NCBI GenBank assembly: GCA_964270895.1 | Contig: OZ185439.1 | Reading direction: 5' to 3' (one strand) | DNA: 64,000 bases | Origin: Podarcis filfolensis | Taxonomy: Eukaryota | Shown here: piece after piece, positions 1 through 64,000 of the stretch | Numbering within the stretch: the stretch's first letter is position 1 | Layout: each line of letters begins with the position of its first letter | Notes under the pieces: generated by a model | What the model saw: only the letters and a program-made list of their open reading frames with translations | What the model was told of the DNA's origin: nothing | Database searches by the model: none | Position numbers and translations under genes: made by a program

Positions 1-760
1 GTTTGCAGTGTGTGGACCTTGCCTCTCCCCTTCCACCTTCTAGTAAGCAGTAGTGATACAAACAACTGGAGGTCAAGTGAGTGGCACTAAGCCATCTTGC
101 TGTCCATTACTGGGTGTATCCCTTTCACTGGATTGAGCATCCTAGTGGCCATGTGGCCATTCAGAGAGTCCGCCCTTCTCTCTTTAAGATGGCACTGCTA
201 GATAAGTATAGGGTGTCTAAGTCTTCATCTTTAACACTAGGACTGAATACACAATAAAATGCTCTACTGAACCTAAACTCAGGTTTGTGCTTTGTTTCTC
301 TCCAAACAAACCATGAGCAGCAAGTAAGTTTTGCTCCTGGCTTACTACTCAAGGTTTTGAAGGAGGTGGTGGGTGGGAAACCATGAATCCAGGTCTGAAC
401 GCAATACTAAGGTAGATCACGGCTTAGCTTCTACCAGTGCAGTTGCATCAGAAGCAGGGGAGGAGTGAAGTGGCCATGATTTTAGGAGTGTGCACAAGTG
501 ACTGCACATTCACTAATAAACCATAGCTAAGCTTAACTATGGGTTAAAGTGATGCAGTAACCAAGCAACTACTTCAGAATATTAAGCAGGGTTGAAATAA
601 AAGTCAACTCTGATTGCAACATGTGGCTTTCTCAGTAAGGAACATTGGGTTCTGGGTGTAACAAGCAATTGATCATAGCAAGTTTATAATATTTTCTAGA
701 ATTTAACTACTTATATCCCATATGTCTGTAACAAAATGTGTTCTGTGTTTTATTTCTTAG

Positions 761-920
761 CTCCCTCAACAGATTATTCTTGCGGTGGTTTCCTCGCACA
801 TTCATCTGGGTCATTTCAAAGTCCGTTTTTTCCATCCAACTACCCAAACAATGCCGACTGTGTATGGGAAATCCAAGTAGGAAGCAATTCTCGTGTATCA
901 CTTACTTTCCAAACACTTCA
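761..920 (+). CDS. Gene 1 exon: CUB domain, first half
   Basis: ttcttag|CTCCC...CTTCA|gtaagt; [53 protein letters not shown]. Confidence 0.93.
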
Positions 921-3900
921 GTAAGTAAAGCTCTAACATTGCCCATAAGTCAAGGTCTCAAAATGAAACTTATTATTATTATTAATAGCAGCTTTACTAG
1001 ATAAAACATTACATATAAATTCAAAAAGAGGGTGAGATTATAGCTGGGAGGCAAACAATAGATGCCGTTAGGACTATCCAGTGAGTGCATGACTGAACAC
1101 CAAACCTTAGATTCTAGGCAAAAGAGCCCACAATGCATTTGCCATTTAAAACACATGGCTTCATCCAAAGAATTCAAGAAACTGTAGTTTACCCCACACA
1201 AAGCTACAGTTTCCAGTACCCTTAACAAACTACAGTTCCCATGATCCTTTGGGGGAAGCCATGTGCCTTATATGTGTCATTTAAATGTATATTGTGAATG
1301 TGATTGCTAGCATTCCTAGATCCTTCTATAGTCTAGAATCTATTATCACCCAAAACTGGCTGTCAGTTTCTTTGGTTCCCTATAAGAGTACTATAAGAGC
1401 TTTTATACCATGACTGCAGCATATCGTATTTTAGAAAACTGAGGACAAGCTTATTTGATGAAAAAGAAAGGGGGGCAAAGATGTAAGGGTTGAACCCTGC
1501 TTGTGACGTAGCATGCTTACAGCCCTACCTTGTAAATCCAGGTGTGTTGCAGGAAAGCTCTTGTTACTTAGTGGTAACATAATAGCACCCAAATGTACTC
1601 AGATGCACTCTTTTCTTCCTACTTAACATATTCAAGGGCGTTGTGTTCCACGTCTGAACTATGATGTGCCATGGCTTAACAAATAAATTCCTGTTTGGTT
1701 TTCTATTTCTTTTGTCTGATATCGTTTGTCTAGTATCTGAGCAACTTAACACACCAAAATAAAGTCTGTTATGTGATAGTAGCTTAAAGGAATTGCAAGT
1801 GTAGAGACTAATTCATCATGATCAGTGAACTTTGCTGTAAAAATCACATTCTTGTTTGCTTTCTAGACTAGCATCATGTAATACACAGAGCTGCCCCTGT
1901 GATTATATTGAAATCTATGATGGAACGCTCCATAACTCTCCTTTGCTTGGGAAGATTTGCTCTGGCTATTACCAAACCTTTACATCAACCTTCAATATGT
2001 TGACAGTTAGATTTCATAGTGATCATAGTATCACAAACAGAGGCTTTTTTGCAAACTATTACACCATCCCAGCAAATCATAATACAAGTAAGTGCAATTT
2101 TGCAATACATTTTTCTTTTACCAGATTGTTGTCATTCAATTTAGTTAAAAAATCACAAATTTTCTTGGTATTGTATTGGTTTTTTCCTGCTGTCACTAAA
2201 AAAACTAAAAAGAATAAAGTGGGCACTAAAATATATAATTCTCAGATGCCAAAGGCCACGGAAAGAGGTGTGTCTTCAGCATATGATAGAAACTACATAA
2301 TAAAAGTGGCAAATAGGAAAAATGTAAGGACGTATAGGTCAGGGAACTTTGTGTTACTCTGTACAGTGCAATAAAGATGGATGGCATTGCCTTCATAAAA
2401 GGATAATAATGTATTGTCTTGTTTTATTTTAGTGCACTAATACCACATCCTTTCTCTCCTTGCTAGCTCTTCTTTGTGGACCAGAATATATGCAAGCTAT
2501 AATAAGTAGAAGCTTCCTGACCTCTGCAGGCTATTCTCCATTTGATGTCCACTTGATTGACCCATCCTGCCCACCTATTATCACACCGTATTATGTTATT
2601 TCCAACATACGGTACAATGGCTGTCAGACCAGAAGAGACGTATGGAGATTTATATTTGATTTCTATATGCCTGCCTTCCTTCCTTCCTTCCTTCCTTCCT
2701 TCCTTCCTTCCTTCCTTCCTTTCTTTCTTGTTTAGAAAAACAGGGCTTCAGGAGTTCAACTGGGGCAATGCTAACAAACTGAAACATGTAGTCCAATTCA
2801 TGTAGATACACAGAAACGGATTTAGGGGAGCATAACAGGTTTATTTGCACTGGGCTCCAAGCCAAAAAGGCTGTGCAGAGGTTGCTGCAACAATAATTTA
2901 GAACGGAAGGAGAGAGGCGTGGGGAGCACTGACTTTTGGCTGCTGAAATTTGAAAGCCCAGAGTCCATCGCTTAGATCTTTGTACAACAAATAGTCACAT
3001 AAGAAAATATTTTTAGTTTGATTTTTAGCATCTGAATAGCCTGGGCTATTCATGTTACATTGGCAGCATGGAAAGGAGCCAGATCACAAGATCCCTTGCT
3101 GCAAATGTAGTATGAGTATGGGATGTTCGGGCACCATCAGAAACCCCAATTTGTTCTGTGTTGGGGGTTGCATGGGTCAAGGTAAGAACAGCAATACGGC
3201 ATATGAGTTAGCTGTATGTTCAGAGCAGTGCCATTTTGAAACAACTTAATTCTGAACAACAGTTGATACAAGTAATATTTGTATAGAGAATTCAGTAGCG
3301 TCCCCAGTGATACCATTGGCTTAGACAAGTATTCCTACATCTTGAAGAGGCAACTTGGTGGTGGGGCTGCTTTGCGCAAAGGTAGCATTAAGACTGGCTG
3401 CAGCAAATTCTACAGGGCTATGGCAACATCCTTACCTCAGAAATGTATGTTAACCACTGCCCCCCCCCCCCCACTGGATGTTTCAAACAGGCAGATGCTG
3501 ATACTATTATTTATTCAAACCTGATCACGGCAGCTGCTTCAGGATACATAATTAAAAGGGACAAGGATCTTCACTTCCATGTCAGCTGCAAGATGCTGAA
3601 AAACACTTGGATAGAAACAATGTATGTCGCTGATGGTGTAGAAGAGATCAATGAAACTCGGTATGGACAATACGAAGTCAACATCACATTTTATACCTCC
3701 GACTCCTTCTTATATCCAGTCTACAACTCACCTTATGAAGTTAAGCTGAATCAGGAATTATATCTGCAAGTTACTCTTCATAACTCTGACCCAAATCTGG
3801 TGCTGTTTCTGGATACATGTAAAGCATCACCCAACTACAATGATTTTACAACTTTGACTTATGATATCATCAAGAGTGGGTAAGGATTTTCACCTTATAT

Positions 3901-6900
3901 GTTGTTTGTCTGATTAACTGTTTTAATCTTTATTGCTTTTCATTTCTAAACATATATGTGGTATAAATATTAGATCTCATTAGGCATGCCATTTTAACCA
4001 TGTTCTCACTCCAGCCAGAAGCTGCAAAGTAGGGAAACAGCCAAATCATCATTGGGACCATTCTAAAGTTGACATGCATCCTAATTCATGATCCATTCTG
4101 CTGGGAAAGATGGAGCAGTTAGGAGGCAGCAGAGGCTTTCCTCTTTGTCAGGCACCCCCCAAACTCGGCCCTCCAGATGTTTTCGGACTACAATTCCCAT
4201 CATCCCTGACCACTGGTCCTGTTAGCTAGGGATGATGGGAGTTGTAGTCCCAAAACATCTGGAGGGACGAGTTTGGGGATGCTTGCTCTATGCAGAACTG
4301 CTGAGATCCACAGGCAGGGGAGCTATCCTAATGTGCTCACCAATGGCACATGGTATTGACAGCCTATTGCTGGTGTTGTTCCTGCCTGTGGTAGCAATGT
4401 AAGTCCTCAAAACAGACTGGTGGCAGGAGGTTGTGGAGCTGCTGGATCCTAATCTGGTCCAACAATTGGAGAGGGGTCTGATCTGGGCCTCTCTGCTACA
4501 CCAGTCTGCAGCTGGCACAGCAAAAATAAAGAACAATATCACACCTCCCACTATCTTCCACTCTGCCCAGCTTGAGTGACGGGTCTTCCAATGGCTCCAC
4601 ATTTAATGCATTGCAGTAATCCAACCTAGAGGTTGCCAGAACGGAGAAAACAGTAGTTAGGCTCTCCCTGTCTAGATAGGAGTGCAGCTGATGGAAGGCA
4701 CTCTGTGCCACTGAGGCCACCTGAGCCTCAAGCAACAGCAAAGGATCCAGGAGTACCCCCAAGTTGTGTACCCATTCCTTCTGAGGGAGTGTAATGCTAT
4801 GAAGAACAGGCAACATCCCATCCACCTAGTCTAGTGAACTGACCATGAACAGCACCTCCGTCTTATCTGTACTGAGCTTCAGTTTGTTGGTTCTCATACA
4901 GTCCGTTACCAGGGCAAGGCCAGCACATCCACTGTCTCACCTGCAGATGTAATGGAGAAGAAGAGATGTGTGTCATCAGCACATCGCTAACAACCTACTC
5001 CAAACCCACTCAGCAGTTTCATGTAGATGTTAAACAGCATAGGGGATAAAATTGAACTCTGAGGAACCCTGCTCCAGAGGGCTGAAGATCACTCCCCAAG
5101 CATCACCCTCTGGAAACGTCCATTCAAGTAGGACTGGAACCACAGCAAACCAGTGCCACTGACAACCACTCCAAAAGGATACTAAACTAGTATACTGATA
5201 CAGTTTTATAGCAAATTATTTACTAACTGAAGCTTGCATTCTTCACAAACCCTCACTCAGGTTTGATTTGACACCTTCAAGCTTCTAAAGCAGCTACATT
5301 TAAATTATATTACTATAATAATTTCCTCGAGATTAAAATGAGCCGCTCAGAATACTCTAATGCATGTGACATTTTGTGCATTAGTTCAAAATAGTACCTC
5401 TGCATGAACCAAGATGTTCCTTCTTCCTTTTAGTATATTTTGCCTCAATATATATTCAGATAATTTGGCATGTGCTGCATATGGTTACTTTCAGGAAAAT
5501 GAAACTTAGAGCTGGTCACCTGTTTTGAAGAGCTGTTACGCAACTGACATAATAAAGGTTACAATTACAGAAGTTTTTGCTTTCCTTGGGAAAGCAAAGC
5601 CTTGCAGATTAAAAGGATGGTAAAGAACAGAAAAGTGAGTTCACCATACATATTCAATACCACCTCAACAGATCATTTACTTACGTATTTTCATAGGGTT
5701 GCCATATTTCACATTTTAAATATTTGAGCTTCTTTTTTTCTTAGCTTACTAATGAAGAACAAGTGGGGGGAAAGTTACCAGTTATGGTGAATATTTCTGT
5801 CAATATGCTTTGTGCAGTTTTAATTCAGAGTGAGAAATCACTGACACCTACTTCAATTTAAGCATGGCAGGCATGGCCTTGAAATCAGGCATATTGATGT
5901 TATTCATATTATGTTCAAGTGACACTTGTATGCTTTATTTCAGAACTGTTCGAAGTGCTACTTCTATTTCTTCATTGTTCCACATTAACTATATGATGCA
6001 AATTGAATACTAATTAGTGTAAACTAATTTTATTATTTTTCTATTTGTGCAGGTGTGTTAATGATCCTACATATCAGACCTATTATTCCCCAAACAATTA
6101 TGTTGTTCGGTTTTCCTTCAAAGCCTTTAGCTTCATGTATAAACATCCATCGGTTTACCTGCAGTGCAAACTGGTGGTTTGCAGAGCCTATGACTATTCT
6201 TCCCGATGTTCTCAGGGTTGTCTGAATCTGCCTAGATCTAAGAGAGATACAAGCTCCTATGAGGAAAAAATGGATGTTATCATTGGGCCAATTGAACTAC
6301 AGAAGAATGGCATTAAGAATAGAAATTCTGGTAATTTTGCTTCCCACAGAGAGTTCTTTAATGTCTTTTAAATACAAATCAATGCCATCCTAGAGTAGGG
6401 ATAAGGAGGAATGTATTTTAAATGGATTTATGCACAGAATTTGGCAGTTCCAACCTGATTTGAACACTGCATTAAGCACCCACTTATATCTGAATCACTT
6501 GTTGCTGTTTTTTAAAGCCCAATTTATATGCATAATTATATTGAAAAACTCATATATATGAATTAATATATAGTATAATGCATTCAAAAGTATCAAGTTT
6601 TATGCTGTATTATATTTCTGCAATATCAATTCATATTAGTACATACCTATTTTATGCAGTTGTACAGTTATGCAGTTTTATGTGTAGTTGTGTGCATCTC
6701 TTAAAGCGCTAGTTACCTTAGGAGACGTCCTAGAGTGCATATGCATATAACAATGCATATAATATTGTGCAATATGCTGCTTGTTGAGATTAAGGAGTGA
6801 GATGGGAATTAGAAATTATATATATGGATAAGCATGTCATTGAGATTTTCAGAAAATACCATCCCTCTTTTAAATCTGTTTCAGGTTGTTGAGGTTAAGG

Positions 6901-7669
6901 CAGAGCAATTCGTGTATCCTGTGGCTTTGAGAAAGGCAGAGCTATAGGGGTGCAGGGTATAAGCTGGAATCATCATTATTACCACGATCCTGGCTAGCAC
7001 TGTATCAAAGCCCTAAAAAATGCTTCTAATGCATTTTAGCACTCTCCTCATCTAATAGTACTTCCTCACCTAACCTTGTTACATTACATGCCTTCTTAAT
7101 GTGGCCTCATCCATCAGATGCAGCATTATCATAGCTGTGCCAAATGTACCCTGTGCCCTCCAGCGTATGATCTACCCTCCACAGTGGACTCGTAGGGTTC
7201 AGCTCCCAACAGTCATCCATGTTTCTTCTTTGGCAATCACTCAAAGCCGAGTAAGATTGTCTTCCATGAACACAGCTTTAACACTGAGTCCATAAGTGGC
7301 TGCGGAGGCCAATTCAGGATCCACATGTCCTTCCACAGTGGAGGAGAACAATAGTGTGGTCAGGAAAGTTACTGTGCAATTTTTTACCTTTTTATTAAAA
7401 AATAGTGCTATGGAAGTCAATGGTCCATTGTCTTCTGGGGAACTAGAATGATGCAATTCCATGACAGTTCAAGCAGATAATGCATCACATCTTTTCTTTT
7501 TAATTTTGCAGAGGCAAAACAAGAGCTGCAAGGAAATGCGGACCCTCCTCATGATTCGCATGCACCATACATTGTTGCCGCAGTCGTCTTGGCAGTTGTT
7601 GTCATGACCGTCGCAGGATTCATTTTGAAAAATAAATTGAGAAGACCAATTCCATATGAGATAATGTGA
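761..7669 (+). CDS. DMBT1: DMBT1-like gene, 3' part (6 coding exons in window): CUB - ZP module - furin site - TM - short tail; about 459 aa visible
   Basis: Exons 761-920, 1867-2087, 2467-2639, 3491-3879, 6053-6330 and 7512-7669 join with GT-AG sites and matching phases (1,2,1,0,2,1). The translation [33 protein letters not shown] / [10 protein letters not shown] / [13 protein letters not shown] / [23 protein letters not shown] closely follows the recalled C-terminus of mammalian DMBT1. Orthologue versus paralogue cannot be decided from this window. Confidence 0.8.
1867..2087 (+). CDS. Gene 1 exon: CUB domain, second half
   Basis: ttctag|ACTAGCA...AATACAA|gtaagt; [19 protein letters not shown]...KICSG...[17 protein letters not shown]. 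Confidence 0.93.
2467..2639 (+). CDS. Gene 1 exon: ZP-N start
   Basis: ttgctag|CTCTT...AGAGAC|gtatgg; [17 protein letters not shown]...DPSCPP...NGCQTRRD; phase 1 to 0. Confidence 0.9.
2674..2722. repeat. (CCTT)n microsatellite
   Basis: Direct read, about 12 units. Confidence 0.95.
3491..3879 (+). CDS. Gene 1 exon: ZP-N end / ZP-C start
   Basis: aaacag|GCAGAT...AGTGG|gtaagg; [12 protein letters not shown]...VSCKML...[16 protein letters not shown]...TYDIIKSG. Confidence 0.95.
4149..4285. mobile_element. Palindromic hAT-type MITE
   Basis: Whole element is a near-perfect inverted repeat (caggcacccc..ctccagatgttt..actacaattcccatcatccct / agggatgatgggagttgtagt..aaacatctggag..ggggatgcttg); flanks ctctttgt / ctctatgc resemble a decayed 8-bp TSD. 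Confidence 0.8.
4560..5170 (-). mobile_element. L2-type LINE reverse-transcriptase fragment (decayed; ends approximate)
   Basis: Minus-strand motifs VHNLGVLLD and [10 protein letters not shown]; GVPQ-like motif near 5060. Confidence 0.75.
6053..6330 (+). CDS. Gene 1 exon: ZP-C end with furin site RSKR (6234-6245)
   Basis: tgtgcag|GTGTGTT...TCTG|gtaatt; CVNDPTY...[31 protein letters not shown]...IIGPIEL. Confidence 0.95.
7512..7669 (+). CDS. Gene 1 last coding exon: transmembrane helix and cytoplasmic tail
   Basis: ttttgcag|AGGCAAAA; [52 protein letters not shown]; phase 1 matches; not in the ATG-based ORF track. Confidence 0.9.
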
Positions 7670-8095
7670 GCGCTTAAAACCTTGGGACTCAATCCAACAC
7701 CAAGTCAAGCAAGCTTAAACTCATTCATTTCCATGAGTTTAGGTGCAGCTATTTGTTGGTGGGATTGTGGCCTTGATGGTTGGAAAGAAGAATCTGTATT
7801 GAATGTGCATCACTTGAAAGATGCATCCTTATGAAGGGGGTCTCAATAGTCTTGTGATTTTATCTTGATTTTTGCTTTTACATGAAAATACAGAAGCAGG
7901 AAAATGTATTGGACACAATCCAGCCATATTAAACTCTTGAAAGACCCACTGTTTGCACAAGAGGGGGCTTAAAAATTATTCTTAATTCTTCCATTGGTCT
8001 TTTTACTTTTTTACTAAATTTTACACATTGTCATGAATGTATGTAGATGGATGGATTCAGGTTAGACGAGGACCTGAACTGCAACACAAAATACA

Positions 8096-8101
8096 AATAA
8101 A
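8096..8101 (+). terminator. Candidate polyadenylation signal for gene 1
   Basis: AATAAA about 430 nt after the stop codon; use not shown. Confidence 0.35.
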
Positions 8102-10289
8102 AATTAATCCCACCAAGAGTCTCATATTCAGAACTCGAGCTATTTTTATGAAATTTCTGCCACGTTCCTTGAAGCAATATCCAAGATTAGTAGTTCAGTG
8201 CTGCATTTAGTTAAGAATACCTTTTGTAAATGACATACCACTTAAAGTTTTCATTCTGTCAATTTGTATAACTGTCTAAAATGACAATATTTGTTGGTAA
8301 ACAAGGGCATCTCAACAGTTTCTGGTAAAGTGGATAAACCTTCTTAGGATCATATTCAGTTGTGCCCCTCCACTCCAGCTCTTTCATCCAGCTGAGGATT
8401 CCATGAATAGAAGGGCAGGATAGCAATTTTCTAACACACACAGACTTTCTCATCCTGCCTGGACCACCTCTCATCCTGATCCCCTGATCCGCTGGAGTTT
8501 TGTAATATTTGAGTTTATTTACAAATTTGCAGGTTAAGCATAGGTGGAAGTGAAGGGAAAAGACCCCAACAGATAGACAAAGTCCACTGCTCCCACACCT
8601 GGACTCTAAGGGAGATATCCCAGAATGTTGCTAGATTACAGGGGTCAAACACAGCTCTCTGTTTCTGTGCCTTTTTTGAATGTTTCAAAGCTGCAGTTGA
8701 TTGTACTTTCCACACACAGACACGTAGCTGTGGGAGCAGCAGGATATCTCCCCTTCACCCACTTGCCACCTTTCTAACCACTCAGAAAACTTAATGAGAA
8801 ATAGTTGAACAATTCGTTCCATGGGAAACACACCATTAGACTTTTGTCACTCCTACCAGATCCAAGGTTCTGGTCCAGTAATACCTCAAGAGAACCCACA
8901 GGATAGTCCTTTTCACAGAACCCTGGCAATGAAACTGGCCACCCCTCTGAAAAGTTTAACAGTATATTTCTAAACTGTGGACTTGTACTTTAGATTACGA
9001 AGATCACGTACTTTATAAAGAAATGTTAGAAAAGTAGTTCTGCTTACTATGTGTTTACCATTTCGGAAACAGAAGAGATACCTGCCACATGTCAGACCTA
9101 GTTCCTGTTAAGGGGTGACGCAAATGGAAGGAGAAGGAAGTAGCACATAGCTAAGCTTGCTGATTGCTGCTAATTGCTTCCCTGGTGATCTGACTGGTTT
9201 CCCAGTGGTTCTCTACTTTGACTAGAGGTTTGTTGTTTGTAAACAGACTGAATTCCTGACATCCACCAGGTTCCAAGTTTAGGATTTGCGGTGAGCTAAA
9301 GTCTTGTACACCCTTCTTTCTCAAAGGATTACACAGCTTAAAATATGACCAGTGAAGAACTGACAAGGGGAAACTTTTGGGGGGGGGGGAGAGAGAATAA
9401 TGAACCATTGAAGTATTACATACTTTAGCTTAAGCCTTTGTATGAGAGATCAAGGGCAGAAGAGGGAAGTCCTAAATATGGTTTGGGAAAGATGCTTATA
9501 AGGAAAGAACTAAAAGCTGGGAGTGAAACCGGGCAGCATGAAGCTACTACGGTAGGTGGCCAAAGGGAATTATTTGGTTGGTTTATTTATTATCTCCATG
9601 TGGGGATGCCATCGGACATTTCAGCCATAAGGATCAAAATGTCTTAGGCTCTCCCTGGAGAAATATCATTAAAAAATAGTACTTGAGGAATAAAGACCAT
9701 CAAGGAGGTACTTTACCAAATCAACCAGTAGATTAGGCAACCTGGAGTGAGTGAGTGAGTGAGTAAGCAAGGTATCAATCAGGGGATAAAAGCATGATTA
9801 AGAAAAGTCATTGGAAATCTGCTCAAGACAACACATTACAAAAGGTCACAATAAGAGGAAAACAGCAAAGGAAAGGTTTTCTTTCTTTCTTCCTGTTGAA
9901 TTTCAAGTTAAAATATGTATGCATGGATTGCTGCAAAAGTAGTATAAAAATGGTAGAATTTTATAATGACCAATGCTAAAAAAACCAAAAAGTGGTTCTG
10001 CATCCCATGAGTAGATTTGTGTGTGTACTAGTAAACCATATACCTAAACAACATGTGACTACATGGATAAATGCAAGGCACAATTTTGGCCCTGTAGTTC
10101 TTAACCGAGCAGGAATGTATCTAATCCTACTTCTGCAAATAGATTGCCTTCATCTAACCATGAAACCATTTTGCCTGATTAAAGGATGACTCATTTTATG
10201 TGCAGTCTCTTGGTTATCAGCCTCCTCCTTTTTACCACTCTACAGCAAACCCCTTAAAACATACTAACAGTGATGAAAACCAAACTGAA

Positions 10290-11430
10290 TAACCCACGAA
10301 TACCAACTTGTTCAGGATAGTTAAAATAAAAAAGGGGATTGTGAGGAGCCCCAAAAGGATTTTCCCAAACTGGGTGAATCAGCAGTAAAATGGCAAATGC
10401 AACACAATGTTAGCAAATGTACTTTGATGCAAATTGAAGCCAAAATGTATTAATTTCACATATGTGCTCATAGGGTGTGCATTAATAGTGACTGACCAGC
10501 TACAATCTTGATGAAGGTGTTGGTGTGAGGCAGCTCTGGAAAAGGCAGATTCCATGCTAGGAATCATTAGGGGAAAGGATCATTAGGAATATACAATTCT
10601 ATGGTACAACCACACTTGGTGTACTGTATACAGTTCTGGTTGTTTTACCTCAAAAAGAATATTGTGGAGCTGTAAAAGGTTCAGAAAATGGCAACCAAAA
10701 TGATTCAAGGGGGTGGAGCAATTCCTCTATGAGGAAATAACTTTTGGTGCTTTTTAGTGTAGAGAAGAGGTGAGAAAGCAGGAGTGTGATAGAGGTGTGT
10801 TTAGTTATACGTGGTGTGAATAAATTGGATAGGGAAATATTTTTCTCTGTCTCAGTATACTAACTTGGGGGTCATCAAATTGAACTGAATGTTGGATGAC
10901 AAAAAGAACTTCACACAATGCATAGTTAAAGTGTGGTACAAGCAACAGCCATTTTGCATGGGGGCTCCATTCTTGACCCCTGCACACATTGGCAGAACAT
11001 GCAGAAGCCTGCTCTGCCCTGTTATGTCCTGTTCTGCCCCAATCCTGCCTCTGCCCTGCTCCCACCATGCCACCTTTCCTGGCCACTTCCAGGTTGCAGT
11101 GATGTGTGTGTGTGTGTGTGTGTGTGTGCGTGCAGCTGCGCACATGTTGAGCACATGTAAAATGGTTGTTGCCTGTATTTGCTCCCACAACAGGCATTAA
11201 TGGCAAACAAAACGGGAAGGCCTTATAAGAGGATTAAACCAATTTAGGGAGGACAAGGCTATCAACAGCTACCAGTCATGTTGGCTGTGTTCTATTTCCA
11301 CTGGGAATTCAAGGTGGGGGGGGGGAGGACAACTTAAATTCTGCTTGTGGAAATTTAAGGCATCTGGTTGGCTTTTGTGAGAACACAGTGCTGGATTAGA
11401 CAATCCTTTGGTCTGATCCAGCAGGCTCTT
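10290..11430 (+). mobile_element. CR1-type LINE 3' fragment interrupted by a MITE (ends approximate)
   Basis: LGESAVKWQMQHNVSKC RT C-terminal motif at about 10370; CR1-like 3' end (gaggattaaaccaatttagggaggacaaggctatcaac...ctgatccagcaggctc) resumes after 11195. Confidence 0.7.
10939..11175. mobile_element. TA-flanked Tc1/mariner-superfamily MITE with internal (TG)n
   Basis: TIRs caagcaacagccattttgcatg / catgtaaaatggttgttgcctg; TA at 10937-10938 and 11176-11177. Confidence 0.75.
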
Positions 11431-12999
11431 TTAAGGCTCTTTTTCCCCCCTGGAAGGCTGCTTTTAAAACTGTCACAAGACTACCATTCATGTGAATCAG
11501 GAATAAAATAGTTGTTAAATTGTTCTTTGTCTGGCCCTCCCCCTCCCTAAACACTCATTAATGGAATTTTCTTGTAAACTTCCCATGTTTAGAAATGTCA
11601 TGCTTCTTTGCAGAAATTGTTGTTAATAAATATCAGATAGTTTGGTTTGAGGTTTGCTTGAGTAGTTTCCCATCTCCTTCTTGCCACCTGAATTGGCAAA
11701 GCCTTGAAATGTCCTTAACCTGCTTGCAACCCCTATTTTTCTTTACTCACCACCCGATTTTCCATTCTTGGCTGTCTCTGCTACTTTATCTTTCACAATG
11801 CCTGTTTAAATATGTACTATGGTCTTTGTAGTGCTCAGTACTTGGCTCCAGATACATTATCTTCACACCTTACCTGTTCATTCATTTTGGTTAGTTTTCA
11901 GCATTCACCAGTCTTGACTTTCTACTTGCTTGATCAAATACCCAGAGAATATGTGCAAAAATTCAAAGGCATAGCCTTGAAAATAATTAATGTGGCACAA
12001 ACAAATTTACAAAAAAACTATTTATATATATATATATAAAGTCCCCATGAATGTTCTGGCTTTAAAAAGGAGGCAGTCATAAGGAGAAACATCTTCTTGT
12101 TGAATTACCCTGCTACAGAGGTTCCCAAGCCCTGGTTCACAGACTAGCAGTGTTCTGCAAACTTTTTCCACTTTATCTGTGGCATGTCTTCAGATTTGTG
12201 GTTGAAGATGGGAGGTGGCATATCTACTGCATTAAACATTTATATTTATTTTAATAGTGTTTTAATTGCTTTTTTATTTATTGTATTGAATTATCATGCG
12301 AATTCTATTGAGCGTGATATATAATAAATAAAAGAAGCTATAAAAATGCAATTAACACTCATACAGAATCTAGCACAGCACAGTACACATGCTACAATAG
12401 GGAGAGAAAGAACCGCAGTAGTTTTAAAATGGTCCGGGGGCGGGGGGAGGTTGGAACAACTGCCCTAGTCAGCAGCAGGAAGAAATCTGAAAAATATGTA
12501 ATGAGAAAACAAATGGTTCAAGTTATTTTATTCATTTATTAGATTTGTATCTCACTTTTCCTCCCAAAGGAGCTCAGGGCAGCAAACAACCAAGTAGCAG
12601 AACAACTAAAAATAGAATTATTAAAAAACAACCCAGAACTTCTAAAAGCAATTAACATCATTTTGAAAGCAGCCACATTCTCTCACAGCTAATAACTGAT
12701 ATGAATGACTTCAAGAAACAGAAGCCCAAAGCTCAAGTTCAGCACCCAGAAGTAGCTGTGCGTTTCTCTAGATCCTGGCCGCATATGGGCACAAATATTT
12801 CTTGTGCAACACTCTCCTTAAGAGAATCTTGCCTGCTGACATTCCCCCAAATGAAGTGACAAGCAGGTGCACTCGATGGTATCTAATTCACACTCATTTC
12901 CTTCTGGAAAATAGCCCCCCTTTTTTAAAAAAGGAAGAAGGAGAATGACAAGCGCTGGGCTTCATATTGAGGACTGTTTACACAACAGGTATAAAAAAT

Positions 13000-13214
13000 T
13001 AAAGATAAGGGAAGTGGCATTGATATGCACTCGTATTGTTGGCATAGTTTAACAAACATTGTTTGGCATTGCGAAAGTCCTTCTAGAAAACTTCCTTTTC
13101 CCAGGAGGTGACGAAAAAGGGCAGATCAAATTTCAGACCCACCACACTATATATGTTCAGGTGTCTTCATCCTGAAGGTTACTACTCCTAATTCTCCTGG
13201 AATCTTAGCCCAAG
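13000..13214 (+). promoter_or_regulatory. Candidate proximal promoter of gene 2
   Basis: TATATA at 13148-13153, about 60 nt before the ATG; AGATAAG (GATA) 13003, GGAAGT/ACTTCCT (ETS) 13010 and 13090, AACAAACA (FOX) 13051, TGACG 13109. Motif matches only. Confidence 0.4.
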
Positions 13215-13260
13215 ATGGATCAAACTGTGATCTTCCTTTTGGTGCTACTCTCAGCATCAG
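13215..13260 (+). CDS. Gene 2 exon 1: signal peptide
   Basis: caagATGG strong Kozak context; MDQTVIFLLVLLSAS then G|gtaatg; phase 1 matches the CUB1 exon. Confidence 0.75.
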
Positions 13261-16200
13261 GTAATGTGCTGTGTGTGTGTGAGAGAGAGAAAGAGATCTT
13301 TGCTTCACCTTCTTTTCTGTCTTGCATATATAAAGTCGAACAGCAATTTCAGTAATTAAATGCTTAAATCAGAATTGAGAAATAAAGGACAAAGTCTGTA
13401 GCTCAGTGGTAGGGAAGGCTCCAAGTTCCAACCCGGGCATCTCCATGTAGGATTGGGAAAGTCTCTTGACTGAAACACTAACTCAGTATAAGGCAGCTTC
13501 ATATATTCCTATGAAGAAACGAATGTTGACTGTTTTCATATTTGAACTGCTTGAACCTTTTAGAGCATAGTCATAGGTATCAACTTTGCTGTAGAAAATT
13601 GACTGTCATTTGCTTTGTTGCGAACTTGGTCTTCAGATTATGGTCTGTGCATCCATCTAGAGTTAGTCACGCTTATGCACACTTTCAGGGAAGTAAGTGC
13701 CATTGATTTGTTTCTCAGGAAACAGGAACAGACCGCAAATCTTGTTGAGAGCAATGGGATAAGTTTGTCAAAACCAATTTATTCTACTGGTTTCAGTGGG
13801 GTGAACTTTGGCCGGATCGGTATGTTAGTGTTCGTTAGAAAATAAATTAAAACCCATTACTCTATTCATTTCACAACCTTGCCTTTGTTTGGGGGAAATT
13901 ATTGAATGATTTATTACTTTGATTACATTTGGCATTCAATTCAGGGAAGCTAGATTCCAGAGAATAGTTTTGAGATGTAGACTAGGTAGATTGTCTAGGG
14001 AACTTTTTCTAACCCTCTCCACTGGAGGCTTGAAAGAAAAACGGTTTTTAAAGAGGTCATTAAGAAGCTAAGTCAACATTATTATTTTTTTGTTAGGAAT
14101 CTTCCCAAACATATTGGGTGGTATTCAACTAAGTTTTACATATACCGTATTTTTCGCCCTATAGGACTCACTTTTTCCCCTCCAAAAATGAAGGCGAAAT
14201 GTGGGTGCGTCCTATGGGGCGAATACAGGCTTTCGCTGAAGCCTGGAGAGCGAGAGGCTCTCGCTCTCCATGCTTCAGGAAGCTCTGCGCGACCCTCCAA
14301 GCTGCGCCGGCCTCCGGAGGGTCGCACAGAGCTGCCTGTGCTCCCGGGGTCCGCGCAGCTCTGTGCAACACTCCAGAGCCTGGCGCCAAGCTGCGCCGGG
14401 CTCCGGAGGGTCGCGCAGAGCTGCCTGCCTGAAGAGCGTGCCCGGGCTTCGCACAGCTGTCCGCAAGCCTGGGGAGACCGGCGCGGCTCCCTAGGCTTGC
14501 AGATAGCAGGCTGTTCTGGGGGCTGGGGTCAGGGGAAGCTCGGGCTTCCCCCGCGCCAGCCCCGTGCCTGGGGGGAAGATATTTTTTTTTCTTTATTCCC
14601 CCCCCCAAAAAAACTAGGTGTGTCCTATGGGGCGGTGCGTCCTATGGGGCAAAAAATACGGTAGTAAACACACTGAAATTAATGAACATGACTAAGTTAG
14701 GTCCATTAATTTTAAAGGATCTGCTCTGGGCAGAGGTGCCAGCTTCTCCAGACTATTTAGGGGTCCTGTCATGACATCCCTACATCATGCACATGATATC
14801 GTGCAACGTTCTGATGTCACGCGTGTGGCACTGCATGGCATTCTGATGTTGTGCGACTTTATGATGTCACGTGCGTCCCCTCAATTGTCCAGAGAAGTTG
14901 GCCCGTCCTTCTCTAAAATAAGATGGGGGAGAAAGCTAAAGTGCTTTGGCCCCAGACACTGGCACCCTTGGCTCTAGGTAAACAGTGGCGTAGCGTGGGT
15001 TGTCAGCACCCGGGGCAAGGCAAGTAATTTGCGCCCCCTAACCCGTGGATTTGCGCCCCCTAACCCGTGGATTTGCCCTAACCCCCAGATGTTGCGCCCG
15101 GTGCGGCCGGCCCCCCCTGCACCCCCCATGCTACGCCACTGTAGGTAAACACCACCTGGAGTACAGAACCTCTGAGCATCAAATTTGTGCTCCTACTTAT
15201 ACTACCTATAGAACACTCAAGCTTGAAAGTCAGTTTTTACCTCAATGTAAAATGGATTAGATGTATTTTAGAGCGTAGCAGCTTCTTCAGCATGTGTCCA
15301 GTTGAAGTTCATGTTTTTGATGTGGTATGGGATCTCCCCTCCCCCCAATTGCCCCCAGAAGGTTGCAGCCATAGGCGCCAACTCCCTGGGGCCCTGGATG
15401 CCTGAGCACTCACAAAATTCCCCATAAAGGGGCTGGACACCCACAAAATTTGGTGCCAAGGCACCCATGGTCCTGGGGCACCCATGGTCCTGGGGCCAAG
15501 TTGGCACTCCTGGTCCCAGCAGATGTTGCCACAGGTTTCCTGCATGCACAGATTCAGGGTCTCCCTAATCATGGGCAATAGGATGGAAGATTCACTTCTA
15601 AAACAAGTTTAGAAGGATTGTGGAAAGTAAGCCCCTCCCACAGTCGATAGAACTGATCATTAATCACATACACTATTCCCAATCTTAAGGGGGAATGCCT
15701 CATATCTTACAGAGCCAAAATGGCACTCCAAAAATGAAAAAGGAGGCTATCAATAGGTTTAGGGGAAACCCAAGATTTGCAATTGTATGGAATTTTTTTA
15801 CAGAAGAAAAGTGGACCAAGCATTCCACACAGGGGACGGTGTCCTCAGGGGCCAATAAATATTGACTGTTGGGGGCAGGTACAGAAAACCAAGGGATAGA
15901 GGTGAGCAATTTGATTCAGTTCACATTTAAAGGTGAACCTACCTACCATGCACTTTCTGAAACAATACACAAACTAAAACACAGCCATCCTTTGAGATCT
16001 TATTCTGTGGATAAGTAAGGCATACACAAATGCATAGTCTAGGATAAAGGGTGCCTAAACATGCATATGGCACAAGCTGTTATTTATGTGTTGTTTTTAC
16101 CTGTATGGGCCTATGGCCGTAATAAATGAAATTTCAATTTCATGCATATGTAAGTGTAAATAACAGATGAAATGCATTATATTAGGGAATATAGCTTTGC

Positions 16201-18101
16201 AAAAAAATGTGTACAAAGGGGCAAATATGCATTCCGCATGTGTATTTTAGGAGAAATTTGCAGTAAAATACTGATAAATTTTATGAGAACCTTAAAAATT
16301 ACAAACTGGATTGGAAATGTGAAAAACTGAAAGGATTGGAAACATGAGGAATGGGGAGAAACCAAGATGCACAGATTTGCCCATTCCTAGGTAGGGGAAA
16401 CTGAATTAGAGTAGGGAATCTTGAACTGAGGCCACTGCACACGCCAACATTTTTGTTGTAGGTCTCACTTATTTAAAACTCATTTTTAAGTAGTTGTTCC
16501 ACTCCAGCTGGTTTGGACTATAAATTCCCTGGCTCAAGAATGTTTTGTATAGTGACTAGCTGGGCTGAAATATATTTTGATGCGAGTTGCGACTATTGTT
16601 TTGTAGGCTCTCCTGGGCATCAGTCTTAAACAAGAACCACTGTGTGCCAGATCCTGCCACCCACACAAAGGGGAAAAGTTCGGAAGCCAGGAGGGAAGGT
16701 GTGGCTGGGGATGGGAAGAGAAGGTTGGCAAGGGTTGGTCAGTGCCAGAAATTTCCTCTCTCTCCCTGCCAGAAACAGCGTAGGTTGTTGCGTGACCATG
16801 ACGTCTGTGGTGTGTGATGGTGTACTCAAACTGGTTTAGAGAGGAGGAATTCAATGACTTGGAAATGCTTTTCCTTTCCTACACATCACTCTTTCCTGTG
16901 TTTTCTTGTGCATTACCTATGTCATCACCCCCAGCATGGGTTGCATCCAATTTGAAAAACTTCCATTTTTTAAAATGAACCAACCACAACTTACACATTT
17001 TATTAATTAACTAATTGGAAATGCATCATTTTTTAATATTAAGTGTCCAAGGTACTATGCTGTGTAACATTTTTGCTTGAATTGTGTTTTACTTGACTCT
17101 GCCTTAAATAACTCTAGTTACTGAGTGTTGCTGTTACATTCAGGTCCTGCTTGCAGGCTTCGCACAGGCAGAACAGGATACTGGACTAGCAGCTTCATCT
17201 AGTTTCTGACTTCTGTAGTTATAGAGGTTGTCATAACTGAATTTGCATGGAAGCAAATATCTATGTGAATGCAAAGAATTTTTTCCCCCATTTGCCCAAA
17301 TGTTTCCTATTATGGAGAATATCCATTCCATGCAGCTATTTATGGCTGAGAAGGCATCAAGGGACTCTCCACCACTCCATTTGGTTGTATTCCATAAGCA
17401 TTACTTTTGAATTCCTGAAAACCCTTGAGAGGTTTCTCTGAGCATTCAGCCATAATTCTCAAGAGAAGTCTTTTTCAACCTGGTGCCTTCCAGATGTCAT
17501 TAGCCTATAACTCCCATCCCAAACAACATGAATGGGGCTGATGGGAGTAGGCGTCCAAAAACATCCAAAGAGCACCAGGTTGGTGAAACCTTCTCCAAAG
17601 GGTTCAATGATGGAGGCTTGAAGATCAGCCCACCACCATTCACAGTGGGAAGAGATGCTCAGAACATCATTTCCTCCTGAAGCAGAAATCTATTGGGTCT
17701 TAGCCTTTTCAAGAGCACTCTGCCCTCTCCTACCTACTCCCTGTCCTCAAGGTGAAGTATTTTTGTGTGTGTGTTGGGGAAGAGGGAAGAGGCAACAGGC
17801 TGTGAACATCAGCATGGATGTAAGAAAAATCGAGGTGGAGGAACCAGTCCACTTCAGTCCTGCTCACTGTAATTCCACAGACCTAGGTGCGCAAATAGAG
17901 CACTGAAAGCATAAGCTGTGGGTCAGTTAAAGCACAACAGTTGAGGTCCAATTCCTTCTTCTGCACTCATTCCCCAGTTTTGAACACCCAATCCCAGACA
18001 TCAGATATAGATCTTCAGTTCTGGTAATGTCTGGGTGAAAAAAACACATATGGGACATCTCTTAATTTAATATCTATAACATCTATATTCACACACACAC
18101 A

Positions 18102-18134
<33 letters not shown>

Positions 18135-21100
18135 CCACTTTATTGTGGTCCTTAGACCCAAAATACACAGTACAACAATAGTACATATTAACAGTTATTA
18201 AGGTGTAAGATCAGCCTTGCTGGCCAACAGAGGAGCTTTAGCTGGTACATACTGATTTCTTATTTTTATTGCCTTTAAGAAGTGTAACAGTATCAAACTT
18301 ATCCTCAAGGAGAACCTTAACATGAAATGGGTCAGTATTTCTAGGTTGTTCCGATAGTATTGGATTGATTAGATGCTGTCGAACCTGTTTATACAAACTA
18401 CAGTTTATTAAAATATGTTCCATATGTTCAACATCCTGGGAACATGTGCACAGCCTTATCTCGGTATGGGACACCAGCCAATATTCCCCTCAGCACTTCA
18501 GATGGGAAAGCATTTAATCTGACTTTAGAAAACAGATGGCGATAGTTAGATACAGTCAAATTCTTAAGCTAGGGAGATAACAAAAAACCTTGTAGGTATT
18601 GGAATCCTGACACAGATGGACCACAGGGCACATGTGAGCAAGATCGCAAATCACTAAAGGTGATATCCCATAAGCTCTGTTTCACAGTTTTGAGGGCAGT
18701 ATCATACCCCAGGTGGGTAAGAAAAAGGTTGAAATACCTATCAAAGAGGCCTTACATGCCATGGTTTTTGACCAGGAGCCGATGTACTCCTCATTTATCA
18801 AATGAAGGAGTAGCCCGCTTCCAAAGCCATACATGCAGATTCTTAGCCAATATTTCAAAGCACTCCACCAGTGGGTAGGGAGAGAGAGGAATTACATGCT
18901 GCCAGGCTACAAACATTGTAAAAATTAGTTTCATAGCAAGGCTCAATACACTCATTGTTCTTCCCCCTGGATATTATTTACACATCTCCCAAGTATTGCA
19001 GAAATAGCCTTTCATTGCTAATCATTATTTTTCATTATACTTTCCCACAGTCATACAGAAGAAGCTTAGCCTTCTTTAATAACCTTTAAATGTATTTATA
19101 TAAAACAATAAACTCCTCTATTAACCTTAACCTTTTTTAAGCTCAGCAGTAGTAGCTTTAGTAAATTCACTTATTAAATATTTCTATTTTGGTGTTCTTT
19201 AGCTTGTAGGACAAGTCTCCCCTTGTCCTACCTGGAGATGCTGGGAACTGAACCTGGGAACTTTTGCGTGGAAAGCAGATGCTCTGGCACCAAGCTGTAG
19301 CTTAGCTGAGAAGGAATGGAGCTAGGGTTCTCATTGCCTTACATGAGGAGGGCCCCCTTAAGGGGTACCAGGGATGTAGGTGTGGATCAGTCTACCTGAG
19401 ATGATGATTGCATTGCTATGCCACTGGGATGCTGAGCAACAGTCATAGTCATGTTTGCACATAGTCGAGACCCATGTTTATTCAAAGTCTGTGTCCTGTG
19501 TGTTCCTCTTTGACCTCTATGAAAGATACTTCCAACGGCAAGTGCAAAAGATTTGCTGTGGTGCAATTACTGTCTTCTGCAAATTATGCCTTTTACAGAG
19601 GTTTCGCTGGGGTTCTATGGAAGCATTTTGAGATTATACTAGCACCACTTCAGAAAAAAAGGATTATGAAAAGGAGCTACTCTGTGGGTGGTTAAGGGGC
19701 AGTAATCGTAAATTAAATGCTATCAGATTTCCAGAAGCCAGTAAAGTTATAAAGATGATCAGAAGAATGATTCATGTTGTTTGAATTTAAGTACTAACAT
19801 TAATTTCCTTAATACTAGTCAAACATTGTGAAATGCTGCTCTTAAAACAGAACTGAGTTTTGTTGAATAACGTCCCATTTCAAGAGTCTAAAAAGTAATT
19901 GTTCAAACTCCATTCTTTGATTCTCTCCCCCCCCCCCCCCCCGTTTGCAATTTATACAGTAACATAAAAATTTGCTCTGGCTGTGAGAGAAATCCTTTCC
20001 CAGCCCCAGTAGCATAGCTAAGGGGGGGGCAGGGAGGGTGGTCCACACTGGGTGGCAGGCTTACCCAAAGGGTGTCCCGGGTGTCGCACAGCCTGCAGAG
20101 TGCCCCAGCCACCACCTCCTGCTTGGCTGTGGATGGCCTGGAAAATCAGCATGGCCTGGAGCTCAGCTTATTTGCCCCACCCCATGGGCGGCTTGCCCTG
20201 CCCCTGTGGGCAGTGCATGCACCAGCCCCGGGCACCCAAGCGGCTTGCTACACCACTGCCCAGCCCTGTCAACTAGTGGCTAACCTCTGTCTACAGCAAT
20301 GTCAACCAGCAATCAAGGAAGGAGGGGGAGGGATGCAAGTTGGCAATGGTTCTTCTTTACTACTGCCAGCCACAACAGTGCTGTGCTGTGGCCTAATCCT
20401 GGAATTACAATCCAGGGGTATACTAGAAAGAGCAGGTTCTCCCTCATGTATGTCACTCTGGCCCTGCCTCCAGAAGTGAGCTAGTGTTGCAGATTGGCCT
20501 CCAATGTACAACTTCCAACTTGCACAGCTACTGCTTTGAGCTCAGATGAAATGGAACTTTTAGTATACAGTGCTCTTATTCATTTGGGGTTTCTTTTTGT
20601 TTGTAAGAACAAACTTGATTGCATTTAAGATTGAAGCCCTACATATGAGACCCCTAAGATTTGTAACTGTATTCCACTATAATGGTTGCAGAAATTGGAT
20701 TTGCTAGAGGAGTGTCCTTGTTCTTCTTCTTCTTGCTAGCAAAAGTGGCATATTTTTGTCGTTGCGAGCATGGCATTCAATGAAGCCATTTTTTTCTTCT
20801 TGATGAAGAACATTTCCTGCTACATATTAAACCACATCAATTCAATGAACAATTTTGAAATTGTATTCTTGCAATGTTTTCTTGATTCTCTTTCCTCTCT
20901 CCCTTTTCTTTTAAATAGGAGTGAAATCTGCCACAACAGTAGCTAAAGGTAAGCAGCATCTCTTCTGCTACATAATATAATGTTGAATTCCAGTTCCCGG
21001 CATGCTGACAATATAACATCGCTTTCTCATGCAGAAGTTTGCTAGTGGGTAGCCTGCAAACCCCTTCAGATGCTGTTGGAGGAGCCTAATTGCTGGGGCT

Positions 21101-22505
21101 GTGCATGCCCCTCAATGCAATCTAGGGCCCTATCTGTCACACTGGAGCAACCCAATCTGACCCAAGCTGATCTGGGTCCAACCCAGCCTGACCCAATATC
21201 TTGTGAATTGCCCTGTGATCTTTGGATGAAGGGCGGTATACAAATTTAAGAAATAATAATAAATAATAATAAGCTTGAAATTTTTTTTGGGGGGGGGCGG
21301 GAACAGTTCTAACTCAAGTTAAATATTTGGCCAGAAGAGGAGAAGGAGAAACTGCCTCCCCCCCCAACAGCATATTTCATTAGGGTACTAAATCAAACAC
21401 ATCAGATTCCCCCCCCCCAAAAAAAAATACCCATAGCAATGCATTCAGAAAAACCCTTGAATTCTTTGCATTCTGGTTTCTTGTTCTTATAAGAGTGCCT
21501 ACCATGAGCTGAACCTATCTATAGGCCTGTGCTGCAAAGAAAAGCTGGATTCACTGGGCTCGTAGCAGATCTAGTATTTATTCTTCTGCCAATGGCAGCT
21601 CTCTGCTTAATGGTGCAAAGATCACCTGGCTTCATGACACACAACAGATGTGATGCTGAAGATGGCTGAAGAGAACAGAAGGACCACATGGAATTCAGTC
21701 CTTGTGATTCTGTCCTCTGGGTCTTGGTGAAGCTGGAAAGTTGTTACTGGGATCTGCTTTTGGAGGGGTGGGGGGAAGCAATGCTTTGACACAATACTCA
21801 GCATTTATTTTTGTATTTGTTAGGTAGCTACAGTTGTGGCAAGACTTTCACAGATCCAACGGGGTCATTTTATCCCACATATTACACTGGTGGTGGAAAC
21901 GTCGTAGAGTGTCTCTGGACAATTGTTTCATATTATAAGATTCCTATAGTGCTAACCCTTGATTATATCAGGTAAGTCCTCCGTTGCTGAAAGCTAGTGT
22001 TTTGTACTGTCAGCATCTCGCTTGTACTTTGGCAATAGGTACCACTGAAGAGGAAATTATTTCGTCATGCTTCCTTTCCTCCTTAATCTTTTTCTTCACT
22101 TTCTGCTTCTCTTTTTCCACACTTACCCCTTTTCATGTTCTCCTGGTTCTTTCATCTTTTCTTTTTCTTTATATGTTTGCTTGTTTTGAATAACTAGAGC
22201 AAAAGGATGCAGAGTTGATATAATACATAAACTGATTGATTTGACATTTTTAAAAAAATACCTTGTGTAAATCATGTATAAGGGCTTTTCACCTGAGCAG
22301 CTTGTTGATGGATCGGGTTCATCTGCAAGGTGTGAGGGAGCTGACACCACCACCCTGTTGTGGGTTACAGGTGTGCCAGTTTAATTTGTTTTTCAAAAAT
22401 TTTCATCATTACTGAAATCACAAAGGAATAAAAGCATGCATATCCTTAAAGCATATATGTGAAAGATTGTATCATCCCTTATATACTCTATCACTGTGCT
22501 CTGCC

Positions 22506-22545
<40 letters not shown>

Positions 22546-25500
22546 ACATTTTCCAGTTTCAGAGTCCATTCCAGTTGTTCTGTTATTTGCAAAGTTAGTA
22601 AAAAATGGCTGGCAATTCCATAAGTGCCGGGGAATCTGGGTCAACTATGGCCTGCATATCTCACTTGGGCTGTCGAAGCTTCTGAGTCTTCATTCACAAA
22701 TTTAATAAAACCAAAGCAAGCTGAATGCAATGTGCCAGATGTTGATTGCCTTGGGAAAGGGTGAGAAATGGAAGTCTTTAAGGTGACCATGTCCTGTGGG
22801 CTCATGCATATTATATTCTAAATAAATAAATGAAGTTTCCAAAATTCCCTACAAAACAGTGCTCATGACTTCTGTGGGAAAATCAATACTATGGCCACAC
22901 TAGGAAGTATAGCTGTCCAGAGCCAGCACTCCTGCTAGAGTTCTGCTGCATATATTTAAAGTAGGAGAGGAATGATGCGCTGGCTCCAGGTCTGGCTCCC
23001 ACTGAGACATTGTGAGATGCATTCCAAAATCTTTCCACCAGAGCCTATTTCTTACCAACCAATGAGACATTACATTAATCAAAATGCTACAATATTTAGT
23101 GCTACAAGGCCTTTATATGTCCTACTTATATGTCCTACTTATCTGGGAGCAGGTCTCAGGGAACTCAAGAGTACCGGTACTTGCTTCCAATTAGCCATGC
23201 ATAGGATTTTGCTGTTGATGTGTTACGACAAAAAATTAACTGAACTCAAGGGGTCACAAACCGCAGGTGGGAGAGGAGACAGAGTTTTTAAAGTTAAGAA
23301 TGTGAGGAGAAAATGAAATCATCAAAATCATATAAATAATAAAATCATTGTCATCGTCAGCTGATACTTTTGAATGCAGGAATTTCTTTGCCTTGTACAG
23401 TATGACTAATGACACTTTTTCCTCCACAGTTTGGACTGTACTCGTGAATACATTCAAATCTATGATGGAATGGTAGATCATTCAGCACTACTTGGGCAAA
23501 TATGCGATGGCCCAAGTCAGGTATTCGTTTCACGTTCAGGCCTCATGAAAGTTTTACTCCACAGAGAGTCCTATCGTGCAGGCTCTGGCTTTTTTGCCTA
23601 TTATGATATAACAGGTAACCCTGGAACTCATACATTTACTTTCCATGCAGCCGAATATTTTTGCTTTTTGTATGCAGGAATAGAATTTTGTAGATCGGAT
23701 TAGAATTTGACATTGTGGGAATTTGCTTCAGGATTACAATAGAGGGGCTTTAACGCAGTAAACAATAGGGTTGTGCAACAGTTCACTAGATTGGCTTGTA
23801 TCTGTACTTGTAATATTGGGAAACAATCTACTCTGCTTCAGAGCCACTCTGTCTTTCCAGTTTGACTTCTTGTTCCGAGTCTGAATTAGACCTGCTTCTC
23901 CCCATTGATTATGATGGGGAATTTAAACATGGCTGAACGTTTTCCCCTTTTCCCCAGGAATGGATGACAGAGAAAACAATGCCTCTCCAGAGAGCATTAA
24001 GCCTGCCAAATTGCAGGCAGTGGAAGGCCTGGTTTTATCCCTACTACAAAACATATGCAGGTTGGATGGGGAGCTGATCTGCGGTCTTACCCTCCACACA
24101 TATGTTCAGTGTCACTGTTTTGATTATCTGAAGAAGGCCTGACTCATCCACAAACTATTTCTGCTCAACCTTTTCAGTGAAATTTTGCCTTTTTTAGTCT
24201 TCCCAGCTCCAGAACTATGCTACTCGTAAAAGCTGCCCAAACCCCTATTTGTTTCCATGGTTTTTCATTTTGTTTCCTCCAGTCTTCCTTCAAATGTTCA
24301 TTTTTTCTTCATAGGGAAAGCAAAAGTGCTAAATTCGCAAATAATTTTTTATTAAAAAAATCAACATTTTCACTGTATATTTTGGAAAGTTGTTTGTTTC
24401 ACTATCCATTTGGATACTTCTTACAATATTATAATGGTTGTCAAGGGACAAGTTGGGATACAATTGGATGCCATTTGGAATCAAGATGGTTGCCACACCA
24501 TGCAAATGTATACTTATTTCAACCACTCATTTTACAATTGCTCCGATACAAGTTTAAAATATAAATGTGGTTTTGATTTTAAAAGAGCAAATATTTTTAA
24601 ATCTAGGTTGAATCTTGACATCTGCGGGACATTATAGCATTAACAATTGCTAGAATGTTGATTGTTTTATAAAATGATGTTTTTTATTTATAGATCTGGC
24701 AACCTCACCAGTCCCTGAATTAACAACAGGTAATGAAATCTGCTCACCTTTTTTTTTAATGTAGGGAATATGAAGGTCCCTGGGCATAACAGTAGGCTTG
24801 GCAGAGTAATGGTCATAGGTAGTAGTCAACTAAATTTTACTGAGAGTATATCCATTTAAATTGAGAGTCCTAACTTAGTCATGTTCATTAATTTCAGTGG
24901 GTCTACTCTGACCAAAATGTAATTAAATGATACCTCATAAATGCTCTAGCATTTGATAATGTTGAGGTAATGAGGTTTTAGCATGGAAGAGAAAATAAAG
25001 ACAGAAACCAAATAAGGAACTATTGGAAATTTAACATTAAGTTATTGAGAATCCTGAAATCCAAACAAGGATAGATAATCTGTTGTAGAAAATATCAGTA
25101 AGAGCAAGGGAGAGAGAATTAATTTGAGCTGGAATCAAGAAGAGAAAGAGAATTCAAAAGGTACGTATTTTTTTTTTCAGACTTAGCTTTGCAAAGCTCT
25201 ATATTGATTTGTTTTGTAATGCTTTGTTCAGCTATTTCCCTAAGTTGTGGAACTAACTGAGTACAGAACTGAGATATACCATTCAACACAGACTAAACTG
25301 TGTTAAATCAACACAGACTTTATTTGGTATTAGGTAAAAAGTCATTGAATATACATTATCTGAACATCACTTACCTGTCCAAATTGGGGTGGTAAATGGG
25401 AGCATAGATAAAAACAGCATACTTTTTTGGCATGCATTTTAAAAACTAAAGGGGGTGAACCTTAATGGAAATGAGTAAGTGAATGAAAGAATGAAAGTTT

Positions 25501-28500
25501 GTTGGAAACAGATGTATTTATTCTTGCTTTGTTGTTGTTGTAAATATTCTTTCATCATGAGGTGAAATCTAATGTTGAATCAGTGCTTTTTTCTAAAAAA
25601 AATGTTTAGGGGTACTCTCATTTTCCTACTCATATTGAAATATCGCCCCTCAATGAGGCCAAACTTAAATTCACAAAATGTTTAGGGGTATGGGTACCCC
25701 TGCGTCCCCCCCCAGAAAAAAAGCACTGTGTTTAATCATGTTCAGGGTAGGTTCATTTATTTCAGTGGAACTACTCTGAATATGACTAATGTTGGATATC
25801 ACCTTCTGATGAGAAGATGAGAGTAAACAGGAACAAAATTAGGACAAAACTTGAAAAATTGTGATATCCTGGTTTATTTTAGTATGTGTAGAGCCAAAAC
25901 ACTGGATCCCAAAGGCCACACATCCCCTGTTTCATATAAGGATATTTACAATTTTCTTCAGAACAGCAGCTAACCTTGGTCAAGAGTCCTATGTTTCTCT
26001 TCAGTGTTCTAAGGTTATTAGAGTCTAAACACACATACGTCTCTGTTGCTTGTCCATTTATGACAACATGCTGGGGTGGTAAAATGCTTGTTATTCAACT
26101 GAGCTTTACTCCACAAATATTGATCAAGGTTGCTTTTTTATCAAATTCTTCTCTCACAGCTCCAGAGTTGACAACCGAACCCGTGTATAGTAAGTTTCCA
26201 ATCTAAATCTTAATTGTTATACTTTGTCCAAAAAGGGTATGAATTAGAGAGAAGCAAGTCTTCAACTGAATAATCAGACATTCAGTTGCAAATCTGTTGC
26301 CTTCTCTCTGTGTTCATGCAGTTAAGAATAATGAATACCCAGTGAAGAGGGCCCTCTTGAAATAGAAAACATCTCTGATCACAACTTGTTATGGTGTAAA
26401 AACACTGCAATCTCTGTTAACTGAAGGGCTTTACAGGCATTTGGACTTATGTCCACCGCCTTTCTCTTCTTCAAGGGAAAACAGAGGCAGCAGGGGTGAT
26501 TTGAGAATAGCCCTCCCCTCAGGCAGTAGCAGGAGCAATGCAGAACAGGGCACCTCAGTCCCAATCTCTCTAGGCCAGCGATGGGACGCCTTTGGTTCTT
26601 CACGTAAAAGTCCTTGACTTATAAATAAATAAATTACTTTTCTGTTCTTCTGTATCTCTTCACTACATTTGCATGCAAAATTCAAGTATAAGATATAATT
26701 TTAACTCTTTTGTGTAACAAGTAGTTCATTTTTTAAAATGAACATAGTAGAATGTGGATATTTAAATTTGCTGACCAATGTTCATCTTTCTTTAGCAACA
26801 ACTCTTCCTCCAGAAACCACTAGTGAGTACCTACCTTTTTGCATGTAATTTTGCCACAGTGAACAGCCAAGGGAATAATGTGATATCGGGCAGAAGATAC
26901 AGCATGGAATTAAAATGCAGTGCCTTCTTACATCCCTTTTATAATAATGGCATCTCAGGACCATCTGAGTAAAATCATGGTTGATGCTCTTTGTTGCTGA
27001 AAGAACGCGAAGCAGGAAGACCAACAGCAGATGGAGCCAGAGCACAGTCATCTAGGCAGCTTCCTAGTTGTCCCCATTCTCCTCCTTGCTCAGCTGTACA
27101 AAGCTAACACTGAGACTAAGAAGGAGGAATCTGACCAGCAGTACCACCTCCTGGACTTGCACATAGGATGGTGGGCAGGCAGGCAGGGGGTGCAGCTGAC
27201 AGCAGAATGAGGTTGGTGGGGCAGTGCCCCATTTGCTTTCACAAATCAGCCTGACCCAAAGGTAGATTAATATTTGTTTTGACACAAAGTAGAAACAGAA
27301 TAGGCTTTAAGCCTTTGAAAAATTGCATTTGCCAACACACACACAACTGAAAGCATGGTCATCTTGCCCTGGGGTGTAAAGTTAACATTTTTGTTCCTTG
27401 CTTTCTGATCATCGCCTTCTGAGAAATCCTATATTTCCAGCCCCCTGAATTGGGTGTTCCCAATGTGCCTAGGTGAAATTTTAGTCCTAGATGCCCGGGG
27501 TCTGAGGGAAGATCTAAAATGCAGTGCTAATGTTGCTGTAGAGGAGATTATCTCTACAATACCTTGCGCATAATGACAACGGAGCCTGGCTCTACAAAAT
27601 GTTCTGTCTGTGTTCTTCAGCGCCCTTTCAGTGTGGTGGCATCCTCTTGGAACCATTTGGATATATCCATGGCCCTTTTTAAAAAATGAACATAGTACAA
27701 TGTGGATATTTAAATTTGCTGACCAATGTTCATCTTTCTTTAGCAACAACTCTTCCTCCAGAAACCACTAGTGAGTACCTACCTTTTTCCATGTACCGGT
27801 AATTTTGCCAAAGTGAACAGCAAAAGGAATAATGTAGTTTCGGGCAGAAGATACAGCATGGAATTAAAACGCAGTCCCTTCTTACATCCTTTATAATAAT
27901 GGCATCTCAGGACCATCTGAGCCAGTGTGGTGTAGTGGTTAAGAGCGGTGGACTCGTAATCTGGAGAACCGGGTTCGCATCTCCGCTCCTCCACATGCAG
28001 CTGCTGGGTGACCTTGGGCTAGTCACACTTCTTTGAAGTCTCTCAGCCCCACTCACCTCACAGAGTGTTTGTTGTGAGGAAGGAAGGGAAAGGAGAATGT
28101 TAGCTGCTTTGAGACTCCTTCGGGTAGTGATAAAGCGGGATATCAAATCCAAATCCATCTGAGTACAATCGTGGGTTTGGTGGTCCACTAAAATATATCC
28201 AGTGTTAGTTACACTGAGTAGGAAACCTTCAGGCCCTTACTACAATGATTGCCTCTTGTGCCCCAGATCCTTTCCCCAAAGATTCTTGGAAATTTTAGCT
28301 TGTTTAGGGTGCTGAGAACTGTTAGGAGGCCCCCATTCCCCTCTCAGAGCTACAGTTGTCAGAGTTCCATGGAGAGAAGGTTTGGTTGTTGAATGTTTGG
28401 CTTAATATCAACACATTCTACCACAATCTGATTGATTCTGTTCTTTCTTACTAGTTCTATCCACAACTGGAGAACCGACCACTATAGTCACGCAGTGTAA

Positions 28501-29065
28501 GTCTGCATGTAGAAACTTCTTTTGTGACCACACCGGGAAATAACACACACAGATTGGGTGAACTGGGCCACATTTAATTTAACACTGCAAATCTGCAGAA
28601 GGGAACCAAGGTCAACCTCAGACATCTCCCTCTGTTCTCACAAAGGGAGATCTGATTATTTCTGTGGCCCACAGGACGTTTCCCCCAAGGGGCACAGGGT
28701 TGCTGGCTTCATTGGGTAAAAATACTGATGAATATTAACAGATAATAATGACATGCCTATTTCTTACCAATGCATATCAATGTTTCTCTTTGTGAACAGC
28801 TCCTTCTACACTTCCTGGTGAGTCCTACTTTTTCTATTCCAAGTCTGAATCTTTCTCAATAGGCATGAAGTATGAAAGATACATAGTGTGAAATCAATTA
28901 AGAATTGGGGGGGGGGGGAGCTCTTAGGTGTAGTTGCTAGTACATATTTGAAAGTCTGAAAGTATTAGTGATATATGTTCCAAAGGTAACTGAGTCATTA
29001 TTTCAAAACAAGGAAGAAATTGAACTGACTTTTGAAAAACAGTTTGGAAAATTGAATGGAAATTG

Positions 29066-29113
<48 letters not shown>

Positions 29114-32100
29114 AACTGGAAGCAATAGGTATTTTGTACTGAGCTGTATTAGGCAAGGCATAGCAACCTGGCTTTCGGTTACAACTTTGTTCCCCATTTC
29201 TTTTCTTCTAGGAACAAACTACCATCAGCTTTTTAGAAATCTTCCATTTCTATCCTGATGCAGTAGTGCTGAGGCTAGATGCTTCTTGGGTTTGGTGGTC
29301 CACTAAAATATATCCAGTGTTAGTTATACTGAGTAGTATACCTTCAGGCCCTTACTACAAGGATGGCCACTTGTGCCACAGATACTTTCCCCAAAGATTC
29401 TTGGGAATTTTAGCTTGTTAAGGGTGTGGAGAGTTGTTAGGAGGCATCACAACACAGGGTCGGTGCTCTCCTATTGTGCTTGTGGTCCCGTCGTCTTCGA
29501 GCTCTTCAGAAAACCCCCCCGAAAAAACGGCCAGACCACTTCTGCGCTGCTGGTTAGCCATCCCTCAAGGGTACCCCCTTGAGATTTTTGGGGGGCGCAG
29601 TGCCTTTGCGACTCCCACAAGCCCCTGTGTTGTTCGAAAATCCCCGACGAGACTTTCCACGCTCCCTTTCTGTCTGCGATGGAAACTGGAAGTCCAATCT
29701 AAATCTAAATCTTTATTGTTATACTTTGTCCAAAAAGGGTATGAATTAGAGAGAAGCAAGTCTTCAACTGAATAATCAGACATTCAGTTGCAAATCTGTT
29801 GCCTTCTCTCTGTGTTCATGCAGTTAAGAATAATGAATACCCAGTGAAGAGGGCCCTCTTGAAATAGAAAACATCTCTGATCACAACTTGTTATGGTGTA
29901 AAAACACTGCAATCTCTGTTAACTGAAGGGCTTTACAGGCATTTGGACTTATGTCCACCGCCTTTCTCTTCTTCAAGGGAAGACAGAGGCAGCAGGGGTG
30001 ATTTGCGAATAGCCCTTCCCTCAGGCTGTAGCAGGAGCAATGCAAAACAGGGCACCTCAGTCCCAATCTCTCTAGGCCAGCGATGGGACGCCTTTGGTTC
30101 TTCACTTAAAAGTCCTTGACTTATAAATAAATAAATTACTTTTCTGTTCTTCTGTATCTCTTCACTACATTTGCATGCAGAATTCAAGTATAAGATATAA
30201 TTTTAACTCTTTTGTGTAACAAGTAGTTCATTTTTTAAAATGAACATAGTAGAATGTGGATATTTAAATTTGCTGACCAATGTTCATCTTTCTTTAGCAA
30301 CAACTCTTCCTCCAGAAACCACTAGTGAGTACCTACCTTTTTGCATGTAATTTTGCCACAGTGAACAGCCAAGGGAATAATGTGGTATCGGGCAGAAGAT
30401 ACAGCATGGAATTAAAATGCAGTGCCTTCTTACATCCCTTATAACAATGGCATCTCAGGACCATCTGAGTACAATCGTGGTTGATGCTCTTTGGTGCTGA
30501 AAGAATGCGAAGCAGGAAGACCAACAGCAGATGGAGCCAGAGCACAGTCATCTAGGCAGCTTCCTAGTTGTCCCCATTCTCCTCCTTGCTCAGCTGTACA
30601 AAGCCAACACTGAGAAGGAGGAGGAAACTGACCAGCAGTGCCACCTCCTGGACTTGCACATAGGATGGTGGGCAGGCAGGCAGGGGGTGCGGCTGACAGC
30701 AGAATGAGGTTGGTGGGGCAGTGCCCCATTTGCTTTCACAAATCAGCCTGACCCAAAGGTAGATTAATATTTGTTTTGACACAAAGTAGAAACAGAATAG
30801 GCTTTAAGCCTTTGAAAAATTGCATATGCAAACACACACACAACTGAAAGCATGGTCATCTTGCACTGGGATGTAAAGTTAACATTTTTGTTCCTTGCTT
30901 TCTTTGTTCTCTGAACAAATGATCATCGCCTTCTGAGAAATCCTATATTTCCAGCCCCCTGAATTGGGTGTTCCCAATGTGCCTAGGTGAAATTTTAGTC
31001 CTAGATGCCCGGGGTCTGAGGGAAGATCTAAAATGCAGTGCTAATGTTGCTATAGAGGAGATTATCTCTACAATACCTTGCGCATAATGACAACGGAGCC
31101 TGGCTCTACAAAATGTTCTGTCTGTGTTCTTCAGCGCCCTTTCAGTGTGGTGGCATCCTCTCGGAACCATATGGATATATCTATGGCCCTGATTATCCTG
31201 GAAATGGCAGGCTGGTGCAGTGTGCCTGGGAAATTAAAGCTCCAATGTTTTACAATAGAGTTGTTTTACAGTTTAAAACAGTTGGTCGGAAGTAAGTATT
31301 TGCATTATCGTAGTCCTTTCTGTACATTTGACTGATTAATTTCTAAATCTGTTTTTGCAACCAGTAAAATGCTCCTAAACAACATGGAGTTTTGTGCCAT
31401 CTTAAAGACCGACACATTTAAAGACAAACAGCATTTAATATTCTTTAGTCTTTAACGGCCTTTGGGCAAGACCTTTTACACAGAACCTTCATTGTTTTTT
31501 GCTGCAGCAGCCTTACATGGCTTCCCCTGTGGATATGGTTAAAAATGTTTGAGTCCAAGATAATTTTTGATGTCTAGAACAATCAAGTGAGGTAGCCAGA
31601 ATCACCCAGGACCAGATACGGTCGTACCTTGGAAGTCGAACGGAATCCATTCCAGAAGTCCGTTTGACTTCCAAAACGTTCGAAAACCAAAGCGTGGCTT
31701 CTGATTTGAATTCATGGAAGCCCTATCGGACATTTGGCTTCCAAAAATAGTTCACAAACTGGAATAGTCACTTCTGGGTTTGATACTACCAGGAGACAAA
31801 ACATTCGGTAACTAAACTGTTCCACTTCTAAGGTATGATTGTACATAAGAAGGCAACGGGCAAGATACAATTCAGAGTTTTTCAATCCAGTCCCATATAC
31901 GTATATACGTGATATAGTTCACACAAATGCCTACAATGAGCCCCAGTGAATAAGGGAATATTGAATGGAGAATAGAGGGGGAGAATGGAATGCCTCTCTC
32001 ACACACATCCAGGGCTTTTAATTACTGTGAAGAATATGTATTACTTAGTATTTTTGTTTTTATAATACTTATTCTGTGACATATAATATACATTGCATTA

Positions 32101-33294
32101 CATGTACTCAACAACTTGAATCTAATTAGATAGTATTCATCACAGCTTGGTAACTTAAAGCTTTCTCCCAATGCCTGTCTACATCCATATAACTTAGAAA
32201 ACATTGCTAAAATCTGACTGTAAATGTGAGGCTGACCCCATATTTTTTCAAATACTCAGATTTATGGAGAATGATTGAGTGTATTTCCAATATTTGGTAA
32301 TCAATTTTTTGCCAGTCTCTCAGCATAATCCAACATGCCATGTCTTGAGGAATTGCTAGTTGCGAGGAATAAAAATAGAGTTTTTACGTGGCTCCATTAA
32401 TATGAATAATAAATTTCTAAATTTGCATCTACAGTATGAACTGCCGCACAGACTATATTGCCGTCTATGATGGTGGCCTGGGCTCATCAAGACAACTTGG
32501 AAGAATTTGCTTGGCTACCCGTCATGTATTTATATCCACTTCAGACACAATGACTGTTGTGTTGTACAGAAATTCCTTTAATGCAGGACCATCATTTACT
32601 GCTTATTACTATACTACGCCACAAGGTAAAATGTGATTTTTAAAGTCACCTATTAATCAACAAATATATTCAATCTGCTGCTTTCATGAAGGGATCCTTA
32701 TGCTTCTTTAAAAATTGCATAAGAATATATAAAAAGAGTCCTGGCTAATAAGACTGAATATCCTCGTAGCCCATCATTTTGGGAAGTCCAGAAACAGGAC
32801 TTCAAACCTGTTGCATTTACTGGGTCTGTTCACACGACGGTTTATTGTGGACCTGTGCTCACACATGCATGTTTTGCACAGCATCTACATGGCACAGTCC
32901 TCGTCAAAATGCAGTCCCATATTATTTTCCTAATTAATCCGGATTGGGTGGGTGTGGAACTGGTAAATGGTAAATGTGATAACGCTAAATGTGTACTAAA
33001 TGGTAAAAAAATATGAAACGGCATGTTGATAAGGACATCAGGGCTGGTTTGGGAGGTGACTGGGATGGCACTGGATTCTTATGGTTGGGAAGGAGCTGAA
33101 TGTTCCCTAGTGTGGGTAAATGTTGCTTGAGTAAAGAAGCTTCTGCACCCTGGTCTGCCAGTTTTTCGGCCTTTTGATTTCATTTGGCCAAGTACTGGGG
33201 ACACTTCTGTGGCAGTGAAGTAGAGGGATTCATCACTTGATCTCTCTCTCCAACCCCTCTTTCCACCCTTGGAGAGGGAGATCCAATGCCATCA

Positions 33295-33341
<47 letters not shown>

Positions 33342-35769
33342 TATTATATTTCTTTATTATTATTTATACCTCGCCCATCTGGCTGGGTTTCCCCAGCCAC
33401 CCTGGGCAGTTTCCAAAAAAAGATTAAAAATACATTAAACTTCCCTAAACAGGGCTGCCTTCAGATGTCTTCTAAACATCAGATAGTTGTTTATTTCCTT
33501 GACATCCGATGGGAGGGCGTTCCACAGGGTGAGCGCCACTACCAAGAAGACTCTCTGCCTGGTTCCCTGTAACTTGGCTTCTCGCAGTGAGGGAACCGCC
33601 AGAAGGCCCTCGGTGCTGGACCTCAGTGTCCGGGTAGAACGATGGGGGTGGAGACGCTCCTTCAAATATACTGGACCGAGGCCGTTTAGGGCTTTAAAGG
33701 TCAACACCAACACTTTGAGTTGTGCTCAGAAACGTACTGAGAGCCAATGTAGGTCTTTCAAGACCGGTGTTATGTGGTCTCAGCGGCCGCTCCCAGCCAC
33801 CAGTCTAGCCTTACTCCCTTACTACCAGAGGGTCTTACTGCCCCAGGGGACTATAGGCTTGAAGGACAAGAGTACATATTGGATTTATATTCCCTTCTTT
33901 TATTTGTCTTCTCATTCCCCAACAATTCACCTTTCATTCATTCATAAGTAAATACTATATGTTAGATCATCTAATGGTCAAACAAAATTCACTGCCACAA
34001 AAATGGGGTTTCAATGTAATATAGTTCTTAATAATTTTTATTCCTTTCTTTTGCAAGAAACAACCACAGAACACATCTTGCAAGAAACAACTACAGAACA
34101 CATTTTGCAAGAAACAACCACAGAACACATTGATCCTAGTAAGAAGAATCTGCTAGCTATTTAAAAGCATTAGTACAATATACAGTTTTGATTTCATTTT
34201 ACTGCACCATTTTCCTCTTACTCTGTTACTTTGTTTCTCTTCACGAACTAGCTTCTGTCACCCCGGAAGCAACTACAGAAGCAACTACTGCTGCTGGTAA
34301 GAGTCCTCTGACTCCCATACTAAAGTACTAAATCCTAATCCTGAGTATGTACACACAAATATCATAGAAGAGGTTTCTCATGCAGAGCATCTGCTAACGA
34401 GACACCTGAAAATTAGGTGGTGTGTATATTTTAAAGAGCCTGATCTGTTGATGGCAATCACAGACTGTCTGGAGAAGCAAGCACAAATCTCTTCCAGAGA
34501 TTTCCTTGACTTCTATTTCATTTGTATCCCATTGTCTATGACTCTGTTCCTCAAGTCTGGTCTTGAAACAAGCATAGTCACATCCACCTTGCTGAAACAT
34601 CCTCCTTGAATATTTGCTGAAATATTCTCCTTGAATATGGGGCTAAGGTGTCATGCGAATAATTTATGTTAATGTGGTAGATGTTGGAGTCGCCTATGCA
34701 GAGGTTATTCAGTTCCTCTTAGTACCTGACTTCTAATCATTAGATTGTGGTGACTGTTGTTGCTATGACACACTCAAAGCTTAGGAACTGAAGTCTCTGC
34801 ATAAGACTCAGCTGGCATGTACGGTAAGTGTAATTAGTGGAGCAACTTTTCCAACCAGAAACCACAGAACCTCTACCAATGACAAGACTGAATCTTTCTC
34901 TCAATAGGCAGGAAGTATGAAAGATACCTAGTAGAAATTCCATTCAGAATAGGGGGAAAGAGCTCTTAGGTGTGGTTGCTAGTACATATTTGAAAGTCTG
35001 AAAGTATTAGTGAGACATGTTCCAAAGGTAACTGAGTCAATATTTCAAAACAAGGAAGAAACTGAACCAACTTTTGAAAAAGAGTTTGGAAAATTGAATG
35101 GAAATTGTGTGTGTGTGTGTAACTGGAAGCAATAGGTATCTTGTACTGAGCTGTATTTGAAAGCATGCCCAGTGCAAGGAGATAAATAGGTACCACTCCG
35201 GCGGCAAGGTAAACGGCGTTTCCGAGCGCTGCTCTGGTTCACCAGAAGCGGCTTAATCATGCTGGCCACATGACCCGGAAGCTGTCTGCAGACAAACACC
35301 AGCTCCCTTAGCCTACAGAGTGAGATGAGGGAGCAAACCAGGAGTCGTCCACGACTGGACCTAATGGTCAGGGGTACCTTTGCCTTTTACTGAGCTGTAT
35401 TAGGCATGGCATAGCAACCTGGATGTGGGTTACAGCTTTATTCCCCATTTCCTTTCTTCGAGGGACAAACTACCATCACCTTTTTAGAAATCTTCCATTT
35501 CTATCCTGATGCAGTAGTGCTGAGGCTAGATGCTTCTTGGGTTTGGTGGTCCACTGAAAAATATCCAGTGTTAGTTACACTGAGTAGTAAACCTTCAGGC
35601 CCTTACTACAAGGATTGCGTATTGTGCCACAGATCCTTTCCCCAAAGATTCTTGAAAAGGTAACTGAGTCATTATTTCAAAACAAGGAAGAAATTGAACC
35701 AACTTTTGAAAAAGAGTTTGGAAAATTGAATAGAAATTTTATTTGTCTGTGTTTGTGTTTGTGTTTGTT

Positions 35770-35811
<42 letters not shown>

Positions 35812-38800
35812 TCTGTAAGTAACTGGAAGCAATAGATATCTTGTAGTGAGTTGTATTAGGCAAGGCATAGCAACCTGGCTTTCGGTTACAACTTTGTTCC
35901 CCATTTCTTTTCTTCTAGGAACAAACTACCATCAGCTTTTTAGAAATCTTCCATTTCTATCCTGATGCAGTAGTGCTGAGGCTAGATGCTTCTTGGGTTT
36001 GGTGGTCCACTAAAATATATCCAGTGTTAGTTATACTGAGTAGTATACCTTCAGGCCCTTACTACAAGGATTGCCACTTGTTCCACAGATCTTTTCCCCA
36101 AAGATTCTTGGGAATTTTAGCTTGTTAAGGGTGTGGAGAATTGTTAGGAGGCCCTCATCACCCTCTCAAAGCTACAGTTGTCAGAGTTCCATGGAGAGAA
36201 GGTCTGGTTGTTCAATGTTTGACTTAATATTAACACATTCTACCACAATCTGATTGATTCTGTTCTTTCTTACTAGTTCTATCCACAACTGGAGAACCCA
36301 CCATTATAGTCACACAGTGTAAGTCTGCATGTAGAAACCTCTTTTGTGACCACACAGGGAAATAAGACACACAGATTGGGTGAACTGAGCCACATTTAAT
36401 TTAACACTGCAAATCTGCAGAAGGGAACCAAGGTCAACCTCAGACATCTCCCTCTGCTCTCATGTAGGGAGATCTGATTATTTCTGTGGCCCACAGGACG
36501 TTTCCCCCAAGGGGCACAGGGTTGCTGGCTTCATTGGGTAAAAATACTGATGAATATTAACAGATAATAATGACATGCCTATTTCTTACCAATGCATATC
36601 AATGTTTCTCTTTCTTTGTGAACAGCTCCTTCTACACCTCCTGGTGAGTCCTACTTTTTCTATTCCAAGTCTGAATCTTTCTCAATAGGCATGAAGTATG
36701 AAAGATACATAGTGTGAAATCAATTAAGAATTTGGGGGGGGGGGAGCTCTTAGGTGTGGTTGCTAGTACATATTTGAAAGTCTGAAAGTATTAGTGATAT
36801 ATGTTCCAAAGGTAACTGAGTCATTATTTCAAAACTAGGAAGAAATTGAACCGACTTTTGAAAAACAGTTTGGAAAATTGAATGGAAATTGTGTGTTTGT
36901 GTGTGTGTGTGTAAGAAACTGGAAGCAATAGGTATTTTGTACTGAGCTGTATTAGGCACGGCATAGCAACCTGGCTTTCGGTTACAACTTTGTTCCCCAT
37001 TTCTTTTCTTCTAGGAACAAACTACCATCAGCTTTTTAGAAATCTTCCATTTCTATCCTGATGCAGTAGTGCTGAGGCTAGATGCTTCTTGGGTTTGGTG
37101 GTCCACTAAAATATATCCAGTGTTAGTTATACTGAGTAGTATACCTTCAGGCCCTTACTACAAGGATGGCCACTTGTGCCACAGATCCTTTCCCCAAAGA
37201 TTCTTGGGAATTTTAGCTTGTTAAGGGTGTGGAGAGTTGTTAGGAGGCATCGCAACACAGGGTCGGTGCTCTCCTATTGCGCTTGTGATCCTGTCGTCTT
37301 CGAGCTCTTCAGAAAAAACCCCCCGAAAAAACGGCCAGACCACTTCTGCGCTGCCGGTTAGCCATCCCTCAAGGGTACCCCCTTGAGATTTTTGGGGGGC
37401 GCAGTGCCTTTGCGACTCCCACAAGCCCCTGTGTTGTTCGAAAATCCCCGACGAGACTTTCCACGCTCCCTTTTTGTCCGCGACGGAAACTGGAAGTCCA
37501 ATCTAAATCTAAATCTTAATTGTTATACTTTGTACAAAAAGGGTATGAATTAGAGAGAAGCAAGTCTTCAACTGAATAATCAGACATTCAGTTGCAAATC
37601 TGTTGCCTTCTCTCTGTGTTCATGCAGTTAAGAATAATGAATACGCAGTGAAGAGGGCCCTCTTGAAATAGAAAACATCTCTGATCACAATTTGTTATGG
37701 TGTAAAAACACTGCTATCTCTGTTAACTGAAGGGCTTTACAGGCATTTGGACTTATGTCCATCGCCTTTCTCTTCTGCAAGGGAAAACAGAGGCAGCAGG
37801 GGTGATTTGAGAATAGCCCTCCCCTCAGGCAGTAGCAGGAGCAATGCAAAACAGGGCACCTCAGTCCCAATCTCTCTAGGCCAGCGATGGGACGCCCTTG
37901 GTTCTTCACTTAAAAGTCCTTGACTTATAAATAAATAAATTACTTTTCTGTTCTTCTGTATCTCTTCACTACATTTGCATGCAAAATTCAAGTATAAGAT
38001 ATAATTTTAACTCTTTTGTGTAACAAGTAGTTCATTTTTTAAAATGAACATAGTAGAATGTGGATATTTAAATTTGCTGACCAATGTTCATCTTTCTTTA
38101 GCAACAACTCTTCCTCCAGAAACCACTAGTGAGTACCTACCTTTTTGCATGTAATTTTGCCACAGTGAACAGCCAAGGGAATAATGTGGTATTGGGCAGA
38201 AGATACAGCATGGAATTAAATTGCAGTGCCTTCTTACATCCCTTATAATAATGGCATCTCAGGACCATCTGAGTACAATTGTGGTTGATGCTCTTTGGTG
38301 CTGAAAGAACGCGAAGCAGGAAGACCAACAGCAGATGGAGCCAGAGCACAGTCATCTAGGCAGCTTCCTAGTTGTCCCCATTCTCCTCCTTGCTCAGCTG
38401 TACAAAGCCAACACTGAGAAGGAGGAGGAAACTGACTAGCAGTGCCACCTCCTGGACTTGCACATAGGATGGTGGGCAGGCAGGCAGGGGGTGCAGCTGA
38501 CAGCAGAATGAGGTTGGTGGGGCAGTGCCCCATTTGCTTTCACAAATCAGCCTGACCCAAAGGTAGATTAATATTTGTTTTGACACAAAGTAGAAACAGA
38601 ATAGGCTTTAAGCCTTTGAAAAATTGCATATGCAAACACACAAACAACTGAAAGCATGGTCACCTTGCACTGGGATGTAAAGTTAACATTTTTGTTCCTT
38701 GCTTTCTGATCATCGCCTTCTGAGAAATCCTATATTTCCAGCCCCCTGAATTGGGTGTTCCCAATGTGCCTAGGTGAAATTTTAGTCCTAGATGCCTGGG

Positions 38801-41800
38801 GTCTGAGGGAAGAGCTAAAATGCAGTGCTAATGTTGCTGTAGAGGAGATTATCTCTACCATACCGTGCGTATAATTACAATTGAGCCTGGCTCTACAAAA
38901 TGTTCTGTCTGTGTTCTTCAGCGCCCTTTCAGTGTGGTGGCATCCTCTCGGAACCTTTGGATATATCCATGGCCCTTTTTTAAAATGAACATAGTACAAT
39001 GTGGATATTTAAATTTGCTGACCAATGTTCATCTTTCTTTAGCAACAACTCTTCCTCCAGAAACCACTAGTGAGTACCTATCTTTTTCCATGTACCGGTA
39101 ATTTTGCCACAGTGAACAGCAAAAGGAATAATGTAGTTTCGGGCAGAAGATACAGCATGGAATTAAAACGCAGTGCCTTCTTACATCCTTTATAATAATG
39201 GCATCTCAGGACCATCTGAGCAAGTGTGGTGTAGTGGTTAAGAGCGGTGGACTCGTAATATGGTGAACCGGGTTCGCGTCTCCACTCTTCCACATGCAGC
39301 TGCTGGGTGACCTTGGGCTAGTCACACTTCTTTGAAGTCTCTTAGCCCCACTCACCTCACAGAGTGTTTGTTGTGATGAAGGAAGGGAAAGGAGAATGTT
39401 AGCTGCTTTGAGACTCCTTTGGGGAGTGATAAAGCGGGATATCAAATCCAAATCCAGAAGCGGCTTAATCATGCTGGCCACATGACCCGGAAGCTGTCTG
39501 CAGACAAACACCAGCTCCCTTAGGCTACAGAGTGAGATGAGCACGCAAACCAGGAGTCGTCCACGACTGGACCTAATGGTCAGGGGTACCTTTGCCTTTT
39601 GCTGAGCTGTATTAGGCATGGCATAGCAACCTGGATTTGGGTTACAGCTTTATTCCCCATTTCCTTTCTTCGAGGGACAAACTACCATCAGCTTTTTAGA
39701 AATCTTCCATTTCTATCCTGATGCAGTAGTGCTGAGGCTAGATGCTTCTTGGGTTTGGTGGTCCACTAAAATATATCCAGTGTTAGTTATACTGAGTAGT
39801 ATACCTTCAGGCCCTTACTACAAGGATGGCCACTTGTTCCACAGATACTTTCCCCAATGATTCTTGGGAATTTTGGCTTGTTAAGGGTGTGGAGAATTGT
39901 TAGGAGACCCTCATCGCCCTCTCAAAGATACAGTTGTCAGAGTTCCATGGAGAGAAGGTCTGGTTGTTCAATGTTTGGCTTAATATCAACACATTCTACC
40001 ACAATCTGATCGATTCTGTTCTTTTTTACTAGTTCTATCCACAACTGGAGAACCGACCACTATAGTCACACAGTGTAAGTCTGAATGTAGAAACTTCTTT
40101 TGTGACCACACAGGGAAATAAGACACACAGATTGGGTGAACTGAGCCACATTTCATTTAACACTGCAAATCTGCAGAAGGGAACCAAGGTCAACCTCAGA
40201 CATCTCCCTCTGCTCTCATGGAGGGAGATCTCATTATTTCTGTGGCCCACAGGACGTTTCCCCCAAGGGGCACAGGGTTGCTGGGTTCATTGGGTAAAAA
40301 TACTGATGAATATTAATAGATAATAATGACATGCCTATTTCTTACCAATGCATATCAATGTTTCTCTTTCTTTGTGAACAGCTCCTTCTACACCTCCTGG
40401 TGAGTCCTACTTTTTTTATTCCAAGTCTGAATCTTTCTCAATAGGCATGAAGTATGAAAGATACATAGTGTGGAATCAATTAAGAATTTGGGGGGGGGGA
40501 GCTCTTAGGTGTGGTTGCTAGTACATATTTGAAAGTCTGAAAGTATTAGTGATATATGTTCCAAAGGTAACTGAGTCATTATTTCAAAACTAGGAAGAAA
40601 TTGAACCGACTTTTGAAAAACAGTTTGGAAAATTGAATGGAAATTGTGTGTTTGTGTGTGTGTGTGTAAGAAACTGGAAGCAATAGGTATTTTGTACTGA
40701 GCTGTATTAGGCACGGCATAGCAACCTGGCTTTCGGTTACAACTTTGTTCCCCATTTCTTTTCTTCTAGGAACAAACTACCATCAGCTTTTTAGAAATCT
40801 TCCATTTCTATCCTGATGCAGTAGTGCTGAGGCTAGATGCTTCTTGGGTTTGGTGGTCCACTAAAATATATCCAGTGTTAGTTATACTGAGTAGTATACC
40901 TTCAGGCCCTTACTACAAGGATGGCCACTTGTGCCACAGATCCTTTCCCCAAAGATTCTTGGGAATTTTAGCTTGTTAAGGGTGTGGAGAGTTGTTAGGA
41001 GGCATCGCAACACAGGGTCGGTGCTCTCCTATTGCGCTTGTGATCCTGTCGTCTTCGAGCTCTTCAGAAAAAACCCCCCGAAAAAACGGCCAGACCACTT
41101 CTGCGCTGCCGGTTAGCCATCCCTCAAGGGTACCCCCTTGAGATTTTTGGGGGGCGCAGTGCCTTTGCGACTCCCACAAGCCCCTGTGTTGTTCGAAAAT
41201 CCCCGACGAGACTTTCCACGCTCCCTTTTTGTCCGCGACGGAAACTGGAAGTCCAATCTAAATCTAAATCTTAATTGTTATACTTTGTACAAAAAGGGTA
41301 TGAATTAGAGAGAAGCAAGTCTTCAACTGAATAATCAGACATTCAGTTGCAAATCTGTTGCCTTCTCTCTGTGTTCATGCAGTTAAGAATAATGAATACG
41401 CAGTGAAGAGGGCCCTCTTGAAATAGAAAACATCTCTGATCACAATTTGTTATGGTGTAAAAACACTGCTATCTCTGTTAACTGAAGGGCTTTACAGGCA
41501 TTTGGACTTATGTCCATCGCCTTTCTCTTCTGCAAGGGAAAACAGAGGCAGCAGGGGTGATTTGAGAATAGCCCTCCCCTCAGGCAGTAGCAGGAGCAAT
41601 GCAAAACAGGGCACCTCAGTCCCAATCTCTCTAGGCCAGCGATGGGACGCCCTTGGTTCTTCACTTAAAAGTCCTTGACTTATAAATAAATAAATTACTT
41701 TTCTGTTCTTCTGTATCTCTTCACTACATTTGCATGCAAAATTCAAGTATAAGATATAATTTTAACTCTTTTGTGTAACAAGTAGTTCATTTTTTAAAAT

Positions 41801-44800
41801 GAACATAGTAGAATGTGGATATTTAAATTTGCTGACCAATGTTCATCTTTCTTTAGCAACAACTCTTCCTCCAGAAACCACTAGTGAGTACCTACCTTTT
41901 TGCATGTAATTTTGCCACAGTGAACAGCCAAGGGAATAATGTGGTATTGGGCAGAAGATACAGCATGGAATTAAATTGCAGTGCCTTCTTACATCCCTTA
42001 TAATAATGGCATCTCAGGACCATCTGAGTACAATTGTGGTTGATGCTCTTTGGTGCTGAAAGAACGCGAAGCAGGAAGACCAACAGCAGATGGAGCCAGA
42101 GCACAGTCATCTAGGCAGCTTCCTAGTTGTCCCCATTCTCCTCCTTGCTCAGCTGTACAAAGCCAACACTGAGAAGGAGGAGGAAACTGACTAGCAGTGC
42201 CACCTCCTGGACTTGCACATAGGATGGTGGGCAGGCAGGCAGGGGGTGCAGCTGACAGCAGAATGAGGTTGGTGGGGCAGTGCCCCATTTGCTTTCACAA
42301 ATCAGCCTGACCCAAAGGTAGATTAATATTTGTTTTGACACAAAGTAGAAACAGAATAGGCTTTAAGCCTTTGAAAAATTGCATATGCAAACACACAAAC
42401 AACTGAAAGCATGGTCACCTTGCACTGGGATGTAAAGTTAACATTTTTGTTCCTTGCTTTCTGATCATCGCCTTCTGAGAAATCCTATATTTCCAGCCCC
42501 CTGAATTGGGTGTTCCCAATGTGCCTAGGTGAAATTTTAGTCCTAGATGCCTGGGGTCTGAGGGAAGAGCTAAAATGCAGTGCTAATGTTGCTGTAGAGG
42601 AGATTATCTCTACCATACCGTGCGTATAATTACAATTGAGCCTGGCTCTACAAAATGTTCTGTCTGTGTTCTTCAGCGCCCTTTCAGTGTGGTGGCATCC
42701 TCTCGGAACCTTTGGATATATCCATGGCCCTTTTTTAAAATGAACATAGTACAATGTGGATATTTAAATTTGCTGACCAATGTTCATCTTTCTTTAGCAA
42801 CAACTCTTCCTCCAGAAACCACTAGTGAGTACCTATCTTTTTCCATGTACCGGTAATTTTGCCACAGTGAACAGCAAAAGGAATAATGTAGTTTCGGGCA
42901 GAAGATACAGCATGGAATTAAAACGCAGTGCCTTCTTACATCCTTTATAATAATGGCATCTCAGGACCATCTGAGCAAGTGTGGTGTAGTGGTTAAGAGC
43001 GGTGGACTCGTAATATGGTGAACCGGGTTCGCGTCTCCACTCTTCCACATGCAGCTGCTGGGTGACCTTGGGCTAGTCACACTTCTTTGAAGTCTCTTAG
43101 CCCCACTCACCTCACAGAGTGTTTGTTGTGATGAAGGAAGGGAAAGGAGAATGTTAGCTGCTTTGAGACTCCTTTGGGGAGTGATAAAGCGGGATATCAA
43201 ATCCAAATCCAGAAGCGGCTTAATCATGCTGGCCACATGACCCGGAAGCTGTCTGCAGACAAACACCAGCTCCCTTAGGCTACAGAGTGAGATGAGCACG
43301 CAAACCAGGAGTCGTCCACGACTGGACCTAATGGTCAGGGGTACCTTTGCCTTTTGCTGAGCTGTATTAGGCATGGCATAGCAACCTGGATTTGGGTTAC
43401 AGCTTTATTCCCCATTTCCTTTCTTCGAGGGACAAACTACCATCAGCTTTTTAGAAATCTTCCATTTCTATCCTGATGCAGTAGTGCTGAGGCTAGATGC
43501 TTCTTGGGTTTGGTGGTCCACTAAAATATATCCAGTGTTAGTTATACTGAGTAGTATACCTTCAGGCCCTTACTACAAGGATGGCCACTTGTTCCACAGA
43601 TACTTTCCCCAATGATTCTTGGGAATTTTGGCTTGTTAAGGGTGTGGAGAATTGTTAGGAGACCCTCATCGCCCTCTCAAAGATACAGTTGTCAGAGTTC
43701 CATGGAGAGAAGGTCTGGTTGTTCAATGTTTGGCTTAATATCAACACATTCTACCACAATCTGATCGATTCTGTTCTTTTTTACTAGTTCTATCCACAAC
43801 TGGAGAACCGACCACTATAGTCACACAGTGTAAGTCTGAATGTAGAAACTTCTTTTGTGACCACACAGGGAAATAAGACACACAGATTGGGTGAACTGAG
43901 CCACATTTCATTTAACACTGCAAATCTGCAGAAGGGAACCAAGGTCAACCTCAGACATCTCCCTCTGCTCTCATGGAGGGAGATCTCATTATTTCTGTGG
44001 CCCACAGGACGTTTCCCCCAAGGGGCACAGGGTTGCTGGGTTCATTGGGTAAAAATACTGATGAATATTAATAGATAATAATGACATGCCTATTTCTTAC
44101 CAATGCATATCAATGTTTCTCTTTCTTTGTGAACAGCTCCTTCTACACCTCCTGGTGAGTCCTACTTTTTTTATTCCAAGTCTGAATCTTTCTCAATAGG
44201 CATGAAGTATGAAAGATACATAGTGTGGAATCAATTAAGAATTTGGGGGGGGGAGCTCTTAGGTGTGGTTGCTAGTACATATTTGAAAGTCTGAAAGTAT
44301 TAGTGATATATGTTCCAAAGGTAACTGAGTCATTATTTCAAAACTAGGAAGAAATTGAACCGACTTTTGAAAAACAGTTTGGAAAATTGAATGGAAATTG
44401 TGTGTTTGTGTGTGTGTGTGTAAGAAACTGGAAGCAATAGGTATTTTGTACTGAGCTGTATTAGGCATGGCATAGCAACCTGGCTTTTGGTTACAACTTT
44501 GTTCCCTATTTATTTTCTTCTAGGAACAAACTACCATCAGCTTTTTAGAAATCTTCCATTTCTATCCTGATGCAGTAGTGCTGAGGCTAGATGCTTCTTG
44601 GGTTTGGTGGTCCACTAAAATATATCCAGTGTTAGTTATACTGAGTAGTATACCTTCAGGCCCTTACTACAAGGATTGCCACTTGTTCCACAGATACTTT
44701 CCCCAAAGATTCTTGGGAATTTTAGCTTGTTAAGGGTGTGGAGAATTGTTAGGAGGCCCTCATCGCCCTCTCAAAGCTACAGTTGTCAGAGTTCCATGGA

Positions 44801-46586
44801 GAGAAGGTCTGGTTGTTCAATGTTTAGCTTAATATTAACACATTCTACCACAATCTGATTGATTCTGTTCTTTCTTACTAGTTCTATCCACAACTGGAGA
44901 ACCGACCACTATAGTCACACAGTGTAAGTCTGCATGTAGAAACCTCTTTTGTGACCACACAGGGAAATAAGACACACAGATTGGGTGAACTGAGCCACAT
45001 TTAATTTAACACTGCAAATCTGCAGAAGGGAACCAAGGTCAACCTCAGACATCTCCCTCTGCTCTCACGTAGGGAGATCTGATTATTTCTGTGGCCCACA
45101 GGACGTTTCCCCCAAGGGGCACAGGGTTGCTGGCTTCATTGGGTAAAAATACTGATGAATATTAACAGATAATAATGACATGCCTATTTCTTACCAATGC
45201 ATATCAATGTTTCTCTTTCTTTGTGAACAGCTCCTTCTACACCTCCTGGTGAGTCCTACTTTTTTTATTCCAAGTCTGAATCTTTCTCAATAGGCATGAA
45301 GTATGAAAGATACATAGTGTGGAATCAATTAAGAATTGGGGGGGGTGGAGCTCTTAGGTGTAGTTGCTAGTACATATTTGAAAGTTTGAAAGCATTCGTG
45401 ATATATGTTCCAAAGGTAACTGAGTCATTATTTCAAAACAAGGAAGAAATTGAACCAACTTTTGAAAAACAGTTTGGAAAATTGAATGGAAGTTGTGTGT
45501 GTGTAAGTAACTGGAAGCAATAGATATCTTGTCGTGAGCTGTATTAGGCACGGCATAGCAACCTAGCTTTTGGTTACAACTTTGTTTCCCATTTCTTTTC
45601 TTCTAGGAACAAACTACCATCAGCTTTTTAGAAATCTTCCATTTCTATCCTGATGCAGTAGTGCTGAGGCTAGATGCTTCTTGGGTTTGGTGGTCCACTA
45701 AAATATATCCAGTGTTAGTTATACTGAGTAGTATACCTTCAGGCCCTTACTACAAGGATGGCCACTTGTTCCACAGATACTTTCCCCAATGATTCTTGGG
45801 AATTTTGGCTTGTTAAGGGTGTGGAGAATTGTTAGGAGACCCTCATCGCCCTCTCAAAGCTACAGTTGTCAGAGTTCCATGGAGAGAAGGTCTGGTTGTT
45901 CAATGTTTGGCTTAATATCAACACATTCTACCACAATCTGATCGATTCTGTTCTTTTTTACTAGTTCTATCCACAACTGGAGAACCGACCACTATAGTCA
46001 CACAGTGTAAGTCTGAATGTAGAAACTTCTTTTGTGGCCACACAGGGAAATAAGACACACAGATTGGGTGAACTGAGCCACATTTCATTTAACACTGCAA
46101 ATCTGCAGAAGGGAACCAAGGTCAACCTCAGACATCTCCCTCTGCTCTCATGGAGGGAGATCTCATTATTTCTGTGGCCCACAGGACGTTTCCCCCAAGG
46201 GGCACAGGGTTGCTGGGTTCATTGGGTAAAAATACTGATGAATATTAATAGATAATAATGACATGCCTATTTCTTACCAATGCATATCAATGTTTCTCTT
46301 TCTTTGTGAACAGCTCCTTCTACACCTCCTGGTGAGTCCTACTTTTTTTATTCCAAGTCTGAATCTTTCTCAATAGGCATGAAGTATGAAAGATACATAG
46401 TGTGGAATCAATTAAGAATTGGGGGGGGGGGAGCTCTTAGGTGTGGTTGCTAGTACATATTTGAAAGTCTGAAAGTATTAGTGATATATGTTCCAAAGGT
46501 AACTGAGTCATTATTTCAAAACAAGGAAGAAATTGAACCAACTTTTGAAAAAGAGTTTGGAAAATTGAATGGAAATTTTATTTGTC

Positions 46587-46632
<46 letters not shown>

Positions 46633-49600
46633 TGTGTAAGTAACTGGAAGCGATAGATATCTTGTAGTGAGCTGTATTAGGCATGGCATAGCAACCTGGC
46701 TTTTGGTTACAACTTTGTTCCCCATTTCTTTTCTTCTAGGAACAAACTACCATCAGCTTTTTAGAAATCTTCCATTTCTATCCTGATGCAGTAGTGCTGA
46801 GGCTAGATGCTTCTTGGGTTTGGTGGTCCACTAAAATATATCCAGTGTTAGTTATACTGAGTAGTATACCTTCAGGCCCTTACTACAAGGATGGCCACTT
46901 GTTCCACAGATACTTTCCCCAAAGATTCTTGGGAATTTTAGCTTGTTAAGGGTGTGGAGAATTGTTAGGAGGCCCTCATCGCCCTCTCAAAGCTACAGTT
47001 GTCAGAGTTCCATGGAGAGAAGGTCTGGTTGTTCAATGTTTAGCTTAATATTAACACATTCTACCACAATCTGATCGATTCTGTTCTTTCTTACTAGTTC
47101 AGTCCACAACTGGAGAACTGACCACTAAAGTCATAGAGCGTAAGTCGGCATGTAGAAACTTCTTTTGTGACCACACCGGGAAATAAGACACACACATTGA
47201 GTGAACTGGGCCACATTTAATTTAACACTACAAATCTACAGAAGGGAACCAAGGTCAACCTCAGACATCTCCCTCTGCTCTGACAGAGGGAGATCTGATT
47301 ATTTCTGTGGCCCACAAGGAAGTTCCCTCAAGGGGCACAGGGTTGCTGGGTTCATTGGGTAAAAATACTGATGAATATTAACAGATAATAGTGGCATGTC
47401 TATTACTTACCAATGCTTATCAATGTTCCTCTTTCTTTTTGAACAGCTCCTACTCCTATTGGTGAGTCCTACTTTTTCATTACAAGGCTGAATCTTTCTC
47501 AATAGGCATGAAGTATGAAAGATAAATAGTGGGAAATTGATTACGAATGGGGGGGTGGAGCTCTTAGGTGTTATTGCTAGTGCATATTTGAAAGTTTGAA
47601 AGCATTCGTGATATATGTTCCAATGGTAACTGAGTCATTATTTCAAAACAAAGAAGAAATTGAACAGACTTTTGAATAAAGATTTTGGAAAATTGAATGG
47701 AATGTAAGTAGAATGTAAGCATAAGTCTGCATGCTTGAAACATCTTTTGTAACCACATAGGGAAATAAGATTCACAGACTGGGCGGAATGAGCCACATTT
47801 AATTTAACACAACAGATCTGCTGAAGGGAACCAAAGTGCACAATACTATCTTCAAATAGCAAACAGGGTGAACCGACTCTGACAAGAATAAGAGGCATCA
47901 TTTCACCTTAAGCCCCATAACTTAGATGGGGTTTTACAGGTTGGCCTCAAAGGTACTTCTTATTCTGTCAGTGGGTCTCACAACTCAGAAGGCAAGGCAA
48001 AGAAAAGTACCTAAGGGTGCTCACCAAACCTTAACTACCCGATAACTAATTAATTAACCTATTTAACAACAAAGTGATTTACAACCAACGAAACAGACAA
48101 GCAACTCTCACCCATGAGATGAAGTAAAACCAAGAGGAAAGAGAAATGCATTAAAAACATCCTGCCCACAAATATATTAGTAATTTAATAGGGGCAAGGA
48201 TATTGGAGGCCTCCAGCTTCAACCTAAAAGGGCCAATTATTTGCTTATTAATAACAGAAGGAGAGAGTTAATGCAATCAAGTTGGGGGAGGGAGGGAGGA
48301 AGATTTTAAATTAAGATGGATTTCATTTCACATTTCTCTGTACAAAATTCTATTTTGGCTTACATGCACAAAATATTGTGTTTTCTAGTATGTGGTGGCT
48401 CTCTCTACTTTCCAAATGGATCTTTCTCTGGACCATATTATCCTGGAAACGGTGCCATTATACAGTGTAGCTGGGAAATTCAAGTGAGCCCTGATAGACA
48501 AATAGTTCTCCAGTTTTCTTATATTAGGTAAGTGTAAGGAACTGAATGTTTTCCCATTTTCCACAGGCACCTGCACATGATGTTAATTCATGGTTTTGTC
48601 ATTACCTGAAGACTTTAATAGGTTATGGGTGGCTGTTCTTCTCTGTGCTTGAAAAGATAGATGTGCTGAGGTGTTTGCCTGAATTTGTAAGCACCAAACT
48701 ATGTAGGGAGGTCAGAATGTTTAAGCAAGCCCTGCCCTTAACCTGGCTGTCTGCTTTGCTCCTTCCCTCTCAGCCTCCAACTTTCTCTGTGTCACACAGG
48801 GAGGGTCTGCATAGAATTTCTACTTGTATTCACTTGAACACAAGCAGAACTCTCTGCATGAGGGACCCTGATTCTATCCAACAAACTTAGCATGTGATAG
48901 CCATCAGATTAAATCCTGCTAACTGGTCATGCGGTTCTGCCCTACACGAGATGAAATCCCATACAAATTAAAAACCTTCCAAAGAAAATACATCATAAAC
49001 ACATTTTTATTACAAACTCTACAAGTGGTAGATATTGGCCCTTTTCTGAAAACAAAAGGGTCCACTTTTTAATGCTTTCTTAGGAAATATGAAAGACAGG
49101 CCCTTTCACTGAGGCATTGAAAGATGAGTAAAAAAGACAAGTATTTTGTGAATCTTGTCTTTAAAGCAAATTATGCTGTTCCAGCCAGAGGAGACATCAT
49201 TCAATAGCAAAGTGGTTAAATTGTATGCATATATATTTGAATTCTTTGAATAAATTTGTAAATTTGAATATTTGAATTCTGGGCATTTTCAGGAGCAAGG
49301 CTGAGAAAGACCTATAACTGTGACACTGGAAAGCCATTGCCAGGTGGAGCAGACTGTACTGGACGTAATGGGCCAGAGGTCTGACATGACCTTGATATGT
49401 ACATAGGCATGCCACTCTTTTAGGTTGAGCTAATCTGGGATACATCTGAGAGCCTCATCAGCCACCTAGCTTATCACTCAGCTGACATTTACTGAAACAT
49501 CTCCATAGTATCATAGATGTAGGGTGGGGTTCTCACAGGCAGAACCAATCATAACATTACTTTAATATGTTCGGAATTCAGGTCAGCTCCACTGAATCTA

Positions 49601-52600
49601 TGTATTTACCTTTATATTTTGGCATATGTGTCACCAAAGAGAGAATCAAAGGGTGCTTGAATGTTCACTTGAATGTTCAATGTGGTATCTTTGCTCCTCA
49701 TATGTACATGTGATTTGCAGTGTCCAAACATTGTCATTGTCATCAAAATGCCAGCCCATATCTGCCCCCTCCTGGATTTATTATTTCCAGGGAAACCCTG
49801 ATAAGTAAAGAACGACAACGCTATTGCCAGTGAATCATTTGTGATAGTGACCCATTATGAAATTGAACCCCCATATATAAGCAACCTATGTAACATTTCT
49901 TTACTTAATGTGAAAATCTAATGTATGAAATGATGGCATAATTTTATACACAAAGAGTGACTTGCTGACCTACCTTTATACAGTCTGGACTGCAATAAAG
50001 AATATATTGTGATCTTCGATGGGTACCCGTATGCCTCCACTATTCTTGGAAGAACTTGCTCTGGCATCTATCTCAACTATACCTACATATCAACTTCCAA
50101 CACAATGACTATTCTGCTGCACAGAGATTCATATTACTCAGGAGATGGGTTTTATGCTTCTTACTATTCTATTCCACTAAGTAAGAGTTATCTATTTATC
50201 TAGTTCTAGGACATTTCTACTATCTGTTGTGTTAGATTAATGTTGTTCTGGTTTGAGGATGCAATGTAAGCTGAAAATCAACATATGTCTTGGGCAGAGA
50301 TGGGGAACTTGTGGTTCTCCAGATGGTCTCCAACTCCCATCAATCCCTGCCAGCATAGGCAAAGATCAGGGATGATGTGAGTTGTGATCTAGCAACATTG
50401 GGTGGGCCACAGGCTCCCCACCCTTTGTCTAGGATCATACCAATATACAAACCCATAGGCTGGTCGGATTATGGCACAGTTTCTGTGACCTATCCAGAGA
50501 TGAATAGGATATTTACTTTGCTTAACTTTTCCTGTTTGCATGAATGGTATCAGTTTGCAGTTGGATAGATCAAAGGTATTTTTCCTATGAGGGACCAAAG
50601 TAAGATCTGAATGCACAATTTTCTGCCATGTTAAAATTTCTAGCCCCTTGACATGCACACTTTGAAGAATAAGGCAATGCTTCACTTTAGCAACAACTGA
50701 AGCACCATCTCGCCACTGACACCTTTTTTTGTTAATGTTGTAGGAGAATATTTTATTCCACCAGGCTTTTTGTATGTTTTAAGCATCCTGATTTACTTGC
50801 ATTTCACTTTAAATGTTCTCCCTTTAATTGTATTGATATTTTTTTGCTGTATAAATAAGGTGTGTGCACGCGCGCGCACACACACACACACACACTGGTG
50901 ACTTTTGTCAACGAAGAATAGCTGCCATATGTTCCTAGGTTATTGGATATATTACTGCTAGGATCTTAACATCAGTGTAATAGTACTTTTATTGTACTAT
51001 TTGTTTACCTAAATAGGAACAGAAACAACTACTGAACCACCTCTCAATGAATCAACAGCTGGTAAGACCTTGTTCTTTTTCTTTAATGTCATTCATTTTA
51101 AATGCTCTCCCTTTAATTGTATTCTTGTATGATTAATGTGTGTGTGTTTGTGTGTGTGTGCGTGCACACACACACTGATGACCAATCAATGAAAAATATC
51201 TGCAATATATTACTAGGTTACTGGATAGATGACTGCTGGGATCTCGATATCTTCAGTGGAATATCTGTACTATTTATTTTGGTTCCTTTAATAGACTTAA
51301 CATTTGAATCAAGTGCTAGTGAAGCAACAACTGATAAGATGTTTTTCCTTTTCTTCTGTGTCTTTTGTTAGGTAATAAGGCAAATGGTTAAACATGACAC
51401 TCAAAGAAACTAGATGCTTCTTTTCACAGTTGTATGATTTAGGCACCTCTGAGCTTGCAGAGGATTGCATGCTCAAGATCCAGGGAAGCTGTTCTTCACC
51501 AAAGATATATCTGAAACCACTTGCTATCTTCTCTCTGTTGTGGAAAAGAAGCAGTAGATTTTACTCCTCAGGGAATGGCATTAGATTACACAGTAGAGGC
51601 ACTCTGAAAAGAACATTTTTCATATACTTAAATCCCAACAAAACGGAGTACAAGCAACACTGATTGTTTGTATAATGGTCTTTGTCATGGTGGAAGGGTG
51701 TAGCAGGTGAGGGCACAGAACTCAATGTTGTGACTACAATTTCCCAACTTTTTACCATTTAAATGCTAATTAGACACAAATTGATCTCCCTTTTGTTTTG
51801 TTTTTCATTTGTACAGCTCTTCCTACAAGTTTAGCACCAGTTCCTGCAAGAAGTAAGTTCCAATTTCTCCCTAAAACATGCATGTGAAAATTGCAGATTT
51901 TGCTGATTTGGGTTGCCTAGCTGAAAAGTCTGTGTGTTCAAAGGAAACATTGAAACTGAGTATTCCAAATACTTCAAATTTCTGAAAACGTGGTAAAGCC
52001 GTTCCATGGCAGCTTCTTTATGAGCTCAAACAAGCCCCCGCTTGCCTGACATATCATTCACCAAGGTTGCCCCTACTCATAAGTAAATGTAAAAAACATT
52101 ACAGTATTTAATATGGTTTCTATGTGCCCCATTCAGCGCTCTCGTGTTCCGGAGAATACATGCTTGCACGCATCAGCAGGGACTATCTTGGGTTGCTGGG
52201 CTACAATGCAAGCGAAGTATCCCTGAATACTTCAGACCCCTTCTGCACACCTCAGATTACTCAAGACTATGTGGTCTTCGAGGTACCATATAGTGGGTGT
52301 GGCACAGTAAGAAAGGTAAGACAATGCGTTCTTAAAAATATTGTCAGTATCCAATGCACTTGTTCTGTTTGTGCAAGGATTTTTGCATGTGCTATGGAAC
52401 TTCTCCGCTATCCTCTCCCTGCACATCTCACACCCTCCTCAAATCTATTTCAGGGTTGTTGGAAACCCCAGAAGAGATTTAAGGGGTTGTGGTCAGAGGA
52501 GGGGGGAAAGTTCTGCTGCACAAGCTTAAATCCTTGCAATGATGGAACTAGTTACTCAGTACCACATTGGGTACTGCACATTATCTGTTATCTGGTTCGT

Positions 52601-55600
52601 ATCTTTGTAACATTACCCTGCTGTTTAAAGTTTGGAAAAGTATTTCACCCACCTTTTGGCTATAACATCTGAATGATCTGGCTTAGAGAGAGCCTTGGGA
52701 AATCCATGCTGCCTCTTCTCCACTCTGCCATGGAGCTAGTTTCCTCTTCTTCTTTCAACTATATTTCTAGGAAATGTCAGCGCTGCCCTTCATAGACTTT
52801 GACACCATTGAACGATGTGTTTAATTCAGACGTGAAACTACCACTTTCAGAACTTGGGTTAAATAGCAAGTGTCAGCAATATGCCACACCATTTAAAGCA
52901 GACCGTATTGTGGGTAATTCCTGACATTTCTGTTAATCATAGGAAATACAGGAGTGGGGAAATTGCTCCAGAAAGAGTAAGTGGTATAAGGCGGGGGGAA
53001 AGCGTTATGTTCCCGAGATTGTCCTCCACTTTTAAAAAGCCAGTAAATTAGAGGTAGCATTATGATCACGCTGCCTGGCCCTTTGAATGCTTTGCATTAT
53101 GCTCAGCTTTTTCACTTCTGAGGACAAAACCCGTCATGTTAATACACACAAACAAACAAATAAACTCAGTTATTCTTAAAGAAACCCATAGCATTTTAAA
53201 GATAAATGTCATAAAAGTCAGATATTTGTTGGTATATTAATTTGAATTAAAAGATGTAGCAATCTTTCTGCACTTTTCTGTGTTTCTCTTCTCAACTACT
53301 GAATGCATTATATACTTTTATCTTTCTCAACTTTTTCAGTGAGAATACAGTAAAATTCCAGATTATATAAGGTGGTTTTTTAATGGTAATAAGTCTGAAA
53401 TATCAGCACATTCTAAAGTGGTTAAGTATATTGGGTGTGTTTTATATGACAGGTCCTAATTTACAAATATTATTGACATAGATCTTTCTCCCCTGTCTTT
53501 TAGCAGTCAAATAATGACACCATCACCTATTCCAACGTAATCAAGACATTAGCCACTGGTTATATCATTACAAGAAGGAAAAACTTCCAATTTCATATTA
53601 TGTGTGAAATGAACGCAATGACTGTTGTAGAGACGATGTTTGTTGCCCAAAATTCCATTGACATTACTGAAAGAAAACTTGGCAACTACAGTGTGGCACT
53701 TTCATTCTATGAATCTTCATCCTTCAACGTTTCAGTTCTCAGTTTTCCATACTTCGTGTACCTCAACCAGGTTCTCTATCTCCAAGCTACTCTCAACAGT
53801 TCTGATCCAAACTTAGTACTATTTCTAGACACATGTGTAGCATCTCCATACCCTGGTGACTTCAGAACTCTGACCTATGACTTAATCAAGAATGGGTGAG
53901 TATATTTTAGATAAACATGTTTAGATATCCACTTAGAAGAAGGGCTTTCCTTTTGGCTTATATGACAGCAGAGTTAATACTAAGCATGCAATGCCATTCA
54001 CACTCATCTGGAATAAACCATACTGAGCTCAATTGGATTTCTGCATAGGCACATATAGGATTGTACTTAAATGTTTCTTTGTGGTATGAACAAGTGGAGT
54101 TGCTTTACTCTCAAACTGACTCTGAAATTCACTTTTTGATTCTGACATATTTCTTAAGAAAATCTATAAAGAGTTACAGAGCCTACTTGCTATTACTTGT
54201 TCCCGAATATAACAATAAATATGGTTGTTTGCTACTAACTCATTGTGTCATCAGTCAAAGAGTCTTAGACAAAAGCAAGGAAGGCAAATACTTGTTATTG
54301 CAATGGCCAGCCTGCATGCAGGACCTCTCCCCAATTGCTTCCCAGTAACTGGTATTCAGAAGCATACTGTCTTTGACAATGGAGGCAAAGCAGAGCCTTC
54401 ATCACTAGTACCTTGATAGTTGAATCCTCCACGAACATCTTATGGGAGTGAATCCCAAAGTTTAACAATGTGCTGTGCTGTGTGAAGTACTTTCCTTTGT
54501 CTGCTCAGAATTTTCTAACTTGAAGCTTTGTCACTTATTGATATTTCTTCTCATCCTTCTCCAGCATGGTCTTTAGTCACCAAAGATAACATACTTCAGA
54601 ACTCCATAAAGGATTCATCTAAAGTAATTATGTAAACAAACTTGGTTCTTTTATTTTCAGATGTGTGCGAGACCCAACCTTCTTAAATCTGAGTGAACTC
54701 GGATTTAACTCAAGCAACAATCAAGTTCGTTTCAAGTTCAACTCTTTTAAGTTTCTTTATGAACACAATCAAATTTATCTGCAATGCAAACTAGTAGTGT
54801 GTCAGGCACATGATTATTCATCCCGATGCTACCAGGGATGTTTAACTAGAAGGAAGAGGGATACAGAAAAACTTCAGGATAAAGTGGATGTGGTTGTGGG
54901 ACCAGTCAAACTGCATAAAGAAACCATTGAAGACAAAGGACAGGGTAACTTTTATTTTTGATTCCTTTTTTTGCTACTTTTTTCCTGATGATTGCAGACC
55001 AGAATTGAAATAAATGCATGGGCACATTTGCTGCATTGAATAACTACCATTTTATTGAACATTAAACCAAATTTGCGGAGGGAAAGTATAGGTGTGGGAA
55101 TGAACAAATCAGGAAATCACGTAGGTATAAGACAAACCAATCCCTTGCTGGGTCAAAGGTAAACCATTTTGTTTACTCCTTACCCCAGCCACACCCTGAC
55201 GGTGAATTGGGAGGCCTTCATTCACCACCACCCCTTTGGACCCCCAAACTCCAGGTGGATGAGGCTAGTTGACTTCAGAAGAAGTCTCTCTCCTATCTCC
55301 AAGCTCTGCAGACCTGAGATGCAGGCCTCAGAAACAAACAGTCACCTCAAATGGAGCCTAAAGGGATCACCAAGCTACCTTATCAAGTTCCCCTTGTGGC
55401 ACCTCTGTGCCAAAGATTACCTTAAGGAAAAACAACACTCAAATGGTCAGATTAACCTATAACGCAAGCAGAACAGTCAAGAGCCAGATGAACCTGTCAG
55501 CCAAAATAGCCTAGTATTAAGGCACTGCACCTAAACAGTCTCCCATCCCACTTTAAAGTATGGCATAGGCAAAAACTCCAGCTGCAGAACAAGGCAGGTG

Positions 55601-56613
55601 GGCCCAAAAATCCTACTTGGCCCTGAAGCAAATCATACTGTGATGAAGGTTGGGAGAGAGGGTGAGTGCCTGATAAAACAGAGGGGGAGGGGAGGGGAGG
55701 TGGGCTTTTAAAAGGCTCTGTCACCCCCCCCCCCCGAGTGCTCTCAGATGCAAACTCCCACCACCACCCAAAGCAATCTGGGCGGTGGAATAATGATTTT
55801 CAAAATATATTCCGAAGTATCTTGAAATACTAATTACTCAAGAACAAAGTGTTGTTAAAATATTCTACTACTTTGTTTAAATAATATTAAAACCAATATT
55901 TATTCCTAATTTGCCTGCCAAAAGCATAGTAACATCACACAATGAAATCTCATTCTGTGTTGCTTCCACTCTTCGGGTAGCATTTCCCTAATGGGCAACT
56001 TTTTGAGAGTCACATGCCACTGATGCATGGAAAGATAATGTAAAGATGGGCAGAATAAAGAAATTGACTCTTATGTTTGGAACATAGGATGCTGCCTTAG
56101 ACAAAGCCAGGCAATTGTCAATCTAACTCAGAGTTCTTTAGATGGACTCACAGTGACTCTCCAGGGTTTCAGACAGAGGTCTTCTCCAGCCCTATCTGAA
56201 GATGCCAGGAATTTGACCTGAGCCTTCTGCCTTCAAAGCAGTTGTTGCCATTCAAAGACGAATTTGCCCTCTAACAAAACTAATATATATACATTTAGAG
56301 AAAGGTACAAAGTGTTTTCCTTGTATGTTTATATTGCTGTAACTTGCCCAGGGATCTTATGGGGAAGAACAAGTAAGAAATTTCATACGTACGTACATAC
56401 ATACATACATACATACATTATCTGAAAAATTGTTCCAAACTGTGTTTTTTTATTCTATTTACAGAACTGGCTAAGAGTATGAATCTAGAAAAGAAAGAAG
56501 CTCTCAGCCCACTTGCTGTTACTACTGTACTTTTGGCAGCCATTGTCTTTGTTCTGTCTGGCTTACTTATAAGCAGCAAACTGAGAAGGAAAAACTATCA
56601 CCAAATCTACTGA
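13215..56613 (+). CDS. Complete DMBT1/CUZD1-family gene: signal peptide - 3 CUB domains separated by PTS (mucin-like) linkers - ZP - furin site - TM - tail; 38 exons, 981 aa if all are included; no SRCR exon found
   Basis: The 38 proposed exons sum to 2946 nt = 982 codons including stop, with consistent phases and GT-AG ends. ZP and TM exons parallel gene 1 in size and phase (179/173, 392/389, 284/278, 149/158 nt). Confidence 0.85.
13398..13510 (+). mobile_element. Decayed tRNA-derived SINE fragment
   Basis: gtagctcagtggtag A-box-like head followed by SINE-like body (gggcatctcc...cagtataaggcagcttc). Confidence 0.45.
14145..14661. mobile_element. Young GC/CpG-rich Tc1/mariner-superfamily (pogo/Tc2-like) MITE
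   Basis: 23-bp TIRs ccgtatttttcgccctataggac / gtcctatggggcaaaaaatacgg (21/23 match); TA on both sides (14143-14144, 14662-14663); internal GC-rich repeats. Confidence 0.88.
14983..15141. mobile_element. hAT MITE with perfect 8-bp TSD
   Basis: TIRs cagtggcgtagc / gctacgccactg; TSD taggtaaa at 14975-14982 and 15142-15149; internal 22-bp tandem repeat. Confidence 0.92.
17471..17590. mobile_element. Decayed palindromic MITE (family resembling 4149)
   Basis: caacctggtgc / gcaccaggttg and ctcccatc / gatgggag inverted arms. Confidence 0.6.
18135..18900 (-). mobile_element. LINE 3' fragment with Cys/His knuckle, RTE-X-like (5' end approximate)
   Basis: Minus-strand RLCTCSQDVEHMEHILINCSLY; ends in caataaagtgg followed by a (TC)n/(TG)n tail at 18085-18135. 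Confidence 0.5.
21824..21971 (+). CDS. Gene 2 CUB1, first half
   Basis: tttgttag|GTAGC...ATCAG|gtaagt; GSYSCGKTFTDPTGSFYPTYYTGGGNVVECLWTIVSYYKIPIVLTLDYI; missed by the ORF track. Confidence 0.88.
22506..22546. repeat. (GAAA)n microsatellite
   Basis: Direct read, about 10 units. Confidence 0.95.
23430..23614 (+). CDS. Gene 2 CUB1, second half
   Basis: ctccacag|TTTGGAC...AACAG|gtaacc; LDCTREYIQIYDG...GQICDG...LHRESYRAGSGFFAYY. Confidence 0.92.
24694..24729 (+). CDS. Gene 2 PTS micro-exon (36 nt)
   Basis: tttatag|...|gtaatg; phase 1-1; xLATSPVPELTT. Confidence 0.75.
25581..25728. mobile_element. hAT-type MITE
   Basis: TIRs cagtgctttttt / aaaaaagcactg; flanks tgttgaat / tgtttaat (7/8 TSD match). 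Confidence 0.82.
26160..26189 (+). CDS. Gene 2 PTS micro-exon (30 nt)
   Basis: ctcacag|...|gtaagt; phase 1-1; xPELTTEPVY. Confidence 0.75.
26796..26822 (+). CDS. Gene 2 PTS micro-exon (27 nt, TTLPPETT type)
   Basis: ctttag|CAACAACTCTTCCTCCAGAAACCACTA|gtgagt; phase 1-1. Confidence 0.75.
27621..27674 (+). pseudogene. Truncated copy of the CUB2 first-half exon (acceptor intact, donor missing)
   Basis: Matches 31135 onward (PFQCGGILLEPFGYIHGP), then breaks into intron sequence; in-frame TAA at 27680-27682. Confidence 0.85.
27744..27770 (+). CDS. Gene 2 PTS micro-exon (27 nt, TTLPPETT type)
   Basis: Same exon and splice sites as 26796. Confidence 0.72.
27919..28156 (+). mobile_element. tRNA-derived SINE, Squam3-like
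   Basis: A box gtggtgtagtgg, B box ggttcgcatctcc, tail (aaatcc)n; TSD ccatctgag at 27913-27921 and 28155-28163; empty site visible near 30470 (ggaccatctgagtacaatc). Confidence 0.85.
28455..28496 (+). CDS. Gene 2 PTS micro-exon (42 nt, LSTTGEP type)
   Basis: ttactag|...CAGT|gtaagt; phase 1-1; xLSTTGEPTTIVTQ. Confidence 0.75.
28800..28817 (+). CDS. Gene 2 PTS micro-exon (18 nt)
   Basis: gtgaacag|CTCCTTCTACACTTCCTG|gtgagt; xPSTLP. Confidence 0.72.
29445..29695 (-). mobile_element. CpG-rich 250-bp insert, probable retroelement 5' end (copy 1)
   Basis: Foreign to both flanking modules; minus strand begins ggacttcc, recalled as an L1-like 5' terminus; family unverified. Confidence 0.5.
30298..30324 (+). 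CDS. Gene 2 PTS micro-exon (27 nt, TTLPPETT type)
   Basis: Same exon and splice sites as 26796. Confidence 0.75.
31135..31291 (+). CDS. Gene 2 CUB2, first half
   Basis: ttcttcag|CGCCC...CGGAA|gtaagt; PFQCGGILSEPYGYIYGPDYPGNGRLVQCAWEIKAP. Confidence 0.92.
32435..32625 (+). CDS. Gene 2 CUB2, second half
   Basis: ctacag|TATGAAC...CAAG|gtaaaa; MNCRTDYIAVYDG...GRICLA...LYRNSFNAGPSFTAYY. Confidence 0.92.
33291..33810 (-). mobile_element. Young 5'-truncated L2 LINE with (AAT)n tail
   Basis: Open frame LVLTFKALNGLGPVYLKERL...LWNALPSDVK...FRRHLKAALF; (ATT)n run at 33291-33368 on the plus strand is the 3' tail. Confidence 0.88.
34058..34138 (+). CDS. Gene 2 PTS exon (81 nt, internal 27-nt triplication)
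   Basis: ttttgcaag|...CCTA|gtaaga; ETTTEHILQ ETTTEHILQ ETTTEHIDP. Confidence 0.72.
34252..34296 (+). CDS. Gene 2 PTS micro-exon (45 nt)
   Basis: gaactag|...GCTG|gtaaga; xSVTPEATTEATTAA. Confidence 0.75.
35158..35387 (-). mobile_element. Sauria SINE (short form) with 14-bp TSD
   Basis: Reverse complement of the 62155 element; TSD tactgagctgtatt at 35144-35157 and 35388-35401. Confidence 0.9.
36277..36318 (+). CDS. Gene 2 PTS micro-exon (42 nt, LSTTGEP type)
   Basis: xLSTTGEPTIIVTQ; AG/GT intact. Confidence 0.72.
36626..36643 (+). CDS. Gene 2 PTS micro-exon (18 nt, PSTPP)
   Basis: gaacag|CTCCTTCTACACCTCCTG|gtgagt. Confidence 0.72.
37248..37499 (-). mobile_element. CpG-rich 250-bp insert (copy 2)
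   Basis: Same junctions as 29445. Confidence 0.5.
38102..38128 (+). CDS. Gene 2 PTS micro-exon (27 nt, TTLPPETT type)
   Basis: Same exon and splice sites as 26796. Confidence 0.72.
38922..38975 (+). pseudogene. Truncated CUB2 first-half exon copy with 1-nt deletion
   Basis: Acceptor intact; gaacc-tttgga frameshift; TAA at 38981-38983. Confidence 0.85.
39043..39069 (+). CDS. Gene 2 PTS micro-exon (27 nt, TTLPPETT type)
   Basis: Same exon and splice sites as 26796. Confidence 0.7.
39218..39599. mobile_element. Fused Squam3-like (+) / Sauria SINE (-) junction
   Basis: Squam3-like tail aaatcc joins directly to agaagcggcttaatc (interior of the 35158-type SINE) at about 39455. Confidence 0.88.
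40033..40074 (+). CDS. Gene 2 PTS micro-exon (42 nt, LSTTGEP type)
   Basis: xLSTTGEPTTIVTQ; AG/GT intact. Confidence 0.72.
40382..40399 (+). CDS. Gene 2 PTS micro-exon (18 nt, PSTPP)
   Basis: Same as 36626. Confidence 0.72.
41003..41254 (-). mobile_element. CpG-rich 250-bp insert (copy 3)
   Basis: Copy of 37248 at +3755. Confidence 0.5.
41857..41883 (+). CDS. Gene 2 PTS micro-exon (27 nt, TTLPPETT type)
   Basis: Copy of 38102 at +3755. Confidence 0.7.
42677..42730 (+). pseudogene. Truncated CUB2 first-half exon copy (duplicate of 38922)
   Basis: Copy at +3755 with the same frameshift. Confidence 0.83.
42798..42824 (+). CDS. Gene 2 PTS micro-exon (27 nt, TTLPPETT type)
   Basis: Copy of 39043 at +3755. 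Confidence 0.7.
42973..43354. mobile_element. Fused SINE junction, second copy
   Basis: Copy of 39218 at +3755. Confidence 0.88.
43788..43829 (+). CDS. Gene 2 PTS micro-exon (42 nt, LSTTGEP type)
   Basis: Copy of 40033 at +3755. Confidence 0.7.
44137..44154 (+). CDS. Gene 2 PTS micro-exon (18 nt, PSTPP)
   Basis: Copy of 40382 at +3755. Confidence 0.7.
44882..44923 (+). CDS. Gene 2 PTS micro-exon (42 nt, LSTTGEP type)
   Basis: AG/GT intact; xLSTTGEPTTIVTQ. Confidence 0.72.
45231..45248 (+). CDS. Gene 2 PTS micro-exon (18 nt, PSTPP)
   Basis: Same as 36626. Confidence 0.72.
45965..46006 (+). CDS. Gene 2 PTS micro-exon (42 nt, LSTTGEP type)
   Basis: AG/GT intact; xLSTTGEPTTIVTQ. Confidence 0.72.
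46314..46331 (+). CDS. Gene 2 PTS micro-exon (18 nt, PSTPP)
   Basis: Same as 36626. Confidence 0.72.
47098..47139 (+). CDS. Gene 2 PTS micro-exon (42 nt, diverged LSTTGEP type)
   Basis: ttactag|...GAGC|gtaagt; xQSTTGELTTKVIE. Confidence 0.7.
47447..47461 (+). CDS. Gene 2 PTS micro-exon (15 nt)
   Basis: gaacag|CTCCTACTCCTATTG|gtgagt; xPTPI. Confidence 0.7.
48389..48527 (+). CDS. Gene 2 CUB3, first half
   Basis: ttttctag|TATGT...ATTAG|gtaagt; CGGSLYFPNGSFSGPYYPGNGAIIQCSWEIQVSPDRQIVLQFSYI. Confidence 0.92.
49984..50180 (+). CDS. Gene 2 CUB3, second half
   Basis: atacag|TCTGGAC...CTAA|gtaaga; LDCNKEYIVIFDGYPYASTILGRTCSG...LHRDSYYSGDGFYASYY. Confidence 0.92.
50295..50427. mobile_element. Decayed palindromic MITE
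   Basis: gatggggaacttgtgg / ccacaggctccccacc and ctcccatcaatccct / agggatgatgtgag arms. Confidence 0.55.
51017..51061 (+). CDS. Gene 2 PTS micro-exon (45 nt)
   Basis: aaatag|...GCTG|gtaaga; xTETTTEPPLNESTA; an in-frame alternative AG lies 6 nt downstream. Confidence 0.72.
51817..51852 (+). CDS. Gene 2 linker micro-exon (36 nt)
   Basis: ttgtacag|...AGAA|gtaagt; xLPTSLAPVPAR. Confidence 0.75.
52137..52315 (+). CDS. Gene 2 ZP-N start
   Basis: attcag|CGCTC...AAAG|gtaaga; LSCSGEYMLARISRDYL...DPFCTPQIT...PYSGCGTVRK. Confidence 0.93.
53504..53895 (+). CDS. Gene 2 ZP-N end / ZP-C start
   Basis: tttTAGCAG tandem acceptor; (Q)SNNDTITYSNVI...IMCEM...[16 protein letters not shown]...TYDLIKNG|gtgagt. 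Confidence 0.93.
54661..54944 (+). CDS. Gene 2 ZP-C end with furin site RRKR (54848-54859)
   Basis: ttttcag|ATGTGTG...CAGG|gtaact; CVRDPTF...[29 protein letters not shown]...VVVGPVKL. Confidence 0.95.
56384..56418. repeat. (TACA)n microsatellite
   Basis: Direct read. Confidence 0.9.
56465..56613 (+). CDS. Gene 2 last coding exon: TM and tail
   Basis: ttacag|AACTGG; ELAKSMNLEKKEALSPLAVTTVLLAAIVFVLSGLLISSKLRRKNYHQIY*. Confidence 0.9.
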
Positions 56614-58688
56614 TACCAATGTGTCAGCAAGATATACATTCAGCACTTCCTACACAAAAACAAAAACTGCATCTTTAGCATGTATTTCTGAAACTTAAAT
56701 CCATAGACAGGCACATCTATAGTTGGGCACATTTACTGGTAGATTAAAACACAGCCCAGTTCAATCAAAGTACCAGGATCAAATATGTATTCTGATCAAA
56801 ATCATTGCCTATATCCAGCTATTTTGACTTAATGGCATTGTGGAATTGCTCTCATTCTCCTTTTAAACATTCCCCCCATCTTCTATGGATATAGTTAAGT
56901 TCCATTGTACTTCCAAAAACCATTCTACATATACATATTATACATGCCAACTTCATATGTCTGAGATGCATCAGGACTATATTTCAAAGGAGGATTTGTT
57001 GCGACTCTTCAGTTAATATTTAGGAGCTGAAAGGCAAATTGCTGAAGTTTATTGGAATCATTGGAAACAGACATAGGAAATGTGCTTCATAATACATAGC
57101 TGAACATGCTCCAGCTATGTCGATTTTGAAATGATAAGTTTGATATTCACTTTTGACTAGTGTGGAATCTCTGTCACAAATGTACACAAGCAGTTTGGCT
57201 TATGGCCTGATTCACCAGCCAATTAAGTCAGAGAATTTCATGTTCAGTTCCATTTATCTTACAATTAGTTTAAATCCTAGGATGTTTTTGTTAATTACTT
57301 AAGCAAAGGATCTCACAATCCAACTTTTCTCTGTCACTATTACATTATGCTATTTCTGCTTCTTTTGAAAAGCAAACTACTGCTTTGCCCCATTGTGCTT
57401 TGGGAGAAATTTCAGATGACCACGTTACCCTTTCATGTGGCAATTCATGCTGTCAAATTGATGCAAATAACAAACCCATCATTTGTAGGAAGCATAAAAC
57501 AGATTCAGGGTTTGTTGTTGCATTTTGCTAACTGAAGGTAAAGAGGCATTCGGAGTCCACATGGTGACTGACAGAATAATAAGAACAGAATTATAATCTC
57601 AAGCAACTCCCAAGGAAAGGGTGGCCCATAAAACTGAACAGATAGTTATAGGGTTTTATGATGTATTCAGGAATAGAAAAATCTGTTTCATCCATGTAAT
57701 GCCAAATTATATGAAGTTGCATTTTGCTGCCAACTACTTTGCAATAAAATTACTACATCTTTGCAAGTTACCTGTGTTCACTGTTTATTGTCTCATCTCA
57801 TTAGCAACTTTGAATGGTCAAAGGAAATACATGGTTGGCACAAGGTGCCTGGGGATGGGGAAGAAATATCATTCGGTTCACTTTTAAAGGCAAGCTCACT
57901 AATTTGCACTTTCTGAAATGACACTGCCATTCTTCCAAATGTTCATTTCTCTGAATTTTGCAATGCAGTTCTCTGGCTAAATAATGCATACAGAACACAT
58001 GTTCTAGCATGAAGTGCATACAAATGCATGTGCTATTGAAAATTTTAAAAATGTAATGTATTAGGGGGAATTCCATTGGAGAAAGTGGGTATTAGGCAAA
58101 ATTCCATCCACCAATCTATAGATTTGGAGCAATTTGCACTTAAATGCTGGTGAATTTTCAAGAGGGCATTCTTTTAAAAAATTACACCCTGATGTGGCAA
58201 TGTAGAGGGCTAAATTTAAGACTGGAAAAATGAGAAACTGAAACTGACAGGCTCACCCATCTCTATATAGCTACCTGTCCTCTGTGCATTGTTCTACTCT
58301 GCCTTACGCTACATGTTCTGTATTCAGCTCCAAAGCATAGTATGGAATACCCCTAGAGTATGTTGCCTTTCTACGGATTTTCACATATTTTCTCTCTCCA
58401 TGATTAGTTAGTTCCAGAAATGAATTCCCAACAGAACACTTTATTACCAAAGCTGAACCTGCAGCCTGTTTTCTATTTCTTCTAATTGGTTAAGCAACAA
58501 AGACATAATAGAGGAGGAAAAACCCTTATGAAGTTAGCAAAACATAGCCACTAAGGAGGCCATGTGAAACGGAAGATGCATATACAAAGACAAGCTAGTG
58601 AGTGGTAGGTCACAGAAGTATAAGAATGCAAAAACTGAAGTCATTAAGTGCCCTGGCACAAAGGAGGAGTCAGAGAGTCAAGTACTGC

Positions 58689-59811
58689 GGGGGGCCACTA
58701 GGGGCGCATTGGAAGATGGCCGATAATAACATCTCTCCGACCCACACGAGGTAATTAAGAGGCTGTGATGGGAGTAAGCAGCCTCCCGGGGCCCCCCAAG
58801 CGAGTGGGGGGGGGACTGCCCTCGCCTGCTGTGCCCTATACCACCCCCGAATTTGAGGGGGTGGGGGCACTAGGCAGAAAGCCCTTGTGTGGACTTTGGT
58901 GCTCCTGGACGCTGTCTCTGATTCGCGCCTCTAGCTGCAGCAACTTCAAAAGAAACAATTAGGAGGAAGCTAATGCACATATTTCAAGGAAGAATGGGGA
59001 GTAAAGACTGCTAATTGAAGAGATCTCTGAGAAAGAAGACGGGTCGGATAAACAGGAATATATCATGAGAAGACACACCAAGGCTCGGTATGTCAGCAAC
59101 GGGACTGGATGGGGGGGACTTTCCTTTCTTTTATCTATGTGATTAACCAAGAATCCCCCCCCCACAAGTCAGAAATGCCGCTTAAATGACCTAAGCTGAT
59201 GATTTAAGACTGTGTGGAGATAATTTTCTAACCAAAAGCATGTTTTAAGGAGATCGTGGAAAGTATAAGAGCTTTGGGATGACGCAGTAAAAAATAGCGT
59301 TGCCATTTTGGCAAGTTCTGTCAAAAGACTTATGTCTGGGAAGAGGAATGGATCTGTTTTCATATTGTGGGCAAGCCTCCTCAGAGGGACTAAAGAAGGC
59401 GACAGATTTGCGAAGATTAATGATGGAAAGAGTGCTTTTATTTATGGAAGTGATGATATATGGAAACCATCTCGATATGGTGATTGGACAAACGGAAAAA
59501 TTCACACAGGATTATAACTGGTGTTTACCTGCTTAAGGAGATTATCAGAAGAGATCATAAAGAAAAAAGAAAAATATATGAATAAGAGGAGATGTGGGAA
59601 CAGCAAGATACGACTGGATAGAATTATGAACATTATTTGGACAGATTTGTGGATATTAACGCAGCAGCAAGAAGATGATTGGAATCCCCTTCGGAACTTG
59701 AAATATGGGTCCCCCCAATAAAAAATTTAAAATTCGGCTTTGTAATTTGGAATTTATGTGATTTGATTTGATTTGATTGGTCGGTTAATAAAAATTATTT
59801 TAAAAAAACAA
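58689..59811 (+). mobile_element. 1123-bp L1-type non-autonomous retro-insertion with 18-bp TSD
   Basis: TSD cagagagtcaagtactgc at 58671-58688 and 59812-59829; G-rich start with aagatggccg; AATAAA and A-rich tail at the 3' end; no long ORF. Confidence 0.85.
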
Positions 59812-59969
59812 CAGAGAGTCAAGTACTGCAAAGAATTAGAAGTATATCCAAATAAAGTCATATTTTACAGGAATAAGGAGTCTCAAATGTTGCTTGTTCA
59901 TGTGTGTAACAAAGGTCCACCAGATGGCAGCAAAGTCCTCTATCTTAGCATCACTTCTCAGTACCTTTA

Positions 59970-60240
59970 GGTGGCGAGTAAACTTTTCTGAAACAGCTGT
60001 GTACAAGGCTTTTCTATACCAACTTCCAGTGTAATGGATGTGACTTCCTTCCAGCCCTGAGGGATGGCCAATCTAGCAGAAACCAAGAGGAATCTAATAA
60101 GGTTCCCACAGATACGAAGACAAGGCAGAGTTTCGGATTTGGATCTAGAGCATGACCAATAACCACTCCGATTTCTGCCAAAACTCACATTCAGAATGCA
60201 CTAATGAGAAGGCAAGACCACCAGAGATGCCAGTAGGTTC
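59970..60240 (-). mobile_element. L1 ORF2 3' fragment (decayed)
   Basis: Minus-strand FLLVSARLAIPQGWK resembles the recalled L1 ORF2 C-terminal motif. Confidence 0.45.
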
Positions 60241-62154
60241 TGGCAGTTCCACAGTTCTGCCAACAAAGCCAATTGTTCGTTTGGATGTGCATAGTACTAT
60301 CTATGCACTGTTTCAATGAGTTTTCTCTAATACTTGCCAGAACGAAAGAAAATGTTTAAGTAGACCATATGTTGTTCCAGAAGTCCTTCTCAAATTCCTC
60401 ATTCAAATCTGCCCCCCAAACAACACTTAACTAGCAAAAGAGGCAACATCACATTCAACAATATAATCAGTATAGGAGAAACTATCCCCCTATGCACTAG
60501 GGCATATAGGAATATATGTCTGGCAATAAATACCAATTGCATGTCTTTGTGTGGCACTGCCATGTTTTCTGAAGTCTTTCATTACTTTAGCTAACGTTTC
60601 ATATTCTGTGCCTCAAAATATCTGCTGCAGAATCAAACAGAGCTGCCTTTCTCTTGCCCTTTGCAGGACCATCTGTCCTGTGTACAATGGCACTTTGAGC
60701 TTTATTGGCAGCACAACACCAAGCCCTGCAAATAAACACCAACATTTGGGCATATTGGGGACGACTGGGAATTTATGGTGCAATTATTCTGAAGCTAAAT
60801 ACTCCCCCTTTTTTTATTTATTTAACAGTTCATAGGGTGTGCCTTTTAACTTTACTTCACATAATGCCGCACACAAATTCCGTGTACACAAATTCACGGA
60901 AGTTTATTAGCAGGAGTTTCAATTTATAGCACTAACAATAAGCATTAAGGTCTTGGTGTACAGTAATGAACTATTTATCAGAGCAAGTGCAATGTGGTCC
61001 ACTTTAATAAGCTTACTATATTCTGAAATTTAAGAACCTTGGTACACTGTGCAACCATTTGGATTCTGTGCAGCAGCAGTAACAAGATTTGCTTTGTCTT
61101 ACTTTCCCTACTGCATTCCCTACTGTGTCCTCTGCATTTTTTTGGTGCTAAGCACTGGAAAAGAGAAACCACAAAAAAAAGAATATTTTCTATCAGTATG
61201 CTTCATTGTATTTTGTAAAAGAAAGCTTTTCAGAAGTATCATTTGTGCCTCCTGACACATACCTGTAGTCTCTGAAGTGGAAAGAGTGTAGTTGTACTGC
61301 AATTTCATCTGAAAGCTGGCCATTTTTATTTATTATTAATTTTTTTTAGTTGCTCTTGCCAGGAGCAAACATCACCTTTGTATTTGGTGCTGGCCCTGGA
61401 CAAAATCTAGATGGAACATACTGTAAACTGTACAAAACACCAAGGCAAAAATATTATGTCTTCTTCATCTATATGATATTGAATCCTATTGTAAAAGATG
61501 CCACCTTGCTTTATGTATTTAACTTTCAAGTCAGGCATTTCAATGTTGAATATAGCAAAGCCCTAGGCTTCTTACAGAGTACAGATAAGATTATAAAAGC
61601 CGGTGGCTGTTTTCATTCAGGAGGGTGTCATAAACTTTGAAGGAAGTATATAATCTATTACAGAATACACATAAAATGATAAAAGTCAGATGTAATCCAT
61701 TACAAAATACTGATAAGGATTATAAAAGCCAGCTGTGTGGGTGTTTAGGAGGATGTTAAAGACTTTGAAGGAAGGACGTAATCGATTACATAATACAGAA
61801 GACAGATAACACTATCAAAGCCAGGTGTAATCTATTAAATAAAGTCCTAGAGCTGTACTAGCACCTCTAGCCACTATTGATGCTATATTCTGACCTTCTG
61901 TGATGAAAAGAAGGTCTGTAGTAGAGACAGATAAGATTTGTGATGGCAGGATAGCTAGTCGTCCTTTTTAAAATGAAGGTTTTGGAGTTTTTGACAGCGA
62001 TGGTCACTGTAGCTAGACTAGTCATACCAATAAATTTGAAATGTAGGGGATATAATGTAGATGACAAAACCTACTTATTATAAAAGAGATATTGAAGAAT
62101 GTGTACCAGATTTATTGAAACATGGAGTCTGTTTGTCATTGAATTCTAGTAACG

Positions 62155-62475
62155 TAAAGGTAAAGGGACCCCTGACCATTAGGTCCAGTCGTGACCGACT
62201 CTGGGGTTGCGGTGCTCATCTCGCTTTATTGGCCGAGGGAGCTGGCATACAGCTTCTGGGTCATGTGGCCAGCATGACTAAGCCGCTTCTGGCGAACCAG
62301 AGCAGCACACGGAAACGCCGTTTACCTTCCCGCCGGAGTGGTACCTATTTATCTACTTGCACTTTGACATGCTTTCGAACTGCTAGGTTGGCAGGAGCAG
62401 GGACCGAGCAACGGGACCTTCTGATCGGCAAGTCCTAGGCTCTGTGGTTTAACCCACAGCACCACTCGCGTCCCT
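62155..62475 (+). mobile_element. Sauria SINE (lacertid-type)
   Basis: aaaggtaaagggacccctgacc...gggtcatgtggccagcatgac...cgccgtttaccttcccgcc...acctatttatctacttgc...cgcgtccct. Confidence 0.92.
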
Positions 62476-63798
62476 ACTTTCCAATAGTTATCTATATCAT
62501 TTTCACACATAATTTGACATCCTGCTTAATATATAACAGGAACCAAGCCCAACTAATAACTGTATACAGTACTCTTTAAGCCATTATTGTCTTTTTGAAT
62601 ATGAATACATAATATAGAAATAGATAGATGAAAAAATTGATTTCTTTTGTAATTATCATTTCTTGCATTTAAAAAAGACAGGTGCATGCTAATGTACTGA
62701 GGAAAAAGAAAAAGAGCCACAAAAAAGTTTTTAACAAGAGGATTGTGGAAAGGATAGGAATGTGGAATATGTGGTCTCAATGTTGCTGAAAGTCTGGATA
62801 TTTCTCTTCAGCAAATTCACAGTAAGAGAATGGGAATTAACAGAAAAATGAGAATTATATTAAGCCTTCTGTAATACCTTTAATATTTTTATAAAGATTT
62901 TTCAATCTTTCTACACTAGAACTGGCACAAAGTATTCATGATGTAAAATTTGCATATATAAAATAAAATAAACATTAGTTTTTCCTGCTGAACACACATG
63001 TGAATTTCATTTGAACAACTAATGTTATTCCAAGTCTACGCCCTTAAAATTTCTTTCAAGTTCCAGGAACTCATACATTCTCTGCTATGACTTTGGCAAT
63101 AACAGAAGCAAACCTGAGCATCCTTTCTCTTCCACTTACCTTGTATTCTTCAATACATATATTCTACTAACTCATTCTGTCAACGCAAGGATTACAGCTA
63201 GCTTTCTCCCTTTTTTTATTCCTGCATGCACTCTGAGCTTTCCTCTAATCTGTGTCAGAGGTTGGGGAATCCCTGAAATAGATTAAGGGGGCACATGGAG
63301 GAGGATGGAGGGAAAGTCCAAATGCCTTAGCAGTAATCCTTGTGCTGATCAGACCTTGATCTATTGCTACATTGGATACAACTCATACATATTCATTCAC
63401 GGCAAGAGAGCAGCACATAGGCCACCTTGTTTTCTGAATAAGTTGATGATTCCATACATTCTGAAGTGTAACCCAATTTCATTGTATTCACTGGACCTTC
63501 TATTGTACTGTTTTCAATCCCTCCTCCAACCATGTGGGTGGGTGGGGGTGTCTGTGTATCTGTGTGTGCTGGTATGTGTGTGTATACCTGCAACTCAGGC
63601 TAACATTTCATGTATCTGATGAACTGGGCCAAAGTCCTAGAGGTTTGTACCATAATAAATTTGGACTATAAGCTGCCAAAAGATTCTTTGTTGGGTTTGC
63701 TGCAACACTGTAATTGAACCATACAGTGAATCTCCCCCACCCTTAATCATCCAGATACTGTCGTGTATATAATAACTGTATATTTTAAATTGGAGTAT

Positions 63799-64000
63799 AA
63801 GGTAAAGGTAAAGAGACCCCTGACACTTAAGTCCAGTCGTGGACGACTCTGGTGTTGCAGAGCTCATCTCGCTCTATAGGCCGAGGGAGCTGGCGTTTGT
63901 CCGCAGACAGCTTCCGGGTCATATGGCCAGCATGACTAAGCCACTTCTGGTGAACCAGAGCAGCGCATGGAAATGCCGTTTACCTTCCCGCCGGAGTGGT
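63799..64000 (+). mobile_element. Sauria SINE, cut by window end
   Basis: Same head and body as 62155. Confidence 0.9.

Follow-up and report, generated by a model that had tools for sequence, protein, structure and literature searches.

The window analyzed here, which is the whole 64-kb stretch of DNA and contains 0 N bases, carries two genes on the same strand. The first, hereafter gene 1, is present with its 3′ part and is the orthologue of DMBT1 proper, while the second, gene 2, runs on the plus strand from an ATG at 13215 to a TGA at 56613. The stop codon of gene 1 lies at 7669, and the two genes are 5.5 kb apart, in agreement with an earlier sequence-only reading of this DNA, which had placed gene 2 at that distance downstream of a DMBT1-like gene. 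The same reading had paired the ZP and transmembrane (TM) exons of the two genes, and rightly so, with their phases being identical and their sizes nearly equal (179, 392, 284, and 149 nt in gene 2; 173, 389, 278, and 158 nt in gene 1) and with the motifs it quoted being found in both genes, at 53801 and 54776 in gene 2 and at 3785 and 6156 in gene 1. Gene 2 is also, as had been proposed, distinct from gene 1, having a signal-peptide exon, a TM exon, and a stop of its own. Further downstream, 3′ of gene 2, two copies of an interspersed repeat are found at 62061-62435 and 63730-64000, with alike frames reading ...SMTKPLL.NQSS..K.RLPSRRSG.

The CUB, ZP, and TM exons of gene 2 were located by tblastn with the evident coding pieces, which gave pairs of CUB half-exons at 21.8/23.4, 31.1/32.4, and 48.4/50.0 kb, followed by three exons for the ZP module and one for the TM segment. 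The micro-exons were found by a scan for stop-free, S/T/P-rich pieces that are bounded by AG...GT and lie in phase 1-1, and all exon boundaries were fixed with a close orthologue as guide. The rebuilt coding sequence (Table 1) consists of 39 exons, 2976 nt, and 991 aa, with canonical AG/GT at all junctions and a frame that closes, and none of the 39 exons contains a stop or a frameshift or has lost a splice site. The open spliced frame described earlier is therefore real, but the earlier model of 38 exons and 981 aa was one exon short: if the 30-nt phase 1-1 exon 2 is taken out of the present model, exactly the earlier one results. With its flanks, exon 2 is 100% identical to P. lilfordi, and the start methionine and N-terminus of gene 2 are held in common among Podarcis, P. 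lilfordi, Zootoca, Pogona, and snakes.

Table 1. Coordinates of the features in the 64-kb window
Feature	Position	Strand	Description	Basis
Gene 1, 3′ part	775-7669	+	DMBT1 proper orthologue	tblastn, ZP tree
Gene 1 CUB halves	~775-921, 1868-2065	+		
Gene 1 ZP exons	2467-2639, 3491-3879, 6053-6330	+		
Gene 1 TM exon	7512-7669	+		
Candidate TATA box	13148-13154	+	TATATAT, ~60 nt 5′ of gene 2 ATG	read directly
Exon 1	13215-13260	+	ATG and signal peptide MDQTVIFLLVLLSAS, ends in phase 1	
Intron 1 element	14143-14663	.	~520 bp, GC-rich, 29-nt terminal inverted repeats (90% complementary)	
Exon 2	20919-20948	+	30 nt, GVKSATTVAK, overlooked in earlier model	in P. lilfordi and Zootoca proteins
CUB1 half 1	21824-21971	+	phase 1 to 2	tblastn, Pfam
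CUB1 half 2	23430-23614	+	phase 2 to 1	tblastn, Pfam
Linker 1	24694-30324	+	72 aa, 42% S+T, 7 micro-exons	
Linker 1 micro-exons	24694-24729, 26160-26189, 26796-26822, 27744-27770, 28455-28496, 28800-28817, 30298-30324	+		
Tandem-repeat array	26200-47702	+	bears micro-exons; ~1.09-kb units, 90-98% identity	self-BLAST
Broken CUB2a copy 1	27620-27682	+	acceptor intact, in-frame TAA after ~20 codons	
CUB2 half 1 (CUB2a)	31135-31291	+		tblastn, Pfam
CUB2 half 2	32435-32625	+		tblastn, Pfam
Linker 2	34058-47461	+	201 aa, 42% S+T; exons 34058-34138 and 34252-34296, then 16 micro-exons (42, 18, 27 nt)	
Linker 2 micro-exon starts	36277, 36626, 38102, 39043, 40033, 40382, 41857, 42798	+		
Linker 2 micro-exon starts, continued	43788, 44137, 44882, 45231, 45965, 46314, 47098, 47447	+		
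Broken CUB2a copy 2	38921-38982	+	1-nt deletion and stop	
Broken CUB2a copy 3	42676-42737	+	1-nt deletion and stop	
CUB3 half 1 (CUB3a)	48389-48527	+		tblastn, Pfam
CUB3 half 2	49984-50180	+		tblastn, Pfam
Linker 3	51017-51852	+	exons 51017-51061 and 51817-51852	
ZP-N exon	52137-52315	+	phase 1 to 0	Pfam
ZP-N end, interdomain linker, ZP-C start	53504-53895	+	phase 0 to 2	Pfam
ZP-C end, RRKR furin-type site, hydrophobic strand VDVVVGPVKL	54661-54944	+	phase 2 to 1	
TM exon	56465-56613	+	TM helix, short basic cytoplasmic tail, TGA	
Candidate poly(A) signal	56743-56748	+	ATTAAA, 130 nt 3′ of gene 2 stop	

Pfam calls three split CUB domains in the gene 2 protein, with the first halves covering profile positions 1-45 and the second halves positions 53-110, and both the ZP-N and ZP-C domains; together with the domain HMMs, these calls place the CUBs before a C-terminal ZP module, which is the CUB-ZP order of the DMBT1 family. 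The ZP module contains 10 cysteines (4 + 6, residues 661-908) and, as read from the sequence only, is followed after ZP-C by an RRKR furin-type site at residues 911-914, the hydrophobic strand, a TM helix at about 959-979 (the strongest hydrophobic window being 955-980), and the basic tail, while the protein as a whole carries 11 N-glycosylation sequons. Linkers 1 and 2 combine 42% S+T with 17-19% P and are built from repeated 9-, 14-, and 6-residue units, that is, from mucin-like tandem repeats. The SP-(CUB-mucin)x3-ZP-TM plan that had been drawn for the gene earlier is thus the one we recover, with three CUBs separated by S/T/P-rich micro-exon linkers, whose composition suggests that they may be O-glycosylated. 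In a PDB sequence search, the CUBs match cubilin, neuropilin, and PCPE at E 1e-16 to 1e-24 and the ZP module matches uromodulin, GP2, and betaglycan (TGFBR3) at E 1e-13 to 1e-9. Spermadhesin-like CUBs were also considered (E 1e-6 to 1e-12), but each of the three CUBs has cubilin as its top match and higher ranks are also taken by neuropilin or PCPE, with PSP-I/II and aSFP standing lower in the search, and the resemblance to spermadhesins appears to be generic; gene 2 is a multidomain TM protein and not of the spermadhesin type, which is a secreted single CUB.

Homologues were sought by phmmer, with the 131-aa ZP exon as the query against 1.84 billion representatives, and by two word-index searches. 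The P. lilfordi proteins CAI5774931.1 and CAI5774932.1 (833 and 853 aa), two isoforms that differ by a single 42+18-nt unit, have a ZP exon 97% identical to that of gene 2 and are named "hypothetical protein" at source and "CUZD1" in UniRef, and a Zootoca vivipara RefSeq model of 867 aa is named "DMBT1-like isoform X2". Domain HMMs give the proteins of both species the organization of gene 2, SP-CUB-linker-CUB-linker-CUB-linker-ZP-TM, with per-segment identities to gene 2 over the aligned positions of 92-100% in P. lilfordi and 54-90% in Zootoca. The architecture of gene 2, micro-exons included, is hence already present as database models in sister species. RefSeq models from three further lacertids are truncated (481 aa in P. 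muralis and L. agilis, 386 aa in P. raffonei), and the two 481-aa models begin at an in-frame intronic ATG (MHKILCFLVCGG..., 48364-48388) directly before CUB3a. These models bear on two statements of the sequence-only reading: its expectation that standard annotation would mislabel the gene and drop micro-exons describes the truncated models and the UniRef name "CUZD1" well, while the P. lilfordi and Zootoca models have the full plan; and its view of gene 2 as a distinct family member is right insofar as the gene is neither DMBT1 proper nor CUZD1, but these same two species already have models with exactly this architecture. No description of gene 2 was found in the literature on DMBT1L1, Cdcp3, and DMBT1 in lizards, and within the literature searched the gene is an uncharacterized new member of the known DMBT1 family. 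Two search results were set aside, namely the best match of 981 aa (P0001), a merged seabird model whose length equals that of the earlier gene model by coincidence, and a Logan contig (P0155) that had been considered as splicing evidence and falls inside one exon.

As had been claimed, no exon for SRCR, the hallmark domain of the DMBT1 family, is found in gene 2. A tblastn search of the window with 163 family proteins, many of them SRCR-rich, gave no match outside the CUB, ZP, and TM exons, and an HMM of 175 SRCR domains, applied to the window in six-frame translation with the --max option, reached E 1.7 at best, on the wrong strand, with the scan including the interval 13261-21823 and both searches being empty on both strands. 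The same HMM served as its own positive control at the orthologous locus of Pogona, where it finds an SRCR exon at E 2.8e-47 between the signal-peptide exon and CUB1a. In the window, the corresponding interval (13261-20918) holds exon-free sequence and the ~520-bp inverted-repeat element only; this element looks like a lineage-specific, MITE-like insertion, since it sits in a stretch of intron 1 that has no alignment to the P. lilfordi locus. Within the window, gene 2 has none of the SRCR domains of which a strict definition of the DMBT1 family asks for at least one.

The linkers of gene 2 differ in length from those of its close relatives. The units of the array that bears their micro-exons exceed the 500-nt period limit of Tandem Repeats Finder, which at score 200 returned nothing, and were delineated by self-BLAST instead. 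The array micro-exons are of three types, of 27 nt (TTLPPETT), 42 nt (LSTTGEPTTIVTQ), and 18 nt (PSTPP), with splice-site positions being unchanged in 21 of the 21 copies. All 7 copies of the 27-nt exon are identical, whereas 25% of the aligned flank columns are variable, a flank figure that is partly inflated by structural differences; the same comparison for the 42- and 18-nt copies is uninformative, being dominated by a single divergent terminal copy. Superimposed on the basic units is a higher-order unit of 3756 bp in ~2.4 copies, for which 35847-41003 and 39603-44757 are 99.2% identical over 5.2 kb, and because this divergence is far below the ~3-4% between the window genome and P. lilfordi, the duplication would be very recent or else the copies may have been subject to gene conversion. 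In P. lilfordi, the locus (L001) aligns collinearly at 96-97% identity and has fewer array units, namely two 27-nt exons, two to three 42+18 units, and one broken CUB2a copy. Judging from these unit counts, the array appears to have expanded in the window species with a mixing of linker-1 and linker-2 units, such that linker-1 units now seem to stand within linker 2 as well. By a domain-gap measure, linkers 1, 2, and 3 span 75/202/32 aa here, 46/73-93/32 aa in P. lilfordi, and 80/58/50 aa in Zootoca, where linker 1 contains a three-micro-exon cassette ~2.5 times over and linker 3 contains the ETTTAPPLNESTTGI exon 3 times (P0212); the amplified cassettes differ between the window species, P. 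lilfordi, and Zootoca. As we picture it, the linkers would be put together from 15-45-nt phase 1-1 micro-exons within tandem genomic repeats of 1.1-3.8 kb that are 90-99% identical, and linker length would therefore shift by the gain and loss of units, in the manner of a VNTR.

The same array bears on the size of the product, as the locus could be real and the protein still be nearer 833-867 aa than 991 aa, either because only a subset of the micro-exons is spliced or because the array has been inflated in assembly. The two P. lilfordi isoforms, one 42+18-nt unit apart, the far fewer units at the collinear P. lilfordi locus, and the near identity of array units, which reaches the value given above for the 3756-bp unit and may have let assembly affect copy number in either genome, would all fit such a shorter protein; yet all micro-exon copies are open in frame and share one strong AG/GT context, and most copies are 2-10% different, which is enough for them to assemble apart. 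We regard this as a serious alternative, although an unlikely one, and retain the full 991-aa model.

Three further pieces of the array are broken copies of CUB2a, which consist of the first ~60 nt of the exon and, in all three cases, keep the full polypyrimidine tract and AG of the true exon (31135). The first of them runs directly into the intron that precedes a 27-nt exon and is also present in P. lilfordi (L001 23610-23704), where it is skipped by the gene model. These copies could act as decoy or poison acceptors, adding a stop if used. Selection on the coding sequence was gauged by dN/dS between the window and P. lilfordi, a single species pair with 2370 aligned single-copy coding bases and few substitutions, which gave 0.63 overall, 0.33 for ZP+TM (13 N / 11 S, Fisher p 0.01), and ~1.5 for the three CUBs pooled (20 N / 4 S), the last being indistinguishable from 1. 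The ratio for ZP+TM indicates that the ZP is constrained, while the CUBs may be either fast-evolving or under relaxed constraint. If gene 2 were decaying or NMD-silenced in the window species, broken CUB2a copies with intact acceptors and stops would be poison exons and the CUB ratio would reflect neutral drift, but this is hard to square with 39 exons that are all free of stops, frameshifts, and lost splice sites, with the purifying selection on ZP+TM, with the presence of one of the broken copies in P. lilfordi, where the gene model passes over it, and with the retention of all three CUBs at 81-84% identity to Zootoca. Such decay seems to us quite improbable, and gene 2 is a genuine and in all probability functional gene of a lacertid.

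The descent of gene 2 was addressed with a maximum-likelihood tree of 53 ZP modules, in which the gene 2 ZP lies within a tetrapod DMBT1-like group (95/92). A clade termed B here (96/97) unites turtle CUBx2-ZP proteins, proteins of the same plan from platypus and marsupials that are named "DMBT1-like", and a squamate subclade (97/91) with gene 2 among its members, whereas DMBT1 proper (99/98) joins the DMBT1 of mammals to proteins from birds and turtles and to a squamate group (100/100) in which gene 1, and not gene 2, is placed. Frog and cobra CUZD1 fall outside the DMBT1-like groups (100/98), and the check by ZP phylogeny that had been proposed for the gene accordingly puts its ZP outside CUZD1. 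When the squamate gene-1 and gene-2 groups are constrained to be monophyletic, the log-likelihood falls by 56 units (AU p 0.0008, for a group chosen after the tree had been seen). Given these clades and the AU rejection, gene 2 cannot be regarded as a young duplicate of gene 1, and the idea of a tandem duplicate has to be corrected to that of membership in an old amniote paralogue clade. As for the suggestions that the exons are part of gene 1, in a single long DMBT1 transcript, or that gene 2 is the lizard CUZD1, the common strand, the 5.5-kb spacing, and the UniRef name of the P. lilfordi protein speak for them; gene 1, however, ends in its own TM exon and stop, the gene 2 signal-peptide exon is used in four squamate lineages, and the CUZD1 proteins, besides their place in the tree, have two abutting CUBs. 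We consider both suggestions very improbable indeed.

Within the squamates, the ZP of an SRCR-rich P. muralis protein (P0219) is sister to those of the lacertid CUBx3 genes (96/81), and its coding sequence, which was looked for in the window, is absent there. The Hemicordylus member of the clade is SRCR-rich, the Pogona plan is SRCR-CUB-CUB-ZP, with the SRCR being left out of some isoform models, and the snake plan is CUB-SRCR(1-2)-CUB-ZP, with a signal peptide in common with other squamates. No counterpart of CUB2 was found in Pogona, and no close eutherian protein was returned in a search from a marsupial clade-B member, the candidate counterparts there being human DMBT1L1 and mouse Cdcp3. 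Since P0219, Pogona, snakes, and cordylids all bear SRCRs, the simplest inference is that SRCR was lost on the lineage of the lacertid CUBx3 genes. The SRCR-less three-CUB form is common to Podarcis and Zootoca, and its most likely origin is within Lacertidae, subsequent to a duplication from an SRCR-bearing sister gene; it looks lacertid-specific because the other squamate clade members retain SRCRs. As a separate observation, P0219 and P0229 represent a third lacertid gene, seen in P. muralis and P. raffonei, with the plan SP-SRCRx2-CUB-SRCRx3-ZP and a CUB ~69% identical to CUB1. The best explanation of the data, which taken as a whole we hold to be likely, is that amniotes possess an old DMBT1-like paralogue directly 3′ of DMBT1 proper, of which gene 2 is the version found in lacertids. 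The position of gene 2 would be consistent with that of DMBT1L1, which a preprint lists, with SPADH1, beside human CUZD1 (10.1101/2025.03.27.645633). On the P. lilfordi contig OX395130.1 (L001 1-4329), a 1455-aa model with IGFBP, trypsin, PDZ, and CUB domains stands upstream of the orthologue; it is apparently a merger of HTRA1 and the DMBT1-proper gene, which would make the gene order HTRA1 - DMBT1 - gene 2.

A second paralogue, likewise old, is thus present at the amniote DMBT1 locus, and its domain content shows great plasticity: lacertids have CUBx3, snakes CUB-SRCR-CUB, and Pogona SRCR+CUBx2, whereas turtles, platypus, and marsupials have an SRCR-less CUBx2, and this plasticity is masked by the names in use (DMBT1, DMBT1-like, CUZD1, hypothetical). 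The gene also makes a case for annotation, with 15-45-nt micro-exons and near-identical repeats leading to truncated models in some RefSeq genomes, and it offers a natural comparison between two versions of one mucosal ZP glycoprotein, the one SRCR-based and the other CUB-only. It is otherwise an instance of ordinary, though tidy, domain shuffling, and nothing that is known is overturned by it.

With regard to function, the product of gene 2 would be a type I membrane glycoprotein made up of a signal peptide, three CUBs, the ZP module, the RRKR site, the hydrophobic strand, the TM helix, and the basic tail. By analogy with uromodulin, GP2, and DMBT1, it may be delivered to the apical or secretory-granule membrane, where cleavage at RRKR would free the blocking strand and might be followed by shedding and/or ZP-driven polymerization, with the CUB heads presumably being displayed on stiff O-glycosylated stalks and binding luminal ligands. 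A bolder proposal, which we put forward tentatively and consider rather unlikely in its entirety, would see the locus as exon shuffling driven by repeat dynamics, in which the cassettes behave as a fast VNTR, non-allelic exchange has moved linker-1 units past an intact CUB into linker 2, along with a truncated CUB2 exon, the decoy acceptors may tune the balance between the full-length and a truncated secreted CUB protein, and the CUBs are diversifying as a lineage-specific mucosal recognition that replaces SRCR binding.

Among known systems, the closest comparison is with DMBT1 (gp340/salivary agglutinin/hensin/muclin), which shares with gene 2 the neighborhood, with HTRA1 upstream in P. lilfordi, the two-exon CUBs, the S/T/P-rich spacers that each lie on their own small phase-1 exon, the 10-Cys ZP module, exon phases included, the furin-type site, the TM, and a repeat copy number that differs among close relatives. 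It differs in that the DMBT1 models examined have 7-13 SRCRs as opposed to 0 in gene 2, which instead has three CUBs, each on its own stalk, and in that the ZP modules of the two form separate clades. The clade-B proteins of turtle (Trachemys XP, 625 aa), platypus, and marsupial (Dromiciops XP_043836314, 586 aa) are SRCR-less like gene 2, but have two CUBs on short stalks or none, whereas gene 2 has three stalked CUBs; Pogona XP_072851539.2 has the signal peptide and the NYHQIY tail of gene 2 but an extra N-terminal SRCR exon. CUZD1 likewise combines CUB, ZP, and TM and is SRCR-less, although its two CUBs abut and no mucin-like spacer is present, whereas the three CUBs of gene 2 have linkers of 72 and 201 aa between them. 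Uromodulin and GP2, finally, share with gene 2 the 10-Cys ZP-N/ZP-C module, anchorage in the membrane, and a hydrophobic strand that comes after a basic cleavage site, features on which the proposed shedding and polymerization of the gene 2 product are based, but carry N-terminal EGF and D8C/D10C domains and a GPI anchor where gene 2 has CUBs and a TM helix.

Follow-up and report, generated by a model that had tools for sequence, protein, structure and literature searches.

A lacertid DMBT1-like CUB-ZP gene and the possible kinship of its CUB domains with spermadhesins

The window analysed here, a 64,000-nucleotide stretch of the Podarcis filfolensis genome (assembly GCA_964270895.1, contig OZ185439.1), contains the DMBT1-type 3' end of a first gene (gene 1), ending at 7669, and a second gene (gene 2) that begins directly downstream and occupies positions 13215-56613 on the + strand. 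The predicted product of gene 2 consists, in this order, of a signal peptide, three successive units made of a CUB domain and a Thr/Pro linker, a ZP module, an RRKR furin site and a transmembrane (TM) helix, and it is encoded by the following exons, each given with its supporting evidence.

13215..13260, + strand: exon 1, with the start codon, the signal peptide MDQTVIFLLVLLSAS and a phase-1 donor (Podarcis lilfordi orthologue by tblastn; splice flanks)
20919..20948, + strand: 30-nt exon VKSATTVAK, phase 1 to 1 (100% to residues 16-26 of the P. lilfordi orthologue; AG/GT flanks)
21824..21971, + strand: CUB1 first half, with Cys1, Cys2 and CLWTIV (Pfam; P. lilfordi tblastn)
23430..23614, + strand: CUB1 second half, S-LDCTREY ... 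LHRES (Pfam CUB E 1e-6; P. lilfordi tblastn)
24694..24729, + strand: linker-1 exon, Thr/Pro-rich, DLATSPVPELTT (P. lilfordi orthologue alignment and splice flanks, not RNA)
26160-26189 and 26796-26822, + strand: other linker-1 exons (P. lilfordi orthologue alignment and splice flanks, not RNA)
31135..31291, + strand: CUB2 first half, PFQCGGIL..GPDYPGNG (Pfam; P. lilfordi tblastn)
32435..32625, + strand: CUB2 second half, N-MNCRTDY ... LYRNS (Pfam; P. lilfordi tblastn)
34058..34138, + strand: linker-2 exon, three ETTTEHILQ-type repeats (P. lilfordi tblastn; splice flanks)
34252 (start) to 34296 (end), + strand: next linker-2 exon (P. lilfordi tblastn; splice flanks)
48389..48527, + strand: CUB3 first half, CGGSL..GPYYPGNG (Pfam; P. 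lilfordi tblastn; RNA joint to 49984)
49984..50180, + strand: CUB3 second half, S-LDCNKEY ... LHRDS (Pfam; P. lilfordi tblastn; RNA contigs)
51017..51061, + strand: linker-3 exon (RNA contig joints; flanks)
51817-51852, + strand: second linker-3 exon (RNA joints 51060/1|51816/7 and 51852|52137)
52137..52315, + strand: ZP-N exon (Pfam ZP-N E 7e-9; RNA joints)
53504..53895, + strand: ZP exon, end of ZP-N and start of ZP-C (Pfam Zona_pellucida E 6e-13; 97% identical to P. lilfordi)
54661..54944, + strand: ZP-C exon, with the consensus furin site RRKR at 54848-54859, then a hydrophobic patch VDVVVGPVKL (sequence; Pfam)
56465..56613, + strand: last exon, with the TM helix (~56512-56574), a short basic tail and the stop codon (sequence; P. 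lilfordi tblastn)

Each of the three exon pairs is called CUB by Pfam, and the limits within which an initial annotation of this DNA had placed the three domains (21824 and 50180) coincide exactly with ends of exons. Related lizards transcribe the gene, as is shown by RNA contigs that contain the joints 48527|49984, 50180|51017, 51061|51817, 51852|52137 and 52315|53504. Several copies of a VLSTTGEPTTIVTQ exon found between 28.4 and 47 kb are candidate alternatives for the linker. Tandem Repeats Finder reported no repeats in the introns because the repeat units exceed 500 bp; they were detected by a blastn self-comparison. Beyond gene 2, no known-family match was found in the 57-64 kb part of the window, and the marsupial neighbour gene (DUF5520) was not found downstream by tblastx.

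Orthologues of gene 2 were identified in P. lilfordi (833 aa), Zootoca, Pogona, snakes, turtles and the marsupial Dromiciops (586 aa). Those of Pogona and snakes carry SRCR domains, while a tblastn search with the SRCR-bearing Pogona protein detected no gene 2 SRCR exon within the window, and the P. lilfordi and Zootoca orthologues likewise have none. The three CUB domains, the ZP module and the predicted TM helix bear out the initial view of gene 2 as a membrane-anchored, multi-domain protein. ZP-N and ZP-C, a consensus furin site and a C-terminal TM helix are common to gene 2, DMBT1 and DMBT1-like proteins (DMBT1L1 and the mouse putative DMBT1-like protein Q8BZE1). The precursor would be a type I membrane protein with Thr/Pro linkers that are probably O-glycosylated. 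By analogy with ZP proteins, cleavage at RRKR is probable and would be followed by release and by assembly, with the ZP module acting as polymerisation module, into an extracellular or mucosal matrix displaying the CUB domains.

What distinguishes these CUB domains is a set of motifs first pointed out in the initial annotation, all of which could be located: SLDCTREY (23428-23451) and LHRES (23557-23571) in CUB1, LYRNS (32562-32576) in CUB2, and SLDCNKEY (49982-50005) and LHRDS (50117-50131) in CUB3, where gene 1 has FHSDHS (2012-2029). The CUB2 motif NMNCRTDY exists only after splicing, its Asn being created at the 31291|32435 joint (AA|T), and is thus non-contiguous in DNA; the first S of SLDC is likewise spliced (AG|T) at 21971|23430 and 48527|49984. 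The structural features attributed to all three domains proved to be less evenly distributed. The Cys2-Cys3 segment, 29 residues long in the CUB of gene 1 and most often 27 among 163 other CUBs of the DMBT1 family, is indeed short in CUB1 and CUB3 (23 residues), but CUB2 is not really short-looped because its segment has 26 residues. The lack of L-E before the Cys amounts to a lack of any acidic residue in CUB2 alone, since a MAFFT alignment places an Asp in CUB1 and CUB3, and an Asn in CUB2, at the canonical Glu position directly before this Cys. The shortened first-half loop GPYYPGNG, contrasted with an 11-residue motif in gene 1 (820-852), occurs literally in CUB3 only (48430-48453), with GPDYPGNG in CUB2 and YPTYYTGGG in CUB1.

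Most of the type of variation just described recurs well beyond Podarcis, and it is well supported that the three CUBs of gene 2 belong to one distinct amniote subtype, here termed type A, which also includes the N-terminal CUBs of DMBT1-like proteins from turtles, a marsupial and the colugo. In trees covering type-A, DMBT1-family and CUZD1 CUBs, the type-A clade had a support of 0.93 with FastTree (199 CUBs), and IQ-TREE, run with 104 CUBs, grouped 23/23 type-A domains in one clade with zero intruders (UFBoot 99-100). In all 36 type-A domains, and in 4/163 elsewhere, the residue ahead of the third Ca-site Asp is Arg instead of Ser/Thr; the second Ca-site position is Glu in 31/36 but Asp in 149/163 of the other CUBs; and the Cys2-Cys3 segment spans 22-24 residues in 33/36. 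The intron that divides type-A CUBs lies in phase 2, within the codon immediately ahead of L-x-C. Chance does not account for these motif features, which are conserved across 36 domains of squamates, turtles and mammals. In contrast to DMBT1, the CUBs of gene 2 are all type A, with no canonical Ca-site CUB among them, and are arranged in three CUB-mucin repeats.

An identity of gene 2 as the lizard orthologue of CUZD1 is suggested by the name that UniRef gives to the P. lilfordi protein and by a similar layout, since CUZD1 also has a signal peptide, CUBs, a ZP module and a TM helix and lies in the same chromosomal neighbourhood. This identity is nevertheless highly improbable and we reject it. 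Snakes own a separate 600-aa CUZD1 beside the orthologue of gene 2 (on the same scaffold in Notechis), CUZD1 being thus a distinct squamate gene, and its CUBs fall outside the type-A clade, with a canonical CUB2 and a CUB1 that is divergent in a different way. Furthermore, these CUBs score just 16-28 bits against spermadhesins, the CUZD1 ZP exon is ~43% identical to that of gene 2 (compared with 66-97% for true orthologues), and NCBI names the orthologues in lizards, snakes, turtles and a marsupial 'DMBT1-like'.

None of the gene 2 CUBs has the canonical Ca2+-binding pattern (Glu, C-x-x-D and S-D-x-S at standard spacing), the corresponding positions reading D/E/E in CUB1, N/D/N in CUB2 and D/E/D in CUB3. 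The type-A site is remodelled, with a 4-residue deletion immediately after the Glu position, a substitution of Glu for the second Asp and the invariant Arg, which precedes the third acidic position and possibly replaces the ion; type-A CUBs would then bind ligands such as glycans or polyanions without a canonical Ca2+ site. However, the retention of three acidic residues in CUB1 and CUB3 weighs against lost Ca2+ binding. These two domains could still bind the ion through this triad (the Asp preceding Cys3, the Glu following it and the Glu/Asp after the Arg) and would in that case behave as canonical ligand sites that depend on Ca, leaving only CUB2 Ca-independent. The conservation of the triad speaks for such a scenario, with Asp at the Glu position in 26/36 type-A domains (MAFFT), Glu after Cys3 in 31/36 and Asp or Glu at the third position in 23/36. 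We consider it unlikely, if well short of negligible, since the first ligand coincides with the four-residue deletion, the third has the invariant Arg next to it and the first half has lost the second YP motif. In addition, Ca independence is described for the solved spermadhesins, which share this pattern.

Spermadhesins (AQN-1, AQN-3, AWN, PSP-I, PSP-II, aSFP/SPADH1 and Z13) are major seminal-plasma proteins in pig, cattle and horse and have long been viewed as an ungulate family of seminal single-CUB lectins that stands apart. They are secreted single CUBs of ~110-135 aa with no ZP module, TM helix or mucin linkers, unlike gene 2 with its three CUBs, mucin-like linkers, ZP module and TM helix, and their identity to the lizard CUBs is ~30-34%, with an extra 4-residue deletion in the first half. 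Yet the three solved chains all share the Arg that precedes the third Ca-site position, as well as the Glu after Cys3 (aligned in aSFP and PSP-II, by sequence in PSP-I), and their Cys2-Cys3 segment would be ~23 residues long, judging from aligned coordinates and the PSP-II sequence. The L-x-C-x-K-E motif that the initial annotation had cited is visible in solved aSFP (LNCNKE), PSP-I (LTCGKE) and PSP-II (LACGKE). The Glu and Arg features are both present in CUB3 (CNKE and HRDS) and CUB1 (CTRE and HRES), whereas CUB2 (CRTD and YRNS) has the Arg without the Glu and, having neither C-x-K-E nor a short loop, does not display the spermadhesin motif set.

The likeness of type-A CUBs to spermadhesins is most apparent in mammals. 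In phmmer searches against the PDB (bits listed as aSFP/PSP-I/PSP-II), the marsupial N-terminal domain (CUB-A) scored 75/75/73, the best other solved single CUB reaching <=37, and its loop aligns ungapped to those of the three spermadhesins. Colugo CUB-A scored 57/49/72, while the lizard domains gave 50/40/51 (CUB3), 35/32/43 (CUB1) and 42/31/39 (CUB2). Controls scored 34/30/23 (marsupial CUB-B), 43/25/33 (a Pogona DMBT1 CUB) and 28/16/21 (snake CUZD1), so that canonical DMBT1, CUB-B and CUZD1 CUBs together span 16-43 bits. When a model of marsupial CUB-A (pLDDT 91) was compared with Swiss-Prot by Foldseek, AQN-1, AWN, PSP-I and horse AWN took ranks 1-4, with 45-46% identity for AQN-1 and both AWN entries and 35% for PSP-I. 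The mouse 'putative DMBT1-like' protein followed at rank 5 and a 137-aa CUB protein from human (A0A494C103) at rank 7, while the first of the DMBT1 CUBs (34-36% identity) came at rank 9. The top ESM Atlas cluster for this domain is 'AQN-1-like'. By these scores, no other multi-domain relative tested stands closer to spermadhesins than the mammalian type-A CUBs.

For the lizard domains the picture is different. The CUB3 model retrieved DMBT1 CUBs first in Swiss-Prot, with AWN only at rank 22-23, and against the PDB it placed aSFP at rank 10; in the ESM Atlas it matched generic CUB clusters only. In local phmmer comparisons, lizard CUBs scored 79-86 bits against DMBT1 CUBs but 40-50 against spermadhesins, the range for lizard CUBs and marsupial CUB-A together being 75-86 bits to canonical DMBT1-family CUBs. 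By raw similarity, even marsupial CUB-A lies at least as near to canonical DMBT1-family CUBs as to spermadhesins, and it is 48% identical to the CUB of gene 1. A word-indexed homologue search returned one Podarcis fragment for lizard CUB3 and no match for marsupial CUB-A. The initial interpretation of all three lizard CUBs as spermadhesin-like is thus partly supported: it is their marsupial and colugo kin that match spermadhesins best, while the lizard CUBs themselves resemble those of DMBT1 more closely, CUB1 and CUB2 scoring barely above the DMBT1 control and CUB2 being only weakly alike.

These same observations invite an explanation in which the likeness reflects convergence or shared plesiomorphy. 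Gene 2 would be a lineage-specific DMBT1 paralogue, the short loop, C-x-x-E and R-D-S would have arisen independently or represent a general trait of the DMBT1 locus, and spermadhesins would descend from another DMBT1-family CUB. The proximity of the lizard CUBs to those of DMBT1 fits this explanation, as does the separate evolution of short Cys2-Cys3 loops in Anolis and Pogona DMBT1 CUBs, in which all canonical Ca residues are kept. It is more difficult to reconcile with the 73-75 bits that link spermadhesins to marsupial type A, with their outranking of DMBT1 in the Foldseek search, with the UFBoot values of 99-100 for a clade joining lizard and mammalian CUBs, or with the Arg and Glu shared by solved spermadhesins, and we regard it as quite unlikely. 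We consider common descent of type-A CUBs and spermadhesins the likelier reading; the case for it is made from pairwise scores, from indels and residues present in both, and from synteny.

As for synteny, the initial annotation placed spermadhesin genes near DMBT1 in mammals, in agreement with the gene order in cattle (DMBT1, SPADH2, SPADH1, FAM24A, PSTK; PMC11758604) and with that in human, where DMBT1L1 and SPADH1 flank CUZD1 (bioRxiv 10.1101/2025.03.27.645633). Gene 2, with gene 1 directly upstream, shares this DMBT1-adjacent location, and its CUBs belong to the DMBT1-family radiation. The best overall explanation, to which we assign a probability of about 0.68, is that gene 2 represents in lacertids an amniote family of membrane glycoproteins, DMBT1-like and of CUB-ZP type, whose genes lie directly downstream of DMBT1, and that it is a membrane-anchored cousin of spermadhesins. 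Type A would correspond to the N-terminal CUB of an ancestral CUB-A + CUB-B + ZP + TM protein, a form that turtles and a marsupial retain, while in lacertids CUB-A would have multiplied and CUB-B and the SRCR domain been lost. With less assurance, we lean towards a history in which spermadhesins derive from the pair of exons encoding the N-terminal type-A CUB in an ancient CUB-ZP gene of amniotes beside DMBT1 (of the DMBT1L1 type), whose ancestral membrane-anchored form was kept in lizards, turtles and marsupials and whose spermadhesin-type CUB was triplicated on a mucin stalk in lacertids. Spermadhesins would then most likely be fast-evolving descendants of a type-A CUB that became stand-alone proteins at the DMBT1 locus. 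Gene 2 of the lizard, which the initial annotation had presented as a possible 'ancestral form' of spermadhesins, would preserve the older architecture, we infer, but is no spermadhesin itself.

We found no paper describing the origin of spermadhesins. If a conserved, membrane-anchored CUB-ZP gene that occupies this locus in reptiles, turtles and marsupials does carry the same remodelled CUB, it would provide a concrete parent gene for these proteins; the gene 2 family would be an outgroup with which to date the loss of Ca2+ dependence, and its product a tractable non-mammalian protein for asking what the type-A CUB first bound. Genome annotation today lumps type-A, DMBT1 and CUZD1 CUBs together as 'DMBT1-like', while the type-A signature (Arg, Glu and short loop) separates these domains from the canonical DMBT1 and CUZD1 CUBs.

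Phylogenetic analysis of 199 non-identical CUB domains, drawn from all fetched proteins and the four CUBs of the window, placed CUB1, CUB2 and CUB3 of gene 2 in a single clade of 36 (FastTree, support 0.93), here called type A. It also takes in all squamate counterparts, the first CUB (CUB-A) of turtle orthologues and of the marsupial Dromiciops, plus single CUBs of two further models, a colugo 'DMBT1' and a mammal-like one. When the set was thinned to 104 CUBs (IQ-TREE), 23/23 retained type-A members stayed together with zero intruders (UFBoot 99-100), and the sister group includes turtle CUB-B, the second CUB of those proteins. The subtype is marked by an Arg preceding the third Ca-site position (36/36, against 4/163 other CUBs), Glu at the second position (31/36; Asp in 149/163 others), Asp or Asn in place of the canonical Glu, immediately before Cys3 (Glu in 134/163 others), and a Cys2-Cys3 spacing of 22-24 residues (33/36; mode 27 in others). 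The lacertid CUB2 group is exceptional in spacing (26 residues) and still has Asp at the second position. Independent shortening of the Cys2-Cys3 loop is seen in several squamate DMBT1 CUBs in which all canonical Ca-site residues persist; since 23-residue loops occur in Anolis (P0059) and Pogona (P0038) DMBT1 CUBs that retain T-E-C, Y-D-Y and S-D-S, loop length alone is no marker of a spermadhesin-type subtype. Neither a separate amniote-wide CUB subtype nor its tie to spermadhesins was found described in the searchable literature; an earlier description may exist.

Similarity to spermadhesins was highest for the mammalian type-A CUBs.

phmmer scores against all PDB chains (bits, single domain)
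Dromiciops CUB-A: aSFP 75, PSP-I 75, PSP-II 73; best other single-CUB chain 37 (TSG-6), best single cubilin domain 36
Colugo CUB-A: aSFP 57, PSP-I 49, PSP-II 72; best other single-CUB chain 25
Lizard CUB3: aSFP 50, PSP-I 40, PSP-II 51; best other 34
Lizard CUB1: aSFP 35, PSP-I 32, PSP-II 43; best other 31
Lizard CUB2: aSFP 42, PSP-I 31, PSP-II 39; best other 33-41
Control, Dromiciops CUB-B: aSFP 34, PSP-I 30, PSP-II 23; best other 64 (TSG-6)
Control, Pogona DMBT1 last CUB (gene-1 type): aSFP 43, PSP-I 25, PSP-II 33; best other 60 (TSG-6)
Control, snake CUZD1, both CUBs: aSFP 28, PSP-I 16, PSP-II 21; best other 58

In the phmmer alignments, aSFP, PSP-I and PSP-II run through the Cys2-Cys3 loop of Dromiciops CUB-A with no gap, and L-x-C-x-K-E plus the Arg is seen in 3/3 of these solved spermadhesins. 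A Foldseek search of Swiss-Prot with the AlphaFold model of this domain (pLDDT 91) ranked AQN-1, pig AWN, PSP-I and horse AWN first to fourth (45-46% identity for AQN-1 and both AWN entries, 35% for PSP-I), followed at rank 5 by residues 270-380 of the mouse 'putative DMBT1-like protein' Q8BZE1 (40%) and then by bovine spermadhesin-1, the human 137-aa CUB protein A0A494C103 (39%) and PSP-II; DMBT1 CUBs appeared from rank 9 (34-36%). A0A494C103, a 'CUB domain-containing protein', may be the product of human SPADH1 from the marsupial (thylacine) preprint. The leading ESM Atlas feature cluster for Dromiciops CUB-A was 'AQN-1-like'. Viewed from the spermadhesins, no canonical DMBT1, CUB-B or CUZD1 CUB comes nearly as close as mammalian type A.

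The initial annotation had called all gene 2 CUBs spermadhesin-like, which holds as far as the clade shared with mammalian type A, the best spermadhesin matches, is concerned. However, lizard CUB3 is nearer to canonical DMBT1-family CUBs (79-86 bits by phmmer, versus 40-51 to spermadhesins), and the spermadhesin scores of CUB1 and CUB2 are only a few bits above the DMBT1 control. With the lizard CUB3 model (pLDDT 93), the top Foldseek hits were DMBT1 CUBs (34-40% identity), with AWN following at rank 22-23 (33-34%); aSFP was rank 10 against the PDB. Dromiciops CUB-A, too, scores 75-85 bits to canonical DMBT1-family CUBs (local phmmer) and is 48% identical to the gene 1 CUB. Score triplets and shared residues, rather than a tree, suggest a long, fast spermadhesin branch joining mammalian type A, which would fit this asymmetry.

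The window opens with gene 1, which runs to 7669 and represents the CUB-ZP-TM part at the end of a DMBT1-type gene (top matches Anolis and Pogona DMBT1):

772-920 and 1867-2086, + strand, CUB
2469-2636, 3467-3880 and 6054-6323, + strand, ZP exons
to 7666, + strand, TM exon

In the gene 1 CUB, the Cys2-Cys3 loop ([11 protein letters not shown]) is rich in Cys and, at 29 residues, unusually long; this CUB likewise lacks the canonical Glu, since Ala is aligned there. Gene 2 follows after 5.5 kb on the same strand. Next after the Dromiciops orthologue, on the opposite strand, comes a DUF5520 gene; human C10orf120, located in the same interval, presumably belongs to that family. In cattle, a GWAS table lists DMBT1, SPADH2, SPADH1, FAM24A, PSTK, ACADSB and IKZF5 near one BTA26 marker (PMC11758604). 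According to a preprint on marsupial gene loss, LOC124900290, DMBT1L1 and SPADH1 lie to one side of human CUZD1 (bioRxiv 10.1101/2025.03.27.645633). These published gene orders support the initially proposed location of spermadhesins near DMBT1, and gene 2 is in the corresponding slot.

Predictions of gene 2 already exist for related species under the name 'DMBT1-like'; homologues so named come from Zootoca, Pogona, Hemicordylus, several snakes, turtles and Dromiciops (P0024). Turtles and Dromiciops combine CUB-A (short loop), canonical CUB-B, ZP and TM; relative to these, Pogona and snakes have an additional SRCR domain, and lacertids have three CUBs of the short-loop type with neither SRCR nor CUB-B. 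Gene 2 is not CUZD1, because snakes have a distinct 600-aa CUZD1 besides the gene 2 orthologue (on the same scaffold in Notechis). In the placental Cynocephalus volans (colugo), residues 1-270 of the 'DMBT1' model P0145 start with SRCR and a type-A CUB, the N-terminal order of the Pogona orthologue (residues 664-773 of P0132 are listed alongside); it may be a DMBT1L1-type gene joined to DMBT1 by the annotation or a genuine placental survivor of the type-A CUB.

The largest ZP exon of gene 2 returned the 833-aa Podarcis lilfordi orthologue P0002 (97% identical) from a representative library, and alignment of this protein to the window (N runs, 0) gives the whole model:

13215-13260, + strand, signal exon
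20919-20948, + strand, 30-nt exon, then CUB1, Thr/Pro-rich linker exons, CUB2, linker exons, CUB3, two linker exons and three ZP exons
54848-54859, + strand, RRKR furin motif in the ZP-C exon, with a hydrophobic patch after it
56611-56613, + strand, stop codon of the last exon, which encodes the TM helix

Pfam assigns the exons of each CUB pair to successive halves of the domain, and those farther downstream to ZP-N and ZP-C. The initially proposed limits, 21824 and 50180, are real exon ends, and the cited motifs were found contiguously in a six-frame scan except NMNCRTDY, which is absent because a phase-2 intron, present in each CUB, splits the codon of its first residue (AA|T, Asn, in CUB2; AG|T, Ser, in CUB1 and CUB3). 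RNA contigs from related lizards (Logan) join both CUB3 halves (CUB3a, CUB3b), both linker-3 exons, ZP-N and the second ZP exon (ZP2) at the modelled borders; therefore at least the 3' half of gene 2 is transcribed and spliced as modelled. The 101-aa Podarcis muralis entry P0173 (UniProt, 'CUB domain-containing protein') takes its first 28 residues from the CUB3 intron (49121-49204, 100% match) and continues through CUB3b into the following intron; it is probably a mis-predicted fragment.

An RRKR followed by a hydrophobic patch is where ZP proteins are usually released. Around the established elements (domain order, furin motif, TM helix, remodelled Ca-site residues, transcription and splicing) a mechanism can be sketched in which the precursor would be cut at RRKR, the ZP module would drive polymerisation and O-glycosylated linkers would keep the three CUBs clear of membrane or filament. 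The CUBs would bind ligand Ca-independently, possibly with the invariant Arg in place of the ion; residual Ca2+ binding by CUB1 and CUB3 is possible, because both keep three acidic residues.

Intron 1 contains, ~0.8 kb past the signal exon, a GC-rich stretch (14000-15600; GC 0.51 vs 0.41 for the window) with long + strand frames without stops, which could be a CpG island or repeat. The introns separating the three CUBs (26200-47700) are packed with recent segmental copies, 90-97% identical: 26200-27676 matches 29702-31190, 28169-31190 is repeated at 35991-38976 and 39747-42731, and shorter units of ~1.1 kb recur across 43.5-47.7 kb. Duplicated linker exons lie within these segments, as do truncated versions of CUB2a limited to the exon's first 56 nt, for example at 27614-27709 (with a stop), 38915-38956 and 42670-42711.

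Follow-up and report, generated by a model that had tools for sequence, protein, structure and literature searches.

Can a mucin-like region be put together from exons of a few dozen nucleotides, and can its length then be set both by how many copies of them the genome carries and by how they are spliced? The question is raised by a 64-kb stretch of the Podarcis filfolensis genome (hereafter the window), in which 27 micro-exons encode the linkers of a multidomain protein. Our best explanation, to which we assign a probability of about 0.8 taken jointly with the history proposed below, is that the micro-exon region forms the middle of an intact 39-exon lacertid gene for a type-I glycoprotein of the DMBT1/CUZD1 group.

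Gene model and nearest relatives

The gene occupies 13215-56613 on the plus strand, as do all exons and fragments described here, and has a single open frame of 991 aa in which every splice site is canonical. The predicted protein consists, in order, of a signal peptide, three CUB domains, a ZP polymerisation module, an RRKR cleavage site and a transmembrane helix. Exon 1 (13215-13260; start codon and signal peptide, MDQTVIFLLVLLSASG) was located by tblastn of a P. lilfordi protein (P0171) and is followed by a 30-nt phase 1-1 micro-exon (20919-20948, VKSATTVAKG), a 28th symmetric micro-exon upstream of the range covered by an earlier note on this DNA and absent from its count. Two exons encode each CUB domain: CUB-A at 21824-21971 and 23430-23614 (148+185 = 333 nt; Pfam CUB E=2e-06 for the second exon), CUB-B at 31135-31291 and 32435-32625 (157+191 = 348 nt; Pfam CUB for both, E=2.8e-06 for the second), and CUB-C at 48389-48527 and 49984-50180 (139+197 = 336 nt; Pfam CUB for both, E=2e-07 for the second). 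All three units are phase 1-1, and Pfam CUB matches fall on five of the six half-exons. The ZP module spans a ZP-N exon (52137-52315; Pfam ZP-N E=2e-08), a second ZP exon (53504-53895; Pfam Zona_pellucida E=1.1e-13; 97% identity to P0002) and a ZP-C exon with the furin-type RRKR site (54661-54944), and the last exon (56465-56613) supplies the transmembrane helix, a short tail and the stop codon. Matches in the PDB for the CUB and ZP domains include cubilin, neuropilin, uromodulin and GP2. The window also contains tandem paralogues, with the tail of gene 1 at 700-7666.

The nearest relatives are lacertid "DMBT1-like / CUZD1" proteins: P. lilfordi CAI5774931/2 come closest (96% identity over the C-terminal 386 aa), then other squamate "DMBT1-like" proteins, and the names DMBT1 or DMBT1-like recur on matches in Zootoca, Pogona, Hemicordylus, snakes and turtles. 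The P. lilfordi orthologue is called CUZD1 by UniRef and Blast2GO, both automatic annotations, and shows no SRCR domain in Pfam. A tblastn search of the 64-kb window with the Pogona SRCR domain gave no match, and its six-frame ORF lists contain no SRCR reading frame. NCBI pipelines split or truncate the gene in P. raffonei, P. muralis and L. agilis, and the region is evidently hard to model.

Twenty-seven micro-exons of nine types

The earlier note had described 27 micro-exons of 15-81 nt, all phase 1-1, at 24694-51852. When the sequence was scanned independently for T/P/S/E-rich AG|3n|GT segments with an open phase-1 frame, exactly this set was recovered, with AG and GT sites throughout, and the linker lengths and CUB units were re-derived as claimed. 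Linker 1 contains seven exons (24694-30324; 207 nt, 69 aa), linker 2 contains 18 (34058-47461; 591 nt, 197 aa spread across 13.4 kb) and linker 3 contains two (51017-51061 and 51817-51852; 81 nt, 27 aa). All 27 acceptors are pyrimidine-rich and end in AG, and all 27 donors read GTAAGT, GTGAGT, GTAAGA or GTAATG. Between 24 and 52 kb the plus strand holds 32 candidate donors and the minus strand one; elsewhere in the window there are 0-2, and the other two frames give 0 and 13. The micro-exon signal is strand- and phase-specific.

Though all 27 exons are real, they amount to nine independent observations, since 21 are copies of three exons, a relationship that had been missed. These exons, which we call T (27 nt), L (42 nt) and P (18 or 15 nt), occur seven times each. 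Type T (TTLPPETT) lies at 26796-26822, 27744-27770 and 30298-30324 in linker 1 and at 38102-38128, 39043-39069, 41857-41883 and 42798-42824 in linker 2. Type L (LSTTGEPTTIVTQ) lies at 28455-28496 in linker 1, within a 2.3-kb segment missing from P. lilfordi, and in linker 2 at 36277-36318, 40033-40074, 43788-43829, 44882-44923 (in a run of L-P units) and 45965-46006; an old, diverged copy, L' (QSTTGELTTKVIE), follows at 47098-47139. Type P (18 nt, PSTLP) lies at 28800-28817 in linker 1 and at 36626-36643, 40382-40399, 44137-44154, 45231-45248 and 46314-46331 in linker 2, where a 15-nt form, P' (PTPI), occupies 47447-47461.

The other six types are single exons. Linker 1 begins with a (24694-24729; 36 nt, LATSPVPELTT; orthologue in P0171 and L001) and b (26160-26189; 30 nt, PELTTEPVY). 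Linker 2 begins with c (34058-34138; 81 nt), which consists of three internal 27-nt repeats (ETTTEHILQ three times) whose repeat unit takes in the acceptor motif, and d (34252-34296; 45 nt, SVTPEATTEATTAA). Linker 3 consists of e (51017-51061; 45 nt), the orthologue of which is triplicated and variably included in Zootoca isoforms, and f (51817-51852; 36 nt), the orthologue of which is skipped in Zootoca X2.

With each unit a multiple of three and phase 1-1, the frame survives whenever one is added, lost or skipped, and spacer length could therefore be tuned by genomic copy number together with cassette skipping. The earlier claim that skipping makes a stop only where an exon ending in T is joined to 34058 or 51017 withstood enumeration: seven of 465 ordered pairings create one (TAA or TGA), each joining a T-ending L-type exon to one of these two acceptors.

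In composition, P+T+S make up 59-61% of linkers 1 and 2, 50% of linker 3 and 22% of the remaining protein. S+T reach 43% in linkers 1 and 2. Linker 2, with 17% P and repeated T, L and P cassettes over its 197 aa, is a long Ser/Thr- and Pro-rich stretch of repeats and deserves the description mucin-like (PTS) that it had been given; on their own, linkers 1 and 3 (69 and 27 aa) fall short of a mucin domain. From their composition, the linkers are presumably densely O-glycosylated. The term "stalk" does not suit them, as they separate domains, lie distal to the ZP module and are not membrane-proximal.

Recent duplication and alternative explanations

By self-alignment, the T, L and P copies fall within tandem duplications nested in one another, at 92-99% identity and, in one stretch, 100%; the match extends through the introns. 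The L-P units measure 1.09-1.13 kb, with edges at or beside (TG)n tracts. A 3,755-bp stretch at 36735-40489, which contains T, a fragment, T, L and P, has a second copy with 100% identity one 3,756-bp period downstream (40491-44245); this exact repeat, which accounts for four of the 27 micro-exons, either arose very recently or is an error of assembly. At 95-97%, non-coding identity to P. lilfordi is lower than among the youngest paralogous copies. Intact splice sites in every copy, pointed out in the earlier note, are no evidence of constraint: in copies whose introns, too, agree at 92-100%, they reflect youth, not selection. In the young copies, variable sites number 4 of 60 in exons and 81 of 1006 in introns (p = 1.0), and no signature of selection was seen on new copies, their exons being no better conserved than flanks and introns. 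The three families of recent copies make a clear example, though one with precedents, of exon duplication enlarging a mucin-like region.

Every T-fragment-T block holds one truncated CUB exon that shares the acceptor context of the true exon and would introduce a stop if spliced in. These pieces of the 5' end of CUB-B exon 1 lie at 27621-27676, 38922-38976 and 42677-42731. The first, which is also present in P. lilfordi, has the same 20-nt acceptor context as the true CUB-B exon 1 and, if used, would lead to an in-frame stop after 19 codons. With their strong acceptors, the three fragments could divert splicing to a premature stop; in P. lilfordi, both T copies are included although a decoy fragment separates them.

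Relatives allow the exon-count comparison that had been suggested, and genomic totals do differ: 9 micro-exons in Lacerta agilis (a b T in linker 1, c' d L P in linker 2, e f in linker 3), 13 in P. lilfordi, which carries extra L-P units, 14 in Zootoca, where they arose by another duplication pattern, and 27 in the 64-kb window. In P. raffonei, linker 2 reads c, d, L, P, T, fragment, T, a dead L' and P''; its L' encodes the same peptide as 47098-47139, but its donor is AT. The P. lilfordi proteins hold orthologues of all nine types, and their annotation was built with RNA-seq, Iso-Seq and PASA (PMC10214862), which supports the view that the micro-exons are real coding exons. Short fragments derived from transcripts were searched for the linker, and no match was obtained. 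Among annotated isoforms, which are computational and not cloned cDNAs, those of P. lilfordi differ by 20 aa, equal to one L plus one P, and Zootoca X1-X4 differ by 15, 30 and 12 aa, with a 31-aa block missing from an accession bearing an older X2 label. Those of Pogona differ by 30-nt and 36-nt exons (10 and 12 aa) and by an SRCR exon; in Pogona X2, the exon at the linker-3 position that corresponds to f is skipped. The proposal that length is tuned by skipping and by copy number is thus supported in relatives, with cassette isoforms in the annotations of three squamates and counts that shift quickly between species; for Podarcis filfolensis it is a proposal only.

Could the array nevertheless be shorter, or less meaningful, than it appears? 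Assemblies are known to have difficulty with tandem repeats this long, and the perfect identity of 36735-40489 to the stretch one period downstream, where other units are 92-98% identical, would suit a false tandem duplication. If this stretch, and possibly further near-identical units, were artefacts, the true count would be 23 or fewer. We find this quite unlikely: on leaving the perfect stretch, normal divergence resumes in its flanks (33 differences in the first 1 kb), the window is free of Ns, and other assemblies display intermediate states, including the one independent T-fragment-T block in linker 2 of P. raffonei and the extra L-P units of P. lilfordi. Even without the perfect copy, the array would retain 23 exons. 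More improbable still is a locus in decay, a pseudogene copy within a tandem DMBT1-like cluster whose repeats are neutral debris. The paralogues in the window and the lack of constraint on duplicated exons would suit such a history, but the 991-aa frame is unbroken over 39 exons with all splice sites canonical, the C-terminal 386 aa match the expressed P. lilfordi orthologue at 96%, and the signal peptide, RRKR site and transmembrane helix are all kept.

A further alternative concerns the transcript, since extra copies might be genomic passengers. The mRNA would then contain a fixed set of ~9-13 exons, or decoy CUB acceptors would render many transcripts non-productive, and the protein would be no longer than in relatives. 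That exons are no more conserved than introns, that the L' copy of P. raffonei has already lost its donor, and that decoy acceptors lead to in-frame stops are all consistent with this idea. Yet the duplicated exons share splice signals and flanks with copies included in P. lilfordi transcripts, where both T copies are included in spite of the intervening decoy, and no feature separates "used" from "unused" copies. We consider passengers unlikely, and favor an intact gene whose transcripts may include all 27 exons.

Comparison with known systems and proposed history

By homology, the gene belongs to the same superfamily as DMBT1 (gp-340, salivary agglutinin, muclin, hensin), and its best matches are named DMBT1-like, as expected of a member of that family. 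Like DMBT1, it places its CUB domains ahead of a C-terminal ZP module and has short S/T-rich spacers between globular domains, encoded in the lizard by separate symmetric exons; a further likeness is the SRCR exon retained by the Pogona orthologue, where it behaves as a skipped cassette. The modular exons of DMBT1 are presumably phase 1 as well. DMBT1 spacers (SIDs), for which our comparison rests on PMC3100851, bear heavy O-glycosylation and are believed to be extended (PMC3100851), and exon copy number in that gene varies, with alternative splicing also proposed (PMC3100851, PMC5435793, PMC9038570). The differences are equally plain: DMBT1 carries group B SRCR domains on single exons, whereas the window has no SRCR exon; the lizard gene has three CUB domains; its amplified unit is a PTS-only micro-exon or pair of 18-42 nt, within 1.1-3.8-kb units, instead of an SRCR+SID block; and its variation is seen between species, not within a population.

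CUZD1 shares the signal peptide, CUB domains, ZP module, transmembrane helix and lack of SRCR, but the lizard gene has three CUB domains instead of two and long PTS linkers, and its closest named relatives are mostly DMBT1-like. The "mucinisation" of MUC7 and Muc10 offers another parallel, in that a secreted protein becomes longer as a particular lineage gains T/S/P-rich repeats. There, however, PTS tandem repeats lie inside a single exon, with copy number shifting fast between species (PMC9417175, PMC4997351), whereas the lizard unit is a whole exon with its introns, amplified by segmental duplication, so that length can also be set by splicing; exon c (34058-34138) alone grows by an intra-exon 27-nt repeat. 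Among unrelated proteins, the frog integumentary mucins FIM-C.1 and, reportedly, FIM-B.1 likewise have repetitive low-complexity spacers built from many small, symmetric, differentially spliced exons, as does the PEVK region of titin.

The history we propose starts from an ancestral lacertid set of ~9 micro-exons, one per type (a b T, c d L P and e f in the three linkers). The Pro/Thr/Ser-rich spacers between the domains presumably carry O-glycans and take an extended form, in the manner of the SIDs and STP regions of DMBT1. In this lineage, repeats in the introns may then have recombined unequally and so raised T, L and P to seven copies each. The amplified units would have been the 1.1-kb L-P unit, with its (TG)n-tract edges, and a 3.76-kb composite also carrying the truncated CUB exon, and blocks probably also shifted between linkers 1 and 2. 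Linker 2 would thereby have been extended from ~53 to 197 aa.

It is conceivable, though doubtful when all its parts are taken jointly, that "mucinisation by exon duplication" is under way here: an SRCR-less DMBT1 paralogue would have tripled its PTS micro-exons relative to the common lacertid state (9 to 27), taken linker 2 past true mucin-domain length and gained a length dial operating in the germline and in splicing, with copy number probably polymorphic, as the 3,755-bp repeat is so recent. The principle is already known from the modular SRCR/SID exons of DMBT1 (PMC3100851, PMC5435793) and is here applied to PTS-only micro-exons. If this holds, the lizard would possess a two-level length dial for a CUB lectin array borne on a ZP filament, one that may possibly be of adaptive value under host-microbe selection, as has been proposed for copy-number variation in human DMBT1.

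Gene structure and the micro-exon linkers

Six-frame ORFs and Pfam placed two tandem genes of the CUB/ZP/TM type, both on the + strand, in the window, whose sequence is vertebrate with zero Ns. The upstream paralogue is represented by its 3' part (700-7666), in which two CUB exons (700-921 and 1841-2371) are followed by ZP exons within 2433-6368 and by a TM exon (7481-7666); its CUB-ZP-TM layout is that of the second gene, and its 5' portion lies beyond the window. The second gene is complete (13215-56613, + strand; six-frame ORFs, Pfam and protein mapping). Mapping the closest protein (P. lilfordi P0171) onto the window and checking each boundary yielded a model of 39 exons with canonical AG/GT sites throughout and one open frame of 991 aa. 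Given an ORF intact over the full 39-exon model, we dropped a pseudogene reading.

The encoded protein runs from a signal peptide through a 30-nt micro-exon, CUB-A, linker 1, CUB-B, linker 2, CUB-C and linker 3 to four ZP exons that include an RRKR site, and ends in a TM helix and a short tail. In the PDB, the CUB domains matched cubilin, neuropilin and PCPE by sequence, and the ZP module matched uromodulin and GP2. The 30-nt exon (20919-20948; VKSATTVAKG) is an extra phase 1-1 micro-exon between the signal-peptide exon and CUB-A; in Pogona, the orthologue fills this position with a 24-nt micro-exon, then an SRCR exon, then two more micro-exons.

Running phmmer on the full library with the ZP exon as query, together with a follow-up search, returned the P. 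lilfordi proteins CAI5774931/2 as nearest (97% identity in the ZP exon, 96% over the C-terminal 386 aa), followed by proteins from Zootoca, Lacerta, Pogona, snakes and turtles that are annotated as "DMBT1-like" or as "CUB and zona pellucida-like domains 1". The window protein is closest to Podarcis proteins and identical to none among those found. A single SRCR exon is present in the Pogona orthologue; a search for a relic of such an exon across the window found none. Since its nearest relatives bear DMBT1-like or CUZD1 names and the window lacks an SRCR remnant, we file the gene as a putative SRCR-less member of the DMBT1/CUZD1 group.

The earlier note had proposed that the linkers are built from 27 phase 1-1 micro-exons (24694-51852), and a blind scan for segments of 3n nt between AG and GT, open in phase 1 and rich in T/P/S/E, returned exactly the same 27. 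Every number in its observation was borne out: linker 1 has 7 exons (207 nt, 69 aa), linker 2 has 18 (591 nt, 197 aa; 34058-47461) and linker 3 has 2 (81 nt, 27 aa), while the CUB units of 333, 348 and 336 nt are each phase 1-1. Junction stops are as rare as claimed, arising in 7/465 upstream-downstream pairings, all of which join an L-type exon (see below) ending in T to the exon at 34058 (AA...) or 51017 (GA...). The + strand of the micro-exon region contained 32 candidate donors, compared with 1 on its - strand and 0-2 in the rest of the window, and the signal was concentrated in phase 1. PTS residues made up 59-61% of linkers 1 and 2, 50% of linker 3 and 22% of the remaining protein.

Nested duplication of exon cassettes

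The 27 micro-exons represent only nine types. Six (a, b, c, d, e and f) are single-copy, and three are present in seven copies each: T (27 nt, TTLPPETT), L (42 nt, LSTTGEPTTIVTQ) and P (18 or 15 nt, PSTPP). The predicted order is a b T T L P T in linker 1, c d L P T T L P T T L P L P L P L' P' in linker 2 (where L' and P' are old, diverged copies) and e f in linker 3. Copies of T, L and P sit in nested tandem segmental duplications that include introns and share 92-99% identity. These consist of L-P units of 1.09-1.13 kb each (43352-47702) and a composite unit of 3.76 kb containing L, P, T, a truncated CUB-B exon fragment and T.

Positions 36735-40489 and 40491-44245 are 100% identical over 3,755 bp, with a 3,756-bp period, and each stretch holds four micro-exons and a truncated CUB exon. 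This exact repeat is either a very young tandem duplication, in which case copy-number polymorphism is likely, or a false assembly duplication. It may thus be an assembly artefact, and the micro-exon count would then be 23.

Duplication-unit boundaries, including several L-P unit edges, coincide with or adjoin (TG)n microsatellites (29066-29109, 35744-35816, 36889-36912, 40644-40667, 44398-44421 and 46581-46637), which are a possible substrate for unequal exchange. Mediation of the block boundary at 28157/28169 by a tRNA-derived SINE was not supported, with ARAGORN detecting no tRNA-like head and the 241-bp element confined to the interior of the window's three duplicated blocks. Repetition also occurs inside exon c (81 nt), which consists of three 27-nt units; since the unit contains the acceptor motif TTGCAAG (34049-34138), in-frame cryptic acceptors lie at +27 and +54. 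There are two such units (54 nt) in Lacerta and Zootoca and three in Podarcis species.

CUB-B exon 1 is also present as three truncated 5' copies of about its first 55 nt (27621-27676, 38922-38976 and 42677-42731); all keep the same 20-nt acceptor context as the true exon, and each, if used, leads to an in-frame stop after 19 codons. These decoy acceptors might make splicing less productive. P. lilfordi also has one such fragment, which its annotated transcripts skip.

The earlier note had also stressed that splice sites are intact in every copy. The sites are indeed canonical, though they do not serve as a sign of constraint: in a test for purifying selection comparing exon and intron conservation among paralogous copies, the six young L and P copies showed no difference (variable columns 4/60 in exon versus 81/1006 in flank, p = 1.0). 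Because exons in these copies are conserved no better than their flanks, intact splice sites are what recent duplication predicts. An apparent excess of exon changes (p = 0.0016) was due wholly to the old L'/P' pair, and in the T family non-homologous flanks confound the exon-versus-flank comparison.

Copy number and annotated isoforms among lizards

Comparison with the loci of Lacerta agilis, P. lilfordi and P. raffonei agreed with the expectation that exon counts vary between related species, with totals of 9, 13 and 27 in L. agilis, P. lilfordi and the window. L. agilis has one exon per type (a b T; c' d L P; e f, for linkers 1-3), P. lilfordi has a b T T; c d L P L' P P''; e f, and linker 2 of P. 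raffonei reads c d L P T [fragment] T L' P''. The Zootoca protein (P0151), for which exon structure was inferred from protein isoforms only, departs from these with an independent pattern (a b T a b T a; c' d L P; e e e). The length of linker 2 accordingly rises from ~53 aa in both Lacerta and Zootoca to 86-88 aa in the two other Podarcis species and a predicted 197 aa in the window. Non-coding DNA is 95-97% identical in a collinear alignment of the window with P. lilfordi, relative to which linker 1 of the window carries a 2.3-kb insertion and linker 2 is about 9 kb longer. The block of two T exons flanking a CUB-B fragment, native to linker 1, occurs also in linker 2 of both the window and P. 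raffonei. The P. raffonei orthologue (L003 6988-7029) of the window's L' exon (47098-47139) encodes the same peptide and has a donor of AT, not GT; because of this mutated donor, the cassette is dead, inactivated by a splice-site mutation that leaves the frame undisturbed.

P. lilfordi proteins contain peptides identical or near-identical to all nine exon types in the same order, and that annotation drew on Illumina RNA-seq, PacBio Iso-Seq, EVM and PASA (PMC10214862). Linkers at the Pogona genomic locus likewise consist of phase 1-1 exons (18-42 nt), so the micro-exon mosaic is common to lacertids and an agamid, distantly related squamate groups. Annotated isoforms differ by one L plus one P exon in P. 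lilfordi (833 versus 853 aa), by 15, 30 and 12 aa (e, e+e and f) among Zootoca X1-X4, and by a 30-nt exon, a 36-nt exon and the SRCR exon in Pogona; a Zootoca accession under an older X2 label lacks a 31-aa block (a+b+T). Whole-cassette differences are thus annotated in three species, as pipeline models and not cloned cDNAs. A search for transcript-derived fragments with spliced linker-2 peptides (query P0171:265-420) gave zero matches, an uninformative result given the length window and low-complexity query.

In P. raffonei the NCBI annotation breaks the gene at the L exon into two models (372 aa + 386 aa), and in P. muralis and L. agilis the models are truncated, beginning shortly before CUB-C at an ATG that is intronic. 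Standard annotation fails on the micro-exon region, and with the gene split or truncated by standard pipelines in three lacertid genomes, such proteins are systematically under-described.

A spacer that grows by whole exons

ZP proteins of the uromodulin/GP2 kind are cleaved at a furin-type site and then polymerise. The CUB domains of the window protein would project from such a ZP core on P/T/S-rich spacers, which, by analogy with DMBT1 SIDs (PMC3100851), would be O-glycosylated and extended. With every unit phase 1-1 and a multiple of 3 in length, the frame survives any unequal crossing-over, deletion or skipping. This recombination mechanism, like any selective value of the array, is inferred.

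Human DMBT1 is a textbook exon array (SRCR+SID) in which germline copy-number variation alters protein length and function (PMC5435793, PMC9038570), while "mucinisation", the lineage-specific gain of PTS repeats, has been described for intra-exon repeats (PMC9417175); alternative splicing of FIM-C.1 has also been mentioned (PMC7177656). The window locus combines the exon array of DMBT1 with mucinisation, its PTS-only micro-exons being amplified as segmental units. It is no new principle, and it adds to the variable SRCR/SID exon arrays of DMBT1 a reptilian counterpart made of PTS-only micro-exons. The locus offers a clean, datable natural series in which a spacer predicted to be glycosylated grows by whole-exon duplication, not by intra-exon repeats, from 9 micro-exons in Lacerta to 13-14 in P. 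lilfordi and Zootoca and 27 in the window, and which also features block transfer between linkers, a hitch-hiking truncated domain exon and a cassette that a donor mutation has already inactivated in a sister species.
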